From the IMG/VR virus record IMGVR_UViG_3300043788_000134, positions 1 to 64,000 of that record: a stretch of 64,000 nt of DNA; one strand, written 5' to 3'. This document shows, piece by piece, positions 1 to 64,000 of the stretch; the first letter of the stretch is position 1, and each line of letters starts with the position of its first letter. Below the pieces are notes generated by a model. The model was not told the origin of the DNA, made no database searches, and was given only the letters and a program-made list of their open reading frames with translations. Origin of the DNA: a virus. Both the position numbers and the translations under genes were made by a program.

Positions 1-1
1 T

Positions 2-304
2 GTAGCGCCGCGATTCGTTCTGCATTCCGTAATTCAGAACTACGGAAGCGTCCAAGATCATTACCGTCTGCGGTGTTACCGTGTAGGTCGCCTGTCCGCT
101 GACCAGCGTCGTTTGCGTTCTAACCACTTCCCATAGATTCGGAGTAAAATTGGATAGCTTTACCAACATCAAATTAAATTCTCGCCGCGCGGTAAGCATA
201 TGCTCTTGACGCAATTCAGGCGCGCGGATTTGGTCTCGCTCATAAGCAGCGAGCACAATTTCCCCGTTGGATGGTACGAATGAGTAGGTGCCGCTGCTCG
301 TCAT
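2..304 (-). CDS. virion (tail-associated?) protein, N-terminal fragment; ORF continues past left edge
   Basis: ATG at 304 with GGAG upstream. Open frame MTSSGTYSFVPSNGEIVLAAYERDQ... runs to position 2. Same strand and operon as the fibre-like genes. Confidence 0.45.
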   Translation of the reverse strand, partial: MTSSGTYSFVPSNGEIVLAAYERDQIRAPELRQEHMLTARREFNLMLVKLSNFTPNLWEVVRTQTTLVSGQATYTVTPQTVMILDASVVLNYGMQNESRRY

Positions 305-398
305 TCATCCGACTCCGCTTCTATCCTACCGCAAATAACCCACCCACACAACGTTATTGTGGTTCGCCTGGTATGCCGCGGTGCAGGTAGCGTCGTAG

Positions 399-3023
399 CT
401 ACGCCGCCTTCCCTATCTGCCCGAGCGGGATGTCGTCCTTGTCGTTGGCCGGTGCGCCGCGGTGCAGGTCGCCTTGTAGCAGGAATCCGGCATTGAAAGC
501 CGCTATCGCAATCCATTGAGGCGAGCCGGGATCGGTGGCCGAATTGGTGGCTCCGTAAATGTCCGGTTGCCACACGCCCCATGATCCTGTCGCCAATTGG
601 AACATTGACGGGAACTCGCCGCCGTTAGCCACGATGTTATCATAGATTTGCAGGTTTTGTGTCCCAACGGCTTGCGAAGAATAAGACGCCGAACGGATTG
701 CATTAACATAGGTTTTCGAGCCGTCGTAATCGAGCGTCGCACTAGAGAAAGTTTGGAATGCGGAGCAATTGAGATTTATGGTGATGCTGTTGGTGGATGC
801 TGACTGTACGGTGTAGGTATTGCCGGACCCGACGATTGATGACCACGCCGTGCCGCTGCCGGTTCCTGCTGCTGCCGACAAGTAGATTGTTTGCCCGGCA
901 ACGCCACCGGCGCCGTTCCCTGCGGCGGTCCCCATAATGCAATTGGCACCGCTCGCCGTGGCGCTCGTAATCGCCACCGTTACATCACCATTGAGGTAAG
1001 GCGTGCCACCGAGATTGAAGCCGCCTTCGTAGGGGTCCACCTGCGAAAGCCCATAATTCCCAAGCCACGCGACGACATTTGCAGTAGGGGCGCTATAAGA
1101 CGCACTATTATAGCCGACATAGGTGTTCATCGTCGCGGTCAATGGCGATACCGAATAATTGTAGGCGTCTGCTACCTCCGCTTGCGTTCCTTGGTGCGTT
1201 GGCGACCAATAATTCGCCAGCGTCGAACCCGTGACCCAATTCAATGCCGCGCTCTTTGTGTAGCCAGATTGCGCTGGCGCAGACTGAGCCAAATAACTTG
1301 TGGACGCCAAGCTGGCGTCGAAGATCGTTGGCTGGCCGCTTGTGGCGTAGGCCGTCTGGATGGCGTCAATGACCTTGTATTTCGTGGCGCTATAGCCGCC
1401 GTAAGCCGCCGCGACATCCTGGCCAACCGTCGAATTGTATTTGCCCTCTTCCTCCGTAATATCGCCCTGCGATCCGCAGTGGATGTTCGCTGTCACGCCC
1501 CAATTAAAATACGACTTGGCCGATAGGTAGCAGGTCAGCAGGGAACTGAAATTCCACGGCTCATCTGCCGGTTCATAACGCGCCACCATCCATGACGGCT
1601 GATTTGCGACAACGTAAGCGGCAAGCTGCTTTGTAAAGTCCGTCATCGGGTCGAGCGAAAGATACGGCAGCACAAACCATGGATGCAGGTGCATTTCTTG
1701 GGTAAATTGCAGAAATACTTCCGGCGGCATTCCGCAATTGACGCCTTCGAAAGCATCGCTGCCGGTCGCGCCTTGCATGATCCATTCGTTAAGACCGGCA
1801 TCGTACATGAAAAGGCCGGTCGCGCCCGTGGCCGTTTGCGATGGAGTTTCCGCTCCGACTCCCGTGACCGTCACTGCCCCGCTTCCGTTGACGTTCAGCG
1901 TTATCGTCGTGTTGGTCGAACCGCCTCCGGTCGGAATTGTGGCGATGACCAACTGCTTGTCGACCGGCCCACCCGTATAGCCGCCATTGACGTTATTCAC
2001 GTATGTCGACGGCAGCGTGATCGAGTAATCGTTGGAACTGCCGTTGAGCGTGTAGGTCAACGTCCCGGCATAGAGACTCGGCCGCATTTCCGTGCCGCCC
2101 CACGACACATAATGCGGAGACAGGCGGGTATTCCAGGTCGTGCAGTTCTGATTATTGGCGTTGACCCAATTCAGATCGCGATAGACACCAAAGCCACCTG
2201 ATGAAACGCGCGACCTGAAAAGCGTTCCCCAGATTTCGCCGCCGGCATAGAGCGTGGCATCATTGATGTGGTAGAAGCCAAGATTACCGACAGTCTGTGG
2301 ATTGGTGCCGTCGATATAGACCCACCATTCTACATAGGGGTTCGTTTCGTCGGCACCGACAGGCTGGAATACGTAGAGGCCGCCCCCCTGTAACGATTGC
2401 GAGGGCACTGTCTGATTTATATTTACGCTATAAGTGCCGACGCCCCCACTGCCGCTGCCCAGCGCCGTGATAATCGTGGGCGCGTCGGATAAAACGCTGA
2501 CGGCAGCAGGCGAAATCGGCTCGCCGACTTGCAGGGCACAGCCTGTTCCGGTCGGCGCAACTGTAACGGTGAGCGTCTTGCCCGAAATTGACCCAGTAAA
2601 TGCAGAGCACCCGGTGTTATCACATGCGCCGCTGCTATAGCTGCCGGTGCAGCTTACCTCGGTTGTCGTCGTTCCATAGAGTTGATAGAAAACATGGATT
2701 TTAGCTTGCCCGGTCCAGCTAATGACCTGTTCGCCGGGGCGCTCCGTCTGGCCCGGCGCAAAAATCAGCCATCCGCCGCCCTGACTTGTTCCTGGGTATC
2801 CGTATGAATTAAGCGACGCCGGCGGCGGGTTGCCACCGGAGAAAAGCTGAATAGCGCCCCCGGTTTTCATGAGATTGATTGTCGCGTAATCGAGGCCGCC
2901 GCCCAGGAAAGACGATTGCCCCTGCGACTTGCCGCCATTAAATCCGGGAACGTAGAACTGCCCCATCATCTGAGCGTGAACCGGGGACAGCAAAAGTGCG
3001 GATGCGAGAACGAGCCACCGCAT
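399..3023 (-). CDS. large beta-rich fibre-like/secreted protein (874 aa), possible glycanase core
   Basis: ORF track. N-terminal Sec-like signal MRWLVLASALLLSPVHAQ. G/T/S/N-rich. The YEPADEPWNF segment weakly resembles a TIM-barrel glycosidase motif. Confidence 0.6.
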   Translation of the reverse strand: MRWLVLASALLLSPVHAQMMGQFYVPGFNGGKSQGQSSFLGGGLDYATINLMKTGGAIQLFSGGNPPPASLNSYGYPGTSQGGGWLIFAPGQTERPGEQVISWTGQAKIHVFYQLYGTTTTEVSCTGSYSSGACDNTGCSAFTGSISGKTLTVTVAPTGTGCALQVGEPISPAAVSVLSDAPTIITALGSGSGGVGTYSVNINQTVPSQSLQGGGLYVFQPVGADETNPYVEWWVYIDGTNPQTVGNLGFYHINDATLYAGGEIWGTLFRSRVSSGGFGVYRDLNWVNANNQNCTTWNTRLSPHYVSWGGTEMRPSLYAGTLTYTLNGSSNDYSITLPSTYVNNVNGGYTGGPVDKQLVIATIPTGGGSTNTTITLNVNGSGAVTVTGVGAETPSQTATGATGLFMYDAGLNEWIMQGATGSDAFEGVNCGMPPEVFLQFTQEMHLHPWFVLPYLSLDPMTDFTKQLAAYVVANQPSWMVARYEPADEPWNFSSLLTCYLSAKSYFNWGVTANIHCGSQGDITEEEGKYNSTVGQDVAAAYGGYSATKYKVIDAIQTAYATSGQPTIFDASLASTSYLAQSAPAQSGYTKSAALNWVTGSTLANYWSPTHQGTQAEVADAYNYSVSPLTATMNTYVGYNSASYSAPTANVVAWLGNYGLSQVDPYEGGFNLGGTPYLNGDVTVAITSATASGANCIMGTAAGNGAGGVAGQTIYLSAAAGTGSGTAWSSIVGSGNTYTVQSASTNSITINLNCSAFQTFSSATLDYDGSKTYVNAIRSASYSSQAVGTQNLQIYDNIVANGGEFPSMFQLATGSWGVWQPDIYGATNSATDPGSPQWIAIAAFNAGFLLQGDLHRGAPANDKDDIPLGQIGKAA

Positions 3024-3934
3024 TAGAAATTCCAGCCATTCGTCGCGCTGTGCATGTTCGAATTAAGAGACGAATATCCACTAGAGTAAAGGTTTGCCGG
3101 CACGATACCGCCCTCGCAAAAATTACCCACCAACCCTAAGTTTGCGCTGGTGTCATTCATTAGATACAACAAGCCAGCTAAAGCCGACGAGCCGGGTGTT
3201 CCGGTTGTGGCGGTTCCGTCAACTATCAGCGCGGCATTCGACGAGGCAACCGCCCCAATCAAAGCGTGAAATGCCGCGTCGGTCGCCGTCGCAAGCAACG
3301 AACTACTGCCACCATTAAGTGACGCAGTATTCGCCGCGTTACTGAAAGCCAATCTAGTCCCGTTTGTCGCACTATAAAAAATTCGGCTGACGACGCTCGT
3401 GCCGGAAGTTCTCTCTGCGACCGACATAAACGTATAGGGCGCACTCAAAGCCAAGGCATTAGCGGTCGCATACAAAAATGTGACACCATTAGAATTTCCG
3501 CACGGCCAACCATTCAACGAATTGGCTGTCCATACTATCCTATCTGCGTCTGTTGCCTGCGTCAGATCGCACGCCGTACTCCCTGCACACGCTAAATTGC
3601 CGGTCTGATCGTAAAAGGTAACGTATTTGCATGTCGCCCCTATGCAAAAAGTTGCGGGGGTTACTGTATCAGGCAATCCATTCGATAATGTATTGATGTC
3701 TGTTTGGAGGGTCGTCGTTTCATTTATTAAACGATAGGCTTTATTGCCCGCCTTAGCCGCGCTATAGGCCCGCGCAGAGTAAAACGTAGCGAAGCTAAAA
3801 AGATTACCCGGACCTTGATAGGTCGCTCGCGGTCCCCCAAAATTCACAATCGGCATCAGCATCTGCGCGCTGGCTTGCCATGCGCCGAACAGCGCAGCGC
3901 AGATAAAGAGCCACGTCAGGAACAACCTGCGCAT
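3023..3934 (-). CDS. fibre-like protein with signal peptide
   Basis: ORF 3023-4006. Likely start is ATG 3934, 2 nt after the upstream stop, giving MRRLFLTWLFICAALFGAWQASAQ. G/T/S/A/N-rich. Confidence 0.6.
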   Translation of the reverse strand: MRRLFLTWLFICAALFGAWQASAQMLMPIVNFGGPRATYQGPGNLFSFATFYSARAYSAAKAGNKAYRLINETTTLQTDINTLSNGLPDTVTPATFCIGATCKYVTFYDQTGNLACAGSTACDLTQATDADRIVWTANSLNGWPCGNSNGVTFLYATANALALSAPYTFMSVAERTSGTSVVSRIFYSATNGTRLAFSNAANTASLNGGSSSLLATATDAAFHALIGAVASSNAALIVDGTATTGTPGSSALAGLLYLMNDTSANLGLVGNFCEGGIVPANLYSSGYSSLNSNMHSATNGWNF

Positions 3935-3936
3935 GG

Positions 3937-4770
3937 CTAACTTGCCGTCCATGTGCCTACATAGGTCGGCGTCAGATAGTGCGTCGCATCGCGCCCGACG
4001 ATGCACGCCATATCCGCCGCGGCGCCTCCGCTCGACAGCGTTCCGGTTCCGGCCGTTCCATAAGCCGTTCGCGCCGGCCCTTCGTATCGCGCGCTAGAGC
4101 CCAATGCCCCGAGCGTGATGACCGTGCTCACGTTGTCGTCGTTCATGACGCAAAACTGATAGCCCGGAGCCGGAACCGGCGGGGTCACCGTGCAAGTGGA
4201 AGTGCAGATGAAGTACCCCGCATAGGGTGTAAACGTGTTGCCGGTGCTCGATCCAGTCTGAAACGAGACCGCGCCTGTTGCTCCGGTCCAATGATAATTG
4301 GTGCCGTCCGACTGGAATGAGAACGTCCCGCCGGGACCGATGTTGAATGCAGAGAAGCCGCCGAGCGTATCGGTCGTAATCGCAACGGCGACGTTTAAGC
4401 CCGATTCGTTAGTGACCGTTCCGTAAGCGCCGCTGCCAAAACCGGATGTAGAAGTGGCCGGGATCGTCAGCGTGCCGGAATAGCCGGACTTGAGAACGAG
4501 ATTCGTGCAAAGGTCGGAAGCTGCGACCGTATAGCCGCCGGACGACGATGGCGAATTGGCGCTTTCGACAAGCTGCGTCGAGATCGTCCCGCTCGTCGTA
4601 ATCGTTCCGCCGGTCGCCTGACAGCCGGTGGCGATGGAGGTGACGGTGCCGGAGCCGCCTCCCGCGTTTGGATTGGTATTATTCCCCGGTGGTACGCTAC
4701 CTTGGCCAATAGCCGCATAATTCCATAATAGAATTAGCGCCGCCGCAGTAATCCGCCCCAGCCTTCTCAT
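3937..4770 (-). CDS. fibre-like protein with signal peptide
   Basis: ORF track. MRRLGRITAAALILLWNYAAIGQG signal-like N-terminus. G/T/S-rich beta-type composition. Confidence 0.6.
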   Translation of the reverse strand: MRRLGRITAAALILLWNYAAIGQGSVPPGNNTNPNAGGGSGTVTSIATGCQATGGTITTSGTISTQLVESANSPSSSGGYTVAASDLCTNLVLKSGYSGTLTIPATSTSGFGSGAYGTVTNESGLNVAVAITTDTLGGFSAFNIGPGGTFSFQSDGTNYHWTGATGAVSFQTGSSTGNTFTPYAGYFICTSTCTVTPPVPAPGYQFCVMNDDNVSTVITLGALGSSARYEGPARTAYGTAGTGTLSSGGAAADMACIVGRDATHYLTPTYVGTWTAS

Positions 4771-5466
4771 CTAGGCCCCCGCGATGCCAGCCTGGATGCC
4801 GGTCGCCGACACCAAGCCAGTTCCGGCCGAGATATAAAGCCGCCAGGCCGTCAGCGGGTCATTAGAGAAACCATCAATCGAGGTTGTAGCGTTGACGATA
4901 GTCGGATGACTGAATGGCTGAGGATAGGCCACACCGACAGGCAACTTATTCGGATCGTCGTAGGTGTATTGGATCGTCCAAGTCGCTGCCCCGGAGCGCA
5001 ACACTGTAGCGTAGGAGATATTAGACGGCGTGTTATGCCAGTTGACGATATTCCACAACGACGACCCAACGCCATTAGTGCCGGCACTGACCGTGGAGGC
5101 CGTGGTCGCCAAGCTCTGCGCCACGGACGATGCGGACGGCTGAATCGAGATGATGGTACGATAATCCAAGTTCGATTGCACCGTCGAACCCGCCGCGCCG
5201 CCCACAAGATATTCCTGCACCGTGAAACCGGCGGCGTTCAACCCGACGATGTGATAATAAATCCCGGTGTCGCTCGATCCCGACGTGATGGTGATACGCT
5301 GCTGGATTCCGGTCGTGGCAAGAACGCCGGGGCCGAACGGCGATGACGTACCGAACGTGCCGTTCAACTGCAGAATCGTCGAAATACCAGCCGACGACGA
5401 CGCCAGCGAAAGCGAGGTCGTACCGACGGTACTGGAAAGCTGATAGTTGACGACGACCGGAATCAT
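4771..5466 (-). CDS. virion structural protein (unknown role)
   Basis: ORF track, 231 aa, S/T/G-rich. Its stop directly abuts the next start at 4770. Confidence 0.55.
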   Translation of the reverse strand: MIPVVVNYQLSSTVGTTSLSLASSSAGISTILQLNGTFGTSSPFGPGVLATTGIQQRITITSGSSDTGIYYHIVGLNAAGFTVQEYLVGGAAGSTVQSNLDYRTIISIQPSASSVAQSLATTASTVSAGTNGVGSSLWNIVNWHNTPSNISYATVLRSGAATWTIQYTYDDPNKLPVGVAYPQPFSHPTIVNATTSIDGFSNDPLTAWRLYISAGTGLVSATGIQAGIAGA

Positions 5467-5478
5467 GCGCGGGTCCCT

Positions 5479-5742
5479 TTAGTGCCGGCGCGCTCTGTCC
5501 GCCCGATGCTTGACCGCGCCGCCGTCCATTTTCATACGCGATTCGTCGTGTTGCTTGATGCCTGGAAACTTCTTGTGCACCTTGGCGCGAATCTTTGCCT
5601 TCAAAGCTGACGAAGCGTGCTGACTTGCTCTTGCCAAGGCATTACGGGCGTGACTTGCGTCGGGGATCGGATAGGATCGGTCAGGGCCGGCAAAGGTTGA
5701 GGCCGGCAGCGAATTCCGATGTTTTGCCGTAAGCTTCGCCAT
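5479..5742 (-). CDS. small conserved phage protein with basic GGAVKHRADR tail
   Basis: ORF track. GGAG upstream of the ATG. N-terminal ...SYPIPDASHARNALARASQ... motif. C-terminus shares the GG-basic motif with 5813-6160 and 19912-20712. Confidence 0.55.
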   Translation of the reverse strand: MAKLTAKHRNSLPASTFAGPDRSYPIPDASHARNALARASQHASSALKAKIRAKVHKKFPGIKQHDESRMKMDGGAVKHRADRARRH

Positions 5743-5766
5743 TGTTTTAGCGTCTCCAGATGGAAC

Positions 5767-5812
5767 GGTGACCGATAGTCCTCACAGCACCGCTCCGCTC
5801 TCATGACCCAAC
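5767..5812 (+). repeat. TGACC-box intergenic element, class B1
   Basis: GGTGACCGATAGTCCTCACAGCACCGCTCCGCTCTCATGACCCAAC. Its CCAAC end abuts the stop of 5813-6160. Antisense to the local genes. Confidence 0.85.
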
Positions 5813-6160
5813 CTATTCCGGCGAAGCCCCGCCCTCTTGTTCCTTCGGCAATTTCTCCGATCCTTTTTGCGGCGTGAACGCACTCGACATCGGGTTGCGA
5901 TCCGATCCGACGCGCCCACCGGATTTCCGCGCCGGACGATCCATCCGCGGCTTCACAGCGCCGCCGGTCATGAGACCCAACACCTTGCCGCCCGCAGCGC
6001 GCCTGTGATGCTTCGCCCGGCCGCCGCGCTTTTTCTCGTCACCCTTGGCGTAATCCTCCTCGCCCTTGGCTTCCTTCAAAACGTCGGGATTGCCCTCGGC
6101 GACCAATTCGGTGCGGCCGCCAGAGGCCTTCTTGTGGTGATGTCCCTTGTGGCCTTTCAT
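5813..6160 (-). CDS. highly basic GG-motif protein (virion-internal/DNA-associated?)
   Basis: ORF 5813-6244. Start ATG 6160 has AGGAGG upstream. Sequence MKGHKGHHHKK...RGGRAKHH...GGAVKPRMDRPARKSGGR. Confidence 0.6.
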   Translation of the reverse strand: MKGHKGHHHKKASGGRTELVAEGNPDVLKEAKGEEDYAKGDEKKRGGRAKHHRRAAGGKVLGLMTGGAVKPRMDRPARKSGGRVGSDRNPMSSAFTPQKGSEKLPKEQEGGASPE

Positions 6161-6174
6161 CTGAAAGCCTCCTG

Positions 6175-7470
6175 TTAGGTCGAAGATTGCGCATTGCCGA
6201 AGATCGGCACGGTATTGAGCGGCGTACCCGAAATCATGTTCCACACGCCGACGTTCGATATCACAGTCAGCCGCACAACGCCATTAGTCGTGGCGGCATT
6301 GGTGATCGGCGTTCCACCCCCGGCCGCGGATAGTTGGATCGTACCGCGCACGTCGCCCGTGGTATTGGTGGCAGGCGAACCCGTGGTGGACACTGCGGCC
6401 GTAAAGCCGACGTTGGACACGACCGCCGTTGCACCGGCATAGACCAAAACCTGCGAGGCAAAATCAGCCCGGATCGGGAAGCCAAACACATCGCCCACCC
6501 CGACCGTGACCGTCGAAGTCGTGCCAAGCACCGTGTTGCTGATCGACGAAATGTATTTGAACGCCTTCTTGCCATAAGCAATTGCCGTCGTGGTGTTCAA
6601 TTCGACCGCGATTTGTTCGGTCATAAGTTGCCGCCACACGTCGTAGCCGGTCACGAGAATTGTCGCGGTGCCGACCGAGGTCCCTGACGGCTGGACTTCA
6701 AGATAAACATTACGCGCCAAGGCTTCGGCCGGATTGTGCATCCGGTATAACCCAGCTTGGATGTTTGGATTGACCGAAACCGGCACCGGACTTTGCGGGC
6801 CATAATTTGCCGTCGGCGGATAGAGTGTCGCACCATACAAGGCCGCTTGCCCAACCGGAGCGGAAATCGCGGTCGCGGGCGCATTCGACACCGTGATCGT
6901 CGTAAAGTTGGTCGAAGAAATTCCCAGGACCTGGGTGAATAGACCGGTCGTTCCCGCGGTATTGCCGCAGTTCGCGATGTAAATCCACTGACCCAGCGTG
7001 AACTTGGTGTTGTCGTACACCTGGACGGTCGTGGAATTCGCAGTCGTGGTGGCACCGGTAAAACCAAAGTCAAGCGCGATCGGAACGGTAACGACGCTGC
7101 TCGTGCCCTGCGGCACAATCGGCACGTTCAAGGCAATCGCGCAGGCCGGCGACGAAGCATTCTGCACCGGAGCCGAAACCAGCGTCAGCAAGCCGGTCGC
7201 GGCCACGCTCGCCGCCGCGACGATGATGTTGGACGCCGTCGCCATCGGAATAGCGTCGATGGTGGGCGGCGTCGGCAAGCCCATGAACGCTGGCTGGCGC
7301 CCAGGCGCAGTGCCATCCTTGGCAAACGGGAATGCGCGGATATCCTGAAAACCCGCGCCTTGGTAGAACGCCGACGGCCCATCCAGCGGGCCGACGCTGG
7401 CGGTCGTGCCGGCATCAACCTCCAGCGCGCCCATCGCGCTCAGGGGACCGCGGAAGTTTGAATCAGCCAT
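6175..7470 (-). CDS. virion structural protein (431 aa; capsid-associated by position)
   Basis: ORF track. Lies directly downstream of the capsid candidate. A/T/G/V-rich. Confidence 0.6.
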   Translation of the reverse strand: MADSNFRGPLSAMGALEVDAGTTASVGPLDGPSAFYQGAGFQDIRAFPFAKDGTAPGRQPAFMGLPTPPTIDAIPMATASNIIVAAASVAATGLLTLVSAPVQNASSPACAIALNVPIVPQGTSSVVTVPIALDFGFTGATTTANSTTVQVYDNTKFTLGQWIYIANCGNTAGTTGLFTQVLGISSTNFTTITVSNAPATAISAPVGQAALYGATLYPPTANYGPQSPVPVSVNPNIQAGLYRMHNPAEALARNVYLEVQPSGTSVGTATILVTGYDVWRQLMTEQIAVELNTTTAIAYGKKAFKYISSISNTVLGTTSTVTVGVGDVFGFPIRADFASQVLVYAGATAVVSNVGFTAAVSTTGSPATNTTGDVRGTIQLSAAGGGTPITNAATTNGVVRLTVISNVGVWNMISGTPLNTVPIFGNAQSST

Positions 7471-7508
7471 CGCTCAAGCTCCGTTTGATGTGTTGCTGCG
7501 CATGAGCT

Positions 7509-8423
7509 TTACGATGTTGGAAATTCGCCCCACGCCGCGCGAGGGTCGTTATATCCGAATGAATAGCGCTCGTAAGCTTTCACGAGGAGGTTGTCGGTGA
7601 TGTTGTCTACCCACATATCGCTTTCATACGGGATACGCATCATGTGAATCAGCCCCTCGATATTCGTGGTCAGGAACCACGCGAAGTTCGAGGTCAAGAA
7701 GTCAAGCACGATATGCCCTTCCGGCAGGCCGCCGCTCAAGGTCAAGATCGCGTTCACGTCGTTGTCCGCAGTGCCGGGCCGCAGTTCGGTTTTGGTCAGG
7801 CGGATCGCGATGGCTTCCAGGTTCGGCGGCACGACGAGCCGGCGGGCGCGAGACATGATGCGCAGCCCGCGTTCATTGACGAACTGGGTGCGGACGTTGG
7901 TCATGTCAGCGAGCAGCGTCGATTCGTTCAGGCTTTTCGGCGTCGATGACGTATTGGCCCAGGTGCCACCGTCGAATGGATGCGCGGTGGAAAACAGCGA
8001 CACGCCGTCGCCAATGATCGAGGAATTGTACACGTTGCCGAGATTGAGGATATTGGCGCCCTGGATTTCCTTGAACTGGGCGAACGCTTCCTGCAGTTTC
8101 AGATTGGTTGGATTGAACTGCGCCTTGTAGAGATTGTCGTCGATCATCTTGCGGGTGACGGCGTAACCCAGCGCGACTTCGATATGCACGAACGCCCAGG
8201 TCCAGCGTTCGCCGGGGTTGTTGTCGAACTGGGTGGCGGCGCCTTCGTCTTTCAAAAACGGCAGCGCGACAAACGCCATCTGGGTCGAGCGTTCCACCGC
8301 CATGTTGGACTTGTGGGTGGTGAACACTTTGTCCCATTGTCTCGGAATCATTTCGTATGAGCCGCGGACATCGAACAGTCCCGGCAGGAGTTCCGAACGA
8401 ATATTTGCTAATGCGACGGGCAT
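7509..8423 (-). CDS. major capsid protein candidate
   Basis: ORF track, 304 aa. Size and position in the head module fit, and the sequence looks like tailed-phage major capsid families from memory. No search was run. Confidence 0.55.
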   Translation of the reverse strand: MPVALANIRSELLPGLFDVRGSYEMIPRQWDKVFTTHKSNMAVERSTQMAFVALPFLKDEGAATQFDNNPGERWTWAFVHIEVALGYAVTRKMIDDNLYKAQFNPTNLKLQEAFAQFKEIQGANILNLGNVYNSSIIGDGVSLFSTAHPFDGGTWANTSSTPKSLNESTLLADMTNVRTQFVNERGLRIMSRARRLVVPPNLEAIAIRLTKTELRPGTADNDVNAILTLSGGLPEGHIVLDFLTSNFAWFLTTNIEGLIHMMRIPYESDMWVDNITDNLLVKAYERYSFGYNDPRAAWGEFPTS

Positions 8424-8437
8424 TGTTCTCTAGCTCC

Positions 8438-9040
8438 TTACAGGCCGGAACGAAGGATTTGATTGTTGAAGCGGACAATGACCCAGTTGTAGTTCGTCGT
8501 CGGGTCGGAACCGTTGCCGACGCCGGGGAACAGCGAATAGACCACGAAGGGCAAGCCGGAGGCCGTGGTGCCCGTGGTCGTGGCGATGGTCGATTGATCG
8601 ACCGTCATTACCGAATAGCCTTGGCCGGTCTGTGACGCGGTAAAGCCGCCCGTGGTGTAGTTGATGAAATTCCCGATGTTCGACGAGACGATGGCGGTGG
8701 CCAGCGTTGCGACCTTGAACAACGCGCCGGGCGAATCGATCACGTAGGCGGTGGCGTCCTGGGCTGCGGCGTTGCCGGGCCAGAACGGCGACCATTGCGG
8801 GGTTTGGCCCGACAGCTGATAAACGCAACCGACGAAGATGCCCTCGATCGGAAGCGTGGTCGATGAATTGCCCTGGATGATATAAGCCGACGTGGCGTTG
8901 GCGCGCTGCACGACATCGCCGAATTGGATGGCCGTCGTATTGCTTTTGAGGATGCCGCGCGTCGATTGCTGATAGTCGGCCATAAAGCCGGGGAGGTAGC
9001 CCCAATGTTCAAAGCCGAACTGTGATTGAGTATTTGCCAC
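8438..9040 (-). CDS. capsid-module structural protein (decoration/second capsid protein?)
   Basis: ORF track, 200 aa. GTG start with GGAG upstream. Immediately upstream of the capsid candidate. Confidence 0.55.
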   Translation of the reverse strand: MANTQSQFGFEHWGYLPGFMADYQQSTRGILKSNTTAIQFGDVVQRANATSAYIIQGNSSTTLPIEGIFVGCVYQLSGQTPQWSPFWPGNAAAQDATAYVIDSPGALFKVATLATAIVSSNIGNFINYTTGGFTASQTGQGYSVMTVDQSTIATTTGTTASGLPFVVYSLFPGVGNGSDPTTNYNWVIVRFNNQILRSGL

Positions 9041-9144
9041 GGCAAACTCCGAGCGGGGTTTTTATGACCCGACCCGGCAGGCGCTGCCAAGGCATCGAGG
9101 GGGTGGAATCGAACCGGCGCGGCTCGATCAGATAATGATGGATG

Positions 9145-9171
9145 AAGATATTATTTGCGGGCGAGTGTCAA
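9145..9171 (-). promoter_or_regulatory. sigma70-like promoter candidate (TTGACA-N15-TATCTT)
   Basis: Minus strand reads cTTGACActcgcccgcaaataaTATCTTc. It sits between element 9202-9251 and the start at 9040. The spacer is short. Confidence 0.3.
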
Positions 9172-9201
9172 GCGGGTTGTGGATAAGTTTTTTGGATCAC
9201 G

Positions 9202-9251
9202 CTTTGGGTCACGAGAGGGCCTTCGTGGAAGCAGCACCGGATTCGGTCAAC
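9202..9251 (-). repeat. TGACC-box intergenic element, class B2
   Basis: Reverse complement is GTTGACCGAATCCGGTGCTGCTTCCACGAAGGCCCTCTCGTGACCCAAAG. An extra partial terminal motif tttggatcacg lies at 9191-9201. Sense to 8438-9040. Confidence 0.85.
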
Positions 9252-9252
9252 G

Positions 9253-11052
9253 TCACGCCGCCACGCCAAACGTCGCGGTTTCCAGATCGCTCACGGCAAG
9301 CCCGAACGCCGCGAATCGATCGGCCCAGTACGGCGACGTGTGCAATCGCTCGCGCAATCGCGCGATAAGCTGCACCGGCACTCTGCCGTGCAAGCGATAT
9401 TCGAGGACGCCCAAGAAATAGAGCGCAAAACCGTTTTCTGGCGAGATCACTTCCGACAGCACCGTGAGATTTTGCATCTGTTGCTTGATCTTGACCGGCC
9501 GCGTTTCGTTCAAGAGCCGCCGAAAATTCAAATGATAGTTCATGTAGAACCAGATATCGGTTATCTGCTCGCCGGTCGGAATATCGTCTGGCTTGATTTT
9601 GGCGAAGGCTTCGCGAAAGCCGAGATGCGCGAGTATCAGACCTTGTTCGATCTCGGTTTGCTTGCCGTAAGAGCCGCCGGCAAAGCGCAACTCCTTCGAT
9701 CCCACGTCCTGGATAAGACCTTGCGCCACCATCGCATCATAAATAGGCGTATTCGGGAGCGGTTGCAGAGGGCTGATTCGATACCAATCACAGTCCATCT
9801 CGCGCGCCACATTGATCGTGTCGTGGACCATGCCGAGGGTTTCATTCGGAAAGCCCACCATCAAAAGGACGGACGTGTGAATTTGCTCATGCTCGCGGAA
9901 AATTTGCGCCGCCTCGATGAAGTTTTCGAGCGTGCCTGGTTTTTTGACTTGGCGCAAGATCGTCCGGTTGCCTGATTCCATGCCGATATTAACCGCGATA
10001 CAGCCAGACTCGGCCATCGCGGCAACAAGAGCCGGCGTACACGACGACGCGATGATGCCGTTGGTGGCGTCCCAGGTGACATCGATCTTTCTGCGGACAA
10101 TCTCATTGAACATTTGCGTGGCGCGGTGCTCGTCCTTCAAAAGATCGTCATCGAGCCACATGAAGTGGCCGACGCCGTAATCGTTCACCAGCATTTCGAT
10201 TTCATCGACGACGTTCGTATAGTCGCGTTGGCGCACGCCCTTGCCGTTGAAATTCCGCACCGAGCAGAACGTGCACTGCGCGCGGCATCCGCGATTGGAC
10301 AACACCGTGGCAAAAACCGTATCCTTGGGCTTGAAGCAATAAAACGCGCCGATCGTGCCGTGCTTGGAATGTTCGGGAATGTCGAGGAGGTCGAATGCCG
10401 GGATGATCGAGATATCTTCGGGCACGCAGTCGGCCGTTAGATGGATGCGTTCGGGTTTGTTGATGATGAGTTGAGCAAGGTCGGTCACGGGACGCAGCCG
10501 ATTCACGGCTTGGACAAAGCGCGGCAACGACTCGTCGGCTTCGCGAAGGAACGCGGCGGAGACACAGGGAATGTCATCAAGCACACGCTCCACGTCGTTC
10601 GTCACATGCACGCCACCGATGGCGACAGGAGCGTAAGCCGCGGCGAAGGTGCACACGTCCTTGAGCGACTGATGACTCATGGTGAACATGCAGCCGACGC
10701 CGATCAGGTCCGGTGCGGTGTCATAGATGGCCTTGAACAAAGCCCACTTCCACGTCGCCGTGTGGTCAAAGGCCCCGCTTCCCCGCGCCGCCTTGAGCAC
10801 GATATGATTCAGGTTCAGAATCTGCATATCCACGTCGATGGCGCGAAGCTGTTGCGCCAGCAACGCCAGTCCGTAGGGAGGGTAATTGGTGTAGCGACCG
10901 CGCTTGGCGATTTCAGGACGGAACAGGTTGGCATCCGCGTCGGGGGGGTTGACCAGAAGCACGCGGCGGATTTGGCGGGCGGGAAATAGCGCAGAGAGAG
11001 CCGCGTCCACAGCGGTTGGGTCATGAGAGCGGAGTGGCGGGGATAGGGTCAT
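9253..11052 (-). CDS. B12-binding-domain radical SAM enzyme (class B-like)
   Basis: 599 aa. N-terminal RVLLVNPP...YPPYGLALLA resembles a cobalamin-binding domain. CRAQCTFC is a CxxxCxxC cluster motif. The ATG lies inside element 11015-11060. Confidence 0.8.
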   Translation of the reverse strand: MTLSPPLRSHDPTAVDAALSALFPARQIRRVLLVNPPDADANLFRPEIAKRGRYTNYPPYGLALLAQQLRAIDVDMQILNLNHIVLKAARGSGAFDHTATWKWALFKAIYDTAPDLIGVGCMFTMSHQSLKDVCTFAAAYAPVAIGGVHVTNDVERVLDDIPCVSAAFLREADESLPRFVQAVNRLRPVTDLAQLIINKPERIHLTADCVPEDISIIPAFDLLDIPEHSKHGTIGAFYCFKPKDTVFATVLSNRGCRAQCTFCSVRNFNGKGVRQRDYTNVVDEIEMLVNDYGVGHFMWLDDDLLKDEHRATQMFNEIVRRKIDVTWDATNGIIASSCTPALVAAMAESGCIAVNIGMESGNRTILRQVKKPGTLENFIEAAQIFREHEQIHTSVLLMVGFPNETLGMVHDTINVAREMDCDWYRISPLQPLPNTPIYDAMVAQGLIQDVGSKELRFAGGSYGKQTEIEQGLILAHLGFREAFAKIKPDDIPTGEQITDIWFYMNYHLNFRRLLNETRPVKIKQQMQNLTVLSEVISPENGFALYFLGVLEYRLHGRVPVQLIARLRERLHTSPYWADRFAAFGLAVSDLETATFGVAA

Positions 11053-11060
11053 CGGTCACC
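11015..11060 (-). repeat. TGACC-box intergenic element, class B1
   Basis: Reverse complement is GGTGACCGATGACCCTATCCCCGCCACTCCGCTCTCATGACCCAAC. It contains the ORF start of 9253-11052. Confidence 0.85.
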
Positions 11061-11072
11061 GTTCTATTGAGC

Positions 11073-11285
11073 TCAAACTACGCCGATGTAAGCGGCCTTA
11101 AACCGTTGATAACTATCCTCCAGTACAGCCGCATCCAGATGATCAAAGGCGTTGAACCGTAAATGGGGATATTTCTCTAGGGTTGCCTCATGGCCACATT
11201 TGCCATCCTCTGGAACGCCGCGACGCAGTTCTTCGAGGCAAAAGGGGCACACGTCGTTGAACGGATCGAACGCGGTCATTGCCAT
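11073..11285 (-). CDS. small Zn-ribbon-like protein
   Basis: ORF 11073-11417. Start ATG 11285 follows GGGGGAGG. CPFC...C.H motif. C-terminal similarity to 15655-15930 (YPHL/FPHL...Y motif). Confidence 0.5.
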   Translation of the reverse strand: MAMTAFDPFNDVCPFCLEELRRGVPEDGKCGHEATLEKYPHLRFNAFDHLDAAVLEDSYQRFKAAYIGVV

Positions 11286-11319
11286 TACTGTGCCTCCCCC
11301 TGATTTTACCATGGTCAGC

Positions 11320-11357
11320 GTTGACCGCACCGGAATCCCTGCGGTTCCGTGACCAAA
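11320..11357 (+). repeat. TGACC-box intergenic element, class A2
   Basis: GTTGACCGCACCGGAATCCCTGCGGTTCCGTGACCAAA. It ends 2 nt from the stop of 11360-12280. Antisense. Confidence 0.85.
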
Positions 11358-11359
11358 TC

Positions 11360-12280
11360 TTAATTCACCGGGAGACGTTCCGCAACACGTCCGCCGAACG
11401 ATTGCCGGAATCGCCACCGATCGATGCGTGCCACCTTGTAGGCAATAACATCAATCGACGGCGTGAATTTCGTCGCCATACCTCCGGTCGGCTTCAACGA
11501 CGCCCGCAACGGCCGAGGTTCGCTATAGACGATTTCGGAGAACGGCACCGGCTCAAACGCCATCCGGGCGCCCAACAGGCTTTGCTCTTTGACCATTTGC
11601 GCCAATTCCGCCCGCGACACCGCCGGTTGACTGACCAGATGATAAATCCGTCGCGTCACGGGCTTTGTCGCAATTTCCAATAAGCCTCTCGCCGTATCGT
11701 TCACGTCCGATACATTGAAAATATTATCCACCGCCATGCGCGCGTTCGGTTTGAGCAGCGTTTCATAGCATTGCGCCACCGGGCAGTGCTGGCCTTGGAC
11801 CCATCCCACGTTCCATCCCGTGCGCGCCACGACGCCGCGCGGCGTGCACAGCACATGACTTTCCACGGCAGCTTTCAATGCGCCGTAGACATTGAGCGGG
11901 CGTCGTGCGGTATCTTCGGAGCAATCCCCCGCTTTACCGTCAAACACCTGGTCGGTAGATAAAAACACCACCCGCGCGCCGGCGTCGTCCGCATCATCGA
12001 CGAGGTTCTTGCTGGCGTGCAGATTCAAAAGCCACGCCGCTTCCTGATTCGCGTAAATCCACGCAGGAGCGATATAGCCCGCAAGCAGCACCACCACATC
12101 GTCAGCATTCAAGTCGGGAACCACGGTGCGCAGCGACGCGGTTCGCATGTCGAACGGCACGAGGCCGTAGCGCACACGGCTTAAAGCGGTGCCAATGGCT
12201 GGTACACGCGCGGTGCGGGCCTCTTGGTGAAGCACACTGCCGATGACGCCGGAGGCACCGACGATGATGATTCGGGTCAT
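11360..12280 (-). CDS. NAD(P)-dependent sugar-nucleotide reductase/epimerase, RmlD-like
   Basis: MTRIIIVGASGVIGS Rossmann motif at the N-terminus. STDQVFDG and YGALK (YxxxK) motifs. The ATG is the ATG of the element's CATGACCC end. Confidence 0.75.
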   Translation of the reverse strand: MTRIIIVGASGVIGSVLHQEARTARVPAIGTALSRVRYGLVPFDMRTASLRTVVPDLNADDVVVLLAGYIAPAWIYANQEAAWLLNLHASKNLVDDADDAGARVVFLSTDQVFDGKAGDCSEDTARRPLNVYGALKAAVESHVLCTPRGVVARTGWNVGWVQGQHCPVAQCYETLLKPNARMAVDNIFNVSDVNDTARGLLEIATKPVTRRIYHLVSQPAVSRAELAQMVKEQSLLGARMAFEPVPFSEIVYSEPRPLRASLKPTGGMATKFTPSIDVIAYKVARIDRWRFRQSFGGRVAERLPVN

Positions 12281-12317
12281 GAGAGCGGAGCGGCGAGTGA
12301 GAGGATTATCGGTCACC
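12271..12317 (-). repeat. TGACC-box intergenic element, class B1
   Basis: Reverse complement is GGTGACCGATAATCCTCTCACTCGCCGCTCCGCTCTCATGACCCGAA. Its ATG is the start codon of 11360-12280. Confidence 0.85.
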
Positions 12318-12329
12318 GTTGCTCACAAA

Positions 12330-12575
12330 TTATTGCGGCCGACTTCGACGACAACAATCTTGCTCGGATCGACCATTTCGCTCAGCGTCTCGACGGCGTT
12401 CTTGTCCCGGTCGTACGGCTTTGATCGCCGCTTCGGCGCGTCTGCCATAGAACGCCAGATCGTGAGTGTAGGCAGCGCGGCCGATCAGGAACGAAATGAC
12501 AGAATAGATACCGCCAATGTCGCCCAAGAGGCGGCCGGTGGAAGTTCCGAGAACGGCGTGAGTTGGAAATTTCAT
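12330..12575 (-). CDS. small hypothetical phage protein
   Basis: ORF 12330-12614. ATG 12575 follows AGGAGGG. Sequence MKFPTHAVLGTSTGRLLGDIGGIYSVISFLIG... Confidence 0.5.
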   Translation of the reverse strand: MKFPTHAVLGTSTGRLLGDIGGIYSVISFLIGRAAYTHDLAFYGRRAEAAIKAVRPGQERRRDAERNGRSEQDCCRRSRPQ

Positions 12576-12603
12576 AGCTTCCCTCCTATTACAAACAACC
12601 GCG

Positions 12604-12642
12604 GTTGACCGCACCGTAATCCCGGCCTCTCGTGATCCAAAG
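12604..12642 (+). repeat. TGACC-box intergenic element, class A1
   Basis: GTTGACCGCACCGTAATCCCGGCCTCTCGTGATCCAAAG. It ends 1 nt from the stop of 12644-13594. Antisense. Confidence 0.9.
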
Positions 12643-12643
12643 A

Positions 12644-13594
12644 CTACTCCGCCGCAACCTCAAATCCCCGATGCAGATCGCTCGCCGGCTTATTCCACAC
12701 CGTACAGCCGGAGCACATATCGATCCGATCGCGATTCCCCGCAAGATGGAGTTCGCGCCGCTCATTCTGCAGCTTGCTTTGCCACAACTCCGCGATGGAA
12801 TGCGTCGCCACATCGCCCAGCGGATGTTTGTTGTTGTAATCGACATTGCACATCGGCACCTTGCCGTCGGCAAAGATCACCATGAGCGACCACAGCGCCA
12901 CGCAAGGCAGTTTGTTCGGCCTTTCCGGATCAAAGCCAGCCAACTGGCCGCCCCAATTGTGAATATTGAGAAAATAGCAGCGGTCATTATCGCGCAACAA
13001 CGGTTTCCAATAGGCATAGAACGCCGGAAACTCATCGCGATTGGATTCCTGGCGAATCATCCGCACCCAGATCGAGCATGACGGGCGGATTTTGTCGCGC
13101 ATTTTGATAAACCGCAGAGCGTTCTTCATCACGGTCTCAAAATTAAGCCGCACGCGGATTGCTTCAAACACGGCCTTGTCGAGACTGTCAATCGACAGCA
13201 CCACTTCATCGATTCCAGCCTCAAGAATCGCCGTGGCGCGATCCTCGTCCAGCAATTCGACGTTGGTGGAAATGCCGACGTTCTTGATGCCGCCGCCCTT
13301 CAATCGCTTGATGCGCTTCGGCAGCTTCTTGTCCAAAAGCGGTTCGCCGTCGCGATAAAGCGCCACGCGCTTGACATCGTGCTTGTGCGCGCAAATCTCC
13401 GCCGCGATGACCTCGAACAGCGCGTCGTTCATGCTCGGCGTATGGCGCGTCCAATCGTCGATCGTGCACATCGGACAGCGCGCGTTGCAGGCGTTCACCG
13501 TCTCGATCTCGAAATAGAGCGGAAAATCGGAAAGCGACGCGAACGGCCGCTCCGGCGCGATGCGATTTGACAGGTAGGTTTCGAGCGGCGTCAT
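12644..13594 (-). CDS. radical SAM enzyme with SPASM/twitch-like C-terminal Cys cluster
   Basis: ORF 12644-13834. Start ATG 13594 overlaps the upstream stop (ATGA). CNARCPMC is a CxxxCxxC motif. C-terminal C...C...CSGC cysteines. Confidence 0.8.
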   Translation of the reverse strand: MTPLETYLSNRIAPERPFASLSDFPLYFEIETVNACNARCPMCTIDDWTRHTPSMNDALFEVIAAEICAHKHDVKRVALYRDGEPLLDKKLPKRIKRLKGGGIKNVGISTNVELLDEDRATAILEAGIDEVVLSIDSLDKAVFEAIRVRLNFETVMKNALRFIKMRDKIRPSCSIWVRMIRQESNRDEFPAFYAYWKPLLRDNDRCYFLNIHNWGGQLAGFDPERPNKLPCVALWSLMVIFADGKVPMCNVDYNNKHPLGDVATHSIAELWQSKLQNERRELHLAGNRDRIDMCSGCTVWNKPASDLHRGFEVAAE

Positions 13595-14424
13595 TCCGCC
13601 GCCACCGCCTGTGGCTGCTGTTGCGGCTGCGCTTCGACCTGCTGCGCGGGAGGAAACGGCGTCGCCACCTGGAAGATTTGCTTTTGCATCGCCTCTTGCA
13701 TGGCCGCCTGTGCTTCGGCTTGCGCCTGCTGCTGCGTAATGTGCTGCAGGTAGCACGCCGAATAATCGTGCATCCCGACGTGCGAAATCGGATAGGCGAT
13801 GGCCGCCCACACCTGACCGCCGCAACGGTTCCAACGGATGCAGAACGATAAATCCTCCGACACGATCCCGCGTTCGGGAATGTCCAGCTTCTCAAAGGCG
13901 CGAATCAATCGCGTGGCGCCGGCCTGTTTCATAAGGCTTGCGGCCGGATGAAGATCGAGCCGCGTATCCACGAGTTCGGGAAATTGCTGCAGCATCTTCG
14001 TCACAACATCGCGACGAATCAGCGTGCAGCCCATGCCGACGCCTTCCACCAGCATAAAATTACCCCGGCGTTCCGTGGTCGGACCGCCGGAGCCCGATCC
14101 CGCCCATGACGTGGGATAGCGCCGTTGCGGATAGATCGTGCCGACCACGGGTTCGTCGAACAAAATCATGTCGAGAACCATTTCGGGCGAAAAGCCCATA
14201 TCGGAATCGATCTGCAGGAAATAATCGACTTGCGGCATCGTATCGTACCAGATCGTCAGTGCCATCGATCGCAGTTCGGCGATGTCGGGGAATGACAGCG
14301 CGGACACTGAGGCATTGATCGCCTTCGCCGCGAGCATCTGTTGCAATTGCAGCGTGGTCAGGAACGTCGTCGTCGTCAGCGTGTTGCCGAAGGCGGGGAT
14401 GAAGGTGAAAACGTGCTTTGCCAT
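13591..14424 (-). CDS. glycosyltransferase-like protein (GT-A type)
   Basis: ORF 13591-14565. Start ATG 14424 (MAKHVFTFIPAFG...). LQIDSDMGF is a DxD-like motif. The ORF's upstream extension is just element translation. Confidence 0.55.
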   Translation of the reverse strand: MAKHVFTFIPAFGNTLTTTTFLTTLQLQQMLAAKAINASVSALSFPDIAELRSMALTIWYDTMPQVDYFLQIDSDMGFSPEMVLDMILFDEPVVGTIYPQRRYPTSWAGSGSGGPTTERRGNFMLVEGVGMGCTLIRRDVVTKMLQQFPELVDTRLDLHPAASLMKQAGATRLIRAFEKLDIPERGIVSEDLSFCIRWNRCGGQVWAAIAYPISHVGMHDYSACYLQHITQQQAQAEAQAAMQEAMQKQIFQVATPFPPAQQVEAQPQQQPQAVAAE

Positions 14425-14439
14425 TTTATGCTCGGTTTT

Positions 14440-14478
14440 GTTTGGGTCACGAGAGGCCGGGATTACGGTGCGGTCAAC
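14440..14478 (-). repeat. TGACC-box intergenic element, class A1
   Basis: Reverse complement is GTTGACCGCACCGTAATCCCGGCCTCTCGTGACCCAAAC. It lies 16 nt upstream of ATG 14424. It is a near-perfect inverted copy of 12604-12642. Confidence 0.9.
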
Positions 14479-15421
14479 CGGCGTAAGCGCGAGGAAACGA
14501 AACAATCGTATTCGACGGCGACAGCGCCTCGCGGAACGCGCTCGCTTGCGCCTTGTCCATCCCAAAATCGTCGAGCAGATGCGGAATCATGTCGATGGCG
14601 CGCTGCTTGATGCGCAGATAGCGCTCGTCTTTCGGATTAAGCCCGGACATCATGTCGAGTTGCCGCGACTGGGCCCGCACGGTGTCGTTGACCCACTTGG
14701 AACGGTATTCGATCAGCGGATGATGCCGCAGCAGAATGTCCTTATGCCATTGCGGCGTATTGAAGTCAGGATCATTGATGATCTTGTGCGCTTCGGCGCG
14801 GCGCTTGAGATAAGCCGCATCGAACCACGTCGCCCACCAGCCCGGCTCGCGCATTTCCATGGTTTTGCCGGCACCGGATTGGTCTGTCCCCACATCGGCA
14901 AACGAAATACGCCCGATCATTCGCCCCACGTCGTCGGTCCAATGGTCGGCAAACCAATACGGGAAATATTCCGGCTGCAGCTTGTTGTCGTTTTTCTCCG
15001 CCCATTTTGCGGTATAGGCGATCACGCTCGGAAACGAAGCGTTTGCCATCCGGCCATAGACAATGCCGATGCCGTCAGGAAAACGTAACGCGGCCTCCAG
15101 CAGCAATTCGTCGGTATTCGGCGTGATATAAACGTCATCGTCGGACGCATTGAGGTAAAGATCGCCAGGCTCCGACAATCCGCGATTCCATTTTCCGGCT
15201 ACGGTATCGTCGCGCTTTTTGACGTTGATCGTAATGCGCGGATCGAGCTTGCCTTCGTCGTATGCCGCGCCAAGCATCGCCACCGTAGCGAAGTCGTCCG
15301 AATCACACTGCACGATGACCTTGGTATCCGCCCGCGAAAAGCACGCCATGTGGCGCGGCAGCGTCCCCATCAACTGTTGCGCACGATTGCGCGTCGCCAC
15401 GCTTACAACAAGTCGCGCCAT
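14474..15421 (-). CDS. glycosyltransferase family 2-like protein
   Basis: 315 aa. N-terminal LVVSVATRNR strand and NASDDDVY acidic motif are typical of the GT-A fold. Confidence 0.55.
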   Translation of the reverse strand: MARLVVSVATRNRAQQLMGTLPRHMACFSRADTKVIVQCDSDDFATVAMLGAAYDEGKLDPRITINVKKRDDTVAGKWNRGLSEPGDLYLNASDDDVYITPNTDELLLEAALRFPDGIGIVYGRMANASFPSVIAYTAKWAEKNDNKLQPEYFPYWFADHWTDDVGRMIGRISFADVGTDQSGAGKTMEMREPGWWATWFDAAYLKRRAEAHKIINDPDFNTPQWHKDILLRHHPLIEYRSKWVNDTVRAQSRQLDMMSGLNPKDERYLRIKQRAIDMIPHLLDDFGMDKAQASAFREALSPSNTIVSFPRAYAG

Positions 15422-15432
15422 GTTTTACCTCC

Positions 15433-15645
15433 CTATTTCCAACGTCCAAGGTCTAGCTGTTCCGGCGGCGCCGTAGGCGCTTCCATGACCACACCATCGA
15501 TCACCATAGGTGGTCGCGCCAATTGCGGCCCGCACTTCACGACACAATAGCCGTCGGCATCATACGTGCCGACAAAATATTTTCGCTCGCTATTGAACGG
15601 CATTAAGAGACACGGAGTTCCAACTAACTCGGCAGGGAACGGCAT
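15433..15645 (-). CDS. hypothetical protein
   Basis: ORF track, 70 aa, within the sugar-modification cluster. Confidence 0.4.
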   Translation of the reverse strand: MPFPAELVGTPCLLMPFNSERKYFVGTYDADGYCVVKCGPQLARPPMVIDGVVMEAPTAPPEQLDLGRWK

Positions 15646-15654
15646 AAACGACTC

Positions 15655-15930
15655 CTACGATTGGGGACTCAAATAGTGTGTATCCGTTGCACGTTCCACA
15701 CCGTACAGTGATTTATAAAAATCATCCGCTTGCTTCATCAGGTGCGGGAATACCTCTTTGGTGCAATCAAAACACCATAAATCCTCGCCACACACGCCAA
15801 CAGATGCACCACCGAAACAGGGTGATACATTAATCTTCCATGCGGTCATGAGTGTTGTCTCGGCACGACATCGGTCACAGTAATATGACGCTGGCACTTC
15901 CCGCTTGGCTATTTTTTTATCAAGAAACAT
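15655..15930 (-). CDS. small Cys-rich Zn-ribbon-like protein
   Basis: ORF 15655-16026. Start ATG 15930 (MFLDKKIAKRE...). CDRC...CFDC motifs. Paralog-like to 11073-11285. Confidence 0.5.
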   Translation of the reverse strand: MFLDKKIAKREVPASYYCDRCRAETTLMTAWKINVSPCFGGASVGVCGEDLWCFDCTKEVFPHLMKQADDFYKSLYGVERATDTHYLSPQS

Positions 15931-15951
15931 CGCACATCCCTTCCACGATTG

Positions 15952-16000
15952 GGTGACCGTGATGCGGCTATGCTTGCACCGCGAGTGAATGATCCACAAC
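15952..16000 (+). repeat. TGACC-box intergenic element, degenerate class B
   Basis: GGTGACCGTGATGCGGCTATGCTTGCACCGCGAGTGAATGATCCACAAC. It overlaps the stop of 15968-16546. Antisense. Confidence 0.6.
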
Positions 16001-16546
16001 CTTTTTTTGCGACCGCCACGGATCAAAAAAGCTTCCGTTCCATCGCGTCAGTCCGACCTTGCGCGCCACACCGATATCGACGACCATTCCCGCGAAATCC
16101 TCAACGTCCTCGCTGGAAATCCGCGAGGGCCGCACGATCGCCGCAGGGACCGTGCGCAGATACGACTCAACATGTGCCTTTTGCCGTCCATAAGCCGTGG
16201 CACCAGCTTTCTCCACGGCCTCCGACGAAATGAATACAATAAATGCGCCGGTTTGCACATAATGTTGCGCAATCTCTATCTGCGCGTCCACATTCACCCG
16301 CCACGATAACGGATTCGATTCACAGTCCACAAATTTGCTCATCGCGCCGACCAGATAAATCGTGCCACTCGTTATCATCGGCAGATATTGCCAATCGATC
16401 GCCGCGAGATCAAGAAACACCGGATCGGGCCAAGATGGAAAGGCGCCGACCTTGCGGCTCGTCGCTTGCCACGCCAAGTGACGGCGCTGTAATTCCTGTC
16501 GCAATGCCATTCCGACCAGGCCATCACCCCCAATCACGAAATGCAC
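15968..16546 (-). CDS. short NAD(P)-binding SDR/epimerase-like protein
   Basis: MHFVIGGDGLVGMAL Rossmann motif and YGRQK (YxxxK). 192 aa. Confidence 0.6.
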   Translation of the reverse strand: MHFVIGGDGLVGMALRQELQRRHLAWQATSRKVGAFPSWPDPVFLDLAAIDWQYLPMITSGTIYLVGAMSKFVDCESNPLSWRVNVDAQIEIAQHYVQTGAFIVFISSEAVEKAGATAYGRQKAHVESYLRTVPAAIVRPSRISSEDVEDFAGMVVDIGVARKVGLTRWNGSFFDPWRSQKKVVDHSLAVQA

Positions 16547-16549
16547 GGG

Positions 16550-17170
16550 TCACTCTCCGGGTTCGGCGAGCGGCAAGGACGGCGATGGAATATCGAGCGC
16601 CGGATCAATCGACATGCGGAGATTGCCGCCGGTGCCGCGATATTTTGGATTCATCGAGTCCTCGGGCATATTGCGCGCCAGCCCCGCTTTGCCGCCCATC
16701 AGCGATTCGTCGCGGTCGCGCATCTGTCGCCGCGCCGCCGCTTCTTCTTCCTGCGCCGCTTCCAACGTCATGCTCAGCGGCCGTTCTTCGAGCCTCATGC
16801 CGTCGCGGATGATGTCGCCTTTTTTGCCGACAGGCACGAAGCGGCCGGGATGTCGCTCCGCCGGCACGGGGCGCCAGCCGTTTTCGTACATCTGCATCGC
16901 CTGACCGACCGTCAAATCCTCGCGGTTATAGACGGTCACCGTGTTCCATTGGTAGCTGTAGCCCTTGGGAATCAGTTCCTTGGGGATGTGGAATTGATCG
17001 ATGCCGGCTTGACGATGACGTGTCAGCACATTGCCGTCACGGTCGCGATGCACGACTTTCGCCTCACGCGTCGGCTGGCGCGTCGAACCGCGAGGGCGCC
17101 CGCGGCGTGGCGCAGTTGGCTGTTCCGCGGTTTCGAGCGCGGCTTCGTCGATGCTTTCGGCTTCGGTCAT
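16550..17170 (-). CDS. head-module protein, paralog-like to 17167-17529
   Basis: ORF 16550-17215. ATG 17170 overlaps the upstream stop. Shared motif YQWN...GW.PVPA..HP. RGRPRGS basic stretch. Confidence 0.5.
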   Translation of the reverse strand: MTEAESIDEAALETAEQPTAPRRGRPRGSTRQPTREAKVVHRDRDGNVLTRHRQAGIDQFHIPKELIPKGYSYQWNTVTVYNREDLTVGQAMQMYENGWRPVPAERHPGRFVPVGKKGDIIRDGMRLEERPLSMTLEAAQEEEAAARRQMRDRDESLMGGKAGLARNMPEDSMNPKYRGTGGNLRMSIDPALDIPSPSLPLAEPGE

Positions 17171-17529
17171 GAGCAGGTTTCCTTTGAGATAAGATCGAAC
17201 AACCATCGAAGCCACAGCCGGCGGGCTACGCGGCGAACAATCACGACTTGCGTTACCGTAACTGGCTGCGGCTTTTCGACAATGATCGGGGACGTTTCCA
17301 CAATACGCGCGGCGGTTTTGTCATCCCCAATCCGTCTGAATTCCGGCGGGGGCTTGTTCGGATGCCACTTCGCCGGTACTGGCACCCAGCCGTCGGCAAG
17401 CATCCTAAAATAGCTTTCTTGCACTTCGCCCAGAACTTTTTTAGCATTCCATTGATAGGTCATCCCCACAGGCACCATGCTTTTTGGAAAGTCAAACGGA
17501 TCACTGCGTTTAACTGGCGTAAGACTCAT
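17167..17529 (-). CDS. head-module protein with YQWN...GWVPVPAKWHP motif
   Basis: ORF track, 120 aa. Confidence 0.5.
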   Translation of the reverse strand: MSLTPVKRSDPFDFPKSMVPVGMTYQWNAKKVLGEVQESYFRMLADGWVPVPAKWHPNKPPPEFRRIGDDKTAARIVETSPIIVEKPQPVTVTQVVIVRRVARRLWLRWLFDLISKETCS

Positions 17530-17535
17530 GACCGC

Positions 17536-18540
17536 CTACTGCTGAATGAAATTCATCGGATCGTAGCGGCCTTCTGCGGTCATGGCCTGCTTGCGGCGGG
17601 CCATCTCCTGGACCCCGATAGGATCGCCTTTCTTGAACCGCTTCTGCCCCGACGGATCGTCGTAGTTCCACGTCAAGGTGCCGTCGGTCGCCGCTGCGGC
17701 CTCGCCTTTGCTCAATCGCACCACGCTTCCGCCTCCCGTGGTTTCACCCGCTGTGGTATTGACCGGCGCAACCGGGGCCGGCTTGGCGCGTGTCTTGCCA
17801 TTAGTTGCCCCATTCGTCTTGTTGGTTGCGTCCTTCAAACCCAAAAACTTTTCGATATGGGCGAAGTATTCCGGCGTATCCCGCGCATAGCCCTCCGCCA
17901 CCGCGTCGCTGTCGGCTGCGTTGATCTTCGCGGCGCGCCGCGAATCGGTGCCGAGTGCAAGCGCGCGGGCTTCCACTGGATGCTCGCGGAGCCATTTCTG
18001 TGTCTCGGGGGTGCGTGTGGAAAGAAATATTTCAAGCGGATCGCCCTGCGGCTGGCGCTGCGTTTCCTGCTGGCGTTGCTCCGGCTTTTGCGTCTTGGCG
18101 ATTTCCAGATCGCTCTTGGCTTCGTCGAATCTAACGATGCGTGCCTGCGCCGCCGCAAGCCTCTCTTGTGCCTCGGCGGCGCGCTTCCAGTCGCCCGCCT
18201 CTTGCGCGGCAATGTAATCCGCCTTTGCCGCCGCCGATTCCGTCTTGGCAGCTTCCAGTCCGGTTTCGACGGCGCCGAGTCGCGATTCGACTACTTCCGT
18301 CCGTGAGGTTTCGACCTCGCGCTCCGCCGCCTGGCGGCCGCGTTCGGCTTCGCCGGCGCGGCGTTCCGCCGCCTCGCGCGCCGCACGTTGGCGCTCGCTC
18401 TCAGCCTGCAGTTCGTCGTACTGCGCCTTGAGCTCGGCGACAGGATCGGGCGCGGTCTTCGCCTGGGTCTTTCCCGTTTCGCCTGCGTTTTCTTCCGGCG
18501 CGGGCGCTTCGATTTCGACGACAATATCTTCGTCAGCCAT
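17536..18540 (-). CDS. scaffolding-like coiled-coil protein
   Basis: ORF 17536-18555. ATG 18540 follows GAGGA. The E/A/R/Q-rich N-terminal half is typical of scaffolds. Lies between portal and capsid genes. Confidence 0.55.
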   Translation of the reverse strand: MADEDIVVEIEAPAPEENAGETGKTQAKTAPDPVAELKAQYDELQAESERQRAAREAAERRAGEAERGRQAAEREVETSRTEVVESRLGAVETGLEAAKTESAAAKADYIAAQEAGDWKRAAEAQERLAAAQARIVRFDEAKSDLEIAKTQKPEQRQQETQRQPQGDPLEIFLSTRTPETQKWLREHPVEARALALGTDSRRAAKINAADSDAVAEGYARDTPEYFAHIEKFLGLKDATNKTNGATNGKTRAKPAPVAPVNTTAGETTGGGSVVRLSKGEAAAATDGTLTWNYDDPSGQKRFKKGDPIGVQEMARRKQAMTAEGRYDPMNFIQQ

Positions 18541-18720
18541 TGCGGTCCTCATCATCCTCGCGCGTCAATTGCGCGGTAAAGCCGATTGCGTTAATTCGCT
18601 CGTCGCGGCGCAGGCGCGGACAAATAAAACCGTCTCGCACCGGATTGGAATAGCCATAGCACACACGGTTATCCCTTTTGGTCGGACGCCCGCTTGGATG
18701 TCTTGTTTTTGGCGCACCAT

Positions 18721-19155
18721 TCACCAGAAAATCTCCGGGTCGGACACGACCATTTTCACGTTGACATCCTCGAACAGCCGGCACGGCACTTCGCGGATGT
18801 AAAGTTGCAGTCCGTCGGAGGGGCGAGTCAACACCCAATCGCCTTCTTTCACCGCCTTTCCGTGAAAGAATACGCCGCGCGGCGGATCATCCTTGAACGC
18901 GCCGGGGCCGACCTTGATGACGAGGCCGATCGATCCTTGAAATTGGTCTTCCTGCAGGTTCTTGTCGGTGCGGAGAATCTTCGTGCCAGCGTGATATTTT
19001 GATCCCGCATAAGTCGTTACCAACACCTGCGAGTGCAGCACTTGTTCATCGGCGATGTTGCCGAGTTCCTTGAGAATCGCCATCTTGGGCGACTTCCCGT
19101 CGGACACCGCCTCCACAATATCGCGGAGCTTACCGACCGCATTTGAACGCGCCAT
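18721..19155 (-). CDS. GroES/Cpn10-like co-chaperonin candidate
   Basis: 144 aa. ...VLVTTYAG...IGLVIKVGPGAF...KEGDWVL... resembles the GroES beta-barrel pattern. No search was run. Confidence 0.45.
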   Translation of the reverse strand: MARSNAVGKLRDIVEAVSDGKSPKMAILKELGNIADEQVLHSQVLVTTYAGSKYHAGTKILRTDKNLQEDQFQGSIGLVIKVGPGAFKDDPPRGVFFHGKAVKEGDWVLTRPSDGLQLYIREVPCRLFEDVNVKMVVSDPEIFW

Positions 19156-19373
19156 TATCTGTCCTTCAATTCGTTTTCGGTTTCGATGCAGATTTGAATT
19201 GCGGTCTCAATGCCGCGGATTTCAGCGGCGCGTGATGGCATCTTGTCGTCCGGTAGGAGCACAATACCGTCCAATAATTCAGCGCGGCGGGCTTCCAGCT
19301 TGGCCTTGACGGTATTCGCAAGGCGCGGATGATCGGGCGCGAAGAATGTAACGGCGGAGGGGCGTTGTGTCAT
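19155..19373 (-). CDS. hypothetical protein
   Basis: ORF track, 72 aa. The ATG is 7 nt downstream of element 19381-19422. Confidence 0.5.
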   Translation of the reverse strand: MTQRPSAVTFFAPDHPRLANTVKAKLEARRAELLDGIVLLPDDKMPSRAAEIRGIETAIQICIETENELKDR

Positions 19374-19380
19374 TTGGACT

Positions 19381-19422
19381 CACTGGATCACGAGAGACAG
19401 GGATTACGGTGCGGTCACCAAC
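19381..19422 (-). repeat. TGACC-box intergenic element, class A
   Basis: Reverse complement is GTTGGTGACCGCACCGTAATCCCTGTCTCTCGTGATCCAGTG. Sense to 19155-19373. Confidence 0.85.
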
Positions 19423-19649
19423 AGCTTGTCGCGGTCAAAAACAACAGCAACAAATTCCCAGTTAGTGCCCGGCACTTTAAGCTCCATCATCCCTCTGGCA
19501 ATAGCTATCAGTTCGTTCCTTATCATTAGAGCGGATGGTGTTGGGCGACGACAAAAACTCACTCGGAATCGTGCGGTGATTTGAACGATCGCGCGCGTCC
19601 ACCAACAGCCAGTACAATGTGTACATTTCGATCACCATATTCCACTCAA

Positions 19650-19889
19650 TCACGGATAGCAGTCTTTTCGAGCCTTCTTCGCACCAAGTAGAAGTAATGC
19701 CCGTGCTTCATTTAGATCATACCGCTCAAAATCCCCGGTATCCTGTGACGCTGACGCAATATTTTTAATTCGCTTCCATGGCCGTCCCTCACTATCGATA
19801 TACACGGTGATCGGGACATGCTCCAACTGTGGACTCCAACAATAAGCTGGGTGACCCGGAGGTATTTCGCAGATCGTCTGCTTCGTCAC
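19650..19889 (-). CDS. hypothetical protein in AT-richer islet
   Basis: ORF 19650-20042. Likely GTG start at 19889 after GGAGG (VTKQTICEIPPGHPAYCW...). The upstream part overlaps 19912-20712 and looks non-coding. Confidence 0.4.
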   Translation of the reverse strand: MTKQTICEIPPGHPAYCWSPQLEHVPITVYIDSEGRPWKRIKNIASASQDTGDFERYDLNEARALLLLGAKKARKDCYP

Positions 19890-19911
19890 GGCACGCCTCC
19901 GTTTGCGCTCA

Positions 19912-20712
19912 TCACGCCTTCGCGTAATCTCGCGCCGCGCGACGTTCCTTGAACAGCCGCGCTTTGGCGCCGCCGCCGCCGCCCGGCATCTCCGTAGCCG
20001 GAGCGACACCTTCCGGCGATTCGACCTTACCGCCATGCGCACGTTTCTTCACGCCACCGCCGGCCCAGAACGTCACCACGCGACCGCGCCCGATATTGGC
20101 GCCGTCGCTTTTGCCGTCGGCGTGCTGGACTTGCGTGCCATTCCGATTGCCGTCTTTCCAGGCTGGGCCATCCTTGACCGATCCGCCGCGCGCACGTTGC
20201 GGCTTCGCAATCATCGGGTGACCGCTCATGACCCTTTTCATCTTGCCGACAGGCTCGCTCGGATCGGCCGTTCCAGAAGAAATCCTGCCACCCTTCGCTC
20301 GAATTGGCACGGCGCCTGGAGGTGGCATCGGCATACCTCCACCAGGAGGCATCGCGCCCTGCGGCGGCGGCATCGGGGGTGCCATCGGCGGCCGTGGCGG
20401 CATCGGCGCCCCACCGGGAGGCATCATCCCCGGCGCTCCGCCCATGGCGTGGCCCGGCGTGTTGATGACGTTGACGACAGTCCCCTTGCCCTTCGATTTG
20501 GTACGGCCGCCCCGCGCGCGCCGGTCCATGCGATGCTTGGACTTTTCGCCCTCGATCTTTATGGCCGATTTCTTCACCATGCGTTTGACGAGTTTCTTGT
20601 CCTGTTTCTCGTCCTCATGCACAGCGCCGCCCGATGCGTAGCCCTTGATGCGCTCGGGCACGCGGCGTTTTTCGACCTTGTGCGCGCGATGTTCAGAATG
20701 AGGATGTGCCAT
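19912..20712 (-). CDS. basic GG-motif / Pro-Met-rich protein (virion-internal?)
   Basis: 266 aa. Repeated [KR]xxGG[KR] motifs (ARGGRTK, AKGGRIS, RARGGSV, RAHGGKV) and a PPMPPP-rich centre. Confidence 0.6.
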   Translation of the reverse strand: MAHPHSEHRAHKVEKRRVPERIKGYASGGAVHEDEKQDKKLVKRMVKKSAIKIEGEKSKHRMDRRARGGRTKSKGKGTVVNVINTPGHAMGGAPGMMPPGGAPMPPRPPMAPPMPPPQGAMPPGGGMPMPPPGAVPIRAKGGRISSGTADPSEPVGKMKRVMSGHPMIAKPQRARGGSVKDGPAWKDGNRNGTQVQHADGKSDGANIGRGRVVTFWAGGGVKKRAHGGKVESPEGVAPATEMPGGGGGAKARLFKERRAARDYAKA

Positions 20713-20728
20713 TTATTTGCTCCAGATT

Positions 20729-20974
20729 TCAGGTGACCGATTCCGGTCTCTCAACCGCCCAAAACTCGCGTGACACAAGAGGCACCGCGCCGGCCGCGTC
20801 CATCTCGGCAACAATCTCTTGGTGTGTCGCCTCGCGCCATTGAAGCGGTGGAAACGCTCGCAGACCGTTTGGGGTAAAGAACGCCTTGCCGACCTTGCGG
20901 TATGGCACCCATTCATCGTGGATTTTGCCCATCGCATTACACTTGCGCAAGTAGTTCGATTGCTCCGGCGTCAC
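20729..20974 (-). CDS. hypothetical protein
   Basis: ORF track. The GTG start overlaps the portal stop (GTGA). The 3' end reads through element 20732-20779. Confidence 0.5.
   Translation of the reverse strand: MTPEQSNYLRKCNAMGKIHDEWVPYRKVGKAFFTPNGLRAFPPLQWREATHQEIVAEMDAAGAVPLVSREFWAVERPESVT
20732..20779 (+). repeat. TGACC-box intergenic element, class B2
   Basis: GGTGACCGATTCCGGTCTCTCAACCGCCCAAAACTCGCGTGACACAAG. Its left half is almost identical to copy 30501-30548. Antisense. Confidence 0.8.
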
Positions 20975-23190
20975 GAGCTACCTCCATTTCCACCGCCCGA
21001 ATCAGCCGTCGCGGGAGGCTGCAACGCTTGATGCACATTCAAGGCATGTTCCGCAAGGTCCATCTGGCGGTCATGCACGCCTTGCACAGCCTCCAAACCA
21101 GCGGTCTTTTGCGCGTTCGCGGCGTCCGCCTTGTGGATAACCATTTCCTTGGCAAGATTGACCGTAGCTATATTCTGTTCGGTGGCGAGTTCGGCCTGTT
21201 TGATTTGGTTTTCCTGCTGCGCATTTTGCGCATCTGCTTGCGCCTTTTGCGCGCCCGTCGTGGCCTGGGTCATCTTCGCCTCCGCGGCGATCAATTGCGG
21301 ATTCGGCTGCGGCGCGGCGGCAGGCGGTGCCTGGATCAATCCCGCCGGGTCTTCGCGAATCACCGCCAAGATGCGCTGCAAGGTTTCGGTCGGATTCATG
21401 ATCGGCGTGAATGCGGGAATAGCGATCAATTGCGCGAGCGCCACGCCTTTTGCCACACGATGAATGTGCGACGGCGTATTGGGATCGGAGCGCGGCACCA
21501 AGTTACAATCGTTTAGCGCCTGCAAGAACTTTTGCTCGTTCCAAAAATCCTTGCCGCAAATCTTATTGGACTTCCAGAAGTCCTCCGGGTTTTGTTTGAA
21601 CAATTCGACAATCAATTCGATTTCCTCGGCCTGGGCCTGGTGCATGCCTTTGAACGCCGCCGACATGACCTTGGTTGCCTGCTCGATCTGCGCCATCATC
21701 GTGCCGACCGGGACGTTTTGAATGCCCTCCGCCGTCGGGGTATCGGCCACGCCGCCGACGGCTTGGGCTTGCGACGTAATCTTGTCGATCAGCGCAAGAA
21801 GGCCCGGCGTCACGTCCTTGTAGGGCAAGCCCTGAATCACTTGATTGATCGGCTGTCCATTCGTCTCGATCGGCATGAACGTGCCTGCGGCCAAGCGAAA
21901 GTCCGATGTGTTTTGTCGCCCTCCCAGTTTTGAAATCACCCCCGACGGAAAATTCGCATACATGCCGGCGTCAAGCGCCTCGCGCCACGCCGCGGTCATC
22001 GCCATTGACGAGTTACCCAGAATATTCAGCATCCCCGTGCCGTAGAATCCAGGTCCAGGCACATACGGATATTTGACGTACATCCGCTTGCGCTCGCACT
22101 CGTCGTCATCCTCTTTCCAGTCGCGGCGAATCGCAAGAATCTCTTTGGAATCCTTGTCCATCGTTACGATATAGGGCAGCGGAATACCTTCGTCCTTGAA
22201 CTTGCCGGGCGCGTACTGACGCAGATCAAGCTCGCACTGCGTTTCCCACAAATTGTACGGCTGGTCTTCCGGCCGCCTCTGATTCGTTTGCGTACCTTGC
22301 TGCTGTTCTATTTGCTCATTGACGGCATTAGGCGCCGCCGCCATCGGCTGCGGTAACGACACATCGCGATAGGCGCCGAGCAATTGCATGCGTTTCATGA
22401 CCGAAGGACGCATCTGAATTTCGTGCGTGATGCGCGAGCACGAGCGCAAATCCTTGATGGTGTCAGAGACGATCAAATCCTTCGCATCGACGCTTTCCGA
22501 AACTGGCCGCCGGCGCATCGGGCAGCGGTAGACTTTCTTAAATCCCGATCCTCCAAAATAGGTACCCCACAACAGCATGTGCGACGTGTCGGGATAATAT
22601 TCCGACGCCGTCGTCGTCAGATAATAATTCATGTCGCGCTCGAACGCTTCGGCCAGTTCATCTTCGCCCTGCGTATCGGCACCGTCGTTGCCATCGTCGG
22701 CTATTTTAACTGGACCTTCGGACGGCAACAGTTCGGCTTGCGCGTTTGCCCATCCCTTCAAAACCGCTTCAAGCAACAGCGGATTGGTGACCGTCGAAAG
22801 TCCTTCGACTGCCGCAGACGTATCGGCCGCGTTCGCGCGCGGTTCCTTGATCTCCAGTCCGAGCAGTTCGATGCCGCGGGCACGGATGGCAAGATAATTG
22901 GCGCGCGATTGATTGTCGGCATTGACCTGGTCCCAAAGTTCGACAGAAATTTTGCCGAGTTCAATGGCTGGTATTCGTTCGGCGAGATTTTCGTAAAATG
23001 GATCGTCGTCCGCGTCTGTTGCTTTGGGACGCCGCGCGTCCAACTGCACGATCACGCCACCATCGTCGGCCGGACTTGTGACGGTGCCGGTCACGGGATC
23101 GACGCTCTCCACGTTGTCGTCATCGTCAATGACGACGGAAACGCCTGAGACTCCCGCGGCGTCAGCCATGGAAGTCACTTTCGGCATCAC
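20971..23190 (-). CDS. portal protein
   Basis: About 740 aa, located a few small genes downstream of the terminase. Q/A-rich C-terminus. The earliest plausible start is the GTG at 23190 inside element 23180-23228 (alternative ATG at 23169). Confidence 0.7.
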   Translation of the reverse strand: MMPKVTSMADAAGVSGVSVVIDDDDNVESVDPVTGTVTSPADDGGVIVQLDARRPKATDADDDPFYENLAERIPAIELGKISVELWDQVNADNQSRANYLAIRARGIELLGLEIKEPRANAADTSAAVEGLSTVTNPLLLEAVLKGWANAQAELLPSEGPVKIADDGNDGADTQGEDELAEAFERDMNYYLTTTASEYYPDTSHMLLWGTYFGGSGFKKVYRCPMRRRPVSESVDAKDLIVSDTIKDLRSCSRITHEIQMRPSVMKRMQLLGAYRDVSLPQPMAAAPNAVNEQIEQQQGTQTNQRRPEDQPYNLWETQCELDLRQYAPGKFKDEGIPLPYIVTMDKDSKEILAIRRDWKEDDDECERKRMYVKYPYVPGPGFYGTGMLNILGNSSMAMTAAWREALDAGMYANFPSGVISKLGGRQNTSDFRLAAGTFMPIETNGQPINQVIQGLPYKDVTPGLLALIDKITSQAQAVGGVADTPTAEGIQNVPVGTMMAQIEQATKVMSAAFKGMHQAQAEEIELIVELFKQNPEDFWKSNKICGKDFWNEQKFLQALNDCNLVPRSDPNTPSHIHRVAKGVALAQLIAIPAFTPIMNPTETLQRILAVIREDPAGLIQAPPAAAPQPNPQLIAAEAKMTQATTGAQKAQADAQNAQQENQIKQAELATEQNIATVNLAKEMVIHKADAANAQKTAGLEAVQGVHDRQMDLAEHALNVHQALQPPATADSGGGNGGSS

Positions 23191-23228
23191 GAGAGGTTGT
23201 GCCGTTTGCAGCACCGGATTCGGTCACC
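23180..23228 (-). repeat. TGACC-box intergenic element, class B2
   Basis: Reverse complement is GGTGACCGAATCCGGTGCTGCAAACGGCACAACCTCTCGTGATGCCGAA. Sense to the portal gene. Back-to-back with 23244-23283. Confidence 0.85.
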
Positions 23229-23243
23229 GTTACTCCGCGCGAC

Positions 23244-23283
23244 GTTGACCGTACCGTAATCGCTCCGCTCTCGTGATCCAAAG
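23244..23283 (+). repeat. TGACC-box intergenic element, class A
   Basis: GTTGACCGTACCGTAATCGCTCCGCTCTCGTGATCCAAAG. Its end abuts the stop of 23284-23463. Antisense. Confidence 0.85.
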
Positions 23284-23463
23284 TCATTGCAAACTAATCC
23301 CCGCCATCACTCTGCGCTTTTGTCCATACCGCATCCGATCATTAAACGCCTTCCAACATTTCTGGCACAAGTCATGATCGGGTTTAGGTGCTTTTATCAT
23401 ACCGATGCGTTTCGATTTCCGCGCGACAATCGAGCGACCGCATTCGCAAACCTGTCGCGGCAT
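23284..23463 (-). CDS. small Zn-finger protein
   Basis: ORF 23284-23601. Likely ATG 23463 (MPRQVCECGRS...CQKCW). Confidence 0.45.
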   Translation of the reverse strand: MPRQVCECGRSIVARKSKRIGMIKAPKPDHDLCQKCWKAFNDRMRYGQKRRVMAGISLQ

Positions 23464-23467
23464 GGCA

Positions 23468-23689
23468 TCACGCAGGGTTGTCTTCCGTAAGCGTCTTTTC
23501 GTGGTTCTTGGCTTGCGCCTTGACATCGGCAAACGTAAAGCCGCGCGAGACTTTGCCGGCGACGAGACGCAGGTGTTTGATTTCGGCAATGGCTTCACCA
23601 AGCATGACCGCTAGCGGCCCTTCGTGGTCCAGGCTCTCCTGCCGTAACGAGGCGCGATAGGTTTCGAGTTGCTGGACGATGTCCGTCAT
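23468..23689 (-). CDS. hypothetical protein
   Basis: ORF 23468-23869. ATG 23689 overlaps the upstream stop (MTDIVQQLETYR...). Confidence 0.5.
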   Translation of the reverse strand: MTDIVQQLETYRASLRQESLDHEGPLAVMLGEAIAEIKHLRLVAGKVSRGFTFADVKAQAKNHEKTLTEDNPA

Positions 23690-23925
23690 GATTTGAGCAC
23701 CCGTTTGAGGATAGTCGTTTTCAAGTCGTCGCACGCGAGGTTGAGCGCGCCCGCCTGGGTTCCAGCCATCACCGAAGCAAATCCGTTCGCCATGCAGCAC
23801 ACGATAGCGATCGTCGAAAACTTGCCGCGCCGCGCTTCGGCCAACGCCTCCTCCAGAAGATCGACACACGCCTGCTGATCGTCGGACAATTCGGCTTTTG
23901 GCACAATAAGAGTCGGTTTGTTCAC
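23686..23925 (-). CDS. hypothetical protein
   Basis: ORF track, 79 aa. Confidence 0.5.
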   Translation of the reverse strand: MNKPTLIVPKAELSDDQQACVDLLEEALAEARRGKFSTIAIVCCMANGFASVMAGTQAGALNLACDDLKTTILKRVLKS

Positions 23926-24018
23926 AATCTCACCATGAAAAATTCGGCGGCCATTGGCGACCGCCAGTCTAGGCGGGTTCTCGACAGGTACGCTACGCGG
24001 CGGATGATAGGCACTAAA

Positions 24019-25806
24019 TCAGACCGGATACAACGCCTTCATGCGCGGCCTGTGCATGACGCGCTCGCGTTCCTCGTGATGGACCTCCTCCTGCGTCTGG
24101 GCAAGGCCTGTATCGCGCAGATATTTAAGCGCCTGCGTCATGGAGTCCACCAGGTCGTCGTGGCGCGACCGCGGAAACATCTCCGCTTCCTCGATCACCA
24201 TTTCCGACCACTCCCGATCGGGCGCCCACACCAAGCCCTGGGAGAATGAGGGTTGCACGGCAAGCGCACGCGCCACCTTGTCGCCCTTCACCGGCATAAG
24301 CTGAATAGCCCAATCCTGCAGCCCGAAGCGGTTCTGCAATTCCTGCGCTGCACTGATTCCCGACGCCTTGGCCTCGATCAACAGCTTGTCCACTTTGCGG
24401 CGGTTGCAGGTATCCTCAACCCACTCCATCAAGCCCCAATCCTTTGACGTGCGCGAGCGAAACATCGCCCGCCGGCGCTGCACTTCGCTTTGCGCCATGC
24501 CGGGCAGCAAGAGTTCATTTGGCAATCGCTCAACCCGAACCGCGGAAAACGCCAAATGCTTGCGCCACGCATCGACCAGCATGATCCCGCGCTTCCCTTC
24601 TTGCGTGAACACGCCCCACACCGTCATGGCCGAGGGATCGTTTTCTTCGTCCTCGGTATACGCGCCATCCAGCGAGGCGATAAGATAATCGAACATCGGA
24701 AACTTGCCGTCGTCGGGCGCCCACAACTGCCACCACTCACGTTTGAAGATGCCTTCGCCGCGCGGTACCGGCGCCTGCTGAAATTGTGAGCTCCAACTAT
24801 AGGGACCCATTTCCGCGCGCAGCCGGGCAATGGCATCTTCCGAGAATCGCTCGGTCCACGCCGGCTCGTTATCATTGGCGTCGGGATCGTCTTCATCCGC
24901 GCGCGGGTCCGACCAGCCAATCTGATTGGTGACGAGATTACCGTCTTTATCGAAGGCTCGACTCGGATCGAAAAACCACGGGATGCACAAATGGCAATAA
25001 TTGAATTCAGGCGACAGCGCCACGCCGGACACGTCTTCATAGTGAACGCGCTGCATGATGATGATGAGCGCGCCGACATCGAGATTATCGAACCGCGACG
25101 ACACCGCCTCGCGAAACCACCTGATCGTCTCGTTGCGCACACGCTCCGATTCCGCTTCCACCACCGAATGCGGATCGTCGATGATGACGCGCGTCGCGCG
25201 CTCGCCGGTCGCGACACCGCCCACAGAGGATGCGAGCTTCCATCCGGTGCGCGTATTCATGACCTTGATCGTGGTCTTGTTGCGCAGCACGACTTTGCCT
25301 AATTCGTCGCGTTCCTCGAAAGGCACTTCTTCGGTTTTAATTTTTGTTTGAATCGGCCCGTATAGTTTCTGATATTTGGACGACGTAATCAGCGTGCGAA
25401 ACCGATCGTTGTCGCGTTCCGTCAATGATGCGGAATATGAAAAAGAAATGTAACGGTAATGCGTGCGCTTCATCGGTCCCCATTCCCAGGCAGGGTAAAA
25501 CACTTCGGTCATCAAACTTTTCATGGCGCCCGGAAACACGTTGATGAGTACGCGATTTATTTCACCGAATGTGACGGCCTCCAAATGCTCACAAATGGCC
25601 CACAGCACCCACCCATCAACAAACGGTGTTTCCGGCTCCAGCACGTCCCAGAAATAGCGCACGAACGCGATCAGGCCGCCTTGCCGCACGCCGTTTTCAT
25701 CGTACCAGCCGCGCTGCGATTGCTCGCGTTTGGCCTCGCGGGAGCGATACTCGGCGAGCAGTTTGCCGAAGCGTTCAAGCTTGGTGCGGGCGAATGGGGC
25801 GTTCAT
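24019..25806 (-). CDS. terL: terminase large subunit
   Basis: 595 aa. VIIDDPHS Walker-B-like motif. IIIMQRVHYEDVSG and C-terminal HDDLVDS nuclease-type motifs. Follows the small subunit. Confidence 0.85.
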   Translation of the reverse strand: MNAPFARTKLERFGKLLAEYRSREAKREQSQRGWYDENGVRQGGLIAFVRYFWDVLEPETPFVDGWVLWAICEHLEAVTFGEINRVLINVFPGAMKSLMTEVFYPAWEWGPMKRTHYRYISFSYSASLTERDNDRFRTLITSSKYQKLYGPIQTKIKTEEVPFEERDELGKVVLRNKTTIKVMNTRTGWKLASSVGGVATGERATRVIIDDPHSVVEAESERVRNETIRWFREAVSSRFDNLDVGALIIIMQRVHYEDVSGVALSPEFNYCHLCIPWFFDPSRAFDKDGNLVTNQIGWSDPRADEDDPDANDNEPAWTERFSEDAIARLRAEMGPYSWSSQFQQAPVPRGEGIFKREWWQLWAPDDGKFPMFDYLIASLDGAYTEDEENDPSAMTVWGVFTQEGKRGIMLVDAWRKHLAFSAVRVERLPNELLLPGMAQSEVQRRRAMFRSRTSKDWGLMEWVEDTCNRRKVDKLLIEAKASGISAAQELQNRFGLQDWAIQLMPVKGDKVARALAVQPSFSQGLVWAPDREWSEMVIEEAEMFPRSRHDDLVDSMTQALKYLRDTGLAQTQEEVHHEERERVMHRPRMKALYPV

Positions 25807-25809
25807 TCG

Positions 25810-26511
25810 TCAAGCCACGGAATTTCCCATGCGATAGTTCAGGTCAATTTCAATTCCCAGTTCCTTCGCCTGCTGCGCGAGTTGCGCGATTAATTCAGCA
25901 TCCGTCAAACGCCGCAAATCGCCATCGTCGCGAGAGACAATACCGATTCCCAAAAGCTTTCTCAATTCCTGATTTGCCGCCATGCGCGAGTAAGCCTTAG
26001 GCACCACACGGCCGCGCTCGTCGATCGAACAGGCCTCGATGCACCGCTGTGCGTCTTCTGAAAGCTCCGACAACAATTTCGGCCGCTGAATTTTCTTTTT
26101 CAGCGGTTCGCCGTCCTCGCCGAGAATAGGATTGCCCTGCTTATCGGTGCGATCGACCTCCACCGTCTCCCACAAATCCGCGTAATTGAATTCGTGCATC
26201 GACCACAGCACTTCCTCCAGCCGCCGGCGCTTTTGCTGTAGGATTTCTTCCTCCTGCCGCGACAAATAGGCTACGCGATCTTGGATATCGATGCGCGCCA
26301 GCAAGCGTGATGCGTTGCCTTCCGCAGTGTGATCCGTGGTTGCCTTGAACCGGCAGGAGCGATAGGCCTCGCCCTTCGGCCGCAATTGGGCGATCAGCCA
26401 GCAGAATCGCTCGTGGCGCCGATTGCGCAGTGGATTGGCACCGGGCAACGCCGAAACCGGCACCAAAGCCGTTGATTTATCGAGGTTTTCCGGCTCGGTT
26501 ACGGCGTCCAT
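25810..26511 (-). CDS. terS: terminase small subunit
   Basis: 233 aa, immediately upstream of terL. The N-terminal NPLRNRRHERFCWL... pattern is typical of small-terminase families. Confidence 0.65.
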   Translation of the reverse strand: MDAVTEPENLDKSTALVPVSALPGANPLRNRRHERFCWLIAQLRPKGEAYRSCRFKATTDHTAEGNASRLLARIDIQDRVAYLSRQEEEILQQKRRRLEEVLWSMHEFNYADLWETVEVDRTDKQGNPILGEDGEPLKKKIQRPKLLSELSEDAQRCIEACSIDERGRVVPKAYSRMAANQELRKLLGIGIVSRDDGDLRRLTDAELIAQLAQQAKELGIEIDLNYRMGNSVA

Positions 26512-26530
26512 TGTGCGGATTCACAACGAT

Positions 26531-26776
26531 TCACTCCGCCACAATCGGCGGTTCTTCACAAGATAGCGCATTTTGCGGGGAATTTCTAGCCTCGCCGAGA
26601 ATCGCGTCGTCCCGGCGCTTGCTTTCGGGGGTTCCCGGCACGTCGTAGTTCTGCCCGCTCGCACAAACGCGGCGACGCACAACGCCGCGGTCAAGTGACT
26701 CGCGGCGATCGGCGGCCCATTGCGCGCGCTCGGCGTCGGAGATGGGCAAAAGGCCTGAGTAAAATCGGTCAGCCAT
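26531..26776 (-). CDS. hypothetical protein
   Basis: ORF 26531-26842. Likely ATG 26776 (MADRFYSGLLPISDAERAQW...). Confidence 0.45.
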   Translation of the reverse strand: MADRFYSGLLPISDAERAQWAADRRESLDRGVVRRRVCASGQNYDVPGTPESKRRDDAILGEARNSPQNALSCEEPPIVAE

Positions 26777-27500
26777 ACGCTTTCTTCTTTTTCGGCTCCG
26801 TTGATGCACCCGCTCTATAAAACCAATTGCCGCCGCCGCCAAGGCGGAACTCGACGGCGCGCGCGGATCCGTTTACTGCCACATCATCGCGGCTGTAGTG
26901 GTGCCATTCGGCAAGCCCATGGTCACACCAAATCCACTTGTGGTCTCCGCTTATGCTCAAATGCCGGGGTTTGGGTAAAGGTTTCTTCCCGCCAGACTCT
27001 TTATGATTGTATTGGTTACTTGTTTCGGCGTGATATTCTTCAATCCCCAAAGGCAGTTGCGGCAATGGTTGGCCCGCTTTTTGGCCCGCTTTTTGGCCCG
27101 GTATGGCTTTGACTGCAGCCTGATAAACGTCGTATTTACAAATGGTTATCCTCGTTCTGGCATAGCCCGGAATAGGCCCGTTTATCGTACCGTTTTTTGG
27201 CCCGTTTTGCGCAGCGCCGAGCGAAACCATTGATTCTGCTGCTAATCTCTCAAGAAAACGATCCACTTTTGATTTGGTCCAGCGCCACGCTTTCGCCAGT
27301 TCGCGCCGAGTTATGCACAGTTGACCTCGCTCATTGTGCATAACTCCGAACTTGTTCCGCGTACCGGACCGCTTCCAGGCCGCGGCCTCAATCAGCCATT
27401 GCCAAGCTTCCAAACGGGACAGAGGACGATTTGTCTTGAACAAAGGATGATCGATAATCCCCCGCGCAATCGCCACATAACCGCGCTTAGTGGGCTTCAT
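26769..27500 (-). CDS. winged-helix/HTH replication-organiser-like protein
   Basis: ORF 26769-27575. ATG 27500 overlaps the upstream stop. The N-terminal YVAIARGIIDHPLF...RGQLCITRRELAKAW pattern is common in phage replication initiators. Contains GQKAGQKAGQ, a short tandem repeat. Confidence 0.5.
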   Translation of the reverse strand: MKPTKRGYVAIARGIIDHPLFKTNRPLSRLEAWQWLIEAAAWKRSGTRNKFGVMHNERGQLCITRRELAKAWRWTKSKVDRFLERLAAESMVSLGAAQNGPKNGTINGPIPGYARTRITICKYDVYQAAVKAIPGQKAGQKAGQPLPQLPLGIEEYHAETSNQYNHKESGGKKPLPKPRHLSISGDHKWIWCDHGLAEWHHYSRDDVAVNGSARAVEFRLGGGGNWFYRAGASTEPKKKKAYG

Positions 27501-27781
27501 TCCCCGCCCCTGCAGACCGGCGCCGCAGCTGCGCCGAGCCACACCGCGCCCTCCGGCGTGCGCCATTCGTGCCACGGGTTGGCGTGCGGCGGCATTACGG
27601 TGATTCGCATCATGCCGCAGAAATAGCAGGATTTAATGTTGCGGGCGTTGCCGTCGATCGCGTCGCAGGCAGCGATTCGCTTTTCGTTGTCGTGATCCCA
27701 CCGGTGGGAGCGCGCCATCGCCGGGATGATTGTGGGAAGGTCGTTGGAGGGGAGGAGTGTTTGAGTCATTGTGTGGGTCAC
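27497..27781 (-). CDS. hypothetical Cys/His-containing protein
   Basis: ORF track. Its GTG start is the GTG of element 27771-27810. An in-frame ATG lies 12 nt later. Confidence 0.5.
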   Translation of the reverse strand: MTHTMTQTLLPSNDLPTIIPAMARSHRWDHDNEKRIAACDAIDGNARNIKSCYFCGMMRITVMPPHANPWHEWRTPEGAVWLGAAAAPVCRGGE

Positions 27782-27810
27782 GAGAGGGAAGCGATTACGG
27801 TGCGGTCAAC
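27771..27810 (-). repeat. TGACC-box intergenic element, class A
   Basis: Reverse complement is GTTGACCGCACCGTAATCGCTTCCCTCTCGTGACCCACAC. Sense to 27497-27781. Confidence 0.85.
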
Positions 27811-27831
27811 CTTTGTTTGTTTGGTCGCCAT

Positions 27832-28080
27832 TCATGCGTGAGCGCGCTTAAGAACGGCACCAAACGTGTAGGGTGCCCCCTGGCACGGGAAATCCATTTG
27901 GCAGATAAGTCCAACGCCGCTTGGTCCGCTGCGCCATAAATCATTCCAAGTCGTTCCAATAGACTTGAGGTACTGTCCAACAGCGCAGTTATCCCTGTCA
28001 CGCCAACAATATTTTTTCTCCGGATTCTGTTTCTTGACCCAGGAAATGAAGCCTTTGTAACTCGGAGTTCTCTTTGCCAT
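27832..28080 (-). CDS. hypothetical protein (AT-richer)
   Basis: ORF track, 82 aa (MAKRTPSYKGFISWVKKQNPEKKYCW...). Confidence 0.5.
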   Translation of the reverse strand: MAKRTPSYKGFISWVKKQNPEKKYCWRDRDNCAVGQYLKSIGTTWNDLWRSGPSGVGLICQMDFPCQGAPYTFGAVLKRAHA

Positions 28081-28097
28081 AGTTTACTCTGCCGTTA

Positions 28098-28382
28098 TCA
28101 CCGACTCAAATGCGTTGGCGCGGGCCGCGCATCGCGTTGTGCTGAAACATCGTCCACACAAACCGCGCCGCTCGATCCAGTGAAAGATCGCGCCATCATT
28201 TCGCGCGCAAAGTGCGTCGGCGAAAACGGCGTATGGTCCTTGACGACGCCCTCGTGAAAACTTTCGAGCCCGGCGCGCTTCGCGGCGCGCATCGCTTCGG
28301 CGAAATTGTCGTCCATCTCGCGAACCTGCCTATAGGTGAAATAAGCGCCCTTGCCGCCGTCCCATCCGTCTTCGTCGTCCAT
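28098..28382 (-). CDS. hypothetical protein
   Basis: ORF track, 94 aa. GAGGAA RBS upstream of the ATG. Confidence 0.5.
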   Translation of the reverse strand: MDDEDGWDGGKGAYFTYRQVREMDDNFAEAMRAAKRAGLESFHEGVVKDHTPFSPTHFAREMMARSFTGSSGAVCVDDVSAQRDARPAPTHLSR

Positions 28383-28399
28383 CGTGTTTCCTCGTTGCT

Positions 28400-28690
28400 T
28401 TATGGCGTGAGTAGATTGCAGCGTTGGGTCATGCGAGCGGAGTGTGTGACGAGAGAATCATCGGTCACCGTCTCGCTTTGCACAGTCGCGGTTGACCGCA
28501 CCGTACCCACATATCCCTCGTGACCCAACTCTTTCTTCACGGCTTGGTCTAACTCCTTCCGCCACCGCATCACCCGCTCTCCCGCCGCAACGATAGTAGC
28601 ATGGCGCCCTTCGTAGCTCTTGGCGAATGCAACAAACAAATAATCAAACGACGCCTTTTCAAGCTCACGCTCGGCCTCTTGACGCCACAT
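28400..28690 (-). CDS. hypothetical protein; 3' end reads through two elements
   Basis: ORF 28400-28702 (MWRQEAERELEKASF...). The last ~45 codons are the translation of elements 28492-28530 and 28424-28470. Confidence 0.45.
   Translation of the reverse strand: MWRQEAERELEKASFDYLFVAFAKSYEGRHATIVAAGERVMRWRKELDQAVKKELGHEGYVGTVRSTATVQSETVTDDSLVTHSARMTQRCNLLTP
28424..28470 (-). repeat. TGACC-box intergenic element, class B1
   Basis: Reverse complement is GGTGACCGATGATTCTCTCGTCACACACTCCGCTCGCATGACCCAAC. Sense to 28098-28382. Confidence 0.85.
28492..28530 (+). repeat. TGACC-box intergenic element, class A (divergent middle)
   Basis: GTTGACCGCACCGTACCCACATATCCCTCGTGACCCAAC. Back-to-back with 28424-28470. 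Confidence 0.8.
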
Positions 28691-29909
28691 CGCTGTCTCC
28701 ACGGTTACGCACCAAAAAATCGGGAATGTCGATGACTTCGGAAAGGGACGAACCCGCGCCGTCGGGGTGAGTGGCTGGGGGAGGCTGAGACGGCGCGGGT
28801 TCTACCGCCACGGGGCTCTCATGATCCGCGGCGGGTTGGTGATTCTTCTTTTGAACGGGATGTTGCGTGAAACAATGGGTGTCATCGCCATAAGTAAGTC
28901 GCTCGCGCTGGCCGGGCGGAATCCAAAACGGCGGCTGCGGCGCGCGATCTTTCAACCAAACAAGCCAGCAGTAAGCGGTAGCCGTCGTTCCGTTTGGATT
29001 CCATTGGCCTTTGCAGAGATTGACGCGTTCAACAAAAAAAGCGCAAAGCGTCGGTGGCGTATCGCGAAATATCTGCTCGTAACGCTCGATTCCTTCGACC
29101 GCCCATTGCGATCTGAAAAACATCGCCACGTTGTCGGCCACGGTTAATGCACGATCGACGAATTGCAATGCTTTTTCGCGGAACGGAGGATTTGTTATGA
29201 CCCACTCTGTCGTTTTTCCGAGCTCAATTGGTTCGAGAAAATCTTTTACGGCCCCATACCCCCATTCGTATTTATCCGTCGCCGTGACGCGCTGGGAATA
29301 TTCGCACAAAACCTCTGCCATGTGCCCGAATCCGCACGCCGGCTCCCACACGAGGCGCAAAGGCAATTCGACTCCCAGATGCGGCAGCACGCATTCCATA
29401 AGCGCCCTGGTAGCCCACGGTGGAGTCGGGAAAAGATCGGCCGAATCGCCAGGCTCCAGACGGCTACCCATGATCGATCGTGCCCCCCCGACTTCGGTCG
29501 CATGATCGGCGGCGATATGCTCGCATTCAGCCGTTATCATAAGCTCAAAATCCCGTTCGGGAATTTCGGCGCGTTTTTTTGCCTTGGCCGCCAAAGTTTT
29601 ATCAACGCCAGCTTCCTCCAGCGTCGGCCGCGAAAAATCCTCACCATCGGATTTTTCTTTTTGACGCCCCTGCCGGAACAAGCCGGCTTTTTGCGCCTCT
29701 TGGATCACTTCGCCCAAGCGCCGTTCGGCGCGCATTTGAAACGCGGTGGCTTGGGCGAGCAAGACGTGGTCCTTGATCTGCTTCGCGCGCAGCTTGACAA
29801 GCTCAAATTCGTCCAAAAGCGGCAAAACCTCATCGATCTGTGTGGCTTCCGCGAGCGCGGCACAAGCGCGATCATATTGGGCAAGCGTCGTCACGCCACC
29901 GCCCCCCAA
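28665..29909 (-). CDS. DNA N6-adenine methyltransferase with N-terminal helical domain
   Basis: 414 aa. EPACGFGHM (SAM-binding motif I-like) followed by TNPPF (motif IV, N/DPP[FY]). Confidence 0.7.
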   Translation of the reverse strand: MGGGGVTTLAQYDRACAALAEATQIDEVLPLLDEFELVKLRAKQIKDHVLLAQATAFQMRAERRLGEVIQEAQKAGLFRQGRQKEKSDGEDFSRPTLEEAGVDKTLAAKAKKRAEIPERDFELMITAECEHIAADHATEVGGARSIMGSRLEPGDSADLFPTPPWATRALMECVLPHLGVELPLRLVWEPACGFGHMAEVLCEYSQRVTATDKYEWGYGAVKDFLEPIELGKTTEWVITNPPFREKALQFVDRALTVADNVAMFFRSQWAVEGIERYEQIFRDTPPTLCAFFVERVNLCKGQWNPNGTTATAYCWLVWLKDRAPQPPFWIPPGQRERLTYGDDTHCFTQHPVQKKNHQPAADHESPVAVEPAPSQPPPATHPDGAGSSLSEVIDIPDFLVRNRGDSDVASRGRA

Positions 29910-30268
29910 GGCAAAGTGCGGCGCACCATTTTCAGCGATTCGGGGTCGAGGTCGAATATCGGCCGGTGCGACCGCTCGAAAGCCTTGATTTCATAGGCAA
30001 TTCCGTCCGATTCATCCCACCCGTCCAAATGCGCCACGATCAGCACATCGCAACGGTCCATCATTAAGTCATTGAAAAGATACCATATTCCGAGGTCGAG
30101 CGGATCGAGATTACTGTGGGTCGAAATGGCGTGGCCGTGAACGATCGGCGAAAAGCATTTAACGCCGGATGCCACGAGCCGCGCGGTCAGCCGGCAGGCA
30201 TCGTAAAACGCAGCGTTAAGCCCGGCGCGGTATTTTGTGTAGGGGGTCCCAAGATAGGCCAGCGTCAT
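29891..30268 (-). CDS. DUF1937-like / nucleoside 2-deoxyribosyltransferase-like protein
   Basis: ORF 29891-30547. ATG 30268 overlaps the upstream stop (MTLAYLGTPYTKY...CFSPIVHGH...). The family call is from memory. Confidence 0.5.
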   Translation of the reverse strand: MTLAYLGTPYTKYRAGLNAAFYDACRLTARLVASGVKCFSPIVHGHAISTHSNLDPLDLGIWYLFNDLMMDRCDVLIVAHLDGWDESDGIAYEIKAFERSHRPIFDLDPESLKMVRRTLPWGAVA

Positions 30269-30510
30269 GATTGCCCCTCCAAAAGCTTGCCGAGGGCGGA
30301 CTGGGGCAGCGGCGGGTCGCCGAATAGCACCATGGCGCGGGTGAGAGGAACCGATTCGCGGCGCGCACGGTCGGCTAGAACTTCGGGAGGAGGTGGTTCT
30401 TGGGGGGTGGAACGGAGGAAATCGGGGGGGATATAGCGGTGTTGGGCGTTGACGCGGGCGCGATGTAACCGGCGCCGTTCGGCGGCTATGGCGGGAGGAA
30501 GCGGCATCAC
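30265..30510 (-). CDS. hypothetical protein
   Basis: ORF 30265-30522. Starts at GTG-ATG inside element 30501-30548 (VMPLPPAIAAERRRL...). Confidence 0.5.
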   Translation of the reverse strand: MMPLPPAIAAERRRLHRARVNAQHRYIPPDFLRSTPQEPPPPEVLADRARRESVPLTRAMVLFGDPPLPQSALGKLLEGQS

Positions 30511-30548
30511 GAGAGGCCCCACCGGCTGAGAGACCGGAATCGGTCACC
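30501..30548 (-). repeat. TGACC-box intergenic element, class B2
   Basis: Reverse complement is GGTGACCGATTCCGGTCTCTCAGCCGGTGGGGCCTCTCGTGATGCCGC. It contains the start of 30265-30510. Confidence 0.85.
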
Positions 30549-30565
30549 GTTGCGTCGGTACAGCA

Positions 30566-30775
30566 TCATTCGGCGGCCTCGAAAAACCAGGAATCGCGCC
30601 ATTTAAGTCCGCGAATCAAAGCTTCGGCGCGAATTCGGTCCATTTCATCGCGGCTAGGCTCGGCATCCCCGCTTTCCCACCGCGAAACGGTGGCTTGATT
30701 GACCAAGGCAATAGCCGCCATGGCGGCCTGCGAAATGTGGAAAACCTCCCGCCGTATGTATTCCATTGGGCGCAT
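30566..30775 (-). CDS. XRE-family HTH regulator (CI/Cro-like)
   Basis: 69 aa. ISQAAMAAIALVNQATVSRWESGDAEPS is a classic XRE helix-turn-helix. Divergent from the plus-strand early genes. Confidence 0.7.
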   Translation of the reverse strand: MRPMEYIRREVFHISQAAMAAIALVNQATVSRWESGDAEPSRDEMDRIRAEALIRGLKWRDSWFFEAAE

Positions 30776-30829
30776 AGCCCATTAAATGCACAGACGCATA
30801 GGGTTGGCAAGGTTCCGGTGGATCACGAA

Positions 30830-30840
30830 GTTGTGATAAT
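30830..30840 (-). repeat. isolated terminal half-motif of the TGACC-box element
   Basis: Minus strand reads CTTCGTGATCC, preceded by TTATTATCACAA. No GTGACCG end is present. It lies about 55 nt upstream of the repressor start. Confidence 0.4.
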
Positions 30841-30863
30841 AAGGCGGCTGTTTTATGTTGCTC

Positions 30864-30881
30864 CGCATAACAGGCTATGCG
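30864..30881. promoter_or_regulatory. candidate operator palindrome CGCATA-N6-TATGCG
   Basis: cgcataacaggctatgcg lies in the divergent intergenic region. Related CGCATAG half-sites occur at 30771 and 30795. Confidence 0.35.
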
Positions 30882-30912
30882 AGAGTGCATCATCGCACAA
30901 AGGGAGTAGCAG

Positions 30913-31272
30913 ATGGACCCCACCGAACACGATCCGGCACGCGAAGCTGCCGACGATTTCAAGGAACTCGCCCCGATGGGCAATTCTCCTGTCGCGCCGG
31001 CCCATGTTGTGGCCTCTATCGCCCTCAATATGGCGATGAAATACCACGACATGAGTATCGTGAAAGACGGCGCGCTTTACCAGCAATACAAGCTTGAAGG
31101 CAGGAATATCCGCACAATCGGTCTCGATGATATTTTTGCCGACGCCGTGAGGATCGAAGCATGGCTTCTCGGTTCGTCTGATCGTATCGCTAAACTCATT
31201 GTCGATGCCATCAACGACGGTCCCGAGGGCGACGAGTCATCCGGCGATTCGACTCCATCGGCCGAAGGTTGA
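30913..31272 (+). CDS. hypothetical early protein
   Basis: ORF track, 119 aa. GGGAG RBS. First plus-strand gene opposite the repressor. Confidence 0.55.
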   Translation: MDPTEHDPAREAADDFKELAPMGNSPVAPAHVVASIALNMAMKYHDMSIVKDGALYQQYKLEGRNIRTIGLDDIFADAVRIEAWLLGSSDRIAKLIVDAINDGPEGDESSGDSTPSAEG

Positions 31273-31307
31273 CCGCACCGTAATCACTCCGCCATCGTGA
31301 CCCAAAG
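31268..31307 (+). repeat. TGACC-box intergenic element, class A
   Basis: GTTGACCGCACCGTAATCACTCCGCCATCGTGACCCAAAG, followed by GGAG and ATG 31318. Sense. Confidence 0.85.
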
Positions 31308-31317
31308 GGAGCGCACC

Positions 31318-31746
31318 ATGTCCGACCTGTTAGGCAAATTCTTCCGCGATTTGGAAGGCACCTTCACCGCTATTCCACCATCGTCGAAACTGGCGTCGCC
31401 GACTTCCCAAAATCCGATCGCCAAGGCGCACTTCGCGATGATTCGCGAACTGGCGCGGATGCACGTTCCGCAGATCGGCGTCTCGCCGGAGCCGGAGGAA
31501 TTCGAGGATACCGCGGACTATCTGTTGCGGGTGGCGGCCGTGGTGGATGCGTTCGTGCGCGAGGTCGGCTTGGAAGTGAAGTGCAATGCGCTTTGTTTGG
31601 TGGACCTCAAGGATTTTGAAGGCGTGCTGCTCAATGGCATGGAAGGCTATTGCCTGGCGTCTATCGACCAGGCGGCCGAAGCGGCAAGAGAAGCGCAGAA
31701 CGAAGGCGACGCGGGAGATCGGCGGTACGACGAGGCGCGGTGGTAG
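31318..31746 (+). CDS. hypothetical protein (bracketed by inverted elements)
   Basis: ORF 31297-31746. ATG 31318 follows GGGAG. The element's GTG at 31297 is in frame upstream. Confidence 0.6.
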   Translation: MSDLLGKFFRDLEGTFTAIPPSSKLASPTSQNPIAKAHFAMIRELARMHVPQIGVSPEPEEFEDTADYLLRVAAVVDAFVREVGLEVKCNALCLVDLKDFEGVLLNGMEGYCLASIDQAAEAAREAQNEGDAGDRRYDEARW

Positions 31747-31747
31747 C

Positions 31748-31787
31748 CTTTGTGTCACGAAGCCGCAGGGATTCCGGTGCGGTCAAC
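31748..31787 (-). repeat. TGACC-box intergenic element, class A2
   Basis: Reverse complement is GTTGACCGCACCGGAATCCCTGCGGCTTCGTGACACAAAG. It starts 1 nt after the stop at 31746. Antisense. Confidence 0.85.
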
Positions 31788-31814
31788 CGAGGTTGTTTGT
31801 AATAGGAGCCGAGA

Positions 31815-32006
31815 GTGAAGATAGCGCAGGCAATTCAGATTTGGTTGCTGTTCGGTATTATAACAAGCATCAGCTATGTGAGCGCCGTTCAGCGATCTTG
31901 CGGTTTCTGGCCGCCTAGTGATCGGGTAATTATCGCTGCAGTGGCCGGTCCAATGTACGGCGTTGTGTTTGCCTTCGATCCTCCTATCGAGTGCAAAGGC
32001 ATGTAG
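31815..32006 (+). CDS. small membrane protein
   Basis: ORF track. GTG start after AGGAG. Hydrophobic segments IQIWLLFGIITSISYV and VIIAAVAGPMYGVVFAF. Confidence 0.45.
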   Translation: MKIAQAIQIWLLFGIITSISYVSAVQRSCGFWPPSDRVIIAAVAGPMYGVVFAFDPPIECKGM

Positions 32007-32044
32007 TGGAAGTGAACGCGATCCCTTCCAATAGGCAACGAAAC

Positions 32045-32236
32045 ATGAAACAACTTCATCCATTTTTATGCGGCATGATCGTTTTTTTGTTACTGTTATA
32101 TTTAGGGTGGATGCTTGCCAAGCTTCCTTCCCCGGCAGAAGATTTGCTTCATGCGCTTGTGTACGCCACGGCGGCTTGTGCGGTTGTTGCGTTAATTATT
32201 TTTTTGTCACTTTATACCTTTCGGAAAACAAAATAG
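32045..32236 (+). CDS. small membrane protein
   Basis: ORF 31991-32236. ATG 32045 (MKQLHPFLCGMIVFLLLLYLGWML...). Two hydrophobic helices. Confidence 0.5.
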   Translation: MKQLHPFLCGMIVFLLLLYLGWMLAKLPSPAEDLLHALVYATAACAVVALIIFLSLYTFRKTK

Positions 32237-32282
32237 GGTGACCGATGACCCTCTCCCCCTCACTCCCCTCTCGTGATCCAAC
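32237..32282 (+). repeat. TGACC-box intergenic element, class B1
   Basis: GGTGACCGATGACCCTCTCCCCCTCACTCCCCTCTCGTGATCCAAC. Its GTG at 32273 opens the long ORF 32273-33214. Confidence 0.85.
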
Positions 32283-32413
32283 GGACTTCTCTACCTCCTA
32301 CGAACTTCTATGGGCCTGTTTCCTATCGGGTCAAATCAACAGCCGCCAATGGAACGAACACTTGCAAGACGAACACTTCGCGGCGTGGGTCGAAAAACAG
32401 GAAGGTACGCGTC

Positions 32414-33214
32414 ATGCTTGAACAGAAATATACGCGCGCCGAGCAGGAAATGGCAGAACGCGACGCCTACCCCGACCGCTTTGCTACTGCAGGCCACAAC
32501 AATCCGCCTAACGCCATCGACTCCGCCCAGGAAGCGATGGCTGAGCTTGCCAAGTTTGCCGAGGACAATCCCGCCATTCAGTCTTTCGCCGAGGCCAAGC
32601 TTTACGCCGGCATGATCGAGCGCACGCGCGTTGCCATGCAGGATTTGGAGAACGAGCGCGAGCCGCAAGTGCGCCCGCTCAATGCGGCGCTTAAGGCCAT
32701 CAACGACCGCTATCGCTTGGTGCGCCAGCCCCTGGAGAAGCTTTACGATCTGGTCAAGGCGCGTCTGACCAAATACAACAACGCGGTGGAAGCGGCGCGT
32801 TTGAAGGAAGCGCAGCGGTTGCGCGAGGAAGCCGAAGCGGCCGAGCGCGCAGCCCGCAAAGCCGAAGCGCGTGAGAAAGATGCTATGGCGTGTGCCGACG
32901 TGGGCGAATGTACCGATGTTGGCGGCGCCATCGCGCAAGCCGACGTGGCATTCAAGGGCTATCAGAAAGCCGACCGCGCCGCGGCAACCGCCGAGCGCAA
33001 CGTGCCGGTGCGGATTGCGAGCGTCATGGGCGGCAAAAGCCTCTCCATGCGAACGACCGAAGTCTTTATCGTGGAGGATGCCTGTGCCGCCATTACCGCA
33101 ATGGGACTATCCGAAGCTGCGCGCCAACAGCTTATTAAGGACGCAAAGCGATTCCGCGAAGCTACTGGCGAACTGCCGGAAGGTATCACGTCGCGCTTTG
33201 AGCGGAGTTTTTAG
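32414..33214 (+). CDS. coiled-coil protein of unknown function
   Basis: ORF 32273-33214. ATG 32414 follows AGGAAGG (MLEQKYTRAEQE...). The alternative start is the in-frame GTG at 32273 in the element. Confidence 0.6.
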   Translation: MLEQKYTRAEQEMAERDAYPDRFATAGHNNPPNAIDSAQEAMAELAKFAEDNPAIQSFAEAKLYAGMIERTRVAMQDLENEREPQVRPLNAALKAINDRYRLVRQPLEKLYDLVKARLTKYNNAVEAARLKEAQRLREEAEAAERAARKAEAREKDAMACADVGECTDVGGAIAQADVAFKGYQKADRAAATAERNVPVRIASVMGGKSLSMRTTEVFIVEDACAAITAMGLSEAARQQLIKDAKRFREATGELPEGITSRFERSF

Positions 33215-33250
33215 GGGTCACGGAACCGCAGGGATTACGGTGCGGTCAAC
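33211..33250 (-). repeat. TGACC-box intergenic element, class A2
   Basis: Reverse complement is GTTGACCGCACCGTAATCCCTGCGGTTCCGTGACCCCTAA. It overlaps the stop codon of 32414-33214. Antisense. Confidence 0.85.
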
Positions 33251-33286
33251 CACGTCGGAACGAGCAAACATCGGAAGTGGACGTAA

Positions 33287-33499
33287 ATGACAACGCGTGA
33301 GAAACTGAGCAATTTGCAAATTGTCGTCATGCGCTCATTGGTGAAGCGCGGTGGCGCATACACGCCGATTTCGCTTTTAGCGTGGCAGCGAAGATCGACG
33401 TTGAATCTTTGGCATCGCGGCTTTGTCGAGATTTGGTATAAACAAGCAGCGGGGGGGCAGGGAATCGGCCACCCAATCTTTGCGCGGGCCATTTTATAG
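33287..33499 (+). CDS. hypothetical protein
   Basis: ORF track, 70 aa. Confidence 0.45.
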   Translation: MTTREKLSNLQIVVMRSLVKRGGAYTPISLLAWQRRSTLNLWHRGFVEIWYKQAAGGQGIGHPIFARAIL

Positions 33500-33580
33500 T
33501 TTAACCATCGCTGGCGCGGATTTGGCGCAGCGATTTATATACCGTGCGCCTCGGCGGTTCTCAGGGGCAGGAGAAACGAA

Positions 33581-33870
33581 GTGACCAGCCATCCTAATCG
33601 CGGCAACAAAGAATGTGCTGTACTTGTGACGACATCGCACCGAGGGGTATTCTTTGGCTACGCCAAAGATATTGAAGGCGACATCATCAAACTTCGCGCA
33701 GGCCGGAACTGCCTTTATTGGAGCAGCGACGTGAAGGGGTTCGCTGGCCTAGCGGCGACCGGACCGAGCCCATCATGTCGCGTTGGACCTGCGGTGGATA
33801 TCCAGCTTCGCGATATTACAAGCGTTTCTCTTGTCACCGCCGAGGCCGCAAAGGCATGGGAGGCGGCACC

Positions 33871-33880
<10 letters not shown>
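33581..33880 (+). CDS. hypothetical protein
   Basis: ORF track, 99 aa. GTG start after CAGGAG. Confidence 0.55.
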
Positions 33881-34566
<686 letters not shown>

Positions 34567-34586
34567 TCCTTTTATTGCAGCGAAAC

Positions 34587-34635
34587 GTTGACCGAATCCG
34601 GTAACGCCAACGGCACAACCTATCGTGATCCAGAG
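34587..34635 (+). repeat. TGACC-box intergenic element, class B2
   Basis: GTTGACCGAATCCGGTAACGCCAACGGCACAACCTATCGTGATCCAGAG, followed by a duplicated terminal motif AATGATCCAAAGGGAG and ATG 34660. Confidence 0.85.
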
Positions 34636-34659
34636 AATGATCCAAAGGGAGCACCAACC

Positions 34660-35091
34660 ATGACACAGACCGCAACCATTGAAGTGAAGCACGTCTATCC
34701 CCCGAAAGACGGCAAACAGTACGGTGCGATCCGCGGTGCCAACAACGATTCCTATCCGGTCAAGAAAGACCGCATCCACGAATTTATGCCGGGCAACCGC
34801 TACGAGATCGCATGGACCGAGGGCAATAACGGCTTCAAGAACATCATCGGCGTCAAGCCGCTCAATGTGCCGGCGCCGCAAGCGCAAGGAACATTTTCCG
34901 CCATTCCGCCGCAGACCAACGGCCACGCTCATGCGGCCACTCAAGTTTCCAAGTCGGAAGAAATCTTCGTCTGCGGCGGTCTCTATCGCGACATCGAAAG
35001 CAATCGCGTCGGCGCATCGGAAGATGAACTTGTCGAGCGCACGATTTTGTGGCGTAACGTGTGGCGTCGTGCGTTTATGGATGCGGTGTGA
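34660..35091 (+). CDS. hypothetical protein (bracketed by inverted elements)
   Basis: ORF 34588-35091. ATG 34660 follows AAGGGAG (MTQTATIEVKHVYPPKDGKQYG...). Confidence 0.6.
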   Translation: MTQTATIEVKHVYPPKDGKQYGAIRGANNDSYPVKKDRIHEFMPGNRYEIAWTEGNNGFKNIIGVKPLNVPAPQAQGTFSAIPPQTNGHAHAATQVSKSEEIFVCGGLYRDIESNRVGASEDELVERTILWRNVWRRAFMDAV

Positions 35092-35168
35092 TAAGCACCG
35101 CGTGACCTGCGGCGGCGGGATGGCGTGCTCCCCGCTGATGGCTCGCCGCCGCAGGAGCTTAGGAAAGC

Positions 35169-35207
35169 GATGGGTCACGAGAGGGGAGGGATTACGGTGC
35201 GGTCAAC
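35169..35207 (-). repeat. TGACC-box intergenic element, class A
   Basis: Reverse complement is GTTGACCGCACCGTAATCCCTCCCCTCTCGTGACCCATC. Antisense, 78 nt after the stop at 35091. Confidence 0.85.
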
Positions 35208-35229
35208 GGATCATCTTAAAGACCGCTGA

Positions 35230-35511
35230 ATGAGGACAACAATGTATACTTGGGGTACAGAGAAGGATGGCCACGCTTACCTTAGCGATGAATGGCTGCG
35301 CACTCTTGATAATAGTTCTCTTGATCCGTGCCCCGCAGCGGCCGAAGAAATAAGGTATCTGCGAGCGAGCAATGACAACTTGCGCCGGATGCTAAAAACT
35401 ATGGTTCGCGGTTGGAAATATGCCGACCTCACAGAGTCAGAATTTATTGACGCTTGGGGGGCGTGTGGTGGAATCGACACACTACCTCCCACAGAGGGCG
35501 GTGAAAAATGA
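35230..35511 (+). CDS. hypothetical protein
   Basis: ORF track, 93 aa. Confidence 0.5.
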   Translation: MRTTMYTWGTEKDGHAYLSDEWLRTLDNSSLDPCPAAAEEIRYLRASNDNLRRMLKTMVRGWKYADLTESEFIDAWGACGGIDTLPPTEGGEK

Positions 35512-35840
35512 GCAGACAAAAAGTTATCGATGGCCTCAGGGACGCCGTGTCCGGTAATCTGTCACGAGTCACCATTGAGGGTCAGGTTTGGCAGCGCACA
35601 TCGGCCGATCCAAACCCGATCCCACCGTTTTACTGTTCGCGCACGTTGCTTGGGTTTGCTGGCGGACCAGATCTCAATCGCATTACGCTCCAAATGCCGG
35701 GTCGCTATCACGACAGCAACCAAATCGTGCTATGCGAAATGAATGCAGCGCGCACCGACGATGACATAAAGCGCTGGAATAAACTTGCGGCGGAGTTGTC
35801 GCGCGTCTGGATCGAACTGAATCCACTAAAAAGACCTTAA
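35508..35840 (+). CDS. hypothetical protein
   Basis: ORF track, 110 aa. ATGA start/stop overlap with 35230-35511. Confidence 0.5.
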   Translation: MSRQKVIDGLRDAVSGNLSRVTIEGQVWQRTSADPNPIPPFYCSRTLLGFAGGPDLNRITLQMPGRYHDSNQIVLCEMNAARTDDDIKRWNKLAAELSRVWIELNPLKRP

Positions 35841-35931
35841 TGGACAAACAACGGTGACCGCGTATTTATCCCTTCACAGCATTTAAAGGTTGTGGTAGTG
35901 GGTAAGTGCGGTCTCGCTAGGAGATCGCTAA

Positions 35932-36975
35932 ATGCGCGAATGTACAGGTTGGTACAACTTAGACCATTTAAATTGGGTCTACGAAATCGAGGCCGCGGAG
36001 GCAGGGATGCGCGTTTCAGACAAGGTTCTGAAATGTGTGGTTTTCATTGGCGTTGAGAAGCCGGGTGGCTTCGAGCCAGTGGGGACCGGCTTCGTTGTAA
36101 TGGTGCCGCAAGGACAGGTTGGCTTCCAATACGTCGTGACAGCGCAGCATGTGCTTGATGGCCTCAGAGAGCCAATTTCAATCCGCGTCAATAGAAAGAA
36201 CGGCGAAGCCGAGCCCATCAAGCCACCATTTGGATGGTATTACCATCCAGATAACAGTCGCTTTGTTGATGTTGCTGTCGCGCCAATTCTCCTGCAATTG
36301 GATACGTATGACGTTATCCACATTAAGATGAAGGATTTTTGTGATTTGCAGTTTTTGCTTGAACGTGACGTCGGAGTTGGAGACGAACTTTTTTATCCGA
36401 GTCTTTTTATGCACCGTCGCGGATTACACAGAAACCATCCAGTTATGCGGTTTGGTGAACTTGCAGCGATGCCGTTAGAGCCGGTCATAACAAGGTCAGG
36501 ACCTATTTTGGCATACCTAATGGAAGGTCGCTCTATCGGGGGCCATAGCGGCGCGCCGGTTTTTATCAATTTTCTAGCACCCCGCACCTATTATTCAGAT
36601 CAGGTTGTACAGCTTCCACATCCCAATCAGGCGCAAGGCTACCGATTACTGGGGCTGATTCGCGGCTTTCTAAAAGCGAAGGATACGGGCGAGTACATAA
36701 CCGATGATCCGAAAGCAGAAGATTTGTGGATAAACTCTGGAATCTCAACTATCATTCCAACGTCAGAGATTTTTGAAACACTCATGCAGGATGATCTTGT
36801 GCAGCAACGAAACGAACACGCAAAGAGAGTTATAGACGGTCTCGCCGACGTACCAGCAAGTGCGCGTCCCGCAAGCGATTCGAAGCCTTTGGACGGCGAC
36901 GCCAATCCCAATCACCTAGCGGATTTCACACGTCTTGTAGACGTGGCAGCCCGAAAGCGGCCACAAGACGATTAA
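35932..36975 (+). CDS. trypsin-like (S1/Trypsin_2-type) serine protease, IS passenger
   Basis: The 347-aa ORF lies inside the IS. VVTAQHV (His), a later Asp, and GGHSGAPVF (GxSGxP Ser motif). The start may be the internal ATG at 36007. Confidence 0.65.
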   Translation: MRECTGWYNLDHLNWVYEIEAAEAGMRVSDKVLKCVVFIGVEKPGGFEPVGTGFVVMVPQGQVGFQYVVTAQHVLDGLREPISIRVNRKNGEAEPIKPPFGWYYHPDNSRFVDVAVAPILLQLDTYDVIHIKMKDFCDLQFLLERDVGVGDELFYPSLFMHRRGLHRNHPVMRFGELAAMPLEPVITRSGPILAYLMEGRSIGGHSGAPVFINFLAPRTYYSDQVVQLPHPNQAQGYRLLGLIRGFLKAKDTGEYITDDPKAEDLWINSGISTIIPTSEIFETLMQDDLVQQRNEHAKRVIDGLADVPASARPASDSKPLDGDANPNHLADFTRLVDVAARKRPQDD

Positions 36976-37822
36976 ACATCGCTTCATGTGAATTGCGGTA
37001 GTTGCGTCGATAGGTGAACTCGGCGACGTATTTCCACATGTGTTTCGCCGAAATATGGACGTGAGTGCCGCGTACTGCGCGCTTGAAATGTCCCCACTGT
37101 CCTTCAATCGTATTCGTGTGGTGGACGCCAGCAACCCATTGCTTCTTGCTGTGGTTGACGCGGCCAAGATCGAAGCCGTGCTTTAGATCGTTGTAGGAAT
37201 CCCATTCATCCGCCGTGAGGCGAGTGCCTTCCTTGACGTGGCCACGCACGATGGACTCCAATGTGTCTTGCGAAAGGTTCGGAATCGGGCCAGCGCGCAT
37301 TTTGCCGTCCCGTTCCACCATCCCGAACACAAGGCTCTTGTTCGATCCTTTAGTGCGGCGCTCGCGGTTGCTCTGATAACCGCCCATAACCGTTTCGTCG
37401 ATTTCAACGTGCTTGCCATCGCCACCGAGAGGGCCGCCAAAGTCGGCCGACGCCATCAGCTTCCGCAGTTCGTGGCACATCCGCCAAGCGCACTTATAGG
37501 TCACGCCTAGCTGCCTCTGGACCTCCGCAGCGGCCACGCCATGGCGGGTGCTGGTCATGAGGTACATCGCGAAAAACCACTTGGTGAGGTTCGTGCGGCT
37601 CTTGTGGAAGATCGTACCGGCAGCCGGGTAAATGTGGTGGCCGCAATGCTGGCACACGAACGCCCGGCGCTTGGCGAGGGGATGGAATTTCGAATCGGCG
37701 CCGCAGCCCGGGCAGGTGATTTCGGTCCCGCCGTAGTTCACCTCCATCAATTTACGGAGGCAGGCCGCGTCGTCCGGGTAAATCGCCTGGAAGGCCTTAA
37801 AAGTGTGGGTTCCTGGCTTCAT
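36926..37822 (-). CDS. IS1595-family (ISXO2-like DDE) transposase
   Basis: 298 aa. N-terminal Zn-ribbon CPGCG...CQHCG. C-terminal NTIEGQWGHFKR...HISAKHMWKYVAEFTYRRNYR is typical of the family. Confidence 0.85.
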   Translation of the reverse strand: MKPGTHTFKAFQAIYPDDAACLRKLMEVNYGGTEITCPGCGADSKFHPLAKRRAFVCQHCGHHIYPAAGTIFHKSRTNLTKWFFAMYLMTSTRHGVAAAEVQRQLGVTYKCAWRMCHELRKLMASADFGGPLGGDGKHVEIDETVMGGYQSNRERRTKGSNKSLVFGMVERDGKMRAGPIPNLSQDTLESIVRGHVKEGTRLTADEWDSYNDLKHGFDLGRVNHSKKQWVAGVHHTNTIEGQWGHFKRAVRGTHVHISAKHMWKYVAEFTYRRNYRNSHEAMFNRLVAAFGLPRLQDV

Positions 37823-37893
37823 GACTATCCCCTACCCTCGATTGTGGGGATACCCTATCAACCCTTATAAATGCTGTCAAGGGATAAATACGC

Positions 37894-37940
37894 GGTGACC
37901 GATGATCCCCTCAGCAATCGCTCCGCGCAGATGACCCAAC
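37894..37940 (+). repeat. TGACC-box intergenic element, class B1 (IS inserted at its GGTGACC end)
   Basis: GGTGACCGATGATCCCCTCAGCAATCGCTCCGCGCAGATGACCCAAC. The duplicated GGTGACC at 35853-35859 is the other half of the target site. Confidence 0.85.
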
Positions 37941-38374
37941 CTAAACCCCAACGCATCACCCCGCCGGCGGCCCCAGGCGCATTGCTCAAGCGTGCCTTCG
38001 GCCTCGCCCAGCGCATCAAACTCCGCGACAGCAACGATCGCGATCCAGTCTATCTGGCCTTAGTCCGGCAGTGTCCTTGCCTCAAATGCGGAATGGACCC
38101 GTGTGGCGAAGCGGCTCACGTCCGATTCAACTCCGGCGCCCACGGCAAGCACAACGGCTTAGGCAAAAAGCCTGCCGATCGCTTCGCGCTGCCGCTTTGC
38201 GCCGGCTGTCACCGCGAAGATAACGACGCGCAACACAAAATCGGGGAACTTGAATTCTGGAACCGCGTCGGGCTTAATCCAATTCTCACCGCGGCAAAGC
38301 TTTACGCCGCCAAAGGCGACATCGTGCGAATGCGTGCGGTCGTGTTTGCTGTAGTAGCATCGCGACGATCCTGA
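37931..38374 (+). CDS. HNH/Zn-binding nuclease-like protein (DUF968/Ref-like)
   Basis: ORF 37871-38374. The only plausible ATG is 37931, inside the element (MTQPKPQRITPP...). CLKCG...AAHV...PLCAGCHR...H pattern. Confidence 0.55.
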   Translation: MTQPKPQRITPPAAPGALLKRAFGLAQRIKLRDSNDRDPVYLALVRQCPCLKCGMDPCGEAAHVRFNSGAHGKHNGLGKKPADRFALPLCAGCHREDNDAQHKIGELEFWNRVGLNPILTAAKLYAAKGDIVRMRAVVFAVVASRRS

Positions 38375-38421
38375 TTGAGGATCACGGCGAGTTGGCCATA
38401 CATACCGGGGGAGATTGAAGG

Positions 38422-38661
38422 ATGTTGAATAAGTCCGCGCATAAGACCAAGGCGCAGATTAAACGGTCGCACGACGACATGGCCCGCTTTATTCGCGCGT
38501 TGTGTCAGCGGAGTGACGAGATTCATTATTGCCGAGCCGATGATGCCGAGGAACGATATCAAAGGGCGCTTGTCCTTTTGCGCCGCGCTGGTTTCCCGTA
38601 TGAACGTAAAGTACCGGATGTTCCCGTACATGCGTCTGCAAAGAGCGGAGAGTCGAAGTGA
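38422..38661 (+). CDS. hypothetical protein (AT-richer region)
   Basis: ORF track, 79 aa, GGGGGAG RBS. It competes with the minus-strand ORF 38302-38721, so strand choice is uncertain. Confidence 0.35.
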   Translation: MLNKSAHKTKAQIKRSHDDMARFIRALCQRSDEIHYCRADDAEERYQRALVLLRRAGFPYERKVPDVPVHASAKSGESK

Positions 38662-38818
38662 TATTTCCTCGTGACGGTTCTGACTATCCTCTCTGGCTTT
38701 TGCTCTCCACCAAGAAAGCATTATTTCGTTGCATGGAGGACCCGGAGCTGGAAGATGCGCGATCCAGGAGCGTGAGTGAGGGGACTTTAGTCCTACGAAA
38801 ATAATTTGTATGGGCCTA

Positions 38819-38847
38819 TTGACTTGTTAGCGGACAACGCGTTTATA
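38819..38847 (+). promoter_or_regulatory. sigma70-like promoter candidate TTGACT-N17-TTTATA
   Basis: ttgacttgttagcggacaacgcgtttata lies about 27 nt upstream of a small ORF (ATG 38874) and the HTH gene 38984-39187. Confidence 0.45.
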
Positions 38848-38983
38848 GCGATTGTTGAGAACGGGAGAACGCGATGTCAAAGCCCAAGAAAACTCAAGCC
38901 CAGCGGTGGACCGAAGCGCAGTTGGCCGGTTGGACCGACGATCTCTTTCCGTTGTGGGCGACCATGGAAAAGGCGCAAGGCCG

Positions 38984-39187
38984 ATGAACGCTGATGCTGT
39001 GCGGGACCTCTTGGCGAAGGCAGTTGAGCGAGCTGGTACGCTTCGCCAATGGGCGCGCGATCACGAACTCTCGGCGGCCTATGTCAGCGATGTTCTAGCG
39101 AAGCGCCGGGAGCCGGGACCGTCTATCTGCGGCGCCCTTGGCGTGACGGCAGAGCGAGGCGAGACTATCTATCGCAAAGCGAAGTAA
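38984..39187 (+). CDS. small HTH-like regulator
   Basis: Frame of ORF 38852-39187. ATG 38984 overlaps the stop of a 37-codon upstream ORF. GTLRQWARDHELSAAYVSDVLAKRR is HTH-like. Confidence 0.5.
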   Translation: MNADAVRDLLAKAVERAGTLRQWARDHELSAAYVSDVLAKRREPGPSICGALGVTAERGETIYRKAK

Positions 39188-39234
39188 ACAAAGCTCGGCA
39201 TTGAGCCGGAAGTCAGCTACCGAAGGGTGAAGTC

Positions 39235-39474
39235 ATGACATGCGATCGACGGACTATTGGCGGAGTTTGCGCAGCCGGATTTCCGGTTAACTCAAAGGCG
39301 TGCCCGAAATGTGGTGCAACGTCGGAGCAGATGTGCGGGCAATTAGTGCCTCAGTTGCTCGCACTCAAAGCGATGGTAGAGGCTTACAAAGATAGCTGTC
39401 CTGATGCCGAGCAGCCTTCCATGGTGAAAAATGCCTCGGCGCTTTTGGCCGAGCAGATGGAAGCCACTCCGTGA
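39235..39474 (+). CDS. small Cys-containing protein
   Basis: ORF track, 79 aa. CPKCG motif. Confidence 0.5.
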   Translation: MTCDRRTIGGVCAAGFPVNSKACPKCGATSEQMCGQLVPQLLALKAMVEAYKDSCPDAEQPSMVKNASALLAEQMEATP

Positions 39475-39479
39475 TTTAA

Positions 39480-39506
39480 GCGCGGTCATCCGCAGTGAAT
39501 GAGGGA
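39480..39506 (+). repeat. gene-junction repeat GCGCGGTCATCCGCA(G/A)TGAA(T/C)GAGG, copy 1
   Basis: gcgcggtcatccgcagtgaatgaggga sits immediately upstream of 39499-39753. A second copy is at 39756-39780. Confidence 0.7.
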
Positions 39507-39753
39507 AGTCGTGGGTACGATCTGGATAACGAAATACGCTTTGACTGGTGGCATCAAGACAATCGAAGCGGAGCCAGATGGTCAGTATGTCGGCTGGAAA
39601 GCGAATGGCTATCAGTGTTCAGCATGGGGCGAAGGAAAGCAATGGACGCGCTCGCATGAGGCGGCCATAAAGCGGGCCGAAGAAATGAAGCGTTCCAAAA
39701 TCTCATCGCTCAAGAAGCAAATCGCGAAGCTCGAAAAGCTTTCATTTTCATGA
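39499..39753 (+). CDS. hypothetical protein
   Basis: ORF track, 84 aa. The start may instead be the GTG at 39511. Confidence 0.5.
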   Translation: MREVVGTIWITKYALTGGIKTIEAEPDGQYVGWKANGYQCSAWGEGKQWTRSHEAAIKRAEEMKRSKISSLKKQIAKLEKLSFS

Positions 39754-40064
39754 TTGCGCGGTCATCCGCAATGAACGAGGCAACAATCATGCTGACCCGT
39801 GCCGAAGTAAACGCGCTCTTTGCTGTTCGCGATGGGAAGGTAACACGCGTCTATCGAGCCAACGGCAACGTCATGCGTGGTCCAAAAGGCATCGGCGCGG
39901 CGACGCTGTGGCGCCTCGATGCGAAACGATTGATTGCGGATGGACGCTCGAACGGTGGCTGTTATGAGACTCGCTGCCCGATGGAGTTGACGAGCGCCGG
40001 CACCGCTGCGCTGGACTGGGCTGCGGCACATCAACCAGCAGCGTGCCGGCGCAGTAATCTATAA
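39750..40064 (+). CDS. hypothetical protein
   Basis: ORF track, 104 aa. The start may be an internal ATG (39771 or 39789). Confidence 0.5.
   Translation: MIARSSAMNEATIMLTRAEVNALFAVRDGKVTRVYRANGNVMRGPKGIGAATLWRLDAKRLIADGRSNGGCYETRCPMELTSAGTAALDWAAAHQPAACRRSNL
39756..39780 (+). repeat. gene-junction repeat, copy 2
   Basis: gcgcggtcatccgcaatgaacgagg. Confidence 0.7.
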
Positions 40065-40074
40065 TAGGTGACGA

Positions 40075-40383
40075 ATGTTTTACGTAGGCCAAAAAGTTGT
40101 GTGTATCAGGGAAGATTGGCGAGGCGGTTACGGAGACGAAGAACTGCCACGGAAAGGAAGAGTCTACACCATACGCGGAATTGATCTCATTAGAGGCACC
40201 TGTTCCGATCAGGTTGGCTTGTGGCTGGAAGAAATTGTAAACGAGCCGCGCATTTATGAAGGGGGACTTTGCGATGAAGTCAGCTTCGGGCATCAAAAAT
40301 TTCGCCCACTCGTTGTGCGTAGGACCGATATTTCTCTCTTTCAAAAGATGCTGACGCCGAAAAAGGAAAACGCTTATCTCTAA
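40075..40383 (+). CDS. hypothetical protein
   Basis: ORF track, 102 aa. Confidence 0.5.
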   Translation: MFYVGQKVVCIREDWRGGYGDEELPRKGRVYTIRGIDLIRGTCSDQVGLWLEEIVNEPRIYEGGLCDEVSFGHQKFRPLVVRRTDISLFQKMLTPKKENAYL

Positions 40384-40396
40384 TAGGAGCTGAGAC

Positions 40397-40654
40397 ATGA
40401 CGACGAACGGAAGCAATTACAGTCGAGTAATCAAACAACGGTGGGCAAACCCGGTTATGTATCTCGGGATAGCGTGCCCAACAGGAGCCGCAAGCTGGCT
40501 TCTCGCTACACACGTTGCATGGGGCGCTAGTGCCAACTTCACAGACCTGTGGCTCGGGCTCGTGTCCGTCATCGTGGGTATTGGTGCCGTCTGCGCCGGT
40601 GTCGGGGGCGTTCTTGAAACCATCGATGCAGTGAACAAAACGCTGCTCGACTAG
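40397..40654 (+). CDS. membrane protein
   Basis: ORF track, 85 aa. Two hydrophobic helices (YLGIACPTGAASWLLA and LGLVSVIVGIGAVCAGVGGVL). Confidence 0.5.
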   Translation: MTTNGSNYSRVIKQRWANPVMYLGIACPTGAASWLLATHVAWGASANFTDLWLGLVSVIVGIGAVCAGVGGVLETIDAVNKTLLD

Positions 40655-40680
40655 TCGCAATCCTTTCCAATGAATGAGGG

Positions 40681-40890
40681 ATGATGATGGGACTAGGACC
40701 ATGGGCACAGGGCGAGTTGATCCGCGACGTTCAGCGCGCGGAGCGCCAGCGATTTCATCGGCTGATCTTTGCCGCTCGAATGGAAATGCACCGCCGCGTG
40801 CCGCGCGGAAAGGCGCGAACGGACTTCGGCGAAGTGTTGGATAACCTCAAGACCAAGATCACCCCGAAGCGCAAGCGCGATAATTCGTGA
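40681..40890 (+). CDS. hypothetical protein
   Basis: ORF track, 69 aa. Preceded by AATGAATGAGGGA. Confidence 0.45.
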   Translation: MMMGLGPWAQGELIRDVQRAERQRFHRLIFAARMEMHRRVPRGKARTDFGEVLDNLKTKITPKRKRDNS

Positions 40891-40912
40891 AGAATGAGGA
40901 AAGGAAAAGATT

Positions 40913-41080
40913 ATGGGTAAGGTCAATGCACTATACCAGCAGCAACGCGAGGACAAGTTTAACGCCCTCGTAAAGCAATTTCGAGCGAACGGCTATTCGC
41001 GTGAGGAAGCCGAAAAAATGGCCGAGTACGATATGCGGCAAGACGACGAGGACAACAGCCAATTTGGAGTCGGTGCTTAA
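40913..41080 (+). CDS. hypothetical small protein (55 aa; below ORF-track cutoff)
   Basis: ATG 40913 follows GAGGAAAGGAAAAG. Sequence MGKVNALYQQQREDKFNALVKQFRANGYSREEAEKMAEYDMRQDDEDNSQFGVGA. TAA at 41078. Confidence 0.4.
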   Translation: MGKVNALYQQQREDKFNALVKQFRANGYSREEAEKMAEYDMRQDDEDNSQFGVGA

Positions 41081-41163
41081 TGACCCTCCCGGCGGTAACT
41101 CATAAGGAACGCGGACAGTGAGTAGACCGACCTTGATGCGCCGTGAAGGCTGAGGAGATCGAA

Positions 41164-42216
41164 ATGCCAAGCATTCAGCTTGCGGCGAAAGATCGAGACA
41201 TCGTCGCCTCCCTCTGGACAAAAGCGGACGGCGCATCCGAGAGCCAGCGCATCGACGCTATTGAGAAGCAGATCGGGCGTTCGCTTACACGCGGCTGGTG
41301 TCGCCTTCATTTCGGCTTTCCGGGAGGCAAGCAAACCGTTTTCCTAGCAAAGAAATCGCCTGCCGAAATTCGCAGGAAAAATGCTGGCCGATGGCCTTAC
41401 CAGCGCGCTGCTACCGGGGAAGTAATGCACGTCGGCATGAACTATTTGTCGGAGCTAGTCGTGCGTCCCGGCATTCGCAAATATCTTGAACCGCTCTGCC
41501 TCTACCGTGGACAAATGAGCCCAGGGCACGCGCACCGGTATTGGAATTTCGTTCTGCTTATGATGGCAGCCGAAGCCGAGACGCTTGCCGACGGGATTAG
41601 ACTTTACGGTAATGAGGCGTTCGCCCAACTGTGCGGCCCACAGCGGGCGCCATCTCGGATGACGCTGCATAGTTTCTTCGGGCGGCTTTGGGACAATCGA
41701 GACGTGACGGATGAAATATCCGGACTGACCGATTACGTTCGGTCTCTCGAAATCGGGCCGTGCCGCCTAGCGCCGGTCCCTCACGTCACTCAAGAACGCT
41801 ATTGCGCGTCATGGCGCATTTCCGATCATCCTGAATGGGACCCGAAGGCAGAACGTCCCGAGAGCGGCGTTCGTGCCCTTTATTATCCCTATCTGGCCCA
41901 CAATCCCAAGAAGCCGGACGACGGCCGCGACCTTGTCTTGCTTGCCAATTCGCTGGTCCCAACTTACTGGCCCGATTTTGCCCGCGCCGATCTGTGTCAG
42001 GAACTCATCGTCGCGATTCTCTCCAGCGAAACGACCAAAGAGAACGCTCACGACTACATGCAAAAGGCTAAGCGAAAATTCTTTAAGGATCAGCCGTTCC
42101 TTTATGAACAGGGTCAGCTTGCGCCAAAATCCATGGACGCTCCTTTCGGAGCAGAAGATGATCGAACACTACATGACGTTATAGCGGATCGTCTGACAAT
42201 GGACGTAGAGCCATGA
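41164..42216 (+). CDS. integrase-associated protein of unknown function
   Basis: ORF 41143-42216. ATG 41164 follows GAGGAG. Its stop overlaps the integrase ATG (ATGA). Confidence 0.55.
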   Translation: MPSIQLAAKDRDIVASLWTKADGASESQRIDAIEKQIGRSLTRGWCRLHFGFPGGKQTVFLAKKSPAEIRRKNAGRWPYQRAATGEVMHVGMNYLSELVVRPGIRKYLEPLCLYRGQMSPGHAHRYWNFVLLMMAAEAETLADGIRLYGNEAFAQLCGPQRAPSRMTLHSFFGRLWDNRDVTDEISGLTDYVRSLEIGPCRLAPVPHVTQERYCASWRISDHPEWDPKAERPESGVRALYYPYLAHNPKKPDDGRDLVLLANSLVPTYWPDFARADLCQELIVAILSSETTKENAHDYMQKAKRKFFKDQPFLYEQGQLAPKSMDAPFGAEDDRTLHDVIADRLTMDVEP

Positions 42217-43163
42217 ACCTCTCCGCGCTCATTCACGATTACCGTGCCGACACGGCATCGCCTTACGGCAAGCTGCGGATCGGCACGCGCCAGCGATACG
42301 ATTCGCTGCTGCGCCGGATCGAGCGTGATCTAGGCGAGCGCGATGTCAGCACGATCAAGGGCCGCGACCTGACGGTGGCCTACGAGGAATGGGCCAAGAG
42401 CGGTGTTCCCATGGCCCACGGCTTGATGCAGATGCTTCGGACGATAGCTGGCTACGGTGCCACGCTGCTCGATGACGAAGCCTGCGCGACGCTGGCAACG
42501 AAGATGCGGTTCCTTCGGTTCAAGATGGGCCAGCCGCGCCAGGTCAGGATCACGGCACCCCAAGTGGTCGCCATCCGCCGGCAAGCGCACCTGATGGGCC
42601 TGCACTCAATCGCCCGCGCGCAAGCCCTGCAATTCGAGGGGACGTTTCGCCAAAGGGACGTGATCGGGGAATGGGTGCCGATCTCCGAGCCCGGCGAAAG
42701 CTATGTGGAGTGGGAAGGCCGGAAGTGGCTTCGCGGGCTGCGGTGGGAAGAAATCGACGCCGACCGCGTGCTTCGCCACATCACTAGCAAGAAGCAAAAG
42801 GAAGTCGAGATCGACCTTAAGCTGGCCGATATGGTGATGCAGGAGTTCGGCGCCGTCGAGTGGCCGAAGCGCGGCCCCGTCATCACCGCCGAAGCGACCG
42901 GCAAGCCTTGGACCGCCGTCGAGTTCCGCCGCATGTGGCGCGTCGTGGCGCGCGAAGCGGGCATCCCTGATGAGATCAGGAACATGGACTCCAGGGCCGG
43001 CGCTATCAGCGAAGCCACCGACGCGGGCGCGAGCCTCGAAATGGTGCGCCACGCGGCAACGCACTCTGATGTGGCGACAACAGCGCGCTATAGCCGCAAC
43101 GCGCCGGACAAGATCAAGGAAGTTCAACGGCTACGATTGCAGCATAGGGAAACAACGCCATGA
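42213..43163 (+). CDS. int: tyrosine recombinase / phage integrase
   Basis: 316 aa. The C-terminal MVRHAATHSDVATTARYSRN (H-x-x-R ... Y) and upstream R residue are typical of the tyrosine recombinase catalytic domain. Confidence 0.8.
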   Translation: MNLSALIHDYRADTASPYGKLRIGTRQRYDSLLRRIERDLGERDVSTIKGRDLTVAYEEWAKSGVPMAHGLMQMLRTIAGYGATLLDDEACATLATKMRFLRFKMGQPRQVRITAPQVVAIRRQAHLMGLHSIARAQALQFEGTFRQRDVIGEWVPISEPGESYVEWEGRKWLRGLRWEEIDADRVLRHITSKKQKEVEIDLKLADMVMQEFGAVEWPKRGPVITAEATGKPWTAVEFRRMWRVVAREAGIPDEIRNMDSRAGAISEATDAGASLEMVRHAATHSDVATTARYSRNAPDKIKEVQRLRLQHRETTP

Positions 43164-44065
43164 CGCCGCTTTGCATCTATCACGGAAACTGCGCTGACGG
43201 ATTTACGGCGGCTTGGGCGGTTCATAAGGCACTCGGCCGCGACGTTGAATATCACGCCGGCGTCTATGGCAAAGAGCCGCCAGATGTGACCGGCCGGGAC
43301 GTAGTGATGGTCGATTTCAGCTACAAGCGCCCAGTGCTGGACACTATGACCGCCAAAGCCGGCTCAATCCTTATTCTCGATCACCACAAGACCGCCGCCG
43401 AGGACCTTGCCGGCTTCGCTGATGCGCCCTCGTTCGGCGGATGGCGAGCAGCAGCGTGGAATCAAAAGCTATCTGCCGGCATTCGCACCGTGACTGTATT
43501 TGATATGGGGCGAAGCGGAGCACAGATCACTTGGGACTATTTCCATGCGGAGCCGCGCCCATTGTTGGTCGATTATGTTGGCGACCGTGACCTTTGGCGC
43601 TTTAAGCTGCCGCAATCACGCGAGGTTAATGCCTACGTATTCGCCCACGAATACACCTTTGAGAATTGGGATAGCTTGGACCGCCTCATACAGGGTGGTC
43701 TTGGCGTCTCGGCTGTTGCCGATATGGGTGCGGCCATCGAGAAAAAGCATCACAAGGATGTAGCCGAACTCGTGGCGACGACCAAGCGACGCATGGTGAT
43801 CGGCGGCCATGAAATTTGGGTCGCCAACATCCCCTATACGCTGACGAGCGACGCCGGGAACCTCATGGCGCAGGGCGAGCCGTTTGCAGCTTGCTATTGG
43901 GACACGCCGAACGGCCGCGTGTTCTCGCTTCGCTCAACCGACGACGGCCTCGACGTGAGCGCCATCGCCAAGAGCTACGGCGGCGGCGGTCATGCTCACG
44001 CCAGCGGCTTTCAAAAGCCGCTCGGGTGGGAAGGCGATGTCCCCGCGATAAGGGAGGCAGAATGA
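43160..44065 (+). CDS. DHH/DHHA1-family phosphoesterase (NrnA/RecJ-like)
   Basis: 301 aa. HGNCADGFTAAW (motif I-like), ILDHHKT (DHH) and GGGGHAHASGF (DHHA1 GGGH). Confidence 0.75.
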   Translation: MTPLCIYHGNCADGFTAAWAVHKALGRDVEYHAGVYGKEPPDVTGRDVVMVDFSYKRPVLDTMTAKAGSILILDHHKTAAEDLAGFADAPSFGGWRAAAWNQKLSAGIRTVTVFDMGRSGAQITWDYFHAEPRPLLVDYVGDRDLWRFKLPQSREVNAYVFAHEYTFENWDSLDRLIQGGLGVSAVADMGAAIEKKHHKDVAELVATTKRRMVIGGHEIWVANIPYTLTSDAGNLMAQGEPFAACYWDTPNGRVFSLRSTDDGLDVSAIAKSYGGGGHAHASGFQKPLGWEGDVPAIREAE

Positions 44066-44346
44066 TGGAAGTTGATCCGGACGATGCGCTGGCATTCAAG
44101 AAATACGTCATGGAGCGTAGTCGCGATCCAAATGAGGTTCCGAGCGCGAGGCAGCGCGCCTTGATGGCCTGTCTCGTTATTCCCAATGAAATTCAGAAGT
44201 GGATGATCGAGGTTGGGGCCGTTGAACCATTGTTGGACAGCATCGAAGCCACAATTGTCGCGGCCGAGCAGGCGCAAAAATCAGCTCAGTCAGCACCGGA
44301 TCGCAATAGTGATTTTTGGAGATTTGTCGGTGATATAGGCCGCTAA
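44062..44346 (+). CDS. hypothetical protein
   Basis: Frame of ORF 43816-44346. ATG 44062 follows AGGGAGG and overlaps the DHH stop. Confidence 0.5.
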   Translation: MMEVDPDDALAFKKYVMERSRDPNEVPSARQRALMACLVIPNEIQKWMIEVGAVEPLLDSIEATIVAAEQAQKSAQSAPDRNSDFWRFVGDIGR

Positions 44347-44382
44347 AGTTTTAAGTCAGTCTGAACTCAAAGGAGCGGGAAG

Positions 44383-44736
44383 GTGAACCTACGAATCCTA
44401 AAAAAGCTTTCCAAGAGAGCCGCCCCGCTGCTGCTTAAGCTCGGCGATGAGCAGGAACAGTTCCGTGCAGAAAAGGGTGAGAATTACCACGGCGCCGCCC
44501 TGCCACATCCGCACCCCCTCAAAGGCACGATGATGGCCGGCGGGATGTCGGGGTATTACGAGCCTGAATGGAGCGAGGAATGCGCCTGGATGGCTTTGCG
44601 CGAACAGGTGTATTGGCACTTCACAAAGTACAACGAAAAAACGGAAGACTTGGAGCCAACGCGCGAGTTGCGTTTGCCGTCGCAGATTTTCCGGGCGGCC
44701 GAAGAAATGATCGCAGCCGACTTGCGGCGTTCGTAA
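44383..44736 (+). CDS. hypothetical protein
   Basis: ORF track, 117 aa. GTG start after AAAGGAG. Confidence 0.5.
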   Translation: MNLRILKKLSKRAAPLLLKLGDEQEQFRAEKGENYHGAALPHPHPLKGTMMAGGMSGYYEPEWSEECAWMALREQVYWHFTKYNEKTEDLEPTRELRLPSQIFRAAEEMIAADLRRS

Positions 44737-44748
44737 CGGGAGAATGAC

Positions 44749-45126
44749 GTGAAGCAGCGGGTTCTGGTCTGTGGTGGCCGAGACTATGATGATCGCGAGC
44801 GAGTATTCTCGATCCTGGATGTCGCACACATGGCGAATCCGATCATTGAGCTAATCCATGGTGGCGCGACCGGCGCCGACGCCTTGGCGGACGAATGGGC
44901 GCGCGGCAAAACGGCCATTCGCGAGTTTCCATATCCAAGCGCGCTAGGCCGTCGCGGCGGACCAATTCGGAACCAGAAGATGCTGGATGAGGGCAAGCCG
45001 CACATGGTCATTGCCTTCCCTGGCGGCGCGGGGACGGCCGATATGGTCAGACGCGCCGAGAAGGCCGGCGTTCCTGTCGTCCGCGTTCGGCGCCGAGCAG
45101 TCGCCGCGATAATGAATGGAGGTTGA
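44749..45126 (+). CDS. SLOG-superfamily protein (DUF2493/YspA-like)
   Basis: 125 aa. VLVCGGRDY...HGGATGADALADEWA...GPIRNQKML...AFPGGAGTADMV matches the DUF2493 pattern. Confidence 0.65.
   Translation: MKQRVLVCGGRDYDDRERVFSILDVAHMANPIIELIHGGATGADALADEWARGKTAIREFPYPSALGRRGGPIRNQKMLDEGKPHMVIAFPGGAGTADMVRRAEKAGVPVVRVRRRAVAAIMNGG
45103..45121 (+). repeat. duplicated translation-initiation region GCCGCGATAATGAATGGAG, copy 1
   Basis: An identical 19-mer recurs at 45194-45212. Each copy precedes an ATG (45129 and 45221). Confidence 0.7.
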
Positions 45127-45193
45127 CAATGCGATCTAAAAAACCCGGTTTTTGGGAATGGCTTTTCGGCTTTGGCGGCAAGCCCGGAAGATG

Positions 45194-45212
45194 GCCGCGA
45201 TAATGAATGGAG
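45194..45212 (+). repeat. duplicated translation-initiation region, copy 2
   Basis: gccgcgataatgaatggag, upstream of 45221-45628. Confidence 0.7.
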
Positions 45213-45220
45213 AGGGCTGA

Positions 45221-45628
45221 ATGGGAAACCACATGGCCGGCGACCTCATCGCCAAGTTTGCCGCCATCCAAAGCGCCCAACGGCGCCCCGGCGACAAGGC
45301 GCTCGACCTTTTAGATAAAGCCGTGGCCGAGGCCAAGTCGGTTTCAGGCTTCACGCCGGATGCCGAGTTCGAGGCATCACATCCAACGCAAGCCGGGATC
45401 GTACATCCGATCCTGGCCGATTGGACGGACCCCCATCCGCTGGCGCCGCTTGGGATGCTGATGGTGGAGGCTTTTGCCCCGAACGGTCTGCGCGATCTTC
45501 CGCGATACTGGTTTGCGAACGGCGTGCCTGACGATTACCCGGACGGAGAATGTCTGGAGGAGGAAGCAACCGAAGCTTGGTGGACCGAGATCAAAGAGCC
45601 GTTTCGTGATCGATACGGCCTTTGTTGA
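45221..45628 (+). CDS. hypothetical protein
   Basis: ORF track, 135 aa. Confidence 0.5.
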   Translation: MGNHMAGDLIAKFAAIQSAQRRPGDKALDLLDKAVAEAKSVSGFTPDAEFEASHPTQAGIVHPILADWTDPHPLAPLGMLMVEAFAPNGLRDLPRYWFANGVPDDYPDGECLEEEATEAWWTEIKEPFRDRYGLC

Positions 45629-45657
45629 TCCGCACATATAGGGAAGGAACGCCGACC

Positions 45658-45954
45658 GTGTTCAATCTGCCGCCGACCGCCGCCGTTGTCAGGCTCGCCC
45701 GCATTCGCGGGGACGACCTGATCTTTTGCGAGGCGATGCTTCTGCCCGGTGGAGCGACCGCGATTGACACCATACTCAGGCGCGCTCAGTTGTCTGGCAG
45801 GGTTGAAGTCGGTGGCGAAATCGCGAATCACTTTGCTGATATTCTCGATGAAGCCGGCGACATGGTGCAGACAGTGGCGCTCGACAGCAAGTCCTATAGT
45901 GCGATCAAAAATCGGTGGATGCGCTGCAAGGTCGAAAACTCAAATCAGTCTTGA
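45658..45954 (+). CDS. hypothetical protein
   Basis: ORF 45622-45954. Likely GTG 45658 after GGGAAGGA. Confidence 0.45.
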   Translation: MFNLPPTAAVVRLARIRGDDLIFCEAMLLPGGATAIDTILRRAQLSGRVEVGGEIANHFADILDEAGDMVQTVALDSKSYSAIKNRWMRCKVENSNQS

Positions 45955-45961
45955 TGAAGGG

Positions 45962-46153
45962 ATGACGACGATGGTTCGCACCGTGCAACGTCGATACGTT
46001 CTCGATGACCGGGATGTGCATGAAGCTATCTTAGCATACCTAAAGGCTAAGGACATTGTGACGCCGGAATATGTCGGCAACACGCCGACGTGCCAATGGG
46101 ATTGGGGTGAAGATACCATCACCGTATCGTGGACCGATGAACTGAAAGATTAA
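45962..46153 (+). CDS. hypothetical protein
   Basis: Frame of ORF 45749-46153. ATG 45962 (MTTMVRTVQRRYVLDD...). Confidence 0.45.
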   Translation: MTTMVRTVQRRYVLDDRDVHEAILAYLKAKDIVTPEYVGNTPTCQWDWGEDTITVSWTDELKD

Positions 46154-46298
46154 TCAGTAATGCGCCGGGAGGGCCGAGACATGGCTGAATTGCCTAAGAT
46201 CAACTGGACCGAGGCCATGAAACGGGCCATCGCCGAAGCAAAAGCCCGTGTCAGTTCGGCGGCAAAAGTATCACTCACGCGGCGGGAATGAGGACACC

Positions 46299-46430
46299 AT
46301 GGAAGCATACGTGATCGCTATGGGAGCCAGCATCATAGTGTGGGGGTTGCGAGATTGGCAAAGTCGCGCGCGTGGAGCAGTTCTTTTCTTTGCTGGTCTC
46401 GCTGCTGGCTTTTGCTTCTTCACGCGATAA
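46299..46430 (+). CDS. small membrane protein (43 aa)
   Basis: Frame of ORF 46248-46430. ATG 46299 follows GGGAATGAGGA. Sequence MEAYVIAMGASIIVWGL...LFFAGLAAGFCFF. Confidence 0.35.
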   Translation: MEAYVIAMGASIIVWGLRDWQSRARGAVLFFAGLAAGFCFFTR

Positions 46431-46443
46431 TGGGGAGAAAGTG

Positions 46444-46629
46444 ATGGGGCTTTGTTTGGACCCGACGCCGGAAATGGGCGAGTGGACAATCGAAATCAGA
46501 CGTGAATCGTTCTGGCTTCGCGGACCTACTGAGGATGACTATATCGAAATCCTTAAGGATGAACTGCCGAAGGTCAAGGCCGCACTGGCCCAAGTGGACG
46601 AATATCTGGCGCTAACGTGTCGGAAATGA
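46444..46629 (+). CDS. hypothetical protein
   Basis: Frame of ORF 46372-46629. ATG 46444 follows GGGGAG. Confidence 0.4.
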   Translation: MGLCLDPTPEMGEWTIEIRRESFWLRGPTEDDYIEILKDELPKVKAALAQVDEYLALTCRK

Positions 46630-46803
46630 GAGAAGATAATGCGATTCGAGCAACGAAACTTTCTGCCGCTACATTCGTTCCGTAGCATCCTCCCGCTATA
46701 TCAACGCTTCCGGCCAAACAACGGCAAGCGCCGATGGCAGTTCCGCGGCGCGTTGCTTCGACACAATAAACGCCGCGCGCCTTTACGCGCTATTCAGTAG
46801 GAA

Positions 46804-47055
46804 ATGACGATGCCAGAGGGCCACGAATTGGTATTGGCGTTCCGCGATCAATCGCCATCGTTCGCGCATGGCTTTACCTGCGGTAGAATATGGCAACAGA
46901 TGCGTGATCGAAGTGCGCCGTTCAGCGAAACCATCCCGGCTGAGCTACGAGAGGATGCGATTGCGCTCGCAACCGCTGCCGGCTGGATTGAGGAATTTTT
47001 GCCACTGGACGAGGCGGGCGAATGGCTGCGTGTTACTTTCATGAAGGATCACTAA
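46804..47055 (+). CDS. hypothetical protein
   Basis: ORF track, 83 aa. Confidence 0.5.
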   Translation: MTMPEGHELVLAFRDQSPSFAHGFTCGRIWQQMRDRSAPFSETIPAELREDAIALATAAGWIEEFLPLDEAGEWLRVTFMKDH

Positions 47056-47079
47056 CATCACAAGAACGAGGAAAAGCCA

Positions 47080-47316
47080 ATGTATATCTTTCATGATGAC
47101 GATGAGTGGGAAACGGTGTCCAGCTATCGAGCCTGTACCGCTTGTAACGGCGATATGAGCCGTTGTGACGGTCGTTGCAATGGCATGTCTAGCTGGGGCC
47201 TCAAGCGCCGCAATCCATCCGAAGTCAAGCGGATCAAGGCAGAACGCCAGCGGAAGCACGAGGATGATATTCTGGCGGAAGCCGAACTGATCCGTGCTCG
47301 CCGCGCTTGTACCTGA
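47080..47316 (+). CDS. small Cys-rich protein
   Basis: ORF track, 78 aa. CTACNG...CDGRCNG motif. Confidence 0.5.
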   Translation: MYIFHDDDEWETVSSYRACTACNGDMSRCDGRCNGMSSWGLKRRNPSEVKRIKAERQRKHEDDILAEAELIRARRACT

Positions 47317-47329
47317 TAGGAGCGGAGAT

Positions 47330-47539
47330 ATGCCGGATATTCACGGTACACGCCAGGAGTTGGTGCAATTCATTGGCGACCAAAATCGCGAGATCGAGCG
47401 GCTGCGGGCGCTGAATAACGGAATCATTAAGGCTTGGGAAAGCTTGCCAGAAGGCGACCACCCCATCGGAACAATTGAAAAGTGGCTTTCAGAAACAATG
47501 TTTCCGGCTATTGATGCTGCCCGCAGACTTGAGCAGTAA
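47330..47539 (+). CDS. hypothetical protein
   Basis: ORF 47294-47539. ATG 47330 follows AGGAGCGGAG. Confidence 0.5.
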   Translation: MPDIHGTRQELVQFIGDQNREIERLRALNNGIIKAWESLPEGDHPIGTIEKWLSETMFPAIDAARRLEQ

Positions 47540-47549
47540 AGGAGAAATC

Positions 47550-47741
47550 ATGGATGTTTGTACTCTGATCGTAACAGGTGCAATGGCCTTCGGCTGCTAT
47601 TCAGCCGATGAAGGCCATAAGTCTGTGCCTACCATGGCCTGCTCCAATCGTATTGCGCCCTCGTCGTGGTACAATTGTGTGAGGCCAGACGGTACGGTTT
47701 ATACACTGCCCTACAATATGGCCCGCGATTCTAAGCGATGA
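47550..47741 (+). CDS. hypothetical protein
   Basis: Frame of ORF 47475-47741. ATG 47550 follows AAAGGAG. Confidence 0.45.
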   Translation: MDVCTLIVTGAMAFGCYSADEGHKSVPTMACSNRIAPSSWYNCVRPDGTVYTLPYNMARDSKR

Positions 47742-47926
47742 ATGAACTTAATCGCATGATCGCCGAGGTGCAGGAGTGGCGCGAGTTTCACCAGGCGCAA
47801 TTCCAGCGTGGCATTAAGGGCGCCTCAATCGAGGCGGCGGCGTGCGCAATACGTGAACGGGCGCTTCTCGACGCCCGTGCCGCGCTCGTAGCTCAGGGGA
47901 TAGAGCAAGGGCCTTCTAAGCCCTAG
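47738..47926 (+). CDS. hypothetical protein; 3' end overlaps the tRNA
   Basis: ORF track, 62 aa. The last 15 codons are tRNA sequence, so the true C-terminus or the reality of the ORF is uncertain. Confidence 0.3.
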   Translation: MNELNRMIAEVQEWREFHQAQFQRGIKGASIEAAACAIRERALLDARAALVAQGIEQGPSKP

Positions 47927-47957
47927 GTCGGCAGTTCGATTCTGTCCGAGCGCACCA
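47882..47957 (+). tRNA. tRNA-Arg (anticodon UCU)
   Basis: Hand-folded 76 nt. Acceptor stem GCGCTCG/CGAGCGC plus A and CCA. D arm GCTC-AGGGGATA-GAGC. Anticodon arm AGGGC-CTTCTAA-GCCCT. T arm GGCAG-TTCGATT-CTGTC (one G-U pair). Confidence 0.85.
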
Positions 47958-47986
47958 ACTCTCCGTACATTTGGGCCATCGGTGCG

Positions 47987-48106
47987 CTAATCCCTCGGCG
48001 GCTTTTCCAACCACGGATGGCTCGGCTGCGGCCGTTCGGCATCCGTCGTATTCCAGGCAACAATGCAGGCGACGGCTGCGATGCAGAGTGCGCCGACGAT
48101 CCACAT
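47987..48106 (-). CDS. small membrane protein (39 aa; below ORF-track cutoff)
   Basis: ATG 48106 overlaps the stop of 48106-48690 (TGATG). Sequence MWIVGALCIAAVACIVAWNTTDAERPQPSHPWLEKPPRD. Confidence 0.35.
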   Translation of the reverse strand: MWIVGALCIAAVACIVAWNTTDAERPQPSHPWLEKPPRD

Positions 48107-48690
48107 CAACGTGCTGCGTAATGCCGATGATGACGGACAAAACCTCGTGCGTAATGAGCGTGGCCGTTAGGCGAGAAATCCATCCCGATATGTCCGCAGT
48201 CCCGCCGCGATCGAAACTCGCATCCGCTGACAAAGCCCCAACGATGGGCAAGCTCGGTTACCCGCTCCGTGTGCATGATAGTCGGCGCCCGATTCCATCC
48301 TGTCTGATCGAAGTCGCACGCCTTGCCGACGTGGTGCATAGAATTACGAATATGACCGGTGGCCGAATAGCATCCAATGTGCCGCGGATGATAGCCCATC
48401 GCCACAAGGCCGCGGATAAAACCCTGAAAATTCCCCGCCACAGAGGCCGCCACGGTAATGCGGATACCGGCAGCGGTCGGAACTGTCACTAGCCCGCCGC
48501 CGTAGGAATGCTCACGGGCGACCTCGTAATGGCGCTCGTGATGCCATCCCTTGCGGAGTGGCGCGATGATCTCGATCGGATAAGCCGGACGTGCCGCTAC
48601 GTCGCTATAGCTTTCCACCGGATGCCGCGCCGCCCAAGCCGGCGCTGTCAGCAGCGCCAATGCAATACTACCGAGCAAGAACATTCGCAT
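48106..48690 (-). CDS. LAS/M15-family Zn peptidase (endolysin-type) with signal peptide
   Basis: 194 aa. SMHHVGKACD matches the SxHxxGxAxD signature. N-terminal MRMFLLGSIALALLTAPAWA. Confidence 0.7.
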   Translation of the reverse strand: MRMFLLGSIALALLTAPAWAARHPVESYSDVAARPAYPIEIIAPLRKGWHHERHYEVAREHSYGGGLVTVPTAAGIRITVAASVAGNFQGFIRGLVAMGYHPRHIGCYSATGHIRNSMHHVGKACDFDQTGWNRAPTIMHTERVTELAHRWGFVSGCEFRSRRDCGHIGMDFSPNGHAHYARGFVRHHRHYAAR

Positions 48691-49099
48691 ATTCGCCTCC
48701 GTGGTTGACGCAAACGTAAAGCGTGTTGCGGCCGGTACCGAGACAATCCGACGCGCCAGACGACAGATCGAGTACGTCGCCCATCCTGCGCGCCAGGCCG
48801 TTCGGGCCAGTATCGTTTATTTCCACTTTGCAGCTTCGCCCGTTATGCGGATTGGTGACACCGATCATAGTGTGCATCGGATATTCCCACGACGCAGCAC
48901 TGATCTTGCCGCAGTCCATCCGGCCGCCGCCAGCAAGCGTACCGCCAGATTCGCAGTACCACGAGGCCATGACTTCGCGACCGCTGCCGCAGCGCCCAGT
49001 CGCATGAACGTAACGATGGACCGTTGCCCATCCGCCTGCCTGTGCCGCCGTCGCAAGCATGCAGCAAGACGCCGCCAGAAGCGGTGCCAAGAATTTCAT
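48668..49099 (-). CDS. RlpA-like double-psi beta-barrel (lytic transglycosylase-like) protein with signal peptide
   Basis: 143 aa. MASWYCE...AAS...IGVTNPHNGRSCKVEINDTGP matches the RlpA/3D DPBB pattern. Signal peptide MKFLAPLLAASCCMLATAAQA. Confidence 0.65.
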   Translation of the reverse strand: MKFLAPLLAASCCMLATAAQAGGWATVHRYVHATGRCGSGREVMASWYCESGGTLAGGGRMDCGKISAASWEYPMHTMIGVTNPHNGRSCKVEINDTGPNGLARRMGDVLDLSSGASDCLGTGRNTLYVCVNHGGEYANVLAR

Positions 49100-49123
49100 G
49101 ATGTGAGGAAGCCCGCGGCCCTC

Positions 49124-49201
49124 TTAATTGAGGCCGGTCGGCAAGGAGCCGCAGCCCGTCAGCGCGAGCAGAGAAAGCGCAATTGCAAGTCGTCGGATCA
49201 T
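49124..49201 (-). CDS. tiny lipoprotein (25 aa; below ORF-track cutoff)
   Basis: Sequence MIRRLAIALSLLALTGCGSLPTGLN with lipobox LTGC. GGGGA RBS. Lies downstream of promoter-like 49237-49266. Confidence 0.35.
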   Translation of the reverse strand: MIRRLAIALSLLALTGCGSLPTGLN

Positions 49202-49236
49202 GTCAGTCCCCGTGCTTGGTTGTGCCGATGTGACGG

Positions 49237-49266
49237 ATACTAGACGAGCCGAAGGCAGAAGGTCAA
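49237..49266 (-). promoter_or_regulatory. sigma70-like promoter candidate TTGACC-N18-TAGTAT
   Basis: Minus strand reads cTTGACCttctgccttcggctcgtcTAGTATcc. It sits between element 49273-49311 and ATG 49201. Confidence 0.4.
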
Positions 49267-49272
49267 GGCGGT

Positions 49273-49311
49273 ATTTGGGTCACGAGAGGCCGGGATTACG
49301 GTGCGGTCAAC
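49273..49311 (-). repeat. TGACC-box intergenic element, class A1
   Basis: Reverse complement is GTTGACCGCACCGTAATCCCGGCCTCTCGTGACCCAAAT. Nearly identical to copies 12604 and 14440. Confidence 0.9.
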
Positions 49312-49316
49312 GCGCG

Positions 49317-49835
49317 TTAGGGCACAATCTGAAACGTTGCTTCCGCCGACGTGCTGCTGATCGGCCACAGGTTTTCCCATGGATAGCAGATCGAATAGAC
49401 ATCAAGCCGCAGATTGTAGGTTCCGGGAGCGGTACCTAGAATTTTCGGGATCATGACCGGCCGGGGATCGTGCTGGATCGGGCCGACATCTTGCGGCACG
49501 TCGATGCGATGTTCGCCGCCGTGACCGACCTCAAAGCCGTCCTTGTCGTAGATCGTCTCGACTGCGTAGCTCGGACAAAGCCTGGTCCACTTTCCAGTCT
49601 TGGCGAGTTTGATTGGCGTGCGGTTCAGAACATCGCTGGCGCTGACCTGATCGGGGATGATGCGAATGGTTGTCAGGCTGACCGGCGAGACAATCCGGCT
49701 CGCGGTTTCCGCCATGAGAAATGCACAGACGAAAACTACCGCGCTCACAACAATCGCCGGCAAGCCGTGGCAGGCCTGAAGTTTGAGGCCCCACGGGAGC
49801 TCAATCGGGAGCGTTTTGTTCATGCTATCTGCCAT
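49317..49835 (-). CDS. membrane-anchored protein
   Basis: ORF track, 172 aa. TM segment LPAIVVSAVVFVCAFLMA. Confidence 0.5.
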   Translation of the reverse strand: MADSMNKTLPIELPWGLKLQACHGLPAIVVSAVVFVCAFLMAETASRIVSPVSLTTIRIIPDQVSASDVLNRTPIKLAKTGKWTRLCPSYAVETIYDKDGFEVGHGGEHRIDVPQDVGPIQHDPRPVMIPKILGTAPGTYNLRLDVYSICYPWENLWPISSTSAEATFQIVP

Positions 49836-50031
49836 GAAATGCGGTCCAGAAAGAGGTTATCGCTCCCAACAGGATAACGACGCCGGAGCCGATTCTGATC
49901 CATAGGGACCATGCCTCTTTCTGCGCCTTGTTGTAGGTCTGGGTCACAAGCCGTTCGGCCCATAGCACTTGAAGCTTTTGCCCATCTGCTGCTGTTGGAA
50001 CCCTTGGCTCGAAATCGCTCGGCTCTAACAT
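49825..50031 (-). CDS. small membrane protein
   Basis: ORF track, 68 aa. C-terminal TM segment WIRIGSGVVILLGAITSFW. Confidence 0.45.
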   Translation of the reverse strand: MLEPSDFEPRVPTAADGQKLQVLWAERLVTQTYNKAQKEAWSLWIRIGSGVVILLGAITSFWTAFHGR

Positions 50032-50097
50032 CCATTTAGCCCCAAGGTTCCATTTTTGGAACTTGCTTTAACGCTTATCTCCTATGCCGAATTCAGT

Positions 50098-50364
50098 TCA
50101 ATCCAGCTTGTCCAGATAGACCATATAAGTGTGTCCCTGAATCTTCGTTCCAAGGTATTCGACGGTACACTGACATTGCATCAAGGTGATCTTAGTTCCC
50201 GGCCCGATCGACACATGGGCATTCCCCGCGATCTGCGACTCGATCATCCGCACGAATTTGTCGGTGCGGAAGCCGTTAGCAGCGTGAGCGTAAACGATCA
50301 TCCACGCCAGCGCGATTGTAGCGCCGGCGGCGAGGAAGAACCAATTGGTGCGCAGCCAAGTCAT
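50098..50364 (-). CDS. membrane-anchored protein
   Basis: ORF track, 88 aa. N-terminal TM segment WFFLAAGATIALAWMIVYA. Confidence 0.5.
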   Translation of the reverse strand: MTWLRTNWFFLAAGATIALAWMIVYAHAANGFRTDKFVRMIESQIAGNAHVSIGPGTKITLMQCQCTVEYLGTKIQGHTYMVYLDKLD

Positions 50365-50648
50365 GACGCAGGCGGGGCGCCGGCAGCGGTCGCAGCCGCT
50401 TCGAAAGCGGCATCAAGTGCGGCTTCCTGTGTCTGCAACTGCGCCAACTGCGCTGCGGTCACCGATGAATTGCTCTGCAACGCGCTGATGATGTTCTGGA
50501 TGATCGGCCCGATATCCTCGATTTCGGTAATGCCGGATGTGATGATCTGTTCGAGCGTTGCGATGACACTACCGATCTGTGTCGCGTCGGTAAGTCCGCC
50601 GACGATCTCGACGAGAAGCGTGAGAAGCTGAGTAAGGGCCGCACTCAT
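50361..50648 (-). CDS. hypothetical helical protein
   Basis: ORF track, 95 aa. ATGA overlaps on both sides. Confidence 0.5.
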   Translation of the reverse strand: MSAALTQLLTLLVEIVGGLTDATQIGSVIATLEQIITSGITEIEDIGPIIQNIISALQSNSSVTAAQLAQLQTQEAALDAAFEAAATAAGAPPAS

Positions 50649-51034
50649 TGCGAGGCTCCGATGTTATACTGGCTGATGATGGCTTGCAGCGTGCCGGTCT
50701 GGGCAGTCAGCGCCGAATACAGACTGATCGGTGCGTCGTTTCCGGTGACCACGGAATTGATGAGTGTCGTGCGCGCGGCGTAGCCGATGCGGATAGCCGG
50801 GACGATAGCACCAACCGCCGTTGCAGATCGGCAGAGTGCCGAGCCGCCGGTGGCGCACGGCGGCAGCTTCAAATAGTTTTCCGCCGTGACTTCGATGGCA
50901 TCGAACGCATTGGCCGCGATGTAGGCTTGCGAAGGAGTAACGCTGGCGCCGGTCACAACGCCGACGATATTGCTGAGAGTCGAACATGCGCCAAGCGACA
51001 GCGCGAGCACGGGAGCAAGAGGAAACTTTTTCAT
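50645..51034 (-). CDS. lipoprotein
   Basis: 129 aa. MKKFPLAPVLALSLGAC lipobox. Confidence 0.55.
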   Translation of the reverse strand: MKKFPLAPVLALSLGACSTLSNIVGVVTGASVTPSQAYIAANAFDAIEVTAENYLKLPPCATGGSALCRSATAVGAIVPAIRIGYAARTTLINSVVTGNDAPISLYSALTAQTGTLQAIISQYNIGASQ

Positions 51035-51282
51035 GAGGTTTTCACCGCGGGTCCGAGTGGGAATTCAGCCGCCCCAGCGGGGCCGGGCTGTGAGGGTATC
51101 ATGTGAAGCACGGCATTGATTGAATTACCGAGCGTAAGAACGATAGTGTCCACGGCTAGAACGCCCTTCACTTCGGCCGGCGTAAGGCCAAGATCGGCGA
51201 AGGAAGCACTAAGCCCAGTAATTGCCCCGCCGAAAGCAAGAATAATGCTCAGCCACATACCCCATTTCGGATTGATCGTCAC
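51031..51282 (-). CDS. small membrane protein (holin-like by context)
   Basis: 83 aa. TM segment WGMWLSIILAFGGAITGL. Located in the lysis region. Confidence 0.45.
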   Translation of the reverse strand: MTINPKWGMWLSIILAFGGAITGLSASFADLGLTPAEVKGVLAVDTIVLTLGNSINAVLHMIPSQPGPAGAAEFPLGPAVKTS

Positions 51283-51515
51283 GAATCGGCTCCTGTTTCA
51301 AACGGATTGCCTTTGACGGTATTACCCGGTTTTTCCATAGCACGAAACGCATCGAGCGTATCGACGGCAATCTTGGCGAGTTGGCCGCCAAGGATGTTGG
51401 CCTCATTGGCTGGAATCATTCCCTGTGCCCACGACGGCACCATCGCGTTGATGTCGCCCTGCAATGCCTTGGCAAGCGCATTCGCCACCGCAGTTAGTTC
51501 AGGCTGCGTTGCCAT
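51279..51515 (-). CDS. hypothetical protein
   Basis: ORF track, 78 aa. Confidence 0.5.
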   Translation of the reverse strand: MATQPELTAVANALAKALQGDINAMVPSWAQGMIPANEANILGGQLAKIAVDTLDAFRAMEKPGNTVKGNPFETGADS

Positions 51516-52074
51516 GCTCGATCACCCTTTGCATTTCGGCAAGAACCGTGTCTTGGCTGGTCACGTCGTAATCGCCGGGATGGGCGAGATGCGTTGTCGT
51601 GACGATCGGCTTTCCAGAACCGCCATTCGTGACCTTGTTTCCCGGCGCGCATATCCATTGGTACGCGCCAATGCCGGGCACAGGAACGACCGTGTCGGAA
51701 CTGAATAGATGAGCAAATAGCACGTTCGGCGTGATGCCGGGATACGAGGGCGTATTGCCGGCGTGTTCGCCGTAGATCGAGGCTTGAAAGCCCCAAATGC
51801 CGGCGATGATGCGTTTTGCATTTTGCAAAGCAACGTAAGCCGCGACTACCGGCGTGTTGTTTGCTCCCAATGACGTGCCCGCGATTACCACTGGATCGGT
51901 GATCGGAAGCGCCATGATTTCCGCGACGATGGTGTTCACGTCATAATCGCGGTACGGCGAGGCGTGCATGTTGATGCCGGTCAACTCCGTCGCCATGCGC
52001 TGCGTCATGGTGCGGGCGCCTGGGTCGGTGATCGGACCCCACATTCCATACAGAAAAAACCCATGCGCGGTCAT
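51499..52074 (-). CDS. putative serine hydrolase (GxSxG)
   Basis: ORF 51499-52083. ATG 52074 overlaps the GH25 stop. VVIAGTSLGANN is a GxSxG nucleophile-elbow-like motif. Confidence 0.45.
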   Translation of the reverse strand: MTAHGFFLYGMWGPITDPGARTMTQRMATELTGINMHASPYRDYDVNTIVAEIMALPITDPVVIAGTSLGANNTPVVAAYVALQNAKRIIAGIWGFQASIYGEHAGNTPSYPGITPNVLFAHLFSSDTVVPVPGIGAYQWICAPGNKVTNGGSGKPIVTTTHLAHPGDYDVTSQDTVLAEMQRVIEHGNAA

Positions 52075-52664
52075 ATCGCCCACTCGTTCGTAATCGTTGT
52101 CGAATCGACGCCCTCTGCCACGCTACTCACATCCGTAGGGTTGTGCAATCCCTGGATGACTCCACTCTCGCTGTATTGCCACAACCAAGGTGCTTTCCAG
52201 CTTTCTTGCACCTCGGCGACTGGGCCATATTCCGCGAGCCAAAGCCGATGCGCGCCGAAGAATGAATCGTTGCCCTGGACTTGCTCTTTCGCCGTAGCCC
52301 CGGAATAGAGAACCGCCGAACGATTAAGCGCGTTCTGGATTTCAGCGAGGAAGCTTTTCGCAATGGTTTCCGATGGTTGAGTCAGTTCCCAATCGAGCGC
52401 GACGAGCGTGGTGTCGTCGGAATCGGCAACCGACAGGAAGTGTTGCGCCTGCACTATCGGATCGCTCATATCCATGAAGTGATAGGCGCCAAATTTCAAA
52501 CCGGCGTTTAAGATCGCAGAACGTCTGGCGGCATAAGCGCCATCCACCATGGATGATCCCTGCGATGCCTTGTGGATAACACCAACAATGCCGGCCGCTT
52601 TGACCTGTGCAAAATCGTAAACGATGTTGCCGTGATAAAGATCGACGACGAGCGGCTGCATCAC
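52071..52664 (-). CDS. glycoside hydrolase family 25 lysozyme (endolysin)
   Basis: 197 aa. VVDLYHGN...GVIHKASQG...GAYHF...ALDWE is a typical GH25 pattern. Confidence 0.75.
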   Translation of the reverse strand: MMQPLVVDLYHGNIVYDFAQVKAAGIVGVIHKASQGSSMVDGAYAARRSAILNAGLKFGAYHFMDMSDPIVQAQHFLSVADSDDTTLVALDWELTQPSETIAKSFLAEIQNALNRSAVLYSGATAKEQVQGNDSFFGAHRLWLAEYGPVAEVQESWKAPWLWQYSESGVIQGLHNPTDVSSVAEGVDSTTITNEWAI

Positions 52665-53317
52665 GGCCCCTGGAATGTCGGACCGGCGGCGATGGCTGCG
52701 GTGCGCAGTTCGGCAATCGATTTCTCGAATTCCTGCGCGGTTCTTATCAGCGCCGGTAGCTGCTCGGGATCGGAAATTACAGACGCAATGACGGCCGGGA
52801 TATCGTCGGTGCCGTTCGGATTGAGCGCGTTGATAACCGCGGGCGGCAGGTTGTCTTCGGCGCCGTCGCTCACAACGCGAAGGCCTATGAAAGGGATATT
52901 TCGTATTTGCGCAAACTGCGCCACGGCGTAAGTTTCATCGTCGATCACTTCGCAGCCGGTTTGCGCGAAAAGTTGTGCCCGCTCCGCGATCGTGTTGGCC
53001 GTATTGAAGTTGCCGGACGACCAGCAGTGGCACTCGTAATATTTCGACGCCGCAAACAATCGCTTGCGCCACGCTACATCGCAAGTGAGGCTTTGTGCCG
53101 GCGTCACGACCGTATCGTAAATGAAAGCCTGACCGATCAGCGCGCGCTCGGAAAGACCGCCGCACAGGCCAAAGCTGATGATGCCTGTACAGGTATAAGG
53201 GATGTTGACGATGAGACTGGAGACGGTTTGTTCGCCGGTCAGAACCAGCACGTCCGGCGCGGCGTATTGCTTCGCCACGGCGTATTCCGAACTCATGCCG
53301 GTCTTGACCGCGATCAC
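52661..53317 (-). CDS. PNP_UDP_1-family phosphorylase/nucleosidase-like protein (MtnN/HpnG-like)
   Basis: ORF 52661-53404. The GTG at 53317 overlaps the upstream stop (VIAVKTGM...). GLCGGLS and VIDDETYAVAQ...IGLRVVSDGAEDNLP motifs. Confidence 0.6.
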   Translation of the reverse strand: MIAVKTGMSSEYAVAKQYAAPDVLVLTGEQTVSSLIVNIPYTCTGIISFGLCGGLSERALIGQAFIYDTVVTPAQSLTCDVAWRKRLFAASKYYECHCWSSGNFNTANTIAERAQLFAQTGCEVIDDETYAVAQFAQIRNIPFIGLRVVSDGAEDNLPPAVINALNPNGTDDIPAVIASVISDPEQLPALIRTAQEFEKSIAELRTAAIAAGPTFQGP

Positions 53318-53487
53318 CCGAACGCTCCGGTCAGTAAGCCAACGACGATGCCGGCGACAACGACCGCAAACGTAAAAATGATGCCGAGCACAATCCACAC
53401 CCATTCGTGGTTGGCATCTACGTCGGGATCGGAATTGACGGGCTTGGCCGTTGTGCCAAGCCGCTCGAATTTTGTGATTTCAGCCAT
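53314..53487 (-). CDS. small membrane protein (57 aa; below ORF-track cutoff)
   Basis: ATG 53487. Sequence MAEITKFERLGTTAKPVNSDPDVDANHEWVWIVLGIIFTFAVVVAGIVVGLLTGAFG. Its stop overlaps the next start. Confidence 0.4.
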   Translation of the reverse strand: MAEITKFERLGTTAKPVNSDPDVDANHEWVWIVLGIIFTFAVVVAGIVVGLLTGAFG

Positions 53488-53752
53488 CGAGCTTATCCGG
53501 ACGATCGCGTTCGACGTAATTCGCGGTCACACCGCGCTCATAGCGTTCCAAAACCTGCACGTGCTGCGACAATAGATGATCGCCGTACATGGTCAATTGC
53601 TGGCCCGCGAACGTCGCCTGCAGCGGCCCCATGAGAACATGGAATTCGTGGCCGTCTTCGGAGAAGAACACGAGCGTCACCTTGTCGGAACCTTTCTCAA
53701 CCCCGACATAGGCCATCGGGTCTTCGATCATGGTAATGTGGCGGTTTTTCAT
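53480..53752 (-). CDS. hypothetical protein
   Basis: ORF track, 90 aa. First gene downstream of element 53791-53839. Confidence 0.5.
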   Translation of the reverse strand: MKNRHITMIEDPMAYVGVEKGSDKVTLVFFSEDGHEFHVLMGPLQATFAGQQLTMYGDHLLSQHVQVLERYERGVTANYVERDRPDKLDG

Positions 53753-53790
53753 GGGTCATGGGGTGACTCTTTGGGGAGTGATTCGCAAGC

Positions 53791-53839
53791 CTTTGGATCA
53801 CGAGAGGGGAGAACGTGTGGATAGTCCGGTTCGGTCACC
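53791..53839 (-). repeat. TGACC-box intergenic element, class B2
   Basis: Reverse complement is GGTGACCGAACCGGACTATCCACACGTTCTCCCCTCTCGTGATCCAAAG, followed by further TCAC..CCAAAG-like iterations before ATG 53752. Confidence 0.85.
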
Positions 53840-54006
53840 GTTCGGTTGTACAAAAAATGGCCGCGCGGGGAACGCACTACGTTCCAACGCCGCTTCTTTT
53901 TCCCCGACAGCGGCGGTTTCCTAAGACCAGAGCATCCGAGCCAGTTACGGGGATGTGATAGTCCGGGGAGGTGTCGGCCGGTTGGTTACGGCTTCCGCGC
54001 GATTCC

Positions 54007-54252
54007 TTAATCTTTCTTCGGCCCCATTCGCCGCAAGCGGTCCACCATGCCGATCAGTTCATGACCGCCCATCGGCGCGTTCCACTGCCCGGTGCCGAAG
54101 AATCTGTCGGCCGGGATTTCGATAGAGCGGCGGCGGCCTTTCTTGCCATTCGCGCCCCAGTAAGCGACCAGTTCCAAGGTGTGCGGCCACTCGTCGTTGG
54201 CTTCATGCGTGACCGCGCGGGCAAGCTGGCCCTCGTTTGTTGCTCGGCTCAT
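54007..54252 (-). CDS. hypothetical protein
   Basis: ORF track, 81 aa. Confidence 0.45.
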   Translation of the reverse strand: MSRATNEGQLARAVTHEANDEWPHTLELVAYWGANGKKGRRRSIEIPADRFFGTGQWNAPMGGHELIGMVDRLRRMGPKKD

Positions 54253-54373
54253 GACTTCCTCTCTTTCTTCTTTGACGGTTTCTTGCGCGGTGGCTTTACC
54301 CGCGCAATACGCGCCATTATTTCCTCAAATCTCATGCCGGCGCGAAATGGCGAACGCGCGACGATGCCCTTGG

Positions 54374-55270
54374 TCACGCGATCAGTCCTTTATAGGTCAG
54401 ACGACCTTCGACTTCGGAGCAAAATTGTTTGATGCGCTCCCCGCCGCTCATACCGCGTCGACTCATGCGCCATGCCATTTCGTCAAGGTATTTTTGCAAA
54501 TGTTTTGGCGATACCCAATGATGGGTGCCATTAATTTGCCGCTTCAATTGCGACCAAACGGCCTCAATCGTTTGTGTGTTTGCTTCTCCACTCCGGCCTT
54601 CACCCTTAGAATGATTGACCATCGCGTGCTTTGCAACATCTAAACTGCGATAGGCGCGTCCCGAATCCGTCACCAACTCAGCATCGGGTGACACGATATC
54701 GTCGACAAACTGCTGCGCTTCCGGCTTACCAAGACCTAGCGGCGCAACCCGCGCCACAACCCGACCCTTACGTTCGGCCGCAGCGATGACTTGCGTTTTG
54801 CCGTAGGCACTTTTGCCGCCGCTACCGAAAAAACCATCATCCACTTCAACAACTCCAGAAAGCGGCTTATTAAACGACTTGTTTCGCGCGGCGTAGCGAA
54901 GACGGTGAAGAACAAACCACGCGCTAGGCTGAGAAATGCCTAAATCCTTAGCCAGGGTCGTAGATGCAATCCCTTTTGGGTGATTAGCCAAAAGCCATAT
55001 CGCGCCGAACCATATCCGCAGCGGCAATTTGGTATCGCCAAAGATCGTTCCGACGGTCACAGAAAAATTGCTGCGGCATTTGCTGCACTTATAGGCTTTT
55101 TTTCCTGCCTTTTGTATTGTGTAGATTTTCTCACGAGAAGCACAGTAGGGGCAGAACTTGCCGTCTTTCCATCGGATGGCCGCAAAATATTCCACGGCGG
55201 CTTCTGGCTTGCGAAAAGCAATCATCAAATCCGGCAGCGTTTTGAATTGGTCAATCATCGTCCGCTCCAC
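54374..55270 (-). CDS. IS1595-family (ISXO2-like DDE) transposase, second and divergent copy
   Basis: 298 aa. Zn-ribbon CPYC...CSKC. NTQTIEAVWSQLKRQINGTHHWVSPKHLQKYLDEMAWRMSRR. The element's ends were not resolved. Confidence 0.85.
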   Translation of the reverse strand: MERTMIDQFKTLPDLMIAFRKPEAAVEYFAAIRWKDGKFCPYCASREKIYTIQKAGKKAYKCSKCRSNFSVTVGTIFGDTKLPLRIWFGAIWLLANHPKGIASTTLAKDLGISQPSAWFVLHRLRYAARNKSFNKPLSGVVEVDDGFFGSGGKSAYGKTQVIAAAERKGRVVARVAPLGLGKPEAQQFVDDIVSPDAELVTDSGRAYRSLDVAKHAMVNHSKGEGRSGEANTQTIEAVWSQLKRQINGTHHWVSPKHLQKYLDEMAWRMSRRGMSGGERIKQFCSEVEGRLTYKGLIA

Positions 55271-55524
55271 TCTGTTTACGCAATCATAATACCGCGAAAA
55301 AGCCCGGTGTCAACATCTATCTAGGCCTGTATCGCGGTATTGCCACCAGTCCACCGCTGTCCTAGCCTTACGATATTCCGTCGATTCGCCCTCGGCAGCG
55401 CCTGCCGGGCCTGCGGAAGTCTAAACCCGCCTCACTTTGCGCGCCGCGAAGGGACGGGCTTCACCTGCAACCCGCAGGATGGGGCCGCGTACTTGGCGGC
55501 TATCCTGCCTCATTGGAGGCCCAA

Positions 55525-55818
55525 ATGGACCCGACCGACGAACGCTGGAATGAGTTCGAACGCCTTGAAGAAATCCAAGTCCGCAAAAACCTAGCAAACC
55601 GCATTTATAGCGAAGAAAAAACATTGCTTGCCGAGCAATGGCTAGCTCATTCTGACGGACTTCGACGCGCTGCTGAGTTTGCCAAGATTGACGCTTCCAA
55701 TCTGGAGCAAATTCGCGTGGCGCGCAGTGCAAAAAATGCAGCGTGGACAGCAGCAATCACGGCGATAATTGCAGCAATAATTGCGGCGATTTGCGCTGTC
55801 ATCGCCGCCACTCACTAG
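55525..55818 (+). CDS. hypothetical membrane-anchored protein (opposite strand to neighbours)
   Basis: ORF 55513-55818. ATG 55525 follows TTGGAGG. C-terminal TM segment AAWTAAITAIIAAIIAAICAVIAA. Confidence 0.45.
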   Translation: MDPTDERWNEFERLEEIQVRKNLANRIYSEEKTLLAEQWLAHSDGLRRAAEFAKIDASNLEQIRVARSAKNAAWTAAITAIIAAIIAAICAVIAATH

Positions 55819-55893
55819 GAGTCTGTCCCGACTCGCCATTCTGGCCTTTGGGTGCAACTGCGCGATAGTCGCCATTCTCATCATTTTTCATGG

Positions 55894-57441
55894 TTAGCCT
55901 TTCCTAAAACGACCATTCGGGTGACCGTGTTGCGCCCCACTATCCACAGGCCTCTCATGACCCACATCTTCCTTGCCCTTTCGCCCCGATTCAGGCTTAA
56001 TCCCTCCCCCATGCGCAAAGCCCTGCTTTTGGCGTACTGCACCGCCTGTATTTTGCTGTTGTTCTACCCCTGGAACGCTGTTTTGCTGGGCCTGTGCTTC
56101 TACCGCAGCCGGGCCTTGGACGAATGGGCGTACCGCCTGTGCCAAGGGCGGAAGCGCCAAGCGCCCTCCGCTCAAGTCGGGCCGCGCCGTCTGGGCCATA
56201 GCAGCGGCTTGCCGCTGCTGTCCCAGGGGCGACCGCATACGGATCGATTCACCGAGATCGGCGGCTTTTCCCATCGCCATGGAATTCGACATCTTGCGGA
56301 GCGCCCAACCGGCGATCGGAGCTAAGGCAGTCACCCCATGAGTCGCTAGTGCTCCCATGCCGTACATCGCCGTCAGCAATCCGCCGCCGCCGCCCAAGAT
56401 ATTTCCCGCGTGGCGCATGGTATTTTCAAGCGGCGTTCCCTCCGCGATTTGCCTAACCTGATCCATTTCATCGGGTGTTAGGCCCCGTCCGAGCTTCGGA
56501 TTGCTCGCAATATCGACCATGCGCTGGCGAATCGTATTGGCGATATTCATCCCGGAGTTTGCCGCCTTGGCGCGCAAATACGCCTTGGTCATCCGCTGAT
56601 CCAAATCCGCCGCCCGCGCCATGGCCGCATAGTTGCCATTGGCTTGCTGTAGGATTTGCGCCGCAGCTTGCGGATTACCTTGAATCACGTCCGCAGCGGG
56701 CAGATTGGATAGAAACTCGTCAAGGTGTTGTTGCGCCGACTTAGCCGCCAGCCGTTCAGTCGGATCAATTGAGCCGGCCGCATTTCCCAACGTGCGGCGC
56801 AGACTACGCAGATTATCCACCGTCAAGAACGGCTGCGGACCTCCATCATCGCCTTGGGGCACTTTTTCAAGCTTGCCGAGGATGCCAAAGGTTTTCGGCG
56901 CGAGATTTTCGTCGATCCCAGCTTCATTCAAATTGGTTTGGATTTCTTGACTGAGGCGCGGCCCCGCCGCCGCGTGAATCTGCACGTTTGCGACCGTCGG
57001 CGATTCGTAGCCGGCAACGGCCGCACCCTTTAATTCCGGGATAGTTGGTGCTGTTGCTTCTCCGACGGAACGCGGCGTCAAAGCAACACCGGCAACACCT
57101 TCGCCCGCCCGGGCGGCCACTGACGAAGGACTGGTAAAGCCCGCTAGGCTGCTCGCCCTGTCAGCTATTTCTGCATTCGTTGCTTGCAGCCGAGCCTCAT
57201 CTTCGTCCGACCACATGCCGGGCTTGCTTGGCACAACATCGGTCGCGCCCGACGCGACATCACCCGGCAATGTTGCTCCTTGATAGGCACTTTTGACCAA
57301 TTGCGCCGGCCACGTCTGCATGAGCTTCTGGCCGACCGACGGTGCCTGTGCCGCGGGTTCCGAAGGAGAATCGCTCGGCAACGTAAAAGCCTGCGGTGCC
57401 GCGGGCGCGTCGCTCGGCAATACAAAATCGTCGGGCATCAC
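55894..57441 (-). CDS. virion/ejection-associated protein (515 aa)
   Basis: ORF track. ATGA overlap with the upstream 1146-aa gene. The 3' end reads through element 55920-55966. Confidence 0.6.
   Translation of the reverse strand: MMPDDFVLPSDAPAAPQAFTLPSDSPSEPAAQAPSVGQKLMQTWPAQLVKSAYQGATLPGDVASGATDVVPSKPGMWSDEDEARLQATNAEIADRASSLAGFTSPSSVAARAGEGVAGVALTPRSVGEATAPTIPELKGAAVAGYESPTVANVQIHAAAGPRLSQEIQTNLNEAGIDENLAPKTFGILGKLEKVPQGDDGGPQPFLTVDNLRSLRRTLGNAAGSIDPTERLAAKSAQQHLDEFLSNLPAADVIQGNPQAAAQILQQANGNYAAMARAADLDQRMTKAYLRAKAANSGMNIANTIRQRMVDIASNPKLGRGLTPDEMDQVRQIAEGTPLENTMRHAGNILGGGGGLLTAMYGMGALATHGVTALAPIAGWALRKMSNSMAMGKAADLGESIRMRSPLGQQRQAAAMAQTARPDLSGGRLALPPLAQAVRPFVQGPAAVEAQAQQNSVPGVEQQQNTGGAVRQKQGFAHGGGIKPESGRKGKEDVGHERPVDSGAQHGHPNGRFRKG
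55920..55966 (+). repeat. TGACC-box intergenic element, class B
   Basis: GGTGACCGTGTTGCGCCCCACTATCCACAGGCCTCTCATGACCCACA. Antisense. Lies within the 3' end of 55894-57441. Confidence 0.75.
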
Positions 57442-60400
57442 TGTGTTCCCAACAGCCGAGCCGCCGTTCCTTGGCCGTATTTCCTATCGATCGCCGCGAC
57501 AGCAGCAGGATTGTTGGCATTGGCCTTAAGTGCTGCGGCATCGCGCGGATCAATGCCGCGCCCAGCCTCGGTAGGCGCGGGCGCTTCCTCACCCATCCTT
57601 GAGAAGATTGCTCTTGCTTTAGGCGACACAAAGAAATCAGAAGGAACGCTGGTGCCAAATCCACGGTTCCATTGGTCAGCAACAGAATCCATCTGACCCC
57701 GAATGATATTGACGAGACGGCCGTTTATGGTTCGCCGTTCGTCGGACGCTAGACCTGGCGTCATGTTAGAACGCCATTCTTTTATTTGCGACTCCGTACC
57801 TGGAGCGCCCTTCAATGCAAGCGCCGTTTCGCCAGATACGGCGTCCGCGTCAAGGTTGACAGCACCAATACGCGGGTCTTGCTCCGCACCAAGCCACGCA
57901 GCCCTTCCGCGATTAGCCACGCCAGTTAACGGACCAAAGGTTCCAGATTGCCAGTTGTTCAAAGACTCTTGGTCCCTGTCCAACTGATCCAGATGGTTGG
58001 CTACCGTATTGAAACGACGAATCACGTTACGCGCCGTGATTCCAGAAGTCATTTCCTTTAACAGCGCGTTTCGTTGCGACCATTTTGCCGCATCGAAGCC
58101 GTCTGGGTCATAGAGCGCAGCCGCAGAAAGCATATTTTGCCAAAACGGCTTTGCCAGAGCAAACGAAGTAGGTGGCGAAATTTTTCCCTGCACCATCAAA
58201 TGCACTAAGGCTTTTTGTCCGGGTGTTAGTCCATCCAATGCCTGTTCGTTGAGCTGTTTGCCTTGTAATGGGTTTTGATAAAGTTCCGGCGACAGGTCTG
58301 GACTCGGAGATACCACACCACTGCGAATGCCGCCCTGTTGCAGGATTTGCGAAAGTTCCGCCTGCGCCTGCGGCGTGTTATCCTCGTTCATCGCCAGTTG
58401 GACCGGCTTGCCGTTTGGTCCCGTCTGCGTTGCCTGCCCTATTGGTCCCGTCTGTCCGCTTGGCGAAACCGCCCCAGGTACTCCAAGCGACGTGCCCGTG
58501 ATCGGCTTCATTGTGATAGGATCAAGAAAGCCGCCACCATTGGGAGCGCGAACTCCCATGATCGGATTGCCCATCATGTCATGTCCGACCGTGACAGGCT
58601 GCGATTCCTCTCTCTGTTCTGCCCGCTGCTTGAATTCCAGGTCGGCCTTTTGCGCTGCCGTCATCTCGCTATACGGCCGCGTTTCCGCGGCGACCTTATC
58701 CTGCTCCGCCTTGGCCGCCTGATCGAGTTGCCGGACTTTCAATGCAATGTCGGACTGCTGCTCTTGCTCCGATTGATGTTGTTTCTGTAGCGCGCCGTAT
58801 TCCGAAAGACCCGTTTCAACGCCCTGTCCAATACCTACACCGGCATAGGGCGAGCGTGATGCCAGCGCGCCGGCACCGGCCGCCATCAGCGATTGATAGA
58901 AGTCTGGCGAGAGACCGAGAAAACCCGGTTGCTGTTGACCGCGCACCGGGGCAACCGCTCCGCTCGGCGCGGTTTCCTGTGGCGCGAGTTCTTGCGGTGC
59001 AGCTAAGCCGCCTGTGGGCTGACCCTCGGCGTAGCCCATGGCGGGAGACGCCGCTTGGGTTGTTGGCGACCCAAGAATTTCAGGCGGCAGCGCATCGGGA
59101 GCGCCAACGCCTGCCGTTGATTGTGCCGGCGCGTAGGGATTCTGCTGCCCATAGGCCGCACCAGAACCTATATTGGGATACTCCAAAGCCGCATCCTGCG
59201 CCGCCGCCGCATGGTAAGCCTGCATGGTGCTCGGATTGGACACGATGTCGCGCTGCGGCGAACTCAAACCGCCGGGTGGCACCAGCACTTGCGGATTTGA
59301 TCCAAACGCCGCGTCAAAATATTCCTGATCGTAGGGCGTACCGCCATCGGCAAAGCCACCGCGCGCTCGGCGAAGAAACGACGGCAAGCCCAAACCTGCG
59401 CGTACCGGCACGCCGCCGCCGCGATTATAGATCATGTTGTCGCTGATATCGCCGGTCGGTTCGGCAACTGGCGAAAACCCCAAATTCTGCGATGGATTGG
59501 ACGATGGCAAAATGCCTGTGCTGCCGCTGCCGAACCCGCTGGCAAGCCCCGCGGCGTTCTTGAACATCTGCTGCGCCGACTGGACACCGCTTTGTCCCTG
59601 GTTTTGATTCGGGATTTGCGGCGGACGCGGCGGACCGGGACCGCGCGTGATACCCAAGCCGGGAATCCAGCTTGGACCACCCGTGTAAGGCGTTGACGGC
59701 GTACCATAACCGCCGCCGAACAGCGGATAAGCCGCATTGCCGCCCGTCGCCAAACCTTTGACGGGACCGCCCAACGCCCGCCGCACCGCCTCTTTGGTTG
59801 CGGCGTCATAATCGACCACTTTCAAACCATCGCCGGTCGAGACAGCTTCGGGATGTTTTTTCTCGACCTCCTGCGCGATCAAGCCGATGCGGGTAGCAGT
59901 ATCGCCCTTGTAATTGAAGCGGTAGATGTTCTGCCCGTCATGCAGCTTGCCGATTTTTTTGATATTTTCCTTGGCGCGTTTATCGGACAAGAATGCGCCG
60001 AGTCCGGCGATGGCGCTTGTGCCGCCCGCGCTTGACGAAAACAGACTGCCGAGCGAGCCGAGTCCCAACGCCCCATAACCGAAATCCTGCGCAAGTTGGC
60101 TTGGCGCCGGGGCCGTTGTTTCCGACGTACCGCCAAGTTGCGACCCGACGCCGGTATCGATGCCCGCCTCAAACGAAAGCTGCTGATAGGGATAGGCCTG
60201 CTGCTGCAAGAACTGCTGATAAGCCGCCGTGTCCTGCGCCTGCTGCGTTTGCTGTTCAAGCGTTCCCGCGCCGACTTGTGCGTTGGCTCCCGTAAGCGCC
60301 GCATTCTCTCCCGACACACCAAGATTGCCGAGCGAATAAGCGCCCTGCGCCTGCGCTTGCTGTTCCTGCAACGCCGTGGAAAGCGCCGTGTTGTAGCCTT

Positions 60401-60878
60401 GGCTTTCCAGTCCTGCAATCACGGGCGCCTCTTGCGCCTGCTGCTGGCCCGCAAGTACCGATTGGGCCACCGCCGTTCGATCGCCGCCAAGCGCACCCTG
60501 CGCTGCCGCATTACCCAATACCTGTTGCTGCTGCTGCGCATTGGTGTTGGCGAATTGTTGCTCGGTCGAATTGACGACCTGCTGCGTATAAGGATTTTCG
60601 TAGTTCTGAATCTGCTGGCCGGTTATAGGCGAAGCGGCGGCCGTCGCCAGCCCGGCGGCCTGCTGGATATAGGGCTGCGCGTACTGCGCATATTGGTTGA
60701 TGCCGCCTATGCCGGCCTGCTGCTGTTGGTTGACAGGTGCCGTCAATTCGCCAGTGTAGGGCGTGTACGGCGTGGCCGCGACTTGACCCGCCTGTGAAAT
60801 CAAATTCTGATACGCCGCCCCGGCAACCGGATTAGGCGCGGTCGATGTGGTGGTGGTGTTGCTGCCCTTTGAGCCCAC
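57438..60878 (-). CDS. large Q/G/A-rich fibre/ejection protein with internal Peptidase_S74 (intramolecular chaperone) domain
   Basis: ORF 57438-60908. Likely GTG 60878 after AGGATAGG. LSDKRAKENIKKIG...IGLIAQEVEKKHPEAV, at about nt 59783-59990, matches the S74 auto-processing chaperone motif. Confidence 0.7.
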   Translation of the reverse strand: MGSKGSNTTTTSTAPNPVAGAAYQNLISQAGQVAATPYTPYTGELTAPVNQQQQAGIGGINQYAQYAQPYIQQAAGLATAAASPITGQQIQNYENPYTQQVVNSTEQQFANTNAQQQQQVLGNAAAQGALGGDRTAVAQSVLAGQQQAQEAPVIAGLESQGYNTALSTALQEQQAQAQGAYSLGNLGVSGENAALTGANAQVGAGTLEQQTQQAQDTAAYQQFLQQQAYPYQQLSFEAGIDTGVGSQLGGTSETTAPAPSQLAQDFGYGALGLGSLGSLFSSSAGGTSAIAGLGAFLSDKRAKENIKKIGKLHDGQNIYRFNYKGDTATRIGLIAQEVEKKHPEAVSTGDGLKVVDYDAATKEAVRRALGGPVKGLATGGNAAYPLFGGGYGTPSTPYTGGPSWIPGLGITRGPGPPRPPQIPNQNQGQSGVQSAQQMFKNAAGLASGFGSGSTGILPSSNPSQNLGFSPVAEPTGDISDNMIYNRGGGVPVRAGLGLPSFLRRARGGFADGGTPYDQEYFDAAFGSNPQVLVPPGGLSSPQRDIVSNPSTMQAYHAAAAQDAALEYPNIGSGAAYGQQNPYAPAQSTAGVGAPDALPPEILGSPTTQAASPAMGYAEGQPTGGLAAPQELAPQETAPSGAVAPVRGQQQPGFLGLSPDFYQSLMAAGAGALASRSPYAGVGIGQGVETGLSEYGALQKQHQSEQEQQSDIALKVRQLDQAAKAEQDKVAAETRPYSEMTAAQKADLEFKQRAEQREESQPVTVGHDMMGNPIMGVRAPNGGGFLDPITMKPITGTSLGVPGAVSPSGQTGPIGQATQTGPNGKPVQLAMNEDNTPQAQAELSQILQQGGIRSGVVSPSPDLSPELYQNPLQGKQLNEQALDGLTPGQKALVHLMVQGKISPPTSFALAKPFWQNMLSAAALYDPDGFDAAKWSQRNALLKEMTSGITARNVIRRFNTVANHLDQLDRDQESLNNWQSGTFGPLTGVANRGRAAWLGAEQDPRIGAVNLDADAVSGETALALKGAPGTESQIKEWRSNMTPGLASDERRTINGRLVNIIRGQMDSVADQWNRGFGTSVPSDFFVSPKARAIFSRMGEEAPAPTEAGRGIDPRDAAALKANANNPAAVAAIDRKYGQGTAARLLGTQ

Positions 60879-60888
60879 GGCGCCTATC

Positions 60889-61479
60889 CTAATTTGTAAG
60901 AGCCACAACTGGCATCATCGGCACCGCCGATGTAGTCACCGTAGCGGGTGGTAACCGATCGTTTCCGTTTCGCACCTTGCGCTCACGATCGCGCGTGTGA
61001 CCGCGCCACAAGTACAAGTCTGGCGCCGTTTCAGTTTCCTTGCCATAAACAAAGAACGCTCCTGCCGGATTCCCCAGGGATTTGTGATAAAGGCGCACCT
61101 TCGCTTCCATGCGCTTACTCGTCAAAACACCTATCACCAATGGTATTTTTATCTCGTCGGAACATTTCTTCGCGAATTCAACCAACGAGAGTGCGTAATC
61201 GGATTTTCGGTAGGGTGCTCGAATAAAATTGAACAATTCTTCAAGATGATTGTCGCGGCTGTACCAGAACGAACTAATCAGCATGTAGATCGCACCGGCA
61301 ATCTCGCTTTTGCCGTCAATCACTCCGATGATTCCGCCGTTGCGGTTAAAAGCGCGATCCAACATCTCGCGCACCATGCTATCATCCATCTCAAAGATGC
61401 CATTATCGGCGTGCAATTCCTTGCACAGCCGCATCAAATCGGCTTCGTCGGCGCGCGTGGCGAGACGGACTACGGTCAT
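60889..61479 (-). CDS. GNAT-family N-acetyltransferase
   Basis: ORF 60889-61545. ATG 61479 overlaps the upstream stop. MTVVRLATRADEADLMRL...GGIIGVIDG...AGAIYML is a GNAT-like pattern. Confidence 0.6.
   Translation of the reverse strand: MTVVRLATRADEADLMRLCKELHADNGIFEMDDSMVREMLDRAFNRNGGIIGVIDGKSEIAGAIYMLISSFWYSRDNHLEELFNFIRAPYRKSDYALSLVEFAKKCSDEIKIPLVIGVLTSKRMEAKVRLYHKSLGNPAGAFFVYGKETETAPDLYLWRGHTRDRERKVRNGNDRLPPATVTTSAVPMMPVVALTN
60950..61012 (+). repeat. possible degenerate TGACC-box element
   Basis: GGTAACCGATCGTTTCCG...GCGCGTGTGACCGCGCCACAAG lies within the 3' tail of the GNAT ORF. Both ends match only weakly. Confidence 0.3.
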
Positions 61480-62273
61480 GACTTTGCCGGCCCCGGCAAC
61501 TTCCGAAGCGTGCGGATGTGCTCCCTGCGATTGGCTTTCACCCATTCATCCAGAATCCGATGTCCACGATCGATATCGCCACCGCCCACCGCGGCAACAT
61601 CGGTCGGACTGATCGAGAATTCTCCGCCCGCCGCCATGATCGGCACATTGCCGCCGCCGCTTCCGCGAGCACCGCCACGGTCGCTCATCGTTCGCGGCGG
61701 CATCGCGCCACGTCCCATCGGCGCCGAACGCTGCACCGAATTTGGAAACATGCGGCTCAGGATTTTCATACCTGCGAGCGTATTGCCTTGACCGAGCGAA
61801 CTGACGTGATCCGCAGGCAGTATATACGAAGACGAAGGAACATCGATGGCGTGATTATCAGTTCGCCCCGGCACCGCGCTCAGTATCGGCCCGGTATGAG
61901 CCAGACTCTGCGCTTCGTTGCGGACATAAAACGGCATCTGCCCCACGCCTGCGGTAGCTCCGCCATCGGCCTTGAGCGCCGACAAGTTCGGCCGCGAGAA
62001 ACCAAGACCGCGGGCTTCGTTGCGGACGAAGAAAGGCGGCGACGCCGTCGGCGGCTTGAACGGCGCCACCGGTTTCGGGATGGAGATTTTAGGAGCGGTG
62101 CCGCCCATGGCGCGCGTGGCTTTGCGTGCCACGTTCAAAGCGATAGCCACGGCCTGCTTGTCGGCTTTTTCTTTTCCGAACTTCGCTGCCGTATGAGCGA
62201 ACGTTTTTCCCGTATGCAGTTCACGGATGTTTTCCGACACTGCGTTTTTACTTCCTGATTTAATCAATGGCAT
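61476..62273 (-). CDS. GG-motif protein (virion-internal?)
   Basis: 265 aa. AMGGTAP, KADGGATAG, DRGGARGSGGG and MAAGGEF motifs. Duplicated FFVRNEARGLGF / FYVRNEAQSLAH segment. The ATG abuts the GTGACC end of element 62276-62315. Confidence 0.55.
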   Translation of the reverse strand: MPLIKSGSKNAVSENIRELHTGKTFAHTAAKFGKEKADKQAVAIALNVARKATRAMGGTAPKISIPKPVAPFKPPTASPPFFVRNEARGLGFSRPNLSALKADGGATAGVGQMPFYVRNEAQSLAHTGPILSAVPGRTDNHAIDVPSSSYILPADHVSSLGQGNTLAGMKILSRMFPNSVQRSAPMGRGAMPPRTMSDRGGARGSGGGNVPIMAAGGEFSISPTDVAAVGGGDIDRGHRILDEWVKANRREHIRTLRKLPGPAKS

Positions 62274-62275
62274 GT

Positions 62276-62315
62276 GGTGACCGCACCGTTATCGCTCCGC
62301 GTTCGTGATCCAAAG
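62276..62315 (+). repeat. TGACC-box intergenic element, class A
   Basis: GGTGACCGCACCGTTATCGCTCCGCGTTCGTGATCCAAAG. It ends 3 nt from the stop of 62319-62723. Antisense. Confidence 0.85.
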
Positions 62316-62318
62316 CAA

Positions 62319-62723
62319 CTACGCCGGATTCACAATGCCATATAGAAACGTCTCCGATCCCGACGCCACGCCCGTTGCCGTGGACACCACGAATCCCGAT
62401 CCTGCGGTGACCACCGACAGATAAAGCCCGTGATTGAGCACTGTCAACGCTGCCGTGAGATTCGTCGGCGCCCATAGGGGAAAACCTCCGCTTTTCAAGC
62501 CGGTCTGGCTGATCGTCGTGGTAGTGGCGTTGGCAAGCGTGAACGATCCCATGGCCTGCGGGAATACGTTGATGATCGCGGTCGCTACCGCGGCGATGGC
62601 GGCGACGAGATTGGCGTTGCCGGTGACAAGCGAAGTTCCCAACGCCTGGATTTGCGCCGCCTCGTTCGAGATATTGGTGACGATGCCCTTGAGCGTCGAA
62701 TTGATGTCGTCGGGGGAGGCCAT
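62319..62723 (-). CDS. small fibre-like structural protein (bracketed by inverted elements)
   Basis: ORF track, 134 aa, A/T/G/N-rich. Confidence 0.55.
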   Translation of the reverse strand: MASPDDINSTLKGIVTNISNEAAQIQALGTSLVTGNANLVAAIAAVATAIINVFPQAMGSFTLANATTTTISQTGLKSGGFPLWAPTNLTAALTVLNHGLYLSVVTAGSGFVVSTATGVASGSETFLYGIVNPA

Positions 62724-62733
62724 GGCTCAGGTT

Positions 62734-62772
62734 TTATGGGTTACGAGAGACAGGGATTATGGTGCGGTCAAC
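62734..62772 (-). repeat. TGACC-box intergenic element, class A
   Basis: Reverse complement is GTTGACCGCACCATAATCCCTGTCTCTCGTAACCCATAA. Sense to 62319-62723. It directly abuts 62773-62822. Confidence 0.8.
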
Positions 62773-62822
62773 GTTGACCGAATCCGGCGCAATTCCAACG
62801 AAAGCCCTCTCGTGATCCAAAG
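62773..62822 (+). repeat. TGACC-box intergenic element, class B2
   Basis: GTTGACCGAATCCGGCGCAATTCCAACGAAAGCCCTCTCGTGATCCAAAG. Its end abuts the stop at 62823. With the previous copy it forms the GTCAACGTTGAC junction. Confidence 0.85.
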
Positions 62823-64000
62823 CTACCTCCTGCCTACTGACTGCTGGTACCGATATCTTACCTTACCCAATCGCCAGAAGCTTCCCGTATCTAAGTTCTG
62901 CACTTCAATCGCCATCTGCCGTCCCCGCATCCGCGTGGTAAAAAACTCCGTGCTTGACGTGACGCTATAGGGTCCAAACACCTGCGGCGAATCGCCTGGA
63001 TAATTTACGACATAGAACGTCATGAGGATAGTCGCACCGCTTGTTCCGGGATAAAATCCCCACTTGAAATCCGGGTAAATCTGATCGACCATCACGAAGT
63101 CTTCGCCTTCGGCAATCATGAAATACCCCGTCGTAAACGAGGCATTGAGCGCCGCACCGGCGGCATCGTTGGTCGTTTCGTGCTGATAGACGTTGCCTTG
63201 CGGCGTCGCTGCGATCGGCATTCCCAACGCGCCCTGATCGATCCAAGCCGAGCGCGACAACGACCCGTAGTCCCATGGCGCATTCGGTTCGGTGATGTTC
63301 ATCTTGACGTAGGAATCGCATTCGCCGGTCGCCGAGGCGCTTGACGGAAACAGCCAGCCGCATTCGTTAAACGGCGTATTCGGCATGGCACGCACATTTT
63401 GCGTATAATTCAGGTTTATGTTCTGAAACACAAAATCCCATACCGAACACGGCAGCACCGCTACACCATTTGACGTGAGCGCATAGAAATTATTCTGCCC
63501 CATCCAATAGACATTCCCGCGCAAACTTTGCACCGCATGCGAGGAAATCGCCCCAGCCCCAGCCCCGATTTGGTTGAAGCCAAACACATCGGGAGGCCCT
63601 ATATAATTCATCGCCCACAAGTCCAAATCCGTCCAGATCAAGTCCTGGTTGGCAACTGCTGCCCCTGCCATGATCTTCGAGCCGCGCGGAATACGGAACG
63701 ATCCGGCTTGGTCGGTCGCCAGTACGGCAAAATTCGTATAGTCGCCAACCGTGGACCACTTGACCAGCAACGGGTCCTGAATCACGCCGATATCTTCATT
63801 CGTGGTGGAAGCCCAGCAGATCAAAACTTGCTGTGTCGTCGAAACGAAAATGCCGCCATTGAACGGCGGTGCTGTTGCGACCAATCCGGCATTACTGAAT
63901 CCGCCAGTCGGATCGTATTGATAGACACCGCCGCCCTTGGGACACTCCAAAAGAATCTCGCCCCAATTGTCGGATGTCCAATCGGCCGCCGTGATCGGCG
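62823..64000 (-). CDS. tail/virion structural protein, C-terminal part (ORF open to right edge)
   Basis: ORF 62823-63950 in the track starts at a TTG, but the frame stays open to 64000 (...PITAADWTSDNWGEILLECPKGGG...). Confidence 0.6.
   Translation of the reverse strand, partial: PITAADWTSDNWGEILLECPKGGGVYQYDPTGGFSNAGLVATAPPFNGGIFVSTTQQVLICWASTTNEDIGVIQDPLLVKWSTVGDYTNFAVLATDQAGSFRIPRGSKIMAGAAVANQDLIWTDLDLWAMNYIGPPDVFGFNQIGAGAGAISSHAVQSLRGNVYWMGQNNFYALTSNGVAVLPCSVWDFVFQNINLNYTQNVRAMPNTPFNECGWLFPSSASATGECDSYVKMNITEPNAPWDYGSLSRSAWIDQGALGMPIAATPQGNVYQHETTNDAAGAALNASFTTGYFMIAEGEDFVMVDQIYPDFKWGFYPGTSGATILMTFYVVNYPGDSPQVFGPYSVTSSTEFFTTRMRGRQMAIEVQNLDTGSFWRLGKVRYRYQQSVGRR

Follow-up and report, generated by a model that had tools for sequence, protein, structure and literature searches.

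The window, a 64,000-nt stretch of a ~65-kb uncultivated phage, carries a conserved two-box sequence of 39 to 50 bp that lies essentially always between genes. Profile searches with class-specific HMMs identified 28 full copies at an E value of ≤2e-7 (14 of class A, 6 of class B1, and 8 of class B2; Table 1) and no further full copies. Each copy consists of a head box, GKTGACCG, and a tail box, CTCTCGTGAYCCAAA, separated by 27 to 28 bp in class A, 35 to 36 bp in class B1, and 36 to 38 bp in class B2, close to the two spacings (about 27 versus 36 to 38 bp) given in an earlier note on this DNA. That the repeat is real is confirmed by motif counts far above chance: 19 matches to CTCTCRTGAYCCAAAG with up to 2 mismatches were found versus 0.11 expected, and 36 matches to GKTGACCG versus 4.8 expected. 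The earlier note listed 30 copies, 28 clear and 2 degenerate; the profiles recovered 28 but missed the degenerate copy at 15952. A further candidate, GGTGACCG at 35853, was rejected as an element copy, being a target-site duplication from an IS insertion. Three distant class-A copies (12604, 14478, and 49311), previously described as nearly identical over about 38 bp, do not differ in their first 32 nt. The 12604+ and 31787− copies also have a common flank of 21 to 26 nt past the head.

Table 1. Copies of the two-box element and related features in the window
Feature	Coordinates	Strand	Context
B1 copy	5767..5813	+	antisense to local genes
B2 copy	9202..9251	-	sense
B1 copy	11014..11060	-	sense, upstream of B12-radical SAM gene
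A (A2 variant) copy	11320..11359	+	antisense, adjoins stop of RmlD-like gene
B1 copy	12270..12317	-	sense, upstream of RmlD-like gene
A copy	12604..12642	+	antisense; flank past head common to 31787-
A copy	14440..14478	-	sense
A copy	19381..19419	-	sense, upstream of head module; position kept in 8/8 phages
B2 copy	20732..20780	+	antisense
B2 copy	23180..23228	-	sense, upstream of portal; head-to-head with 23244+
A copy	23244..23283	+	antisense
A copy	27771..27810	-	sense, upstream of replication/terminase block
B1 copy	28422..28469	-	sense; head-to-head with 28491+
A copy	28491..28530	+	antisense
B2 copy	30500..30548	-	sense, directly after XRE/Cro-like gene
A copy	31268..31307	+	sense, then GGGAG-N6-ATG
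A (A2) copy	31748..31787	-	antisense
B1 copy	32237..32283	+	sense, upstream of exonuclease gene
A (A2) copy	33211..33250	-	antisense, overlaps stop codon
B2 copy	34587..34635	+	sense
A copy	35168..35207	-	antisense
B1 copy	37894..37941	+	sense; IS1595-family IS inserted at head
A copy	49273..49311	-	sense
B2-like copy	53791..53839	-	sense, upstream of lysis-region genes
B2-like copy	55920..55967	+	antisense, within 3' end of ORF 55894-57441
A copy	62276..62315	+	antisense
A copy	62734..62772	-	sense; head adjoins head of 62773+
B2 copy	62773..62822	+	antisense
Doubtful degenerate copy of the earlier note	15952..16001	+	head box alone; missed by profiles
Divergent switch region	30776..30912		sigma-70-like promoters, own palindromic operator; tail-box fragment at 30816-30829

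As claimed earlier, the copies sit at gene boundaries: by our gene calls they fall between ORFs, save for a few overlaps. The 20732+, 28469−, 28491+, and 37894+ copies overlap weak or doubtful gene calls or starts, and 55920+ overlaps the final ~25 codons of its ORF. That copies lie so close to stop and start codons is largely due to the compact genome, since heads adjoin neighboring ORFs too.

The element family is kept, at ~28 copies per genome as in this phage, in related metagenomic phages whose terminases are 58 to 93% identical. It was absent from more distant relatives and from 50,697 deposited phages, and class A was absent from 185,579 reference genomes, which gave only two chance-like partial matches. 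The element is thus specific to this phage clade and not a host REP. REPs of enterobacteria are imperfect palindromes distributed through the host chromosome and linked to RAYT transposases. The element resembles REP/BIME sequences, which are intergenic repeats of about 35 to 40 bp often paired in alternating orientation, but it has no palindrome-driven structure, no RAYT gene, and no genome matches beyond the two partial ones. A sister clade without the element encodes a NusG-like protein instead, an observation counted toward the promoter reading developed below.

Conservation of single copies was examined across relatives. The class-A copy that precedes the head module, present in all eight phages, is nearly unchanged in sequence, including the middle that had been called variable, next to a protein just 35 to 47% identical and upstream flanks that cannot be aligned. 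The number and position of copies nevertheless differ among close relatives, and orthologous sense copies have decayed in places (e.g., upstream of portal in L012), so not every copy is essential. Variants are genome-specific: at the N of a class-B2 GANTC site the window has A or T, relatives mostly G.

Adjacent copies were opposite in orientation in 22/27 pairs in the window (binomial P = 7.6e-4) but in just 52/90 pairs in independent related loci (P = 0.085). The alternation noted earlier (24 of 29 pairs) therefore stands in the window and is weak in relatives. What recurs is a close head-to-head pair, with a median distance of 269 bp versus 1,534 bp for tail-to-tail neighbors, enclosing small low-GC ORFs or nothing. 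Relative to genes, 16 copies in the window are sense and 12 antisense; among 183 copies in all, the two are about equal (88 and 95). The earlier note had proposed a polarity rule, in which tails face the bracketed genes (16 sense and 14 antisense copies), and a partition of the phage into gene blocks. The counts are close, but small low-GC ORFs (one a member of Pfam DUF7736), the immunity switch, and IS elements lie between heads. Heads, too, thus bracket real genes. The description stands, but the rule is partly a matter of viewpoint, and both it and the partition are weaker than proposed.

The many inverted copies, a divergent tyrosine recombinase encoded at 42213-43163, and AATCCGGT in the B2 head, a sequence probably also present in the R64 sfx core, could suggest sites at which a recombinase inverts or exchanges the flanked cassettes, as in a shufflon. 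This idea, raised earlier, is extremely improbable: in the window and eight related loci alike, the cassettes of each arm share one gene orientation, and no cassette was found inverted. The sites are not built as a short core between two inverted binding arms, the "bracketed" genes include essential single-copy ones, and the recombinase, which lacks a solved homologue, bears only a weak resemblance to ordinary phage integrases or Xer.

The variation in copy number and position between close relatives raises another alternative, that the copies are selfish or recombinogenic linkers, a miniature repeat spreading through intergenic DNA. The unit might be a MITE-like head-to-head pair with or without a passenger ORF, persisting mainly via module exchange, while regulatory effects, if any, would come second. 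Consistent with this are the near-identical distant copies and the pair alike past the head, the genome-specific GANTC variants, the closeness and contents of head-to-head pairs, and homology with the related locus L075, which stops at element positions. The PeSL of T4-type phages, small repeated regulatory cassettes that flank nonessential ORFs, are a precedent (PMC2839356). They too lie at insertion, deletion, or replacement borders of related phages, as the element lies at mosaic borders, but they combine a sigma-70-like promoter with a stem-loop terminator, and the element has neither a sigma-70 consensus nor a stem-loop. Target-site duplications of the element and clean empty/filled sites were not found; in a comparison of L012 with L014 the entire spacer was replaced rather than interrupted. 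No transposase is tied to the repeats, which bear no relation to the ends of the IS1595 copies, and the retention of orthologous copies across deep divergence argues for selection on function. We consider mere linkers unlikely as the main explanation, although linkage and promoter activity are not mutually exclusive.

Single copies of any class in either orientation showed neither a hairpin nor a U-tract (mean z of about 0), in agreement with the earlier note, and terminator-like hairpins were not enriched (17 found versus 19.7 expected), a result counted in favor of promoters. It is very improbable that the element acts as RNA, whether by sense and antisense copies pairing into RNase III-type processing stalks or by single copies serving as RNA stability or ribosome-binding elements. 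Two back-to-back pairs do fold strongly (−46.8 and −51.5 kcal/mol; z of about −3.5), and the tail GUGAUCC and head GGUGA are presumably complementary to the conserved 16S rRNA 3′ end. Against this, a third back-to-back pair was not significant (z = −1.76), no Rfam family matched the element, many copies are partnerless, and across genomes primary sequence is conserved rather than complementarity. The long-range duplexes suggested earlier are likewise unsupported, since partners are mostly of different classes with unequal spacing.

Sense and antisense copies differ in sequence at several positions. CAAA is present in 55/88 sense but only 29/95 antisense copies (P = 1.6e-5), and the A content of the spacer is 0.39 versus 0.25. 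Retention of CAAA and an A-rich spacer in sense copies, with relaxation in antisense copies, is what one would expect of a CAAA that forms the start or leader of translated mRNAs. Sense tails are followed directly by SD-N6-7-ATG (CAAAN-GGAG…) or, without an SD, by a start codon 0 to 7 nt on; the tail-to-start distance peaks at 10 to 14 nt. By rough in-house gene calls, an SD is rarer after sense copies (7/24) than at other genes (124/229). In both the window and L014, sense copies come after the first gene on either side of the switch.

The switch region itself uses other operators and conventional promoters of the sigma-70 type (TTGCCA-18-TTTAAT), indicating that the element is a separate signal class; a tail-box fragment within the rightward early promoter is all that the switch holds of it. 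This bears on the possibility that the copies are stoperator-like operator or roadblock sites, bound throughout by a phage protein in the lysogen or early infection. The protein would impose a polar block on elongating RNA polymerase, and the two orientations would insulate expressed islands (immunity genes, accessory ORFs, and IS) from flanking lytic genes. Stoperators are 13 to 14 bp long, whereas the element is two-part and 39 to 50 bp. In Cluster A mycobacteriophages they are asymmetric sites in short intergenic spaces whose orientation matters, an established precedent for polar action (PMC9283540). The likeness lies in some tens of asymmetric sites (here ~28) in the short intergenic spaces of a temperate phage, which here encodes an XRE-type regulator and a tyrosine recombinase. 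The immunity switch, small low-GC ORFs, and both IS transposase genes sit between two heads; the head is near-palindromic (CGGTNACCG); the first 20 nt of class A resemble a GGATCAC-N6-GTGATAA dyad of the switch region; and there is the fragment in the rightward early promoter. Yet known stoperators share the early-promoter operator sequence and take one orientation relative to transcription (PMC9283540), whereas the orientations here are 88:95, no full copy overlaps the early promoters, and the clearest operator there is another palindrome, CGCATAACAGGCTATGCG. Immunity genes also vary among relatives while the element is constant, which is unexpected for an immunity-specific repressor, and the sense-only CAAA and A-rich spacer are left unexplained. 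This candidate of the earlier note is possible but rather unlikely.

On the favored reading, the copies regulate in cis at the DNA level, most likely as a set of compact promoters. Of the four functions first suggested, a promoter in the sense orientation fared best, given the promoter-like spacing of the two boxes, the CAAA bias, and the start-codon distance; the coincidence of mosaic homology borders with copies and the class-A copy kept before the head module also count toward it. We give about an even chance to this reading, in which the promoters depend on a factor and transcription begins at the CAAA run. The reader would be host RNA polymerase with a putative specificity factor. The head would make an upstream, −35-like contact, CTCTCGTGAC would lie at about −14 to −5, and transcription would start within the CAAA run, giving class A a predicted layout of TTGACC-17 bp-TCTCGT-7 bp-A. 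In class B1 a second TGAYCC box would take the −35 position, with the B1 and B2 heads 8 to 10 bp farther upstream, about one helical turn; in class B2 the GANTC site would fall at about −37. Several features are at odds with promoters. Where a −35-like box would be expected, class B2 has none. The proposed −10 (TCTCGT/CTCGTG) is missing the A at −11 and fits no sigma consensus known to us. It is also odd for promoters that 95 of the 183 copies are oriented antisense into essential genes, terminase and portal among them.

T7-like phages and phiEco32 have sets of phage-specific promoters that a phage-encoded RNA polymerase or sigma factor recognizes. These similarly comprise many near-identical non-sigma-70 motifs directly upstream of genes, with an A-rich stretch at the start site, but are co-oriented with genes at fixed spacing, whereas the element occurs in both orientations with two spacing values. 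Here, Pfam, PHROG, and NCBIfam scans of about 80 ORFs detected no sigma factor, RNA polymerase, or known late activator. Halovirus HF2 has several classes of intergenic repeats with promoters, at positions conserved across the genus, and long counter-transcripts from both strands (PMC8707807). Both viruses have conserved repeat classes of tens of base pairs confined to intergenic DNA. The HF2 repeats are about nine AT-rich archaeal promoters active in a reporter assay (PMC8707807), in contrast with the ~28 GC-rich two-box copies here, half of them antisense and known from sequence.

An efficient stop in the antisense orientation, as first suggested, is contradicted by L011, L012, and L014, where TerS, TerL, and portal follow antisense copies without a sense copy. 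Antisense copies, a sequence-differentiated subset directly after stop codons, would mark the ends of transcription units; with the same machinery bound, they may fire against the upstream unit's end or at the least mark it, insulating by interference rather than by efficient termination. Sense copies would yield short-leader mRNAs for the next gene and restart transcription along an arm of about 47 kb whose genes are co-oriented. Since each of the two IS1595 transposase genes sits in a head-to-head segment immediately upstream of a sense copy, a promoter there would rescue polar effects. Finally, as the sole conserved intergenic sequence, the copies may double as homology patches for module exchange between related phages.

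The conserved ends of the element occur in the window far more often than chance predicts: the tail box matched 19 times versus 0.11 expected, and the head (GKTGACCG) 36 times versus 4.8. One hidden Markov model (HMM) per class, built from the copies that the earlier note had collected by eye, was run again over the window. The class HMMs confirmed 28 full copies at E ≤ 2e-7, followed by a clear gap, and the remaining hits were cross-class matches or fragments. The earlier count of about 30 copies is thus largely upheld, except that a degenerate copy at 15952 was not recovered. Measured from head to tail box, the spacing is 27-28 bp in class A, 35-36 bp in class B1, and 36-38 bp in class B2, and therefore the classes differ by roughly one helical turn. 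B1 has a second TGAYCC box at the position of the class-A head, while B2 carries CCGANTCCGG, with all four bases seen at N. GANTC is mildly depleted in the window overall (214 sites versus 286 expected), and no clear enrichment of it was found in intergenic DNA.

Two further resemblances were observed in individual copies, which are named here by the coordinate of the head and the strand. A 21-26-nt stretch beyond the head, CTCCTATTACAAACAACC(G/T)CG (12579-12603 and 31788-31812), is common to copies 12604+ and 31787- and on the opposite strand forms the Shine-Dalgarno (SD) sequence of the small ORF that follows each. The reverse complement of all tails contains TTGGATCAC, and the A2 variant (copies 11320+, 31787-, and 33250-) reads ACCGCAccGGAAtcccTGCGGTT. 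These two resemble the 3′ end and helix 45 of 16S rRNA, which may be coincidence because the resemblances are oppositely oriented.

Relative to genes, 16 copies in the window are sense (tail toward the start of the next gene) and 12 are antisense (tail toward the stop of the preceding gene); over all loci compared, 88 are sense and 95 antisense. The alternation of orientations described in the earlier note is borne out in the window, where 22 of 27 neighboring pairs are opposite (P = 7.6e-4), but is weak in the other loci (52 of 90; P = 0.085). A more robust regularity is spacing, with a median of 269 bp head to head versus 1,534 bp tail to tail (Mann-Whitney P = 1.5e-4). In the recurrent unit, the stop of gene X meets the tail of an antisense copy, 0-500 bp separate its head from the head of a sense copy, and the tail of the latter leads through an SD into gene Y. 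Antisense tails often touch stop codons (42 of 95 are at −5 to +4 nt), and in this compact genome heads adjoin neighboring ORFs as well. The proposed polarity rule, in which tails face the bracketed genes, is correct insofar as tails do face genes, but since heads face other genes, bracketing is a viewpoint and not a rule. The head-to-head gaps are occupied: nearly all of the gaps are open in the forward frame from end to end, they have SD-ATG starts, and their G+C content is low (0.43-0.56 versus 0.57 for the genome). A member of the Pfam DUF7736 family is encoded in one gap, and other segments between heads in the window contain the immunity switch (30548-/31268+) and the two IS1595 transposase genes.

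Sense and antisense copies differ in sequence. The CAAA end is found in 55 of 88 sense copies versus 29 of 95 antisense copies (P = 1.6e-5). Sense heads read GGT 58 times and GTT 28 times, while antisense heads read GGT 33 times and GTT 61 times (P = 1.6e-5), and the A-rich spacer of B2 occurs in sense copies only. Class usage also differs (B2, 40 sense to 75 antisense; A plus B1, 48 to 20; P = 3.5e-6), with the B2 antisense excess inflated because 94 metagenome loci were chosen for holding a B2 copy; in the terminase-selected loci and the window only, the figures are 13 to 23 for B2 and 32 to 14 for A plus B1. Orientation makes no difference to the conservation of the head and CTCTCGTGAC; CTCTCGTGA was part of the search pattern for the metagenome loci.

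All three classes were found in related phage loci whose terminases are 58-93% identical and whose G+C content is 55-58% (L005, L011-L016, L029, and L075). The element is absent from the more distant relatives L006, L019, L021, and L024 (60-65% G+C), and a search of these four for a comparable dispersed repeat found none. L006 and its near-duplicate L007, the only two with gene tables, have a gene for a NusG-like protein immediately upstream of the terminase genes. The class-A pattern gave two isolated, partial, chance-like matches in 185,579 reference genomes, each of about 16 bits versus 33-48 for true copies and one at the 5′ end of an ORF. The B2 pattern (21 fixed bases) found 94 metagenome stretches, none of them on a contig longer than 63.5 kb, and the element consensus had no match in 50,697 phage records. 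The genome scans used exact class patterns only. A host REP element is disfavored by the two single partial class-A matches. Because the element is present in close relatives and absent from distant ones, from the phage records, and, apart from those two matches, from the reference genomes, it would belong to one phage clade and not be a generic host repeat.

The window is a compact tailed-phage genome that encodes small and large terminase subunits, a portal, a tail fiber, and a GH25 lysozyme, together with an XRE regulator, a tyrosine recombinase, an MT-A70-type methylase, and several radical-SAM and sugar-modifying enzymes; an 874-aa ORF encodes a secreted, fiber-like protein. Minus-strand gene arms run from 30775 to 1 and from 64000 to 47987, and a plus-strand arm runs from 30913 to 47926. 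A tRNA-Arg(TCT) gene (47882-47957, +) sits at the point where plus- and minus-strand arms converge. No deposited phage was similar in a nucleotide search of the window against 50,697 phage records. An alphaproteobacterial host is possible, since the cultured phages with the nearest terminases (≤34% identity) are those of Paracoccus, Roseobacter, Rhizobium, and Caulobacter. Terminase homologues are plentiful on metagenome contigs of 58-73 kb. A series of cassettes at 9253-15421 codes for B12-binding radical SAM, RmlD-like reductase, radical SAM-SPASM, and glycosyltransferase-like proteins. In relatives, CTP-transferase/PfkB genes occupy this position, and the region has the appearance of a variable module for sugar or DNA modification that lies downstream of the head genes. 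L075 has an N6/N4 DNA methylase gene (3054-3791) between terminase and portal, where the window has unrelated small ORFs, and the related viral contig L021 (IMGVR_UViG_3300044714_000124) contains a CRISPR-like array at 1117-1614, with seven repeats of ~37-44 nt at a period of ~73 bp.

Features of the window and of element-free relatives
Feature	Location	Strand	Remarks
Divergent switch region	30776-30912	divergent	sigma-70-like promoters, own palindrome
IS1595-family insertion sequence	35853-37901		transposase 36926-37822 (-); unannotated 347-aa ORF 35932-36975 (+)
Second IS1595-family transposase gene	54374-55270	-	between heads of 53839- and 55920+
NusG-like protein (PF02357)	L006:8559-9176; L007:2628-3245		65% G+C, element-free; NCBI MAG assemblies GCA_040383985.1, GCA_040384005.1

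Individual copies are both retained and lost among relatives. A class-A copy before the first head-module gene is present in 8 of 8 phages, nearly unchanged even in its middle; the protein encoded beside it is 35-47% identical, and the upstream flanks form unalignable groups. A cassette in L014 homologous to 34660-35091 has kept both its sense and its antisense copy at 49% protein identity. An antisense class-A copy after the terminase gene makes up the entire stop-to-ATG spacer in L011, L014, L015, and L016 and is missing from L012, L005, and the window, and a sense copy before the portal region has degenerated in L012. In the closest relative, L075 (terminase 93% identical), nucleotide identity of 84-85% is limited to the terminase and portal ORFs; the intervening genes differ, and copies are located at the homology borders. 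Comparison of empty with filled sites showed spacers that were replaced and none that were interrupted. Because the copies are the only conserved intergenic sequence, they plausibly act also as homology patches for module exchange, by analogy with PeSLs in T4-type phages.

Mobile or recombining units were considered as well. REP, BIME, and MITE units have palindromic or terminal inverted repeats and a target-site duplication and are spread through the host chromosome. The element has no palindromic structure, the flanks of its copies share no common duplication, and the only target-site duplication found is that of an IS1595 insertion. This insertion sequence has ~25-bp terminal inverted repeats (CGTATTTATCCCTT...), and GGTGACCG at 35853 is half of its 8-bp duplication, which is exactly the head of copy 37894+. 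The second transposase gene is unrelated to the first at the DNA level, and no terminal repeats or ends could be defined for its insertion sequence. Integron attC sites are same-orientation imperfect palindromes after each ORF, accompanied by IntI and attI; the copies lie in both orientations and are not palindromic. In a shufflon, segments occur in both orientations between inverted sites served by a dedicated Rci-type recombinase. Shufflon-like inversion had been suggested for this element, but within each arm of the window and of its relatives all genes point the same way, and no cassette is inverted. The tyrosine recombinase is divergent and gave weak integrase/XerA-type matches only, and a PDB sequence search with it returned no solved homologue.

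Known transcription signals did not account for the copies. Sigma-70 promoters combine a TTGACA-like −35 with a TATAAT-like −10 hexamer at a spacing of 16-18 bp and have A at −11 and T at −7. As a −35 hexamer the head (TTGACC/GTGACC) is suitable, but the hexamer 17 bp downstream is TCTCGT, without A at −11, and a sigma-70 consensus scan showed no excess of sites and none at copies. Of the consensus sequences considered for ECF-type, sigma-32, sigma-54, Caulobacter sigma-73, and Bacteroidetes promoters, none matches the boxes as well as the spacing. T7-like single-subunit promoter sets need a phage-encoded RNA polymerase and have copies of fixed length co-oriented with the genes. No large ORF matched an RNA polymerase family, and the copies are not co-oriented (16 sense, 12 antisense) and fall into two spacing classes. 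Intrinsic terminators consist of a GC-rich hairpin and then a U-tract. As the earlier note had observed, no such strong hairpin and U-tract is present: single copies are no more stably folded than shuffled sequence, and a terminator scan found none at copies. Structured RNA is likewise disfavored, with z about 0 for single copies and for all classes in both orientations and no Rfam match to them; over the window, tRNA-Arg was the sole Rfam match. The suggestion that antisense copies stop transcription is contradicted, as far as efficient termination is concerned, by gene order: antisense copies, with no sense copy, precede TerS and TerL in L011, L012, and L014 and the portal in L012.

Stoperators are dispersed copies of the short asymmetric site that also forms the early-promoter operator, and the immunity repressor binds both. 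In Cluster A mycobacteriophages, their orientation is correlated with the direction of transcription (PMC9283540). The switch region has a dyad, GGATCAC-N6-GTGATAA at 30820-30839, whose sequence is similar to the first 20 nt of class A. It contains other palindromes, including the perfect CGCATAACAGGCTATGCG at 30864-30881, and of the tail box only a fragment. Among its own sigma-70-like promoters is TTGCCA-18-TTTAAT, positioned so that the mRNA of the XRE gene (30566-30775) would be leaderless. These features argue against the element being the switch operator. A stoperator-like role is further opposed by orientation, since both are used over all loci (88 sense versus 95 antisense).

The reading we favor is that the copies are factor-dependent promoters that start transcription in the CAAA run. 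We give this specific reading about even chances, and our confidence in a promoter mechanism is moderate. It is supported by the two-box layout and the helical phasing between classes, by sense tails that are followed at once by SD-ATG or lie 0-7 nt before SD-less starts, by the orientation-specific retention of CAAA, and by the sense copies that directly follow the first gene on either side of the switch. Insertion sequences just upstream of sense copies are tolerated, as expected if a promoter follows. Sense copies would then start transcription anew along a gene arm that is very long and co-oriented. Since antisense copies have retained the recognition boxes, we infer that they bind the same machinery; because their start region is relaxed, occupancy or antisense firing at unit ends, and not a translated product, is suggested to matter. 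A search for the reading factor in ~80 ORFs (Pfam, PHROG, and NCBIfam), together with the PDB sequence search for the recombinase, found no sigma factor, RNA polymerase, GcrA, late activator, or known activator. The NusG paralogue of the element-free sister clade suggests an alternative solution there, which may be processive antitermination.

A broader proposal, which we regard as improbable, is orientation-coded punctuation, in which one DNA-recognition machinery reads the same two-box element two ways and so delimits self-contained, exchangeable promoter-gene-stop cassettes. Sense copies (GGT head, A-rich spacer, and CAAA end) would be promoters; antisense copies (GTT head and relaxed end), which are placed 0-4 nt past stop codons, would signal the end of a unit in a polar manner; and head-to-head gaps would be safe landing pads for accessory ORFs and insertion sequences.

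We file the element among the repeated intergenic regulatory elements of phages. Among precedents, the closest are the intergenic repeats with promoters in halovirus HF2 (PMC8707807), PeSL cassettes (PMC2839356), and stoperators (PMC9283540). Unlike all three, it has two boxes at two spacings, uses both orientations about equally, has differentiated sense and antisense forms, and pairs its copies head to head around accessory genes. A literature search for this element returned analogues only and no description of it. To our knowledge, no known phage promoter set has an equally used, differentiated antisense form after stop codons or tight head-to-head pairing around accessory genes.

If the copies are only homology patches or operators, they are a well-documented example of a known theme. 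If they are promoters, they have a non-canonical architecture, with three classes about one helical turn apart and one of them bearing a GANTC methylation site, that would be in use throughout a clade of ~65-kb phages that is abundant, uncultivated, and represented only in environmental metagenome assemblies. They would then provide a ready map of transcription units for these phages and a handle for finding the factor that reads them. The antisense form or the head-to-head pairing could reveal a new way to delimit transcription units or to promote modular exchange.

Follow-up and report, generated by a model that had tools for sequence, protein, structure and literature searches.

In T4-like phages, the association of PeSL promoter-terminator cassettes with insertions is secondary, as that of a repeat lying between phage genes would be if it were a protein-binding site. 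Regarding codon placement, the overlap of a start and a stop codon as GTGA is a classic signature of translational coupling, and not of a transcript 5' end. Both points bear on the element present in the window (the whole 64,000-nt stretch of viral DNA that was analysed), for which the best explanation, held with moderate confidence, is a portable gene-junction repeat that bounds accessory cassettes and is carried by phages, with start and stop overlaps resulting from tight packing and triplet reuse.

A two-block repeat family

Searches with nhmmer profiles recover 28 copies of the element, G[GT]TGACCG plus CTCTC[GA]TGAYCCAAAG, in the window. These two blocks, A and B respectively, are common to every copy and are separated by a class-specific spacer, which defines three length classes (35-36, 43-44 or 45-46 nt overall, in a repeat of 35-50 bp). 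The repeat family is genuine and not due to chance, with 16 matches to CTTTGGRTCACGAG at up to two mismatches in the window versus 0.85 expected from shuffles. Copies are termed sense when GKTGACCG -> CTCTCRTGAYCC runs along local transcription, and ANTI when it runs in reverse; 16 are sense and 12 ANTI in the window, and about 62% are sense across all loci. One strand of the element provides a TGA in block A, TAA, TGA or TAG in classes 1 and 2, and RTGA in block B, and the opposite strand of GTG-type copies is free of stop codons. The copies are listed below by window coordinates and strand.

5765..5812 (+): class 2, ANTI to the local (-) genes, nhmmer E=3.6e-10; TAG stop of 5813-6244 adjoins the GGTTGGGTCATGAG end; GGAGA and ATG 5742 of the next gene, 22 nt past the other end
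9202..9253 (-): class 3, sense, E=7e-13; first bases overlapped by the stop TGA (9253) of the B12 radical-SAM gene; ~160 nt to the next gene
9190..9203 (-): partial tandem duplicate of the block B end (CGTGATCCAAAA), immediately after copy 9202-9253
11015..11062 (-): class 2, sense, E=1.5e-10; ATG 11052 within block A
11319..11357 (+): class 1, ANTI; RmlD stop TAA (11360) 2 nt from the TTTGG end; GGGGGAGG and ATG after the other end
12271..12319 (-): class 2, sense; holds the RmlD start codon (ATG 12280, MTRIIIVGASG)
12603..12642 (+): class 1, ANTI; stop TAG at 12644, 1 nt from the CTTTGG end; AGGAGGG and ATG ~27 nt past the GGTCAAC end
14441..14479 (-): class 1, sense; TGA of GTTGACC is the stop of 14474-15421; next gene from ATG 14424, in another frame and 26 nt beyond GTGA
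19383..19419 (-): class 1, sense; TAA of CGTAATC is the stop of the upstream ORF; next ATG 19373
20732..20778 (+): class 2/3, ANTI; ORF 20729-20974 runs through (..VSREFWAVERPESVT and stop), then TGGAG and ATG 20712
23181..23230 (-): class 3, sense, upstream of the portal gene; terminates in GTGATGCC (GTG 23190)
23243..23283 (+): class 1, ANTI, back-to-back with 23181-23230; stop TGA (23284-23286) adjoins the CTTTGG end
27773..27811 (-): class 1, sense; GTG 27781 and ATG 27769 both in frame with a 94-aa ORF, neither with a Shine-Dalgarno sequence (SD); a 17-codon mini-ORF terminates at the TGA of its GTGA
28423..28471 (-): class 2, sense; next gene with GAGGAA and ATG 28382, 50 nt downstream
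28490..28528 (+): class 1, ANTI, back-to-back with 28423-28471; ORF 28400-28702 reads through both copies
30504..30550 (-): class 2/3, sense, head of the leftward operon; an 81-aa ORF opens at GTG 30510 and ATG 30507, its stop overlapping the ATG of the DUF1937 gene
31267..31307 (+): class 1, sense; TGA of GTTGACC is the stop of 30913-31272
31749..31788 (-): class 1, ANTI; stop TAG (31746) 2 nt from the TTTGTG end; then AGGAG and GTG 31815
32235..32282 (+): class 2, sense; upstream stop TAG overlaps the first base
33213..33251 (-): class 1, ANTI, left end of a 1.4-kb insertion unit; stop TAG (33212-33214) overlaps the copy
34585..34635 (+): class 3, sense, right end of the 1.4-kb unit, paired with 33213..33251; duplicated end (AATGATCCAAAG, 34636-34647), then GGGAG and ATG 34660
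35170..35208 (-): class 1, ANTI, 80 nt after the stop of 34660-35091; then TGAGGA and ATG 35230
35849..35860 (+): left fragment (CAACGGTGACCG) of a class 2 copy split by an IS1595-family element, with CGGTGACCG as a 9-bp direct repeat on both sides of the IS
37893..37940 (+): class 2, sense; holds ATG 37931 (MTQPKPQ) of the HNH/DUF968-like gene
49274..49312 (-): class 1, at the convergent junction of + and - gene blocks, 5 nt after the stop of 49317-49835
53791..53841 (-): class 3, sense, one end of a 2.2-kb unit, after a terminator-like hairpin and T run; next ATG 53752 (+49)
55919..55965 (+): class 2, ANTI, other end of the 2.2-kb unit; ORF 55894-57441 reads through; shares the private motif ACTATCCACA with 53791..53841
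62276..62315 (+): class 1, ANTI; stop TAG (62319) 3 nt from the CTTTGG end
62735..62773 (-): class 1, sense, with GTA instead of GTG; next gene ATG 62723
62771..62822 (+): class 3, ANTI, adjoining 62735-62773 at GGTCAAC/GTTGACC; stop TAG (62823) adjoins the CTTTGG end

Stop and start codons at the element

The first-pass annotation had placed the stop codon of the upstream gene 0-3 nt from the CTTTGG end, and this is indeed seen at 5813, 11360, 12644, 23284, 31746, 62319 and 62823, together with the reported overlap at 33214. Eight of the 12 ANTI copies follow this rule; at 20732, 28490 and 55919 an ORF reads through instead, and at 35170 the nearest stop is 80 nt away. At the opposite end of the element, the upstream stop may be the TGA of GTTGACC (14474, 31272) or the TAA of CGTAATC (19383 copy), and upstream stops abut or overlap the element at 9253 and 32236.

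Start codons had likewise been assigned to the element, and here the outcome differs from gene to gene. Some genes do start at the element's RTG. For RmlD, the assigned ATG 12280 is borne out by the alignment of Pfam profile position 0/1 there; its sole alternative, GTG 12316, also lies within the element, and position 2 of the RmlD_sub_bind profile corresponds to residue 15 of the ORF opened by it. Two cases in relatives strongly support starts of this kind: in L018 all possible starts of the small-terminase gene fall within the element, and in L010 the element GTG is the sole available start for a conserved 73-aa protein, which L044 and L011 also have. ATG 37931 is plausible for the HNH-like gene, whose L010 orthologue (MKPTHPQ, starting 23 nt after a class 1 copy) has an N-terminus equal in length to that of the window gene, and 30507/30510 and 27769/27781 are plausible candidates as well. 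The radical-SAM gene 9253-11052 has three candidate starts, ATG 11052, GTG 11010 and GTG 10962. In contrast, the proposed portal start, GTG 23190, is ruled out by the conserved start at ATG 23169, 21 nt downstream, which corresponds to the ATG GCT GAC (M-A-D) with which ~40 relatives begin, in many of them immediately after a stop codon. Downstream of the 31267 and 32235 copies, GTG 31297 and GTG 32273 are in frame as described, but the likely starts are AAGGGAG with ATG 31318 and AGGAAGG with ATG 32414, respectively, and the first 47 codons from GTG 32273 score as non-coding.

Taken over all copies, the true start lies 0-160 nt from GTGA (median near 21), downstream genes frequently carry their own SD, and orthologous genes in relatives have normal starts without the element. 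Start codons at the RTG are not enriched: among the 16 sense copies, 7 have it in frame with a coding ORF and no stop in between, versus about one third expected, which is not significant, and no enrichment appears over all loci (~46% versus 33%). The apparent precision of stop and start placement can be attributed to tight packing, in which the spacer consists of the element plus a ribosome-binding site. The element sits at cassette boundaries, as had been claimed, but, given copies in both orientations, starts 0-160 nt away, ORF read-through and element-free orthologues, does not define them as a rule.

Gain, loss and replacement of element-bounded units among related phages

Position at cassette boundaries is supported by comparison with related phages, among which insertions and replacements start and stop at element ends, with block B facing outward in the inserted units. 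These units are gained, lost or replaced. Two genes that lie 5 nt apart in L055 are separated in L044 by an insertion placed exactly between stop and start and made up of an ANTI copy, 145 nt and a sense copy; the junction equivalent to 33213-34635 reads TGAcATG in L011, with adjacent flanking genes and no element, and is occupied in the window by two ORFs between an ANTI and a sense copy. A further difference, between L020 and L044, is a 179-nt gene that begins at the GGTCACC end of the element and has GCGGTCACC and GCGGTTACC on its two sides. Between L018 and L055, insertions or replacements of at least 100 nt occur at 9 of 10 element-bearing junctions, and one homology block restarts exactly at the element's first base in both genomes. 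This link between element and breakpoint is partly circular, since insertions cluster in intergenic DNA anyway. The 2.2-kb unit 53791-55965 contains a second IS1595-family transposase gene (54374-55270).

The repeat is also present in an unrelated phage lineage, L005, whose portal is P22-like and whose proteins show no similarity to those of the window. The family is absent from ~0.95 Mb of metagenome relatives and from the more distant IMG/VR relatives (more distant relatives without it amounting to ~1.4 Mb altogether), and a GTDB scan gave 2 matches, both at chance level.

In the portable-repeat explanation, the gap between one gene and the next is taken up by a single copy or by an inverted pair whose B blocks face outward, and such pairs enclose small accessory ORFs or nothing. 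Copies may act as homology patches, or as sites for a putative recombinase or transposase, at which cassettes would be exchanged, and selection would retain only insertions flush between genes. Tight packing of the genome leads neighbouring genes to reuse triplets of the element: its TGA, TAA, TAG and RTGA let upstream genes end in or just before it, and its RTGA lets downstream genes start at the RTG or a few bases later. Genes starting in the element would be translated by ordinary coupling or re-initiation. Against mobility, filled and empty sites display no target-site duplication, and no mobilising enzyme for the element was identified. Moreover, the copy at 19383 has an orthologue in four relatives (L018, L055, L044 and L020) with an identical CCCTGT spacer, nearly unchanged in phages with just 66% portal identity, which points to a selected function beyond mobility, for instance as a regulatory site. 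Sense copies also recur before the same orthologues despite a change of class, namely the HNH-like gene, the gene at 34660 (L010 has a class 3 copy at the junction equivalent to 34585..34635) and the first leftward gene.

Regulatory and RNA-level readings

The conserved 19383 copy and its spacer would also suit a protein-binding site (a phage-specific promoter, operator or roadblock) with two blocks contacted on one helix face, a somewhat unlikely reading that nevertheless accounts for the invariant blocks around a variable spacer, for the difference of ~10 bp, or one helical turn, between class 1 and class 3 spacing, and for single copies, which form no hairpin and are less structured than shuffled sequence, as a DNA site would be. 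The excess of sense copies agrees with it, as do the sense copy heading the leftward (late) operon in the window and at the equivalent place in L010, L044 and L011, and those after terminator-like hairpins at 53791 and 32235. However, ~40% of the copies are wrongly oriented for a promoter, a sigma-70 scan of the element gives background level, a sigma-70-like -35/-10 being present in neither orientation, and neither an RNA polymerase nor a sigma factor was recognised among the window genes. Copies also lie within coding sequence, for instance in the N-terminal part of the small terminase of L055 and L044 and at the C-terminal end of three ORFs of the window, and these core genes are expressed in relatives that have neither the element nor a substitute repeat family. 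The proposal of the first-pass annotation, that the element gives the downstream gene its start codon and a leaderless 5' end and marks the upstream stop, has little probability. It draws on the real or only starts for RmlD, the L018 small terminase and the 73-aa protein, on the plausible ones at 30507, 27781 and 37931, on the stops adjoining the same end in most ANTI copies, and on the fact that starts inside the element have no SD, but SD is also absent from ~63% of element-free genes genome-wide. Most downstream starts lie 9-160 nt further, including those of the portal gene and of the genes after 31267 and 32235, in-frame RTG is not enriched, and no TANNNT precedes the element RTG. Furthermore, the GTG start of the 73-aa gene in L010 overlaps the upstream stop as GTGA, which indicates coupling inside a polycistronic mRNA. 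Nothing found supports leaderless transcripts.

Finally, inverted copies might act as RNA, pairing locally back to back or at a distance on both sides of a gene, with the paired 12-45 bp stems being cut by RNase III or insulating genes and thereby setting mRNA ends near start and stop codons, which is improbable. Back-to-back pairs do form imperfect hairpins of 90-120 nt that bring the upstream stop and the downstream start together at their base (23181-23230 with 23243..23283, 105 nt, z = -3.4; 28423-28471 with 28490..28528, z = -3.5; one pair in L044, z = -2.3), 62735-62773 and 62771..62822 compose an 88-bp imperfect palindrome, and gene-flanking copies are complementary (14441 versus 12603, 98% over 40 nt; 31267 versus 31749, 86% over 42 nt). 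On the other hand, partners frequently differ in class and then pair over only 12-16 bp, the fold of one pair does not surpass that of shuffled sequence (z = -1.4), a partner is lacking in the vicinity of many copies, and the element has no match in Rfam. Strong alternation of orientation between neighbouring copies, found in 22 of 27 pairs in the window (p=0.0008), favours both this reading and the portable repeat, and its absence in relatives (~56%) counts against both. ANTI->sense intervals in the window, with a median of ~365 nt, are shorter than sense->ANTI ones (~1360 nt, p=0.044), which also favours the portable repeat.

Structure and distribution of the element

The window covers nearly all of the genome of a tailed phage that has not been cultured (the source contig measures 69.9 kb) and encodes a terminase, a portal, a Mu gpT-like head protein, a tail-fibre chaperone domain, an integrase and a DNA methyltransferase, with genes running leftward from 1 to 30.6 kb, rightward from 30.9 to 49.2 kb and leftward thereafter. 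Its gene junctions carry a bipartite element of 35-50 bp, in mixed orientation. A search with CTTTGGRTCACGAG, allowing at most 2 mismatches, gave 16 matches in the window against 0.85 expected, and profiles built from the copies bring the number to 28, about one copy per 2.3 kb. Two blocks are common to all copies, block A (G[GT]TGACCG) and block B (CTCTC[GA]TGAYCCA(A)AG), and the copies fall into three length classes:

Class 1: 35-36 nt; GKTGACCGCACCGTAATC, 6-9 variable nt and block B
Class 2: 43-44 nt; GGTGACCGAT[GA][AG]..., with block B usually containing ATG
Class 3: 45-46 nt; GKTGACCGARTCCGG, about 15 variable nt and block B

Copies that read from block A to block B along local transcription are referred to here as sense, and the opposite ones as ANTI. 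The window has 16 sense and 12 ANTI copies, and about 62% of the copies in all loci are sense. Within the window, core genes occupy the intervals from a sense to an ANTI copy; those from an ANTI to a sense copy are short and either contain small ORFs or are empty. After two class 3 copies, the final 12 nt of block B are repeated in tandem (9190-9203 and 34636-34647), as CGTGACCCAAAG followed by CGTGATCCAAAA and CGTGATCCAGAG followed by AATGATCCAAAG. ANTI class 3 copies are translated in one common frame (..SREG...P[DE]SV[NT]..) in three unrelated proteins (window 20732-20778; 6190-6236, 6618-6664 and 13991-14041 of the loci L055, L044 and L005, respectively), which may be due to chance (three independent cases, p about 0.1).

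Among other phages, the element occurs in the closest relatives, L018, L019, L020, L044, L054 and L055 (portals 63-69% identical), in L010 and L011, both of which share synteny with the early region of the window, in L016 and L017, and in L005, which has a P22-like portal, a different terminase and no protein similarity to the window. IMG/VR relatives whose portals are 51-60% identical have neither the element nor a substitute repeat family, and it is absent from 80 metagenome relatives (0.95 Mb in total, portal identity at most 60%), which came from a scan aimed at closer relatives, to catch recent insertions. An origin as a host-genome repeat was rejected on a scan of GTDB (one genome per species, class 1 pattern), which returned two chance-level matches. 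The window DNA matched none of the cultured phages, the best portal match among cultured relatives being 46.5% identical; neither an exact look-up of the terminase nor a related-locus search with the 32273 protein gave a match. This pattern of presence and absence indicates that the element is carried by phages, is confined to certain clades and has crossed lineages.

Junctions compared between relatives

Relatives aligned at the same junction show the element to be a portable junction repeat, found at the bounds of accessory cassettes. Upstream of the GT2-like glycosyltransferase gene, L055 has a stop codon, 5 nt and an ATG; in L044, an ANTI class 3 copy and a sense class 1 copy, 145 nt apart, are placed precisely between this stop and this ATG, and in L018 a 57-aa ORF stops at the TGA of block B, with the ATG directly after. 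After the large terminase gene, no copy is present in L055; a single ANTI copy in L044 touches both the stop and the ATG, and in L018 and L020 the copy is accompanied by a further small gene. In L020 this gene measures 179 nt, has the flanks GCGGTCACC and GCGGTTACC and is exactly what sets this junction apart from that of L044, the two phages being about 90% identical in DNA. At the junction of the 32414 and 34660 genes, L011 reads TGAcATG, L010 has a small ORF stopping at the TGA of block A and a sense copy, and in the window two ORFs lie between an ANTI copy and a sense copy. Between L018 and L055, insertions or replacements of at least 100 nt are found at nine of the ten element-bearing junctions, and in both genomes one homology block restarts at the element's first base.

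From these comparisons, the unit that comes and goes has an ANTI copy at one end and a sense copy at the other, with block B pointing outward in both, and it is because of this arrangement that stops adjoin one CTTTGG end while starts adjoin or enter the other. No cargo genes common to different junctions were found. The 19383 copy (copies are named by their start in the window) is orthologous and almost unchanged in four relatives, which means that some copies are old and probably under selection. Within the structural block, the enzyme genes at 9253-15421 (-), for a B12-binding radical-SAM protein, an RmlD-like reductase, a radical-SAM/SPASM protein and the GT2-like glycosyltransferase, are parted by copies of the element, and the cluster is mostly missing in L018, L055 and L044.

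Stop and start codons at the element

Neighbouring genes reuse the NTG and TGA triplets of the element. For stops, the first-pass annotation had named eight sites at which the upstream gene ends at the CTTTGG end, and all of them hold, amounting to 8 of the 12 ANTI copies; ORFs read through three others (20732, 28490 and 55919), and the copy at 35170 lies 80 nt from a stop. The opposite end is also crowded by stops: the TGA of GTTGACC terminates both 14474-15421 and 30913-31272, an ORF takes its TAA stop from the CGTAATC of the 19383 copy, and stops adjoin block A at 9253 and 32236. In the unrelated phage L005, block A provides the upstream stop in all three sense copies.

The same annotation had placed several start codons inside the element, and this was borne out for some genes and not for others. 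Every candidate start of the RmlD-like gene lies inside a copy, with ATG 12280 fitting the Pfam N-terminus, and ATG 37931 of the HNH/DUF968-like gene is supported by the L010 orthologue, whose N-terminus is equal in length. Starts within the element at 30507/30510 and 27769/27781 are plausible. For the portal gene, the proposed GTG 23190 has to be given up, as does GTG 23214, from which the longest ORF begins: both lie upstream of ATG 23169, which corresponds to the ATG GCT GAC with which about 40 relatives begin, many of them with a stop codon directly upstream. The genes after copies 31267 and 32235 also start outside the element, at ATG 31318 and ATG 32414, each preceded by a Shine-Dalgarno (SD) sequence, and in the second case the first 47 codons look non-coding. 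Gene callers will misplace starts near copies, the portal being an example.

The idea of the element as a start is right in kind, as the L010 and L018 cases make clear. In L010, the GTG of the element is the sole possible start of a 73-aa protein conserved in L010, L044 and L011, and it overlaps the stop of the upstream gene as GTGA, which is a hallmark of translational coupling in a polycistronic message and not of a leaderless transcript. In L018, all possible starts of the small terminase gene fall inside a class 1 copy. The start of this gene in the window (26476-26503, -), where the N-terminus MDAVTEPENLDK is encoded by GTAACCGAGCCGGAA..CTCGATAAA, looks like a decayed class 1 copy at the place where L018 has the intact one, and the small-terminase N-terminus of L055 and L044 includes a translated ANTI class 3 copy.

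Overall, start codons lie 0-160 nt past the GTGA (median near 21), and those at least 18 nt from it often have their own SD. Since about 63% of element-free genes also score as lacking an SD in the same crude test, this lack is not special to genes started by the element. Enrichment of in-frame RTG was not significant. The idea that GTGATCC replaces an SD by pairing with the 3' end of 16S rRNA was discarded: such a match is limited to the GATCC variants of the window, and the complementarity is probably due to chance, as relatives have GACAC or GAAAC. A coupling relay from the KTGA of block A to the RTGA of block B was also set aside, the phase not being constant and class 3 45-mers being out of phase.

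Mechanism and likeness to known systems

The reading that we favour, and whose chances we consider about even, is that of a portable junction repeat at the bounds of accessory cassettes, with exchange by recombination and coupled translation. Exchange would take place through recombination at the copies, either homologous or via some enzyme, and genes starting at the RTG would be translated by coupling. The main rival, which we regard as rather unlikely, is a protein-binding regulatory site; the conserved bipartite form, the 10-bp step in spacing and the recurrence upstream of the same genes would all follow from it, but it fits poorly with the mixed orientation and with the copies within coding sequence. 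ECF-sigma or Caulobacter-type promoter spacing, as well as likeness to IHF sites, dif/Xer sites, boxA or the tRNA T-arm, did not fit when compared by eye with the consensus sequences. The leaderless mRNAs suggested by the first-pass annotation would account for starts at the RTG, but appear very unlikely, as the TANNNT -10 motif expected about 6-8 nt before the RTG is absent, the bases there being C/T-rich (..C(T/C)CTC) in every class, and the GTGA overlap in L010 fits coupling. A sigma-70 promoter scan of the window yielded 8 sites where 8.8 were expected, all outside the elements, and the best manual match, TTGGRT-N17-TACGGT, is limited to class 1 and scores 6 of 12; intrinsic terminators in the window are at background level.

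A model of RNA pairing and RNase III is improbable to a similar degree. Back-to-back pairs (23181-23283 and 28423-28528 among them) fold into 90-120 nt hairpins, and folding is limited to such pairs: single copies fold no better than shuffled sequences, with mostly positive z-scores, on which a hairpin, REP or ribozyme identity was rejected. REP/BIME elements, imperfect palindromes that form a hairpin and abound in host chromosomes, were dismissed both on the missing hairpin and on the two chance-level matches in the GTDB genomes. The Rfam search of the window found nothing at the element, and its only match was the following gene, which is the sole Rfam or ARAGORN match in the window:

47882-47957 (+), tRNA-Arg(TCT)

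The repeats might alternatively be the ends of phage-borne 'plug-in' cassettes moved by a shared recombinase or transposase, which we consider quite improbable. Units with inverted copies could slot precisely into the stop/start junctions of genes under translational coupling. Each block of the element would bring its own NTGA stop/start-overlap motif, so that the upstream gene would still stop and re-initiation of the downstream gene would stay possible, even at the RTG of the element. A putative recombinase or transposase common to unrelated phages of the same hosts could move such units. A transposase gene was considered separately as a lead. The unit from 55965 to 53791, both ends of which have one private 10-nt motif, holds the second IS1595-family transposase gene of the window (54374-55270, -, Pfam E=6e-30). 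This gene lacks terminal repeats that belong to it alone, and its product shares 30% identity with the transposase of an obvious insertion sequence (IS), flanked by the 9-bp direct repeat CGGTGACCG:

35849-37904, IS1595-family IS with 50-nt inverted ends, inserted in block A of a class 2 copy
36926-37822 (-), transposase of this IS
35932-36975 (+), 347-aa ORF in this IS, function not assigned

The elements are probably not the terminal repeats of the 54374-55270 transposase, as L143-L146, four loci from a phage-like contig and bacterial contigs with three homologous transposases (59-61% identity), have neither the element nor similar terminal repeats. No close relatives of this transposase were found in viral contigs; homologues at 55-64% identity are common in soil Proteobacteria (e.g., Xanthobacteraceae, Beijerinckiaceae and Steroidobacteraceae), which may be a weak hint at the host. 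As for a target-site duplication, no consistent direct repeat was found at four pairs or between filled and empty sites. A tyrosine recombinase is encoded at 42213-43163.

Regarding known systems, the promoter-early stem-loop (PeSL) cassettes of T4-type phages combine strong sigma-70 promoters with terminator stem-loops, all co-oriented with transcription (PMC2839356, PMC4122927). Like them, the element is a short conserved intergenic repeat at which insertions, deletions and replacements occur between related phages, and PeSLs are likewise proposed drivers of the modular shuffling of small accessory genes; unlike them, it has no sigma-70 motif and no single-copy hairpin, occurs in both orientations and overlaps starts and stops. 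By analogy, it would work most like PeSL cassettes (PMC2839356), minus promoter and terminator. The start-associated sequences (SAS/ESAS) known from Cluster K mycobacteriophages are a 13-bp motif with the SD core AGGAG, located 3-7 bp upstream of the start codon and almost always in a single orientation (PMC3203893). They share with the element being phage-specific, absent from host genomes, tied to gene starts and able to contain upstream stops, whereas the element is 35-50 bp long, lacks an SD core (there is no GGAG on the sense strand of its consensus), lies 0-160 nt from the start and occurs in both orientations. In Cluster A mycobacteriophages, the immunity repressor binds to stoperators, 13-mers whose orientation strictly follows transcription (PMC9283540). 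Stoperators and the element alike are asymmetric sites in short intergenic spaces, often beside starts or stops, but the element is longer, bipartite and of mixed orientation, and no cognate repressor was recognised.

In MITEs and other small mobile elements of phages and bacteria, such as the MPMEs of mycobacteriophages, inverted terminal copies bound short units present in many copies. The element resembles them in its inverted terminal copies, in units with or without passenger ORFs, in its high copy number, in its spread across lineages and in its varying presence at orthologous sites, as observed for inverted-copy units between L044 and L055, the window and L011, and L018 and L055; it differs in that there is no target-site duplication, single half-elements are common and the homologues of the IS1595-like gene elsewhere lack the element. 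Integron attC sites have RYYYAAC/GTTRRRY core sites at the ends of an imperfect palindrome. As in integrons, cassette bounds lie within a few bases of the start codon, stops often fall in the conserved end of the site and ORFs have no leader of their own, but GGTCAAC and GTTGACC are each one base off the consensus and lie at the inner, not the outer, ends of pairs, single copies are not palindromic, both orientations occur and no IntI-type integrase was seen. On these likenesses, we would file the element as a phage intergenic repeat at mosaic boundaries.

The origin of phage genome mosaicism has long been a question in the field. The proposal of conserved 'linker' sequences at module boundaries is decades old, and to our knowledge few such sequences have been documented. 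The element bears on this question in that it forms the exact edges of gained or lost gene blocks, is common to unrelated phages and supplies start triplets to essential genes, an example being the small terminase gene of a relative. If mobile or recombination-promoting, it would be a concrete, testable vehicle of cassette exchange.

Other repeats and signals were observed in the window. In the divergent control region, 30816-30860 (+) holds what is likely the extended -10 promoter of the rightward operon, TGTGATAAT, adjoined by a partial motif like block B, CGGTGGATCACGAA. Small early genes carry, at or near their starts, a distinct 28-nt repeat, GCGCGGTCATCCGCAGTGAATGAGGGAA (+), that is unrelated to the main element family (39480-39507, 39756-39783 and 40875-40902), and short tandem or dispersed GGCCCGCTTTT units occupy 27059-27209 (+ strand coordinates). 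Finally, about 20 tandem units of 12 or 18 nt (GGCTACGGCGAC...) at 33880-34280, in the ORF 33718-34566, encode a Gly/Tyr/Ser/Asp-rich repeat protein.
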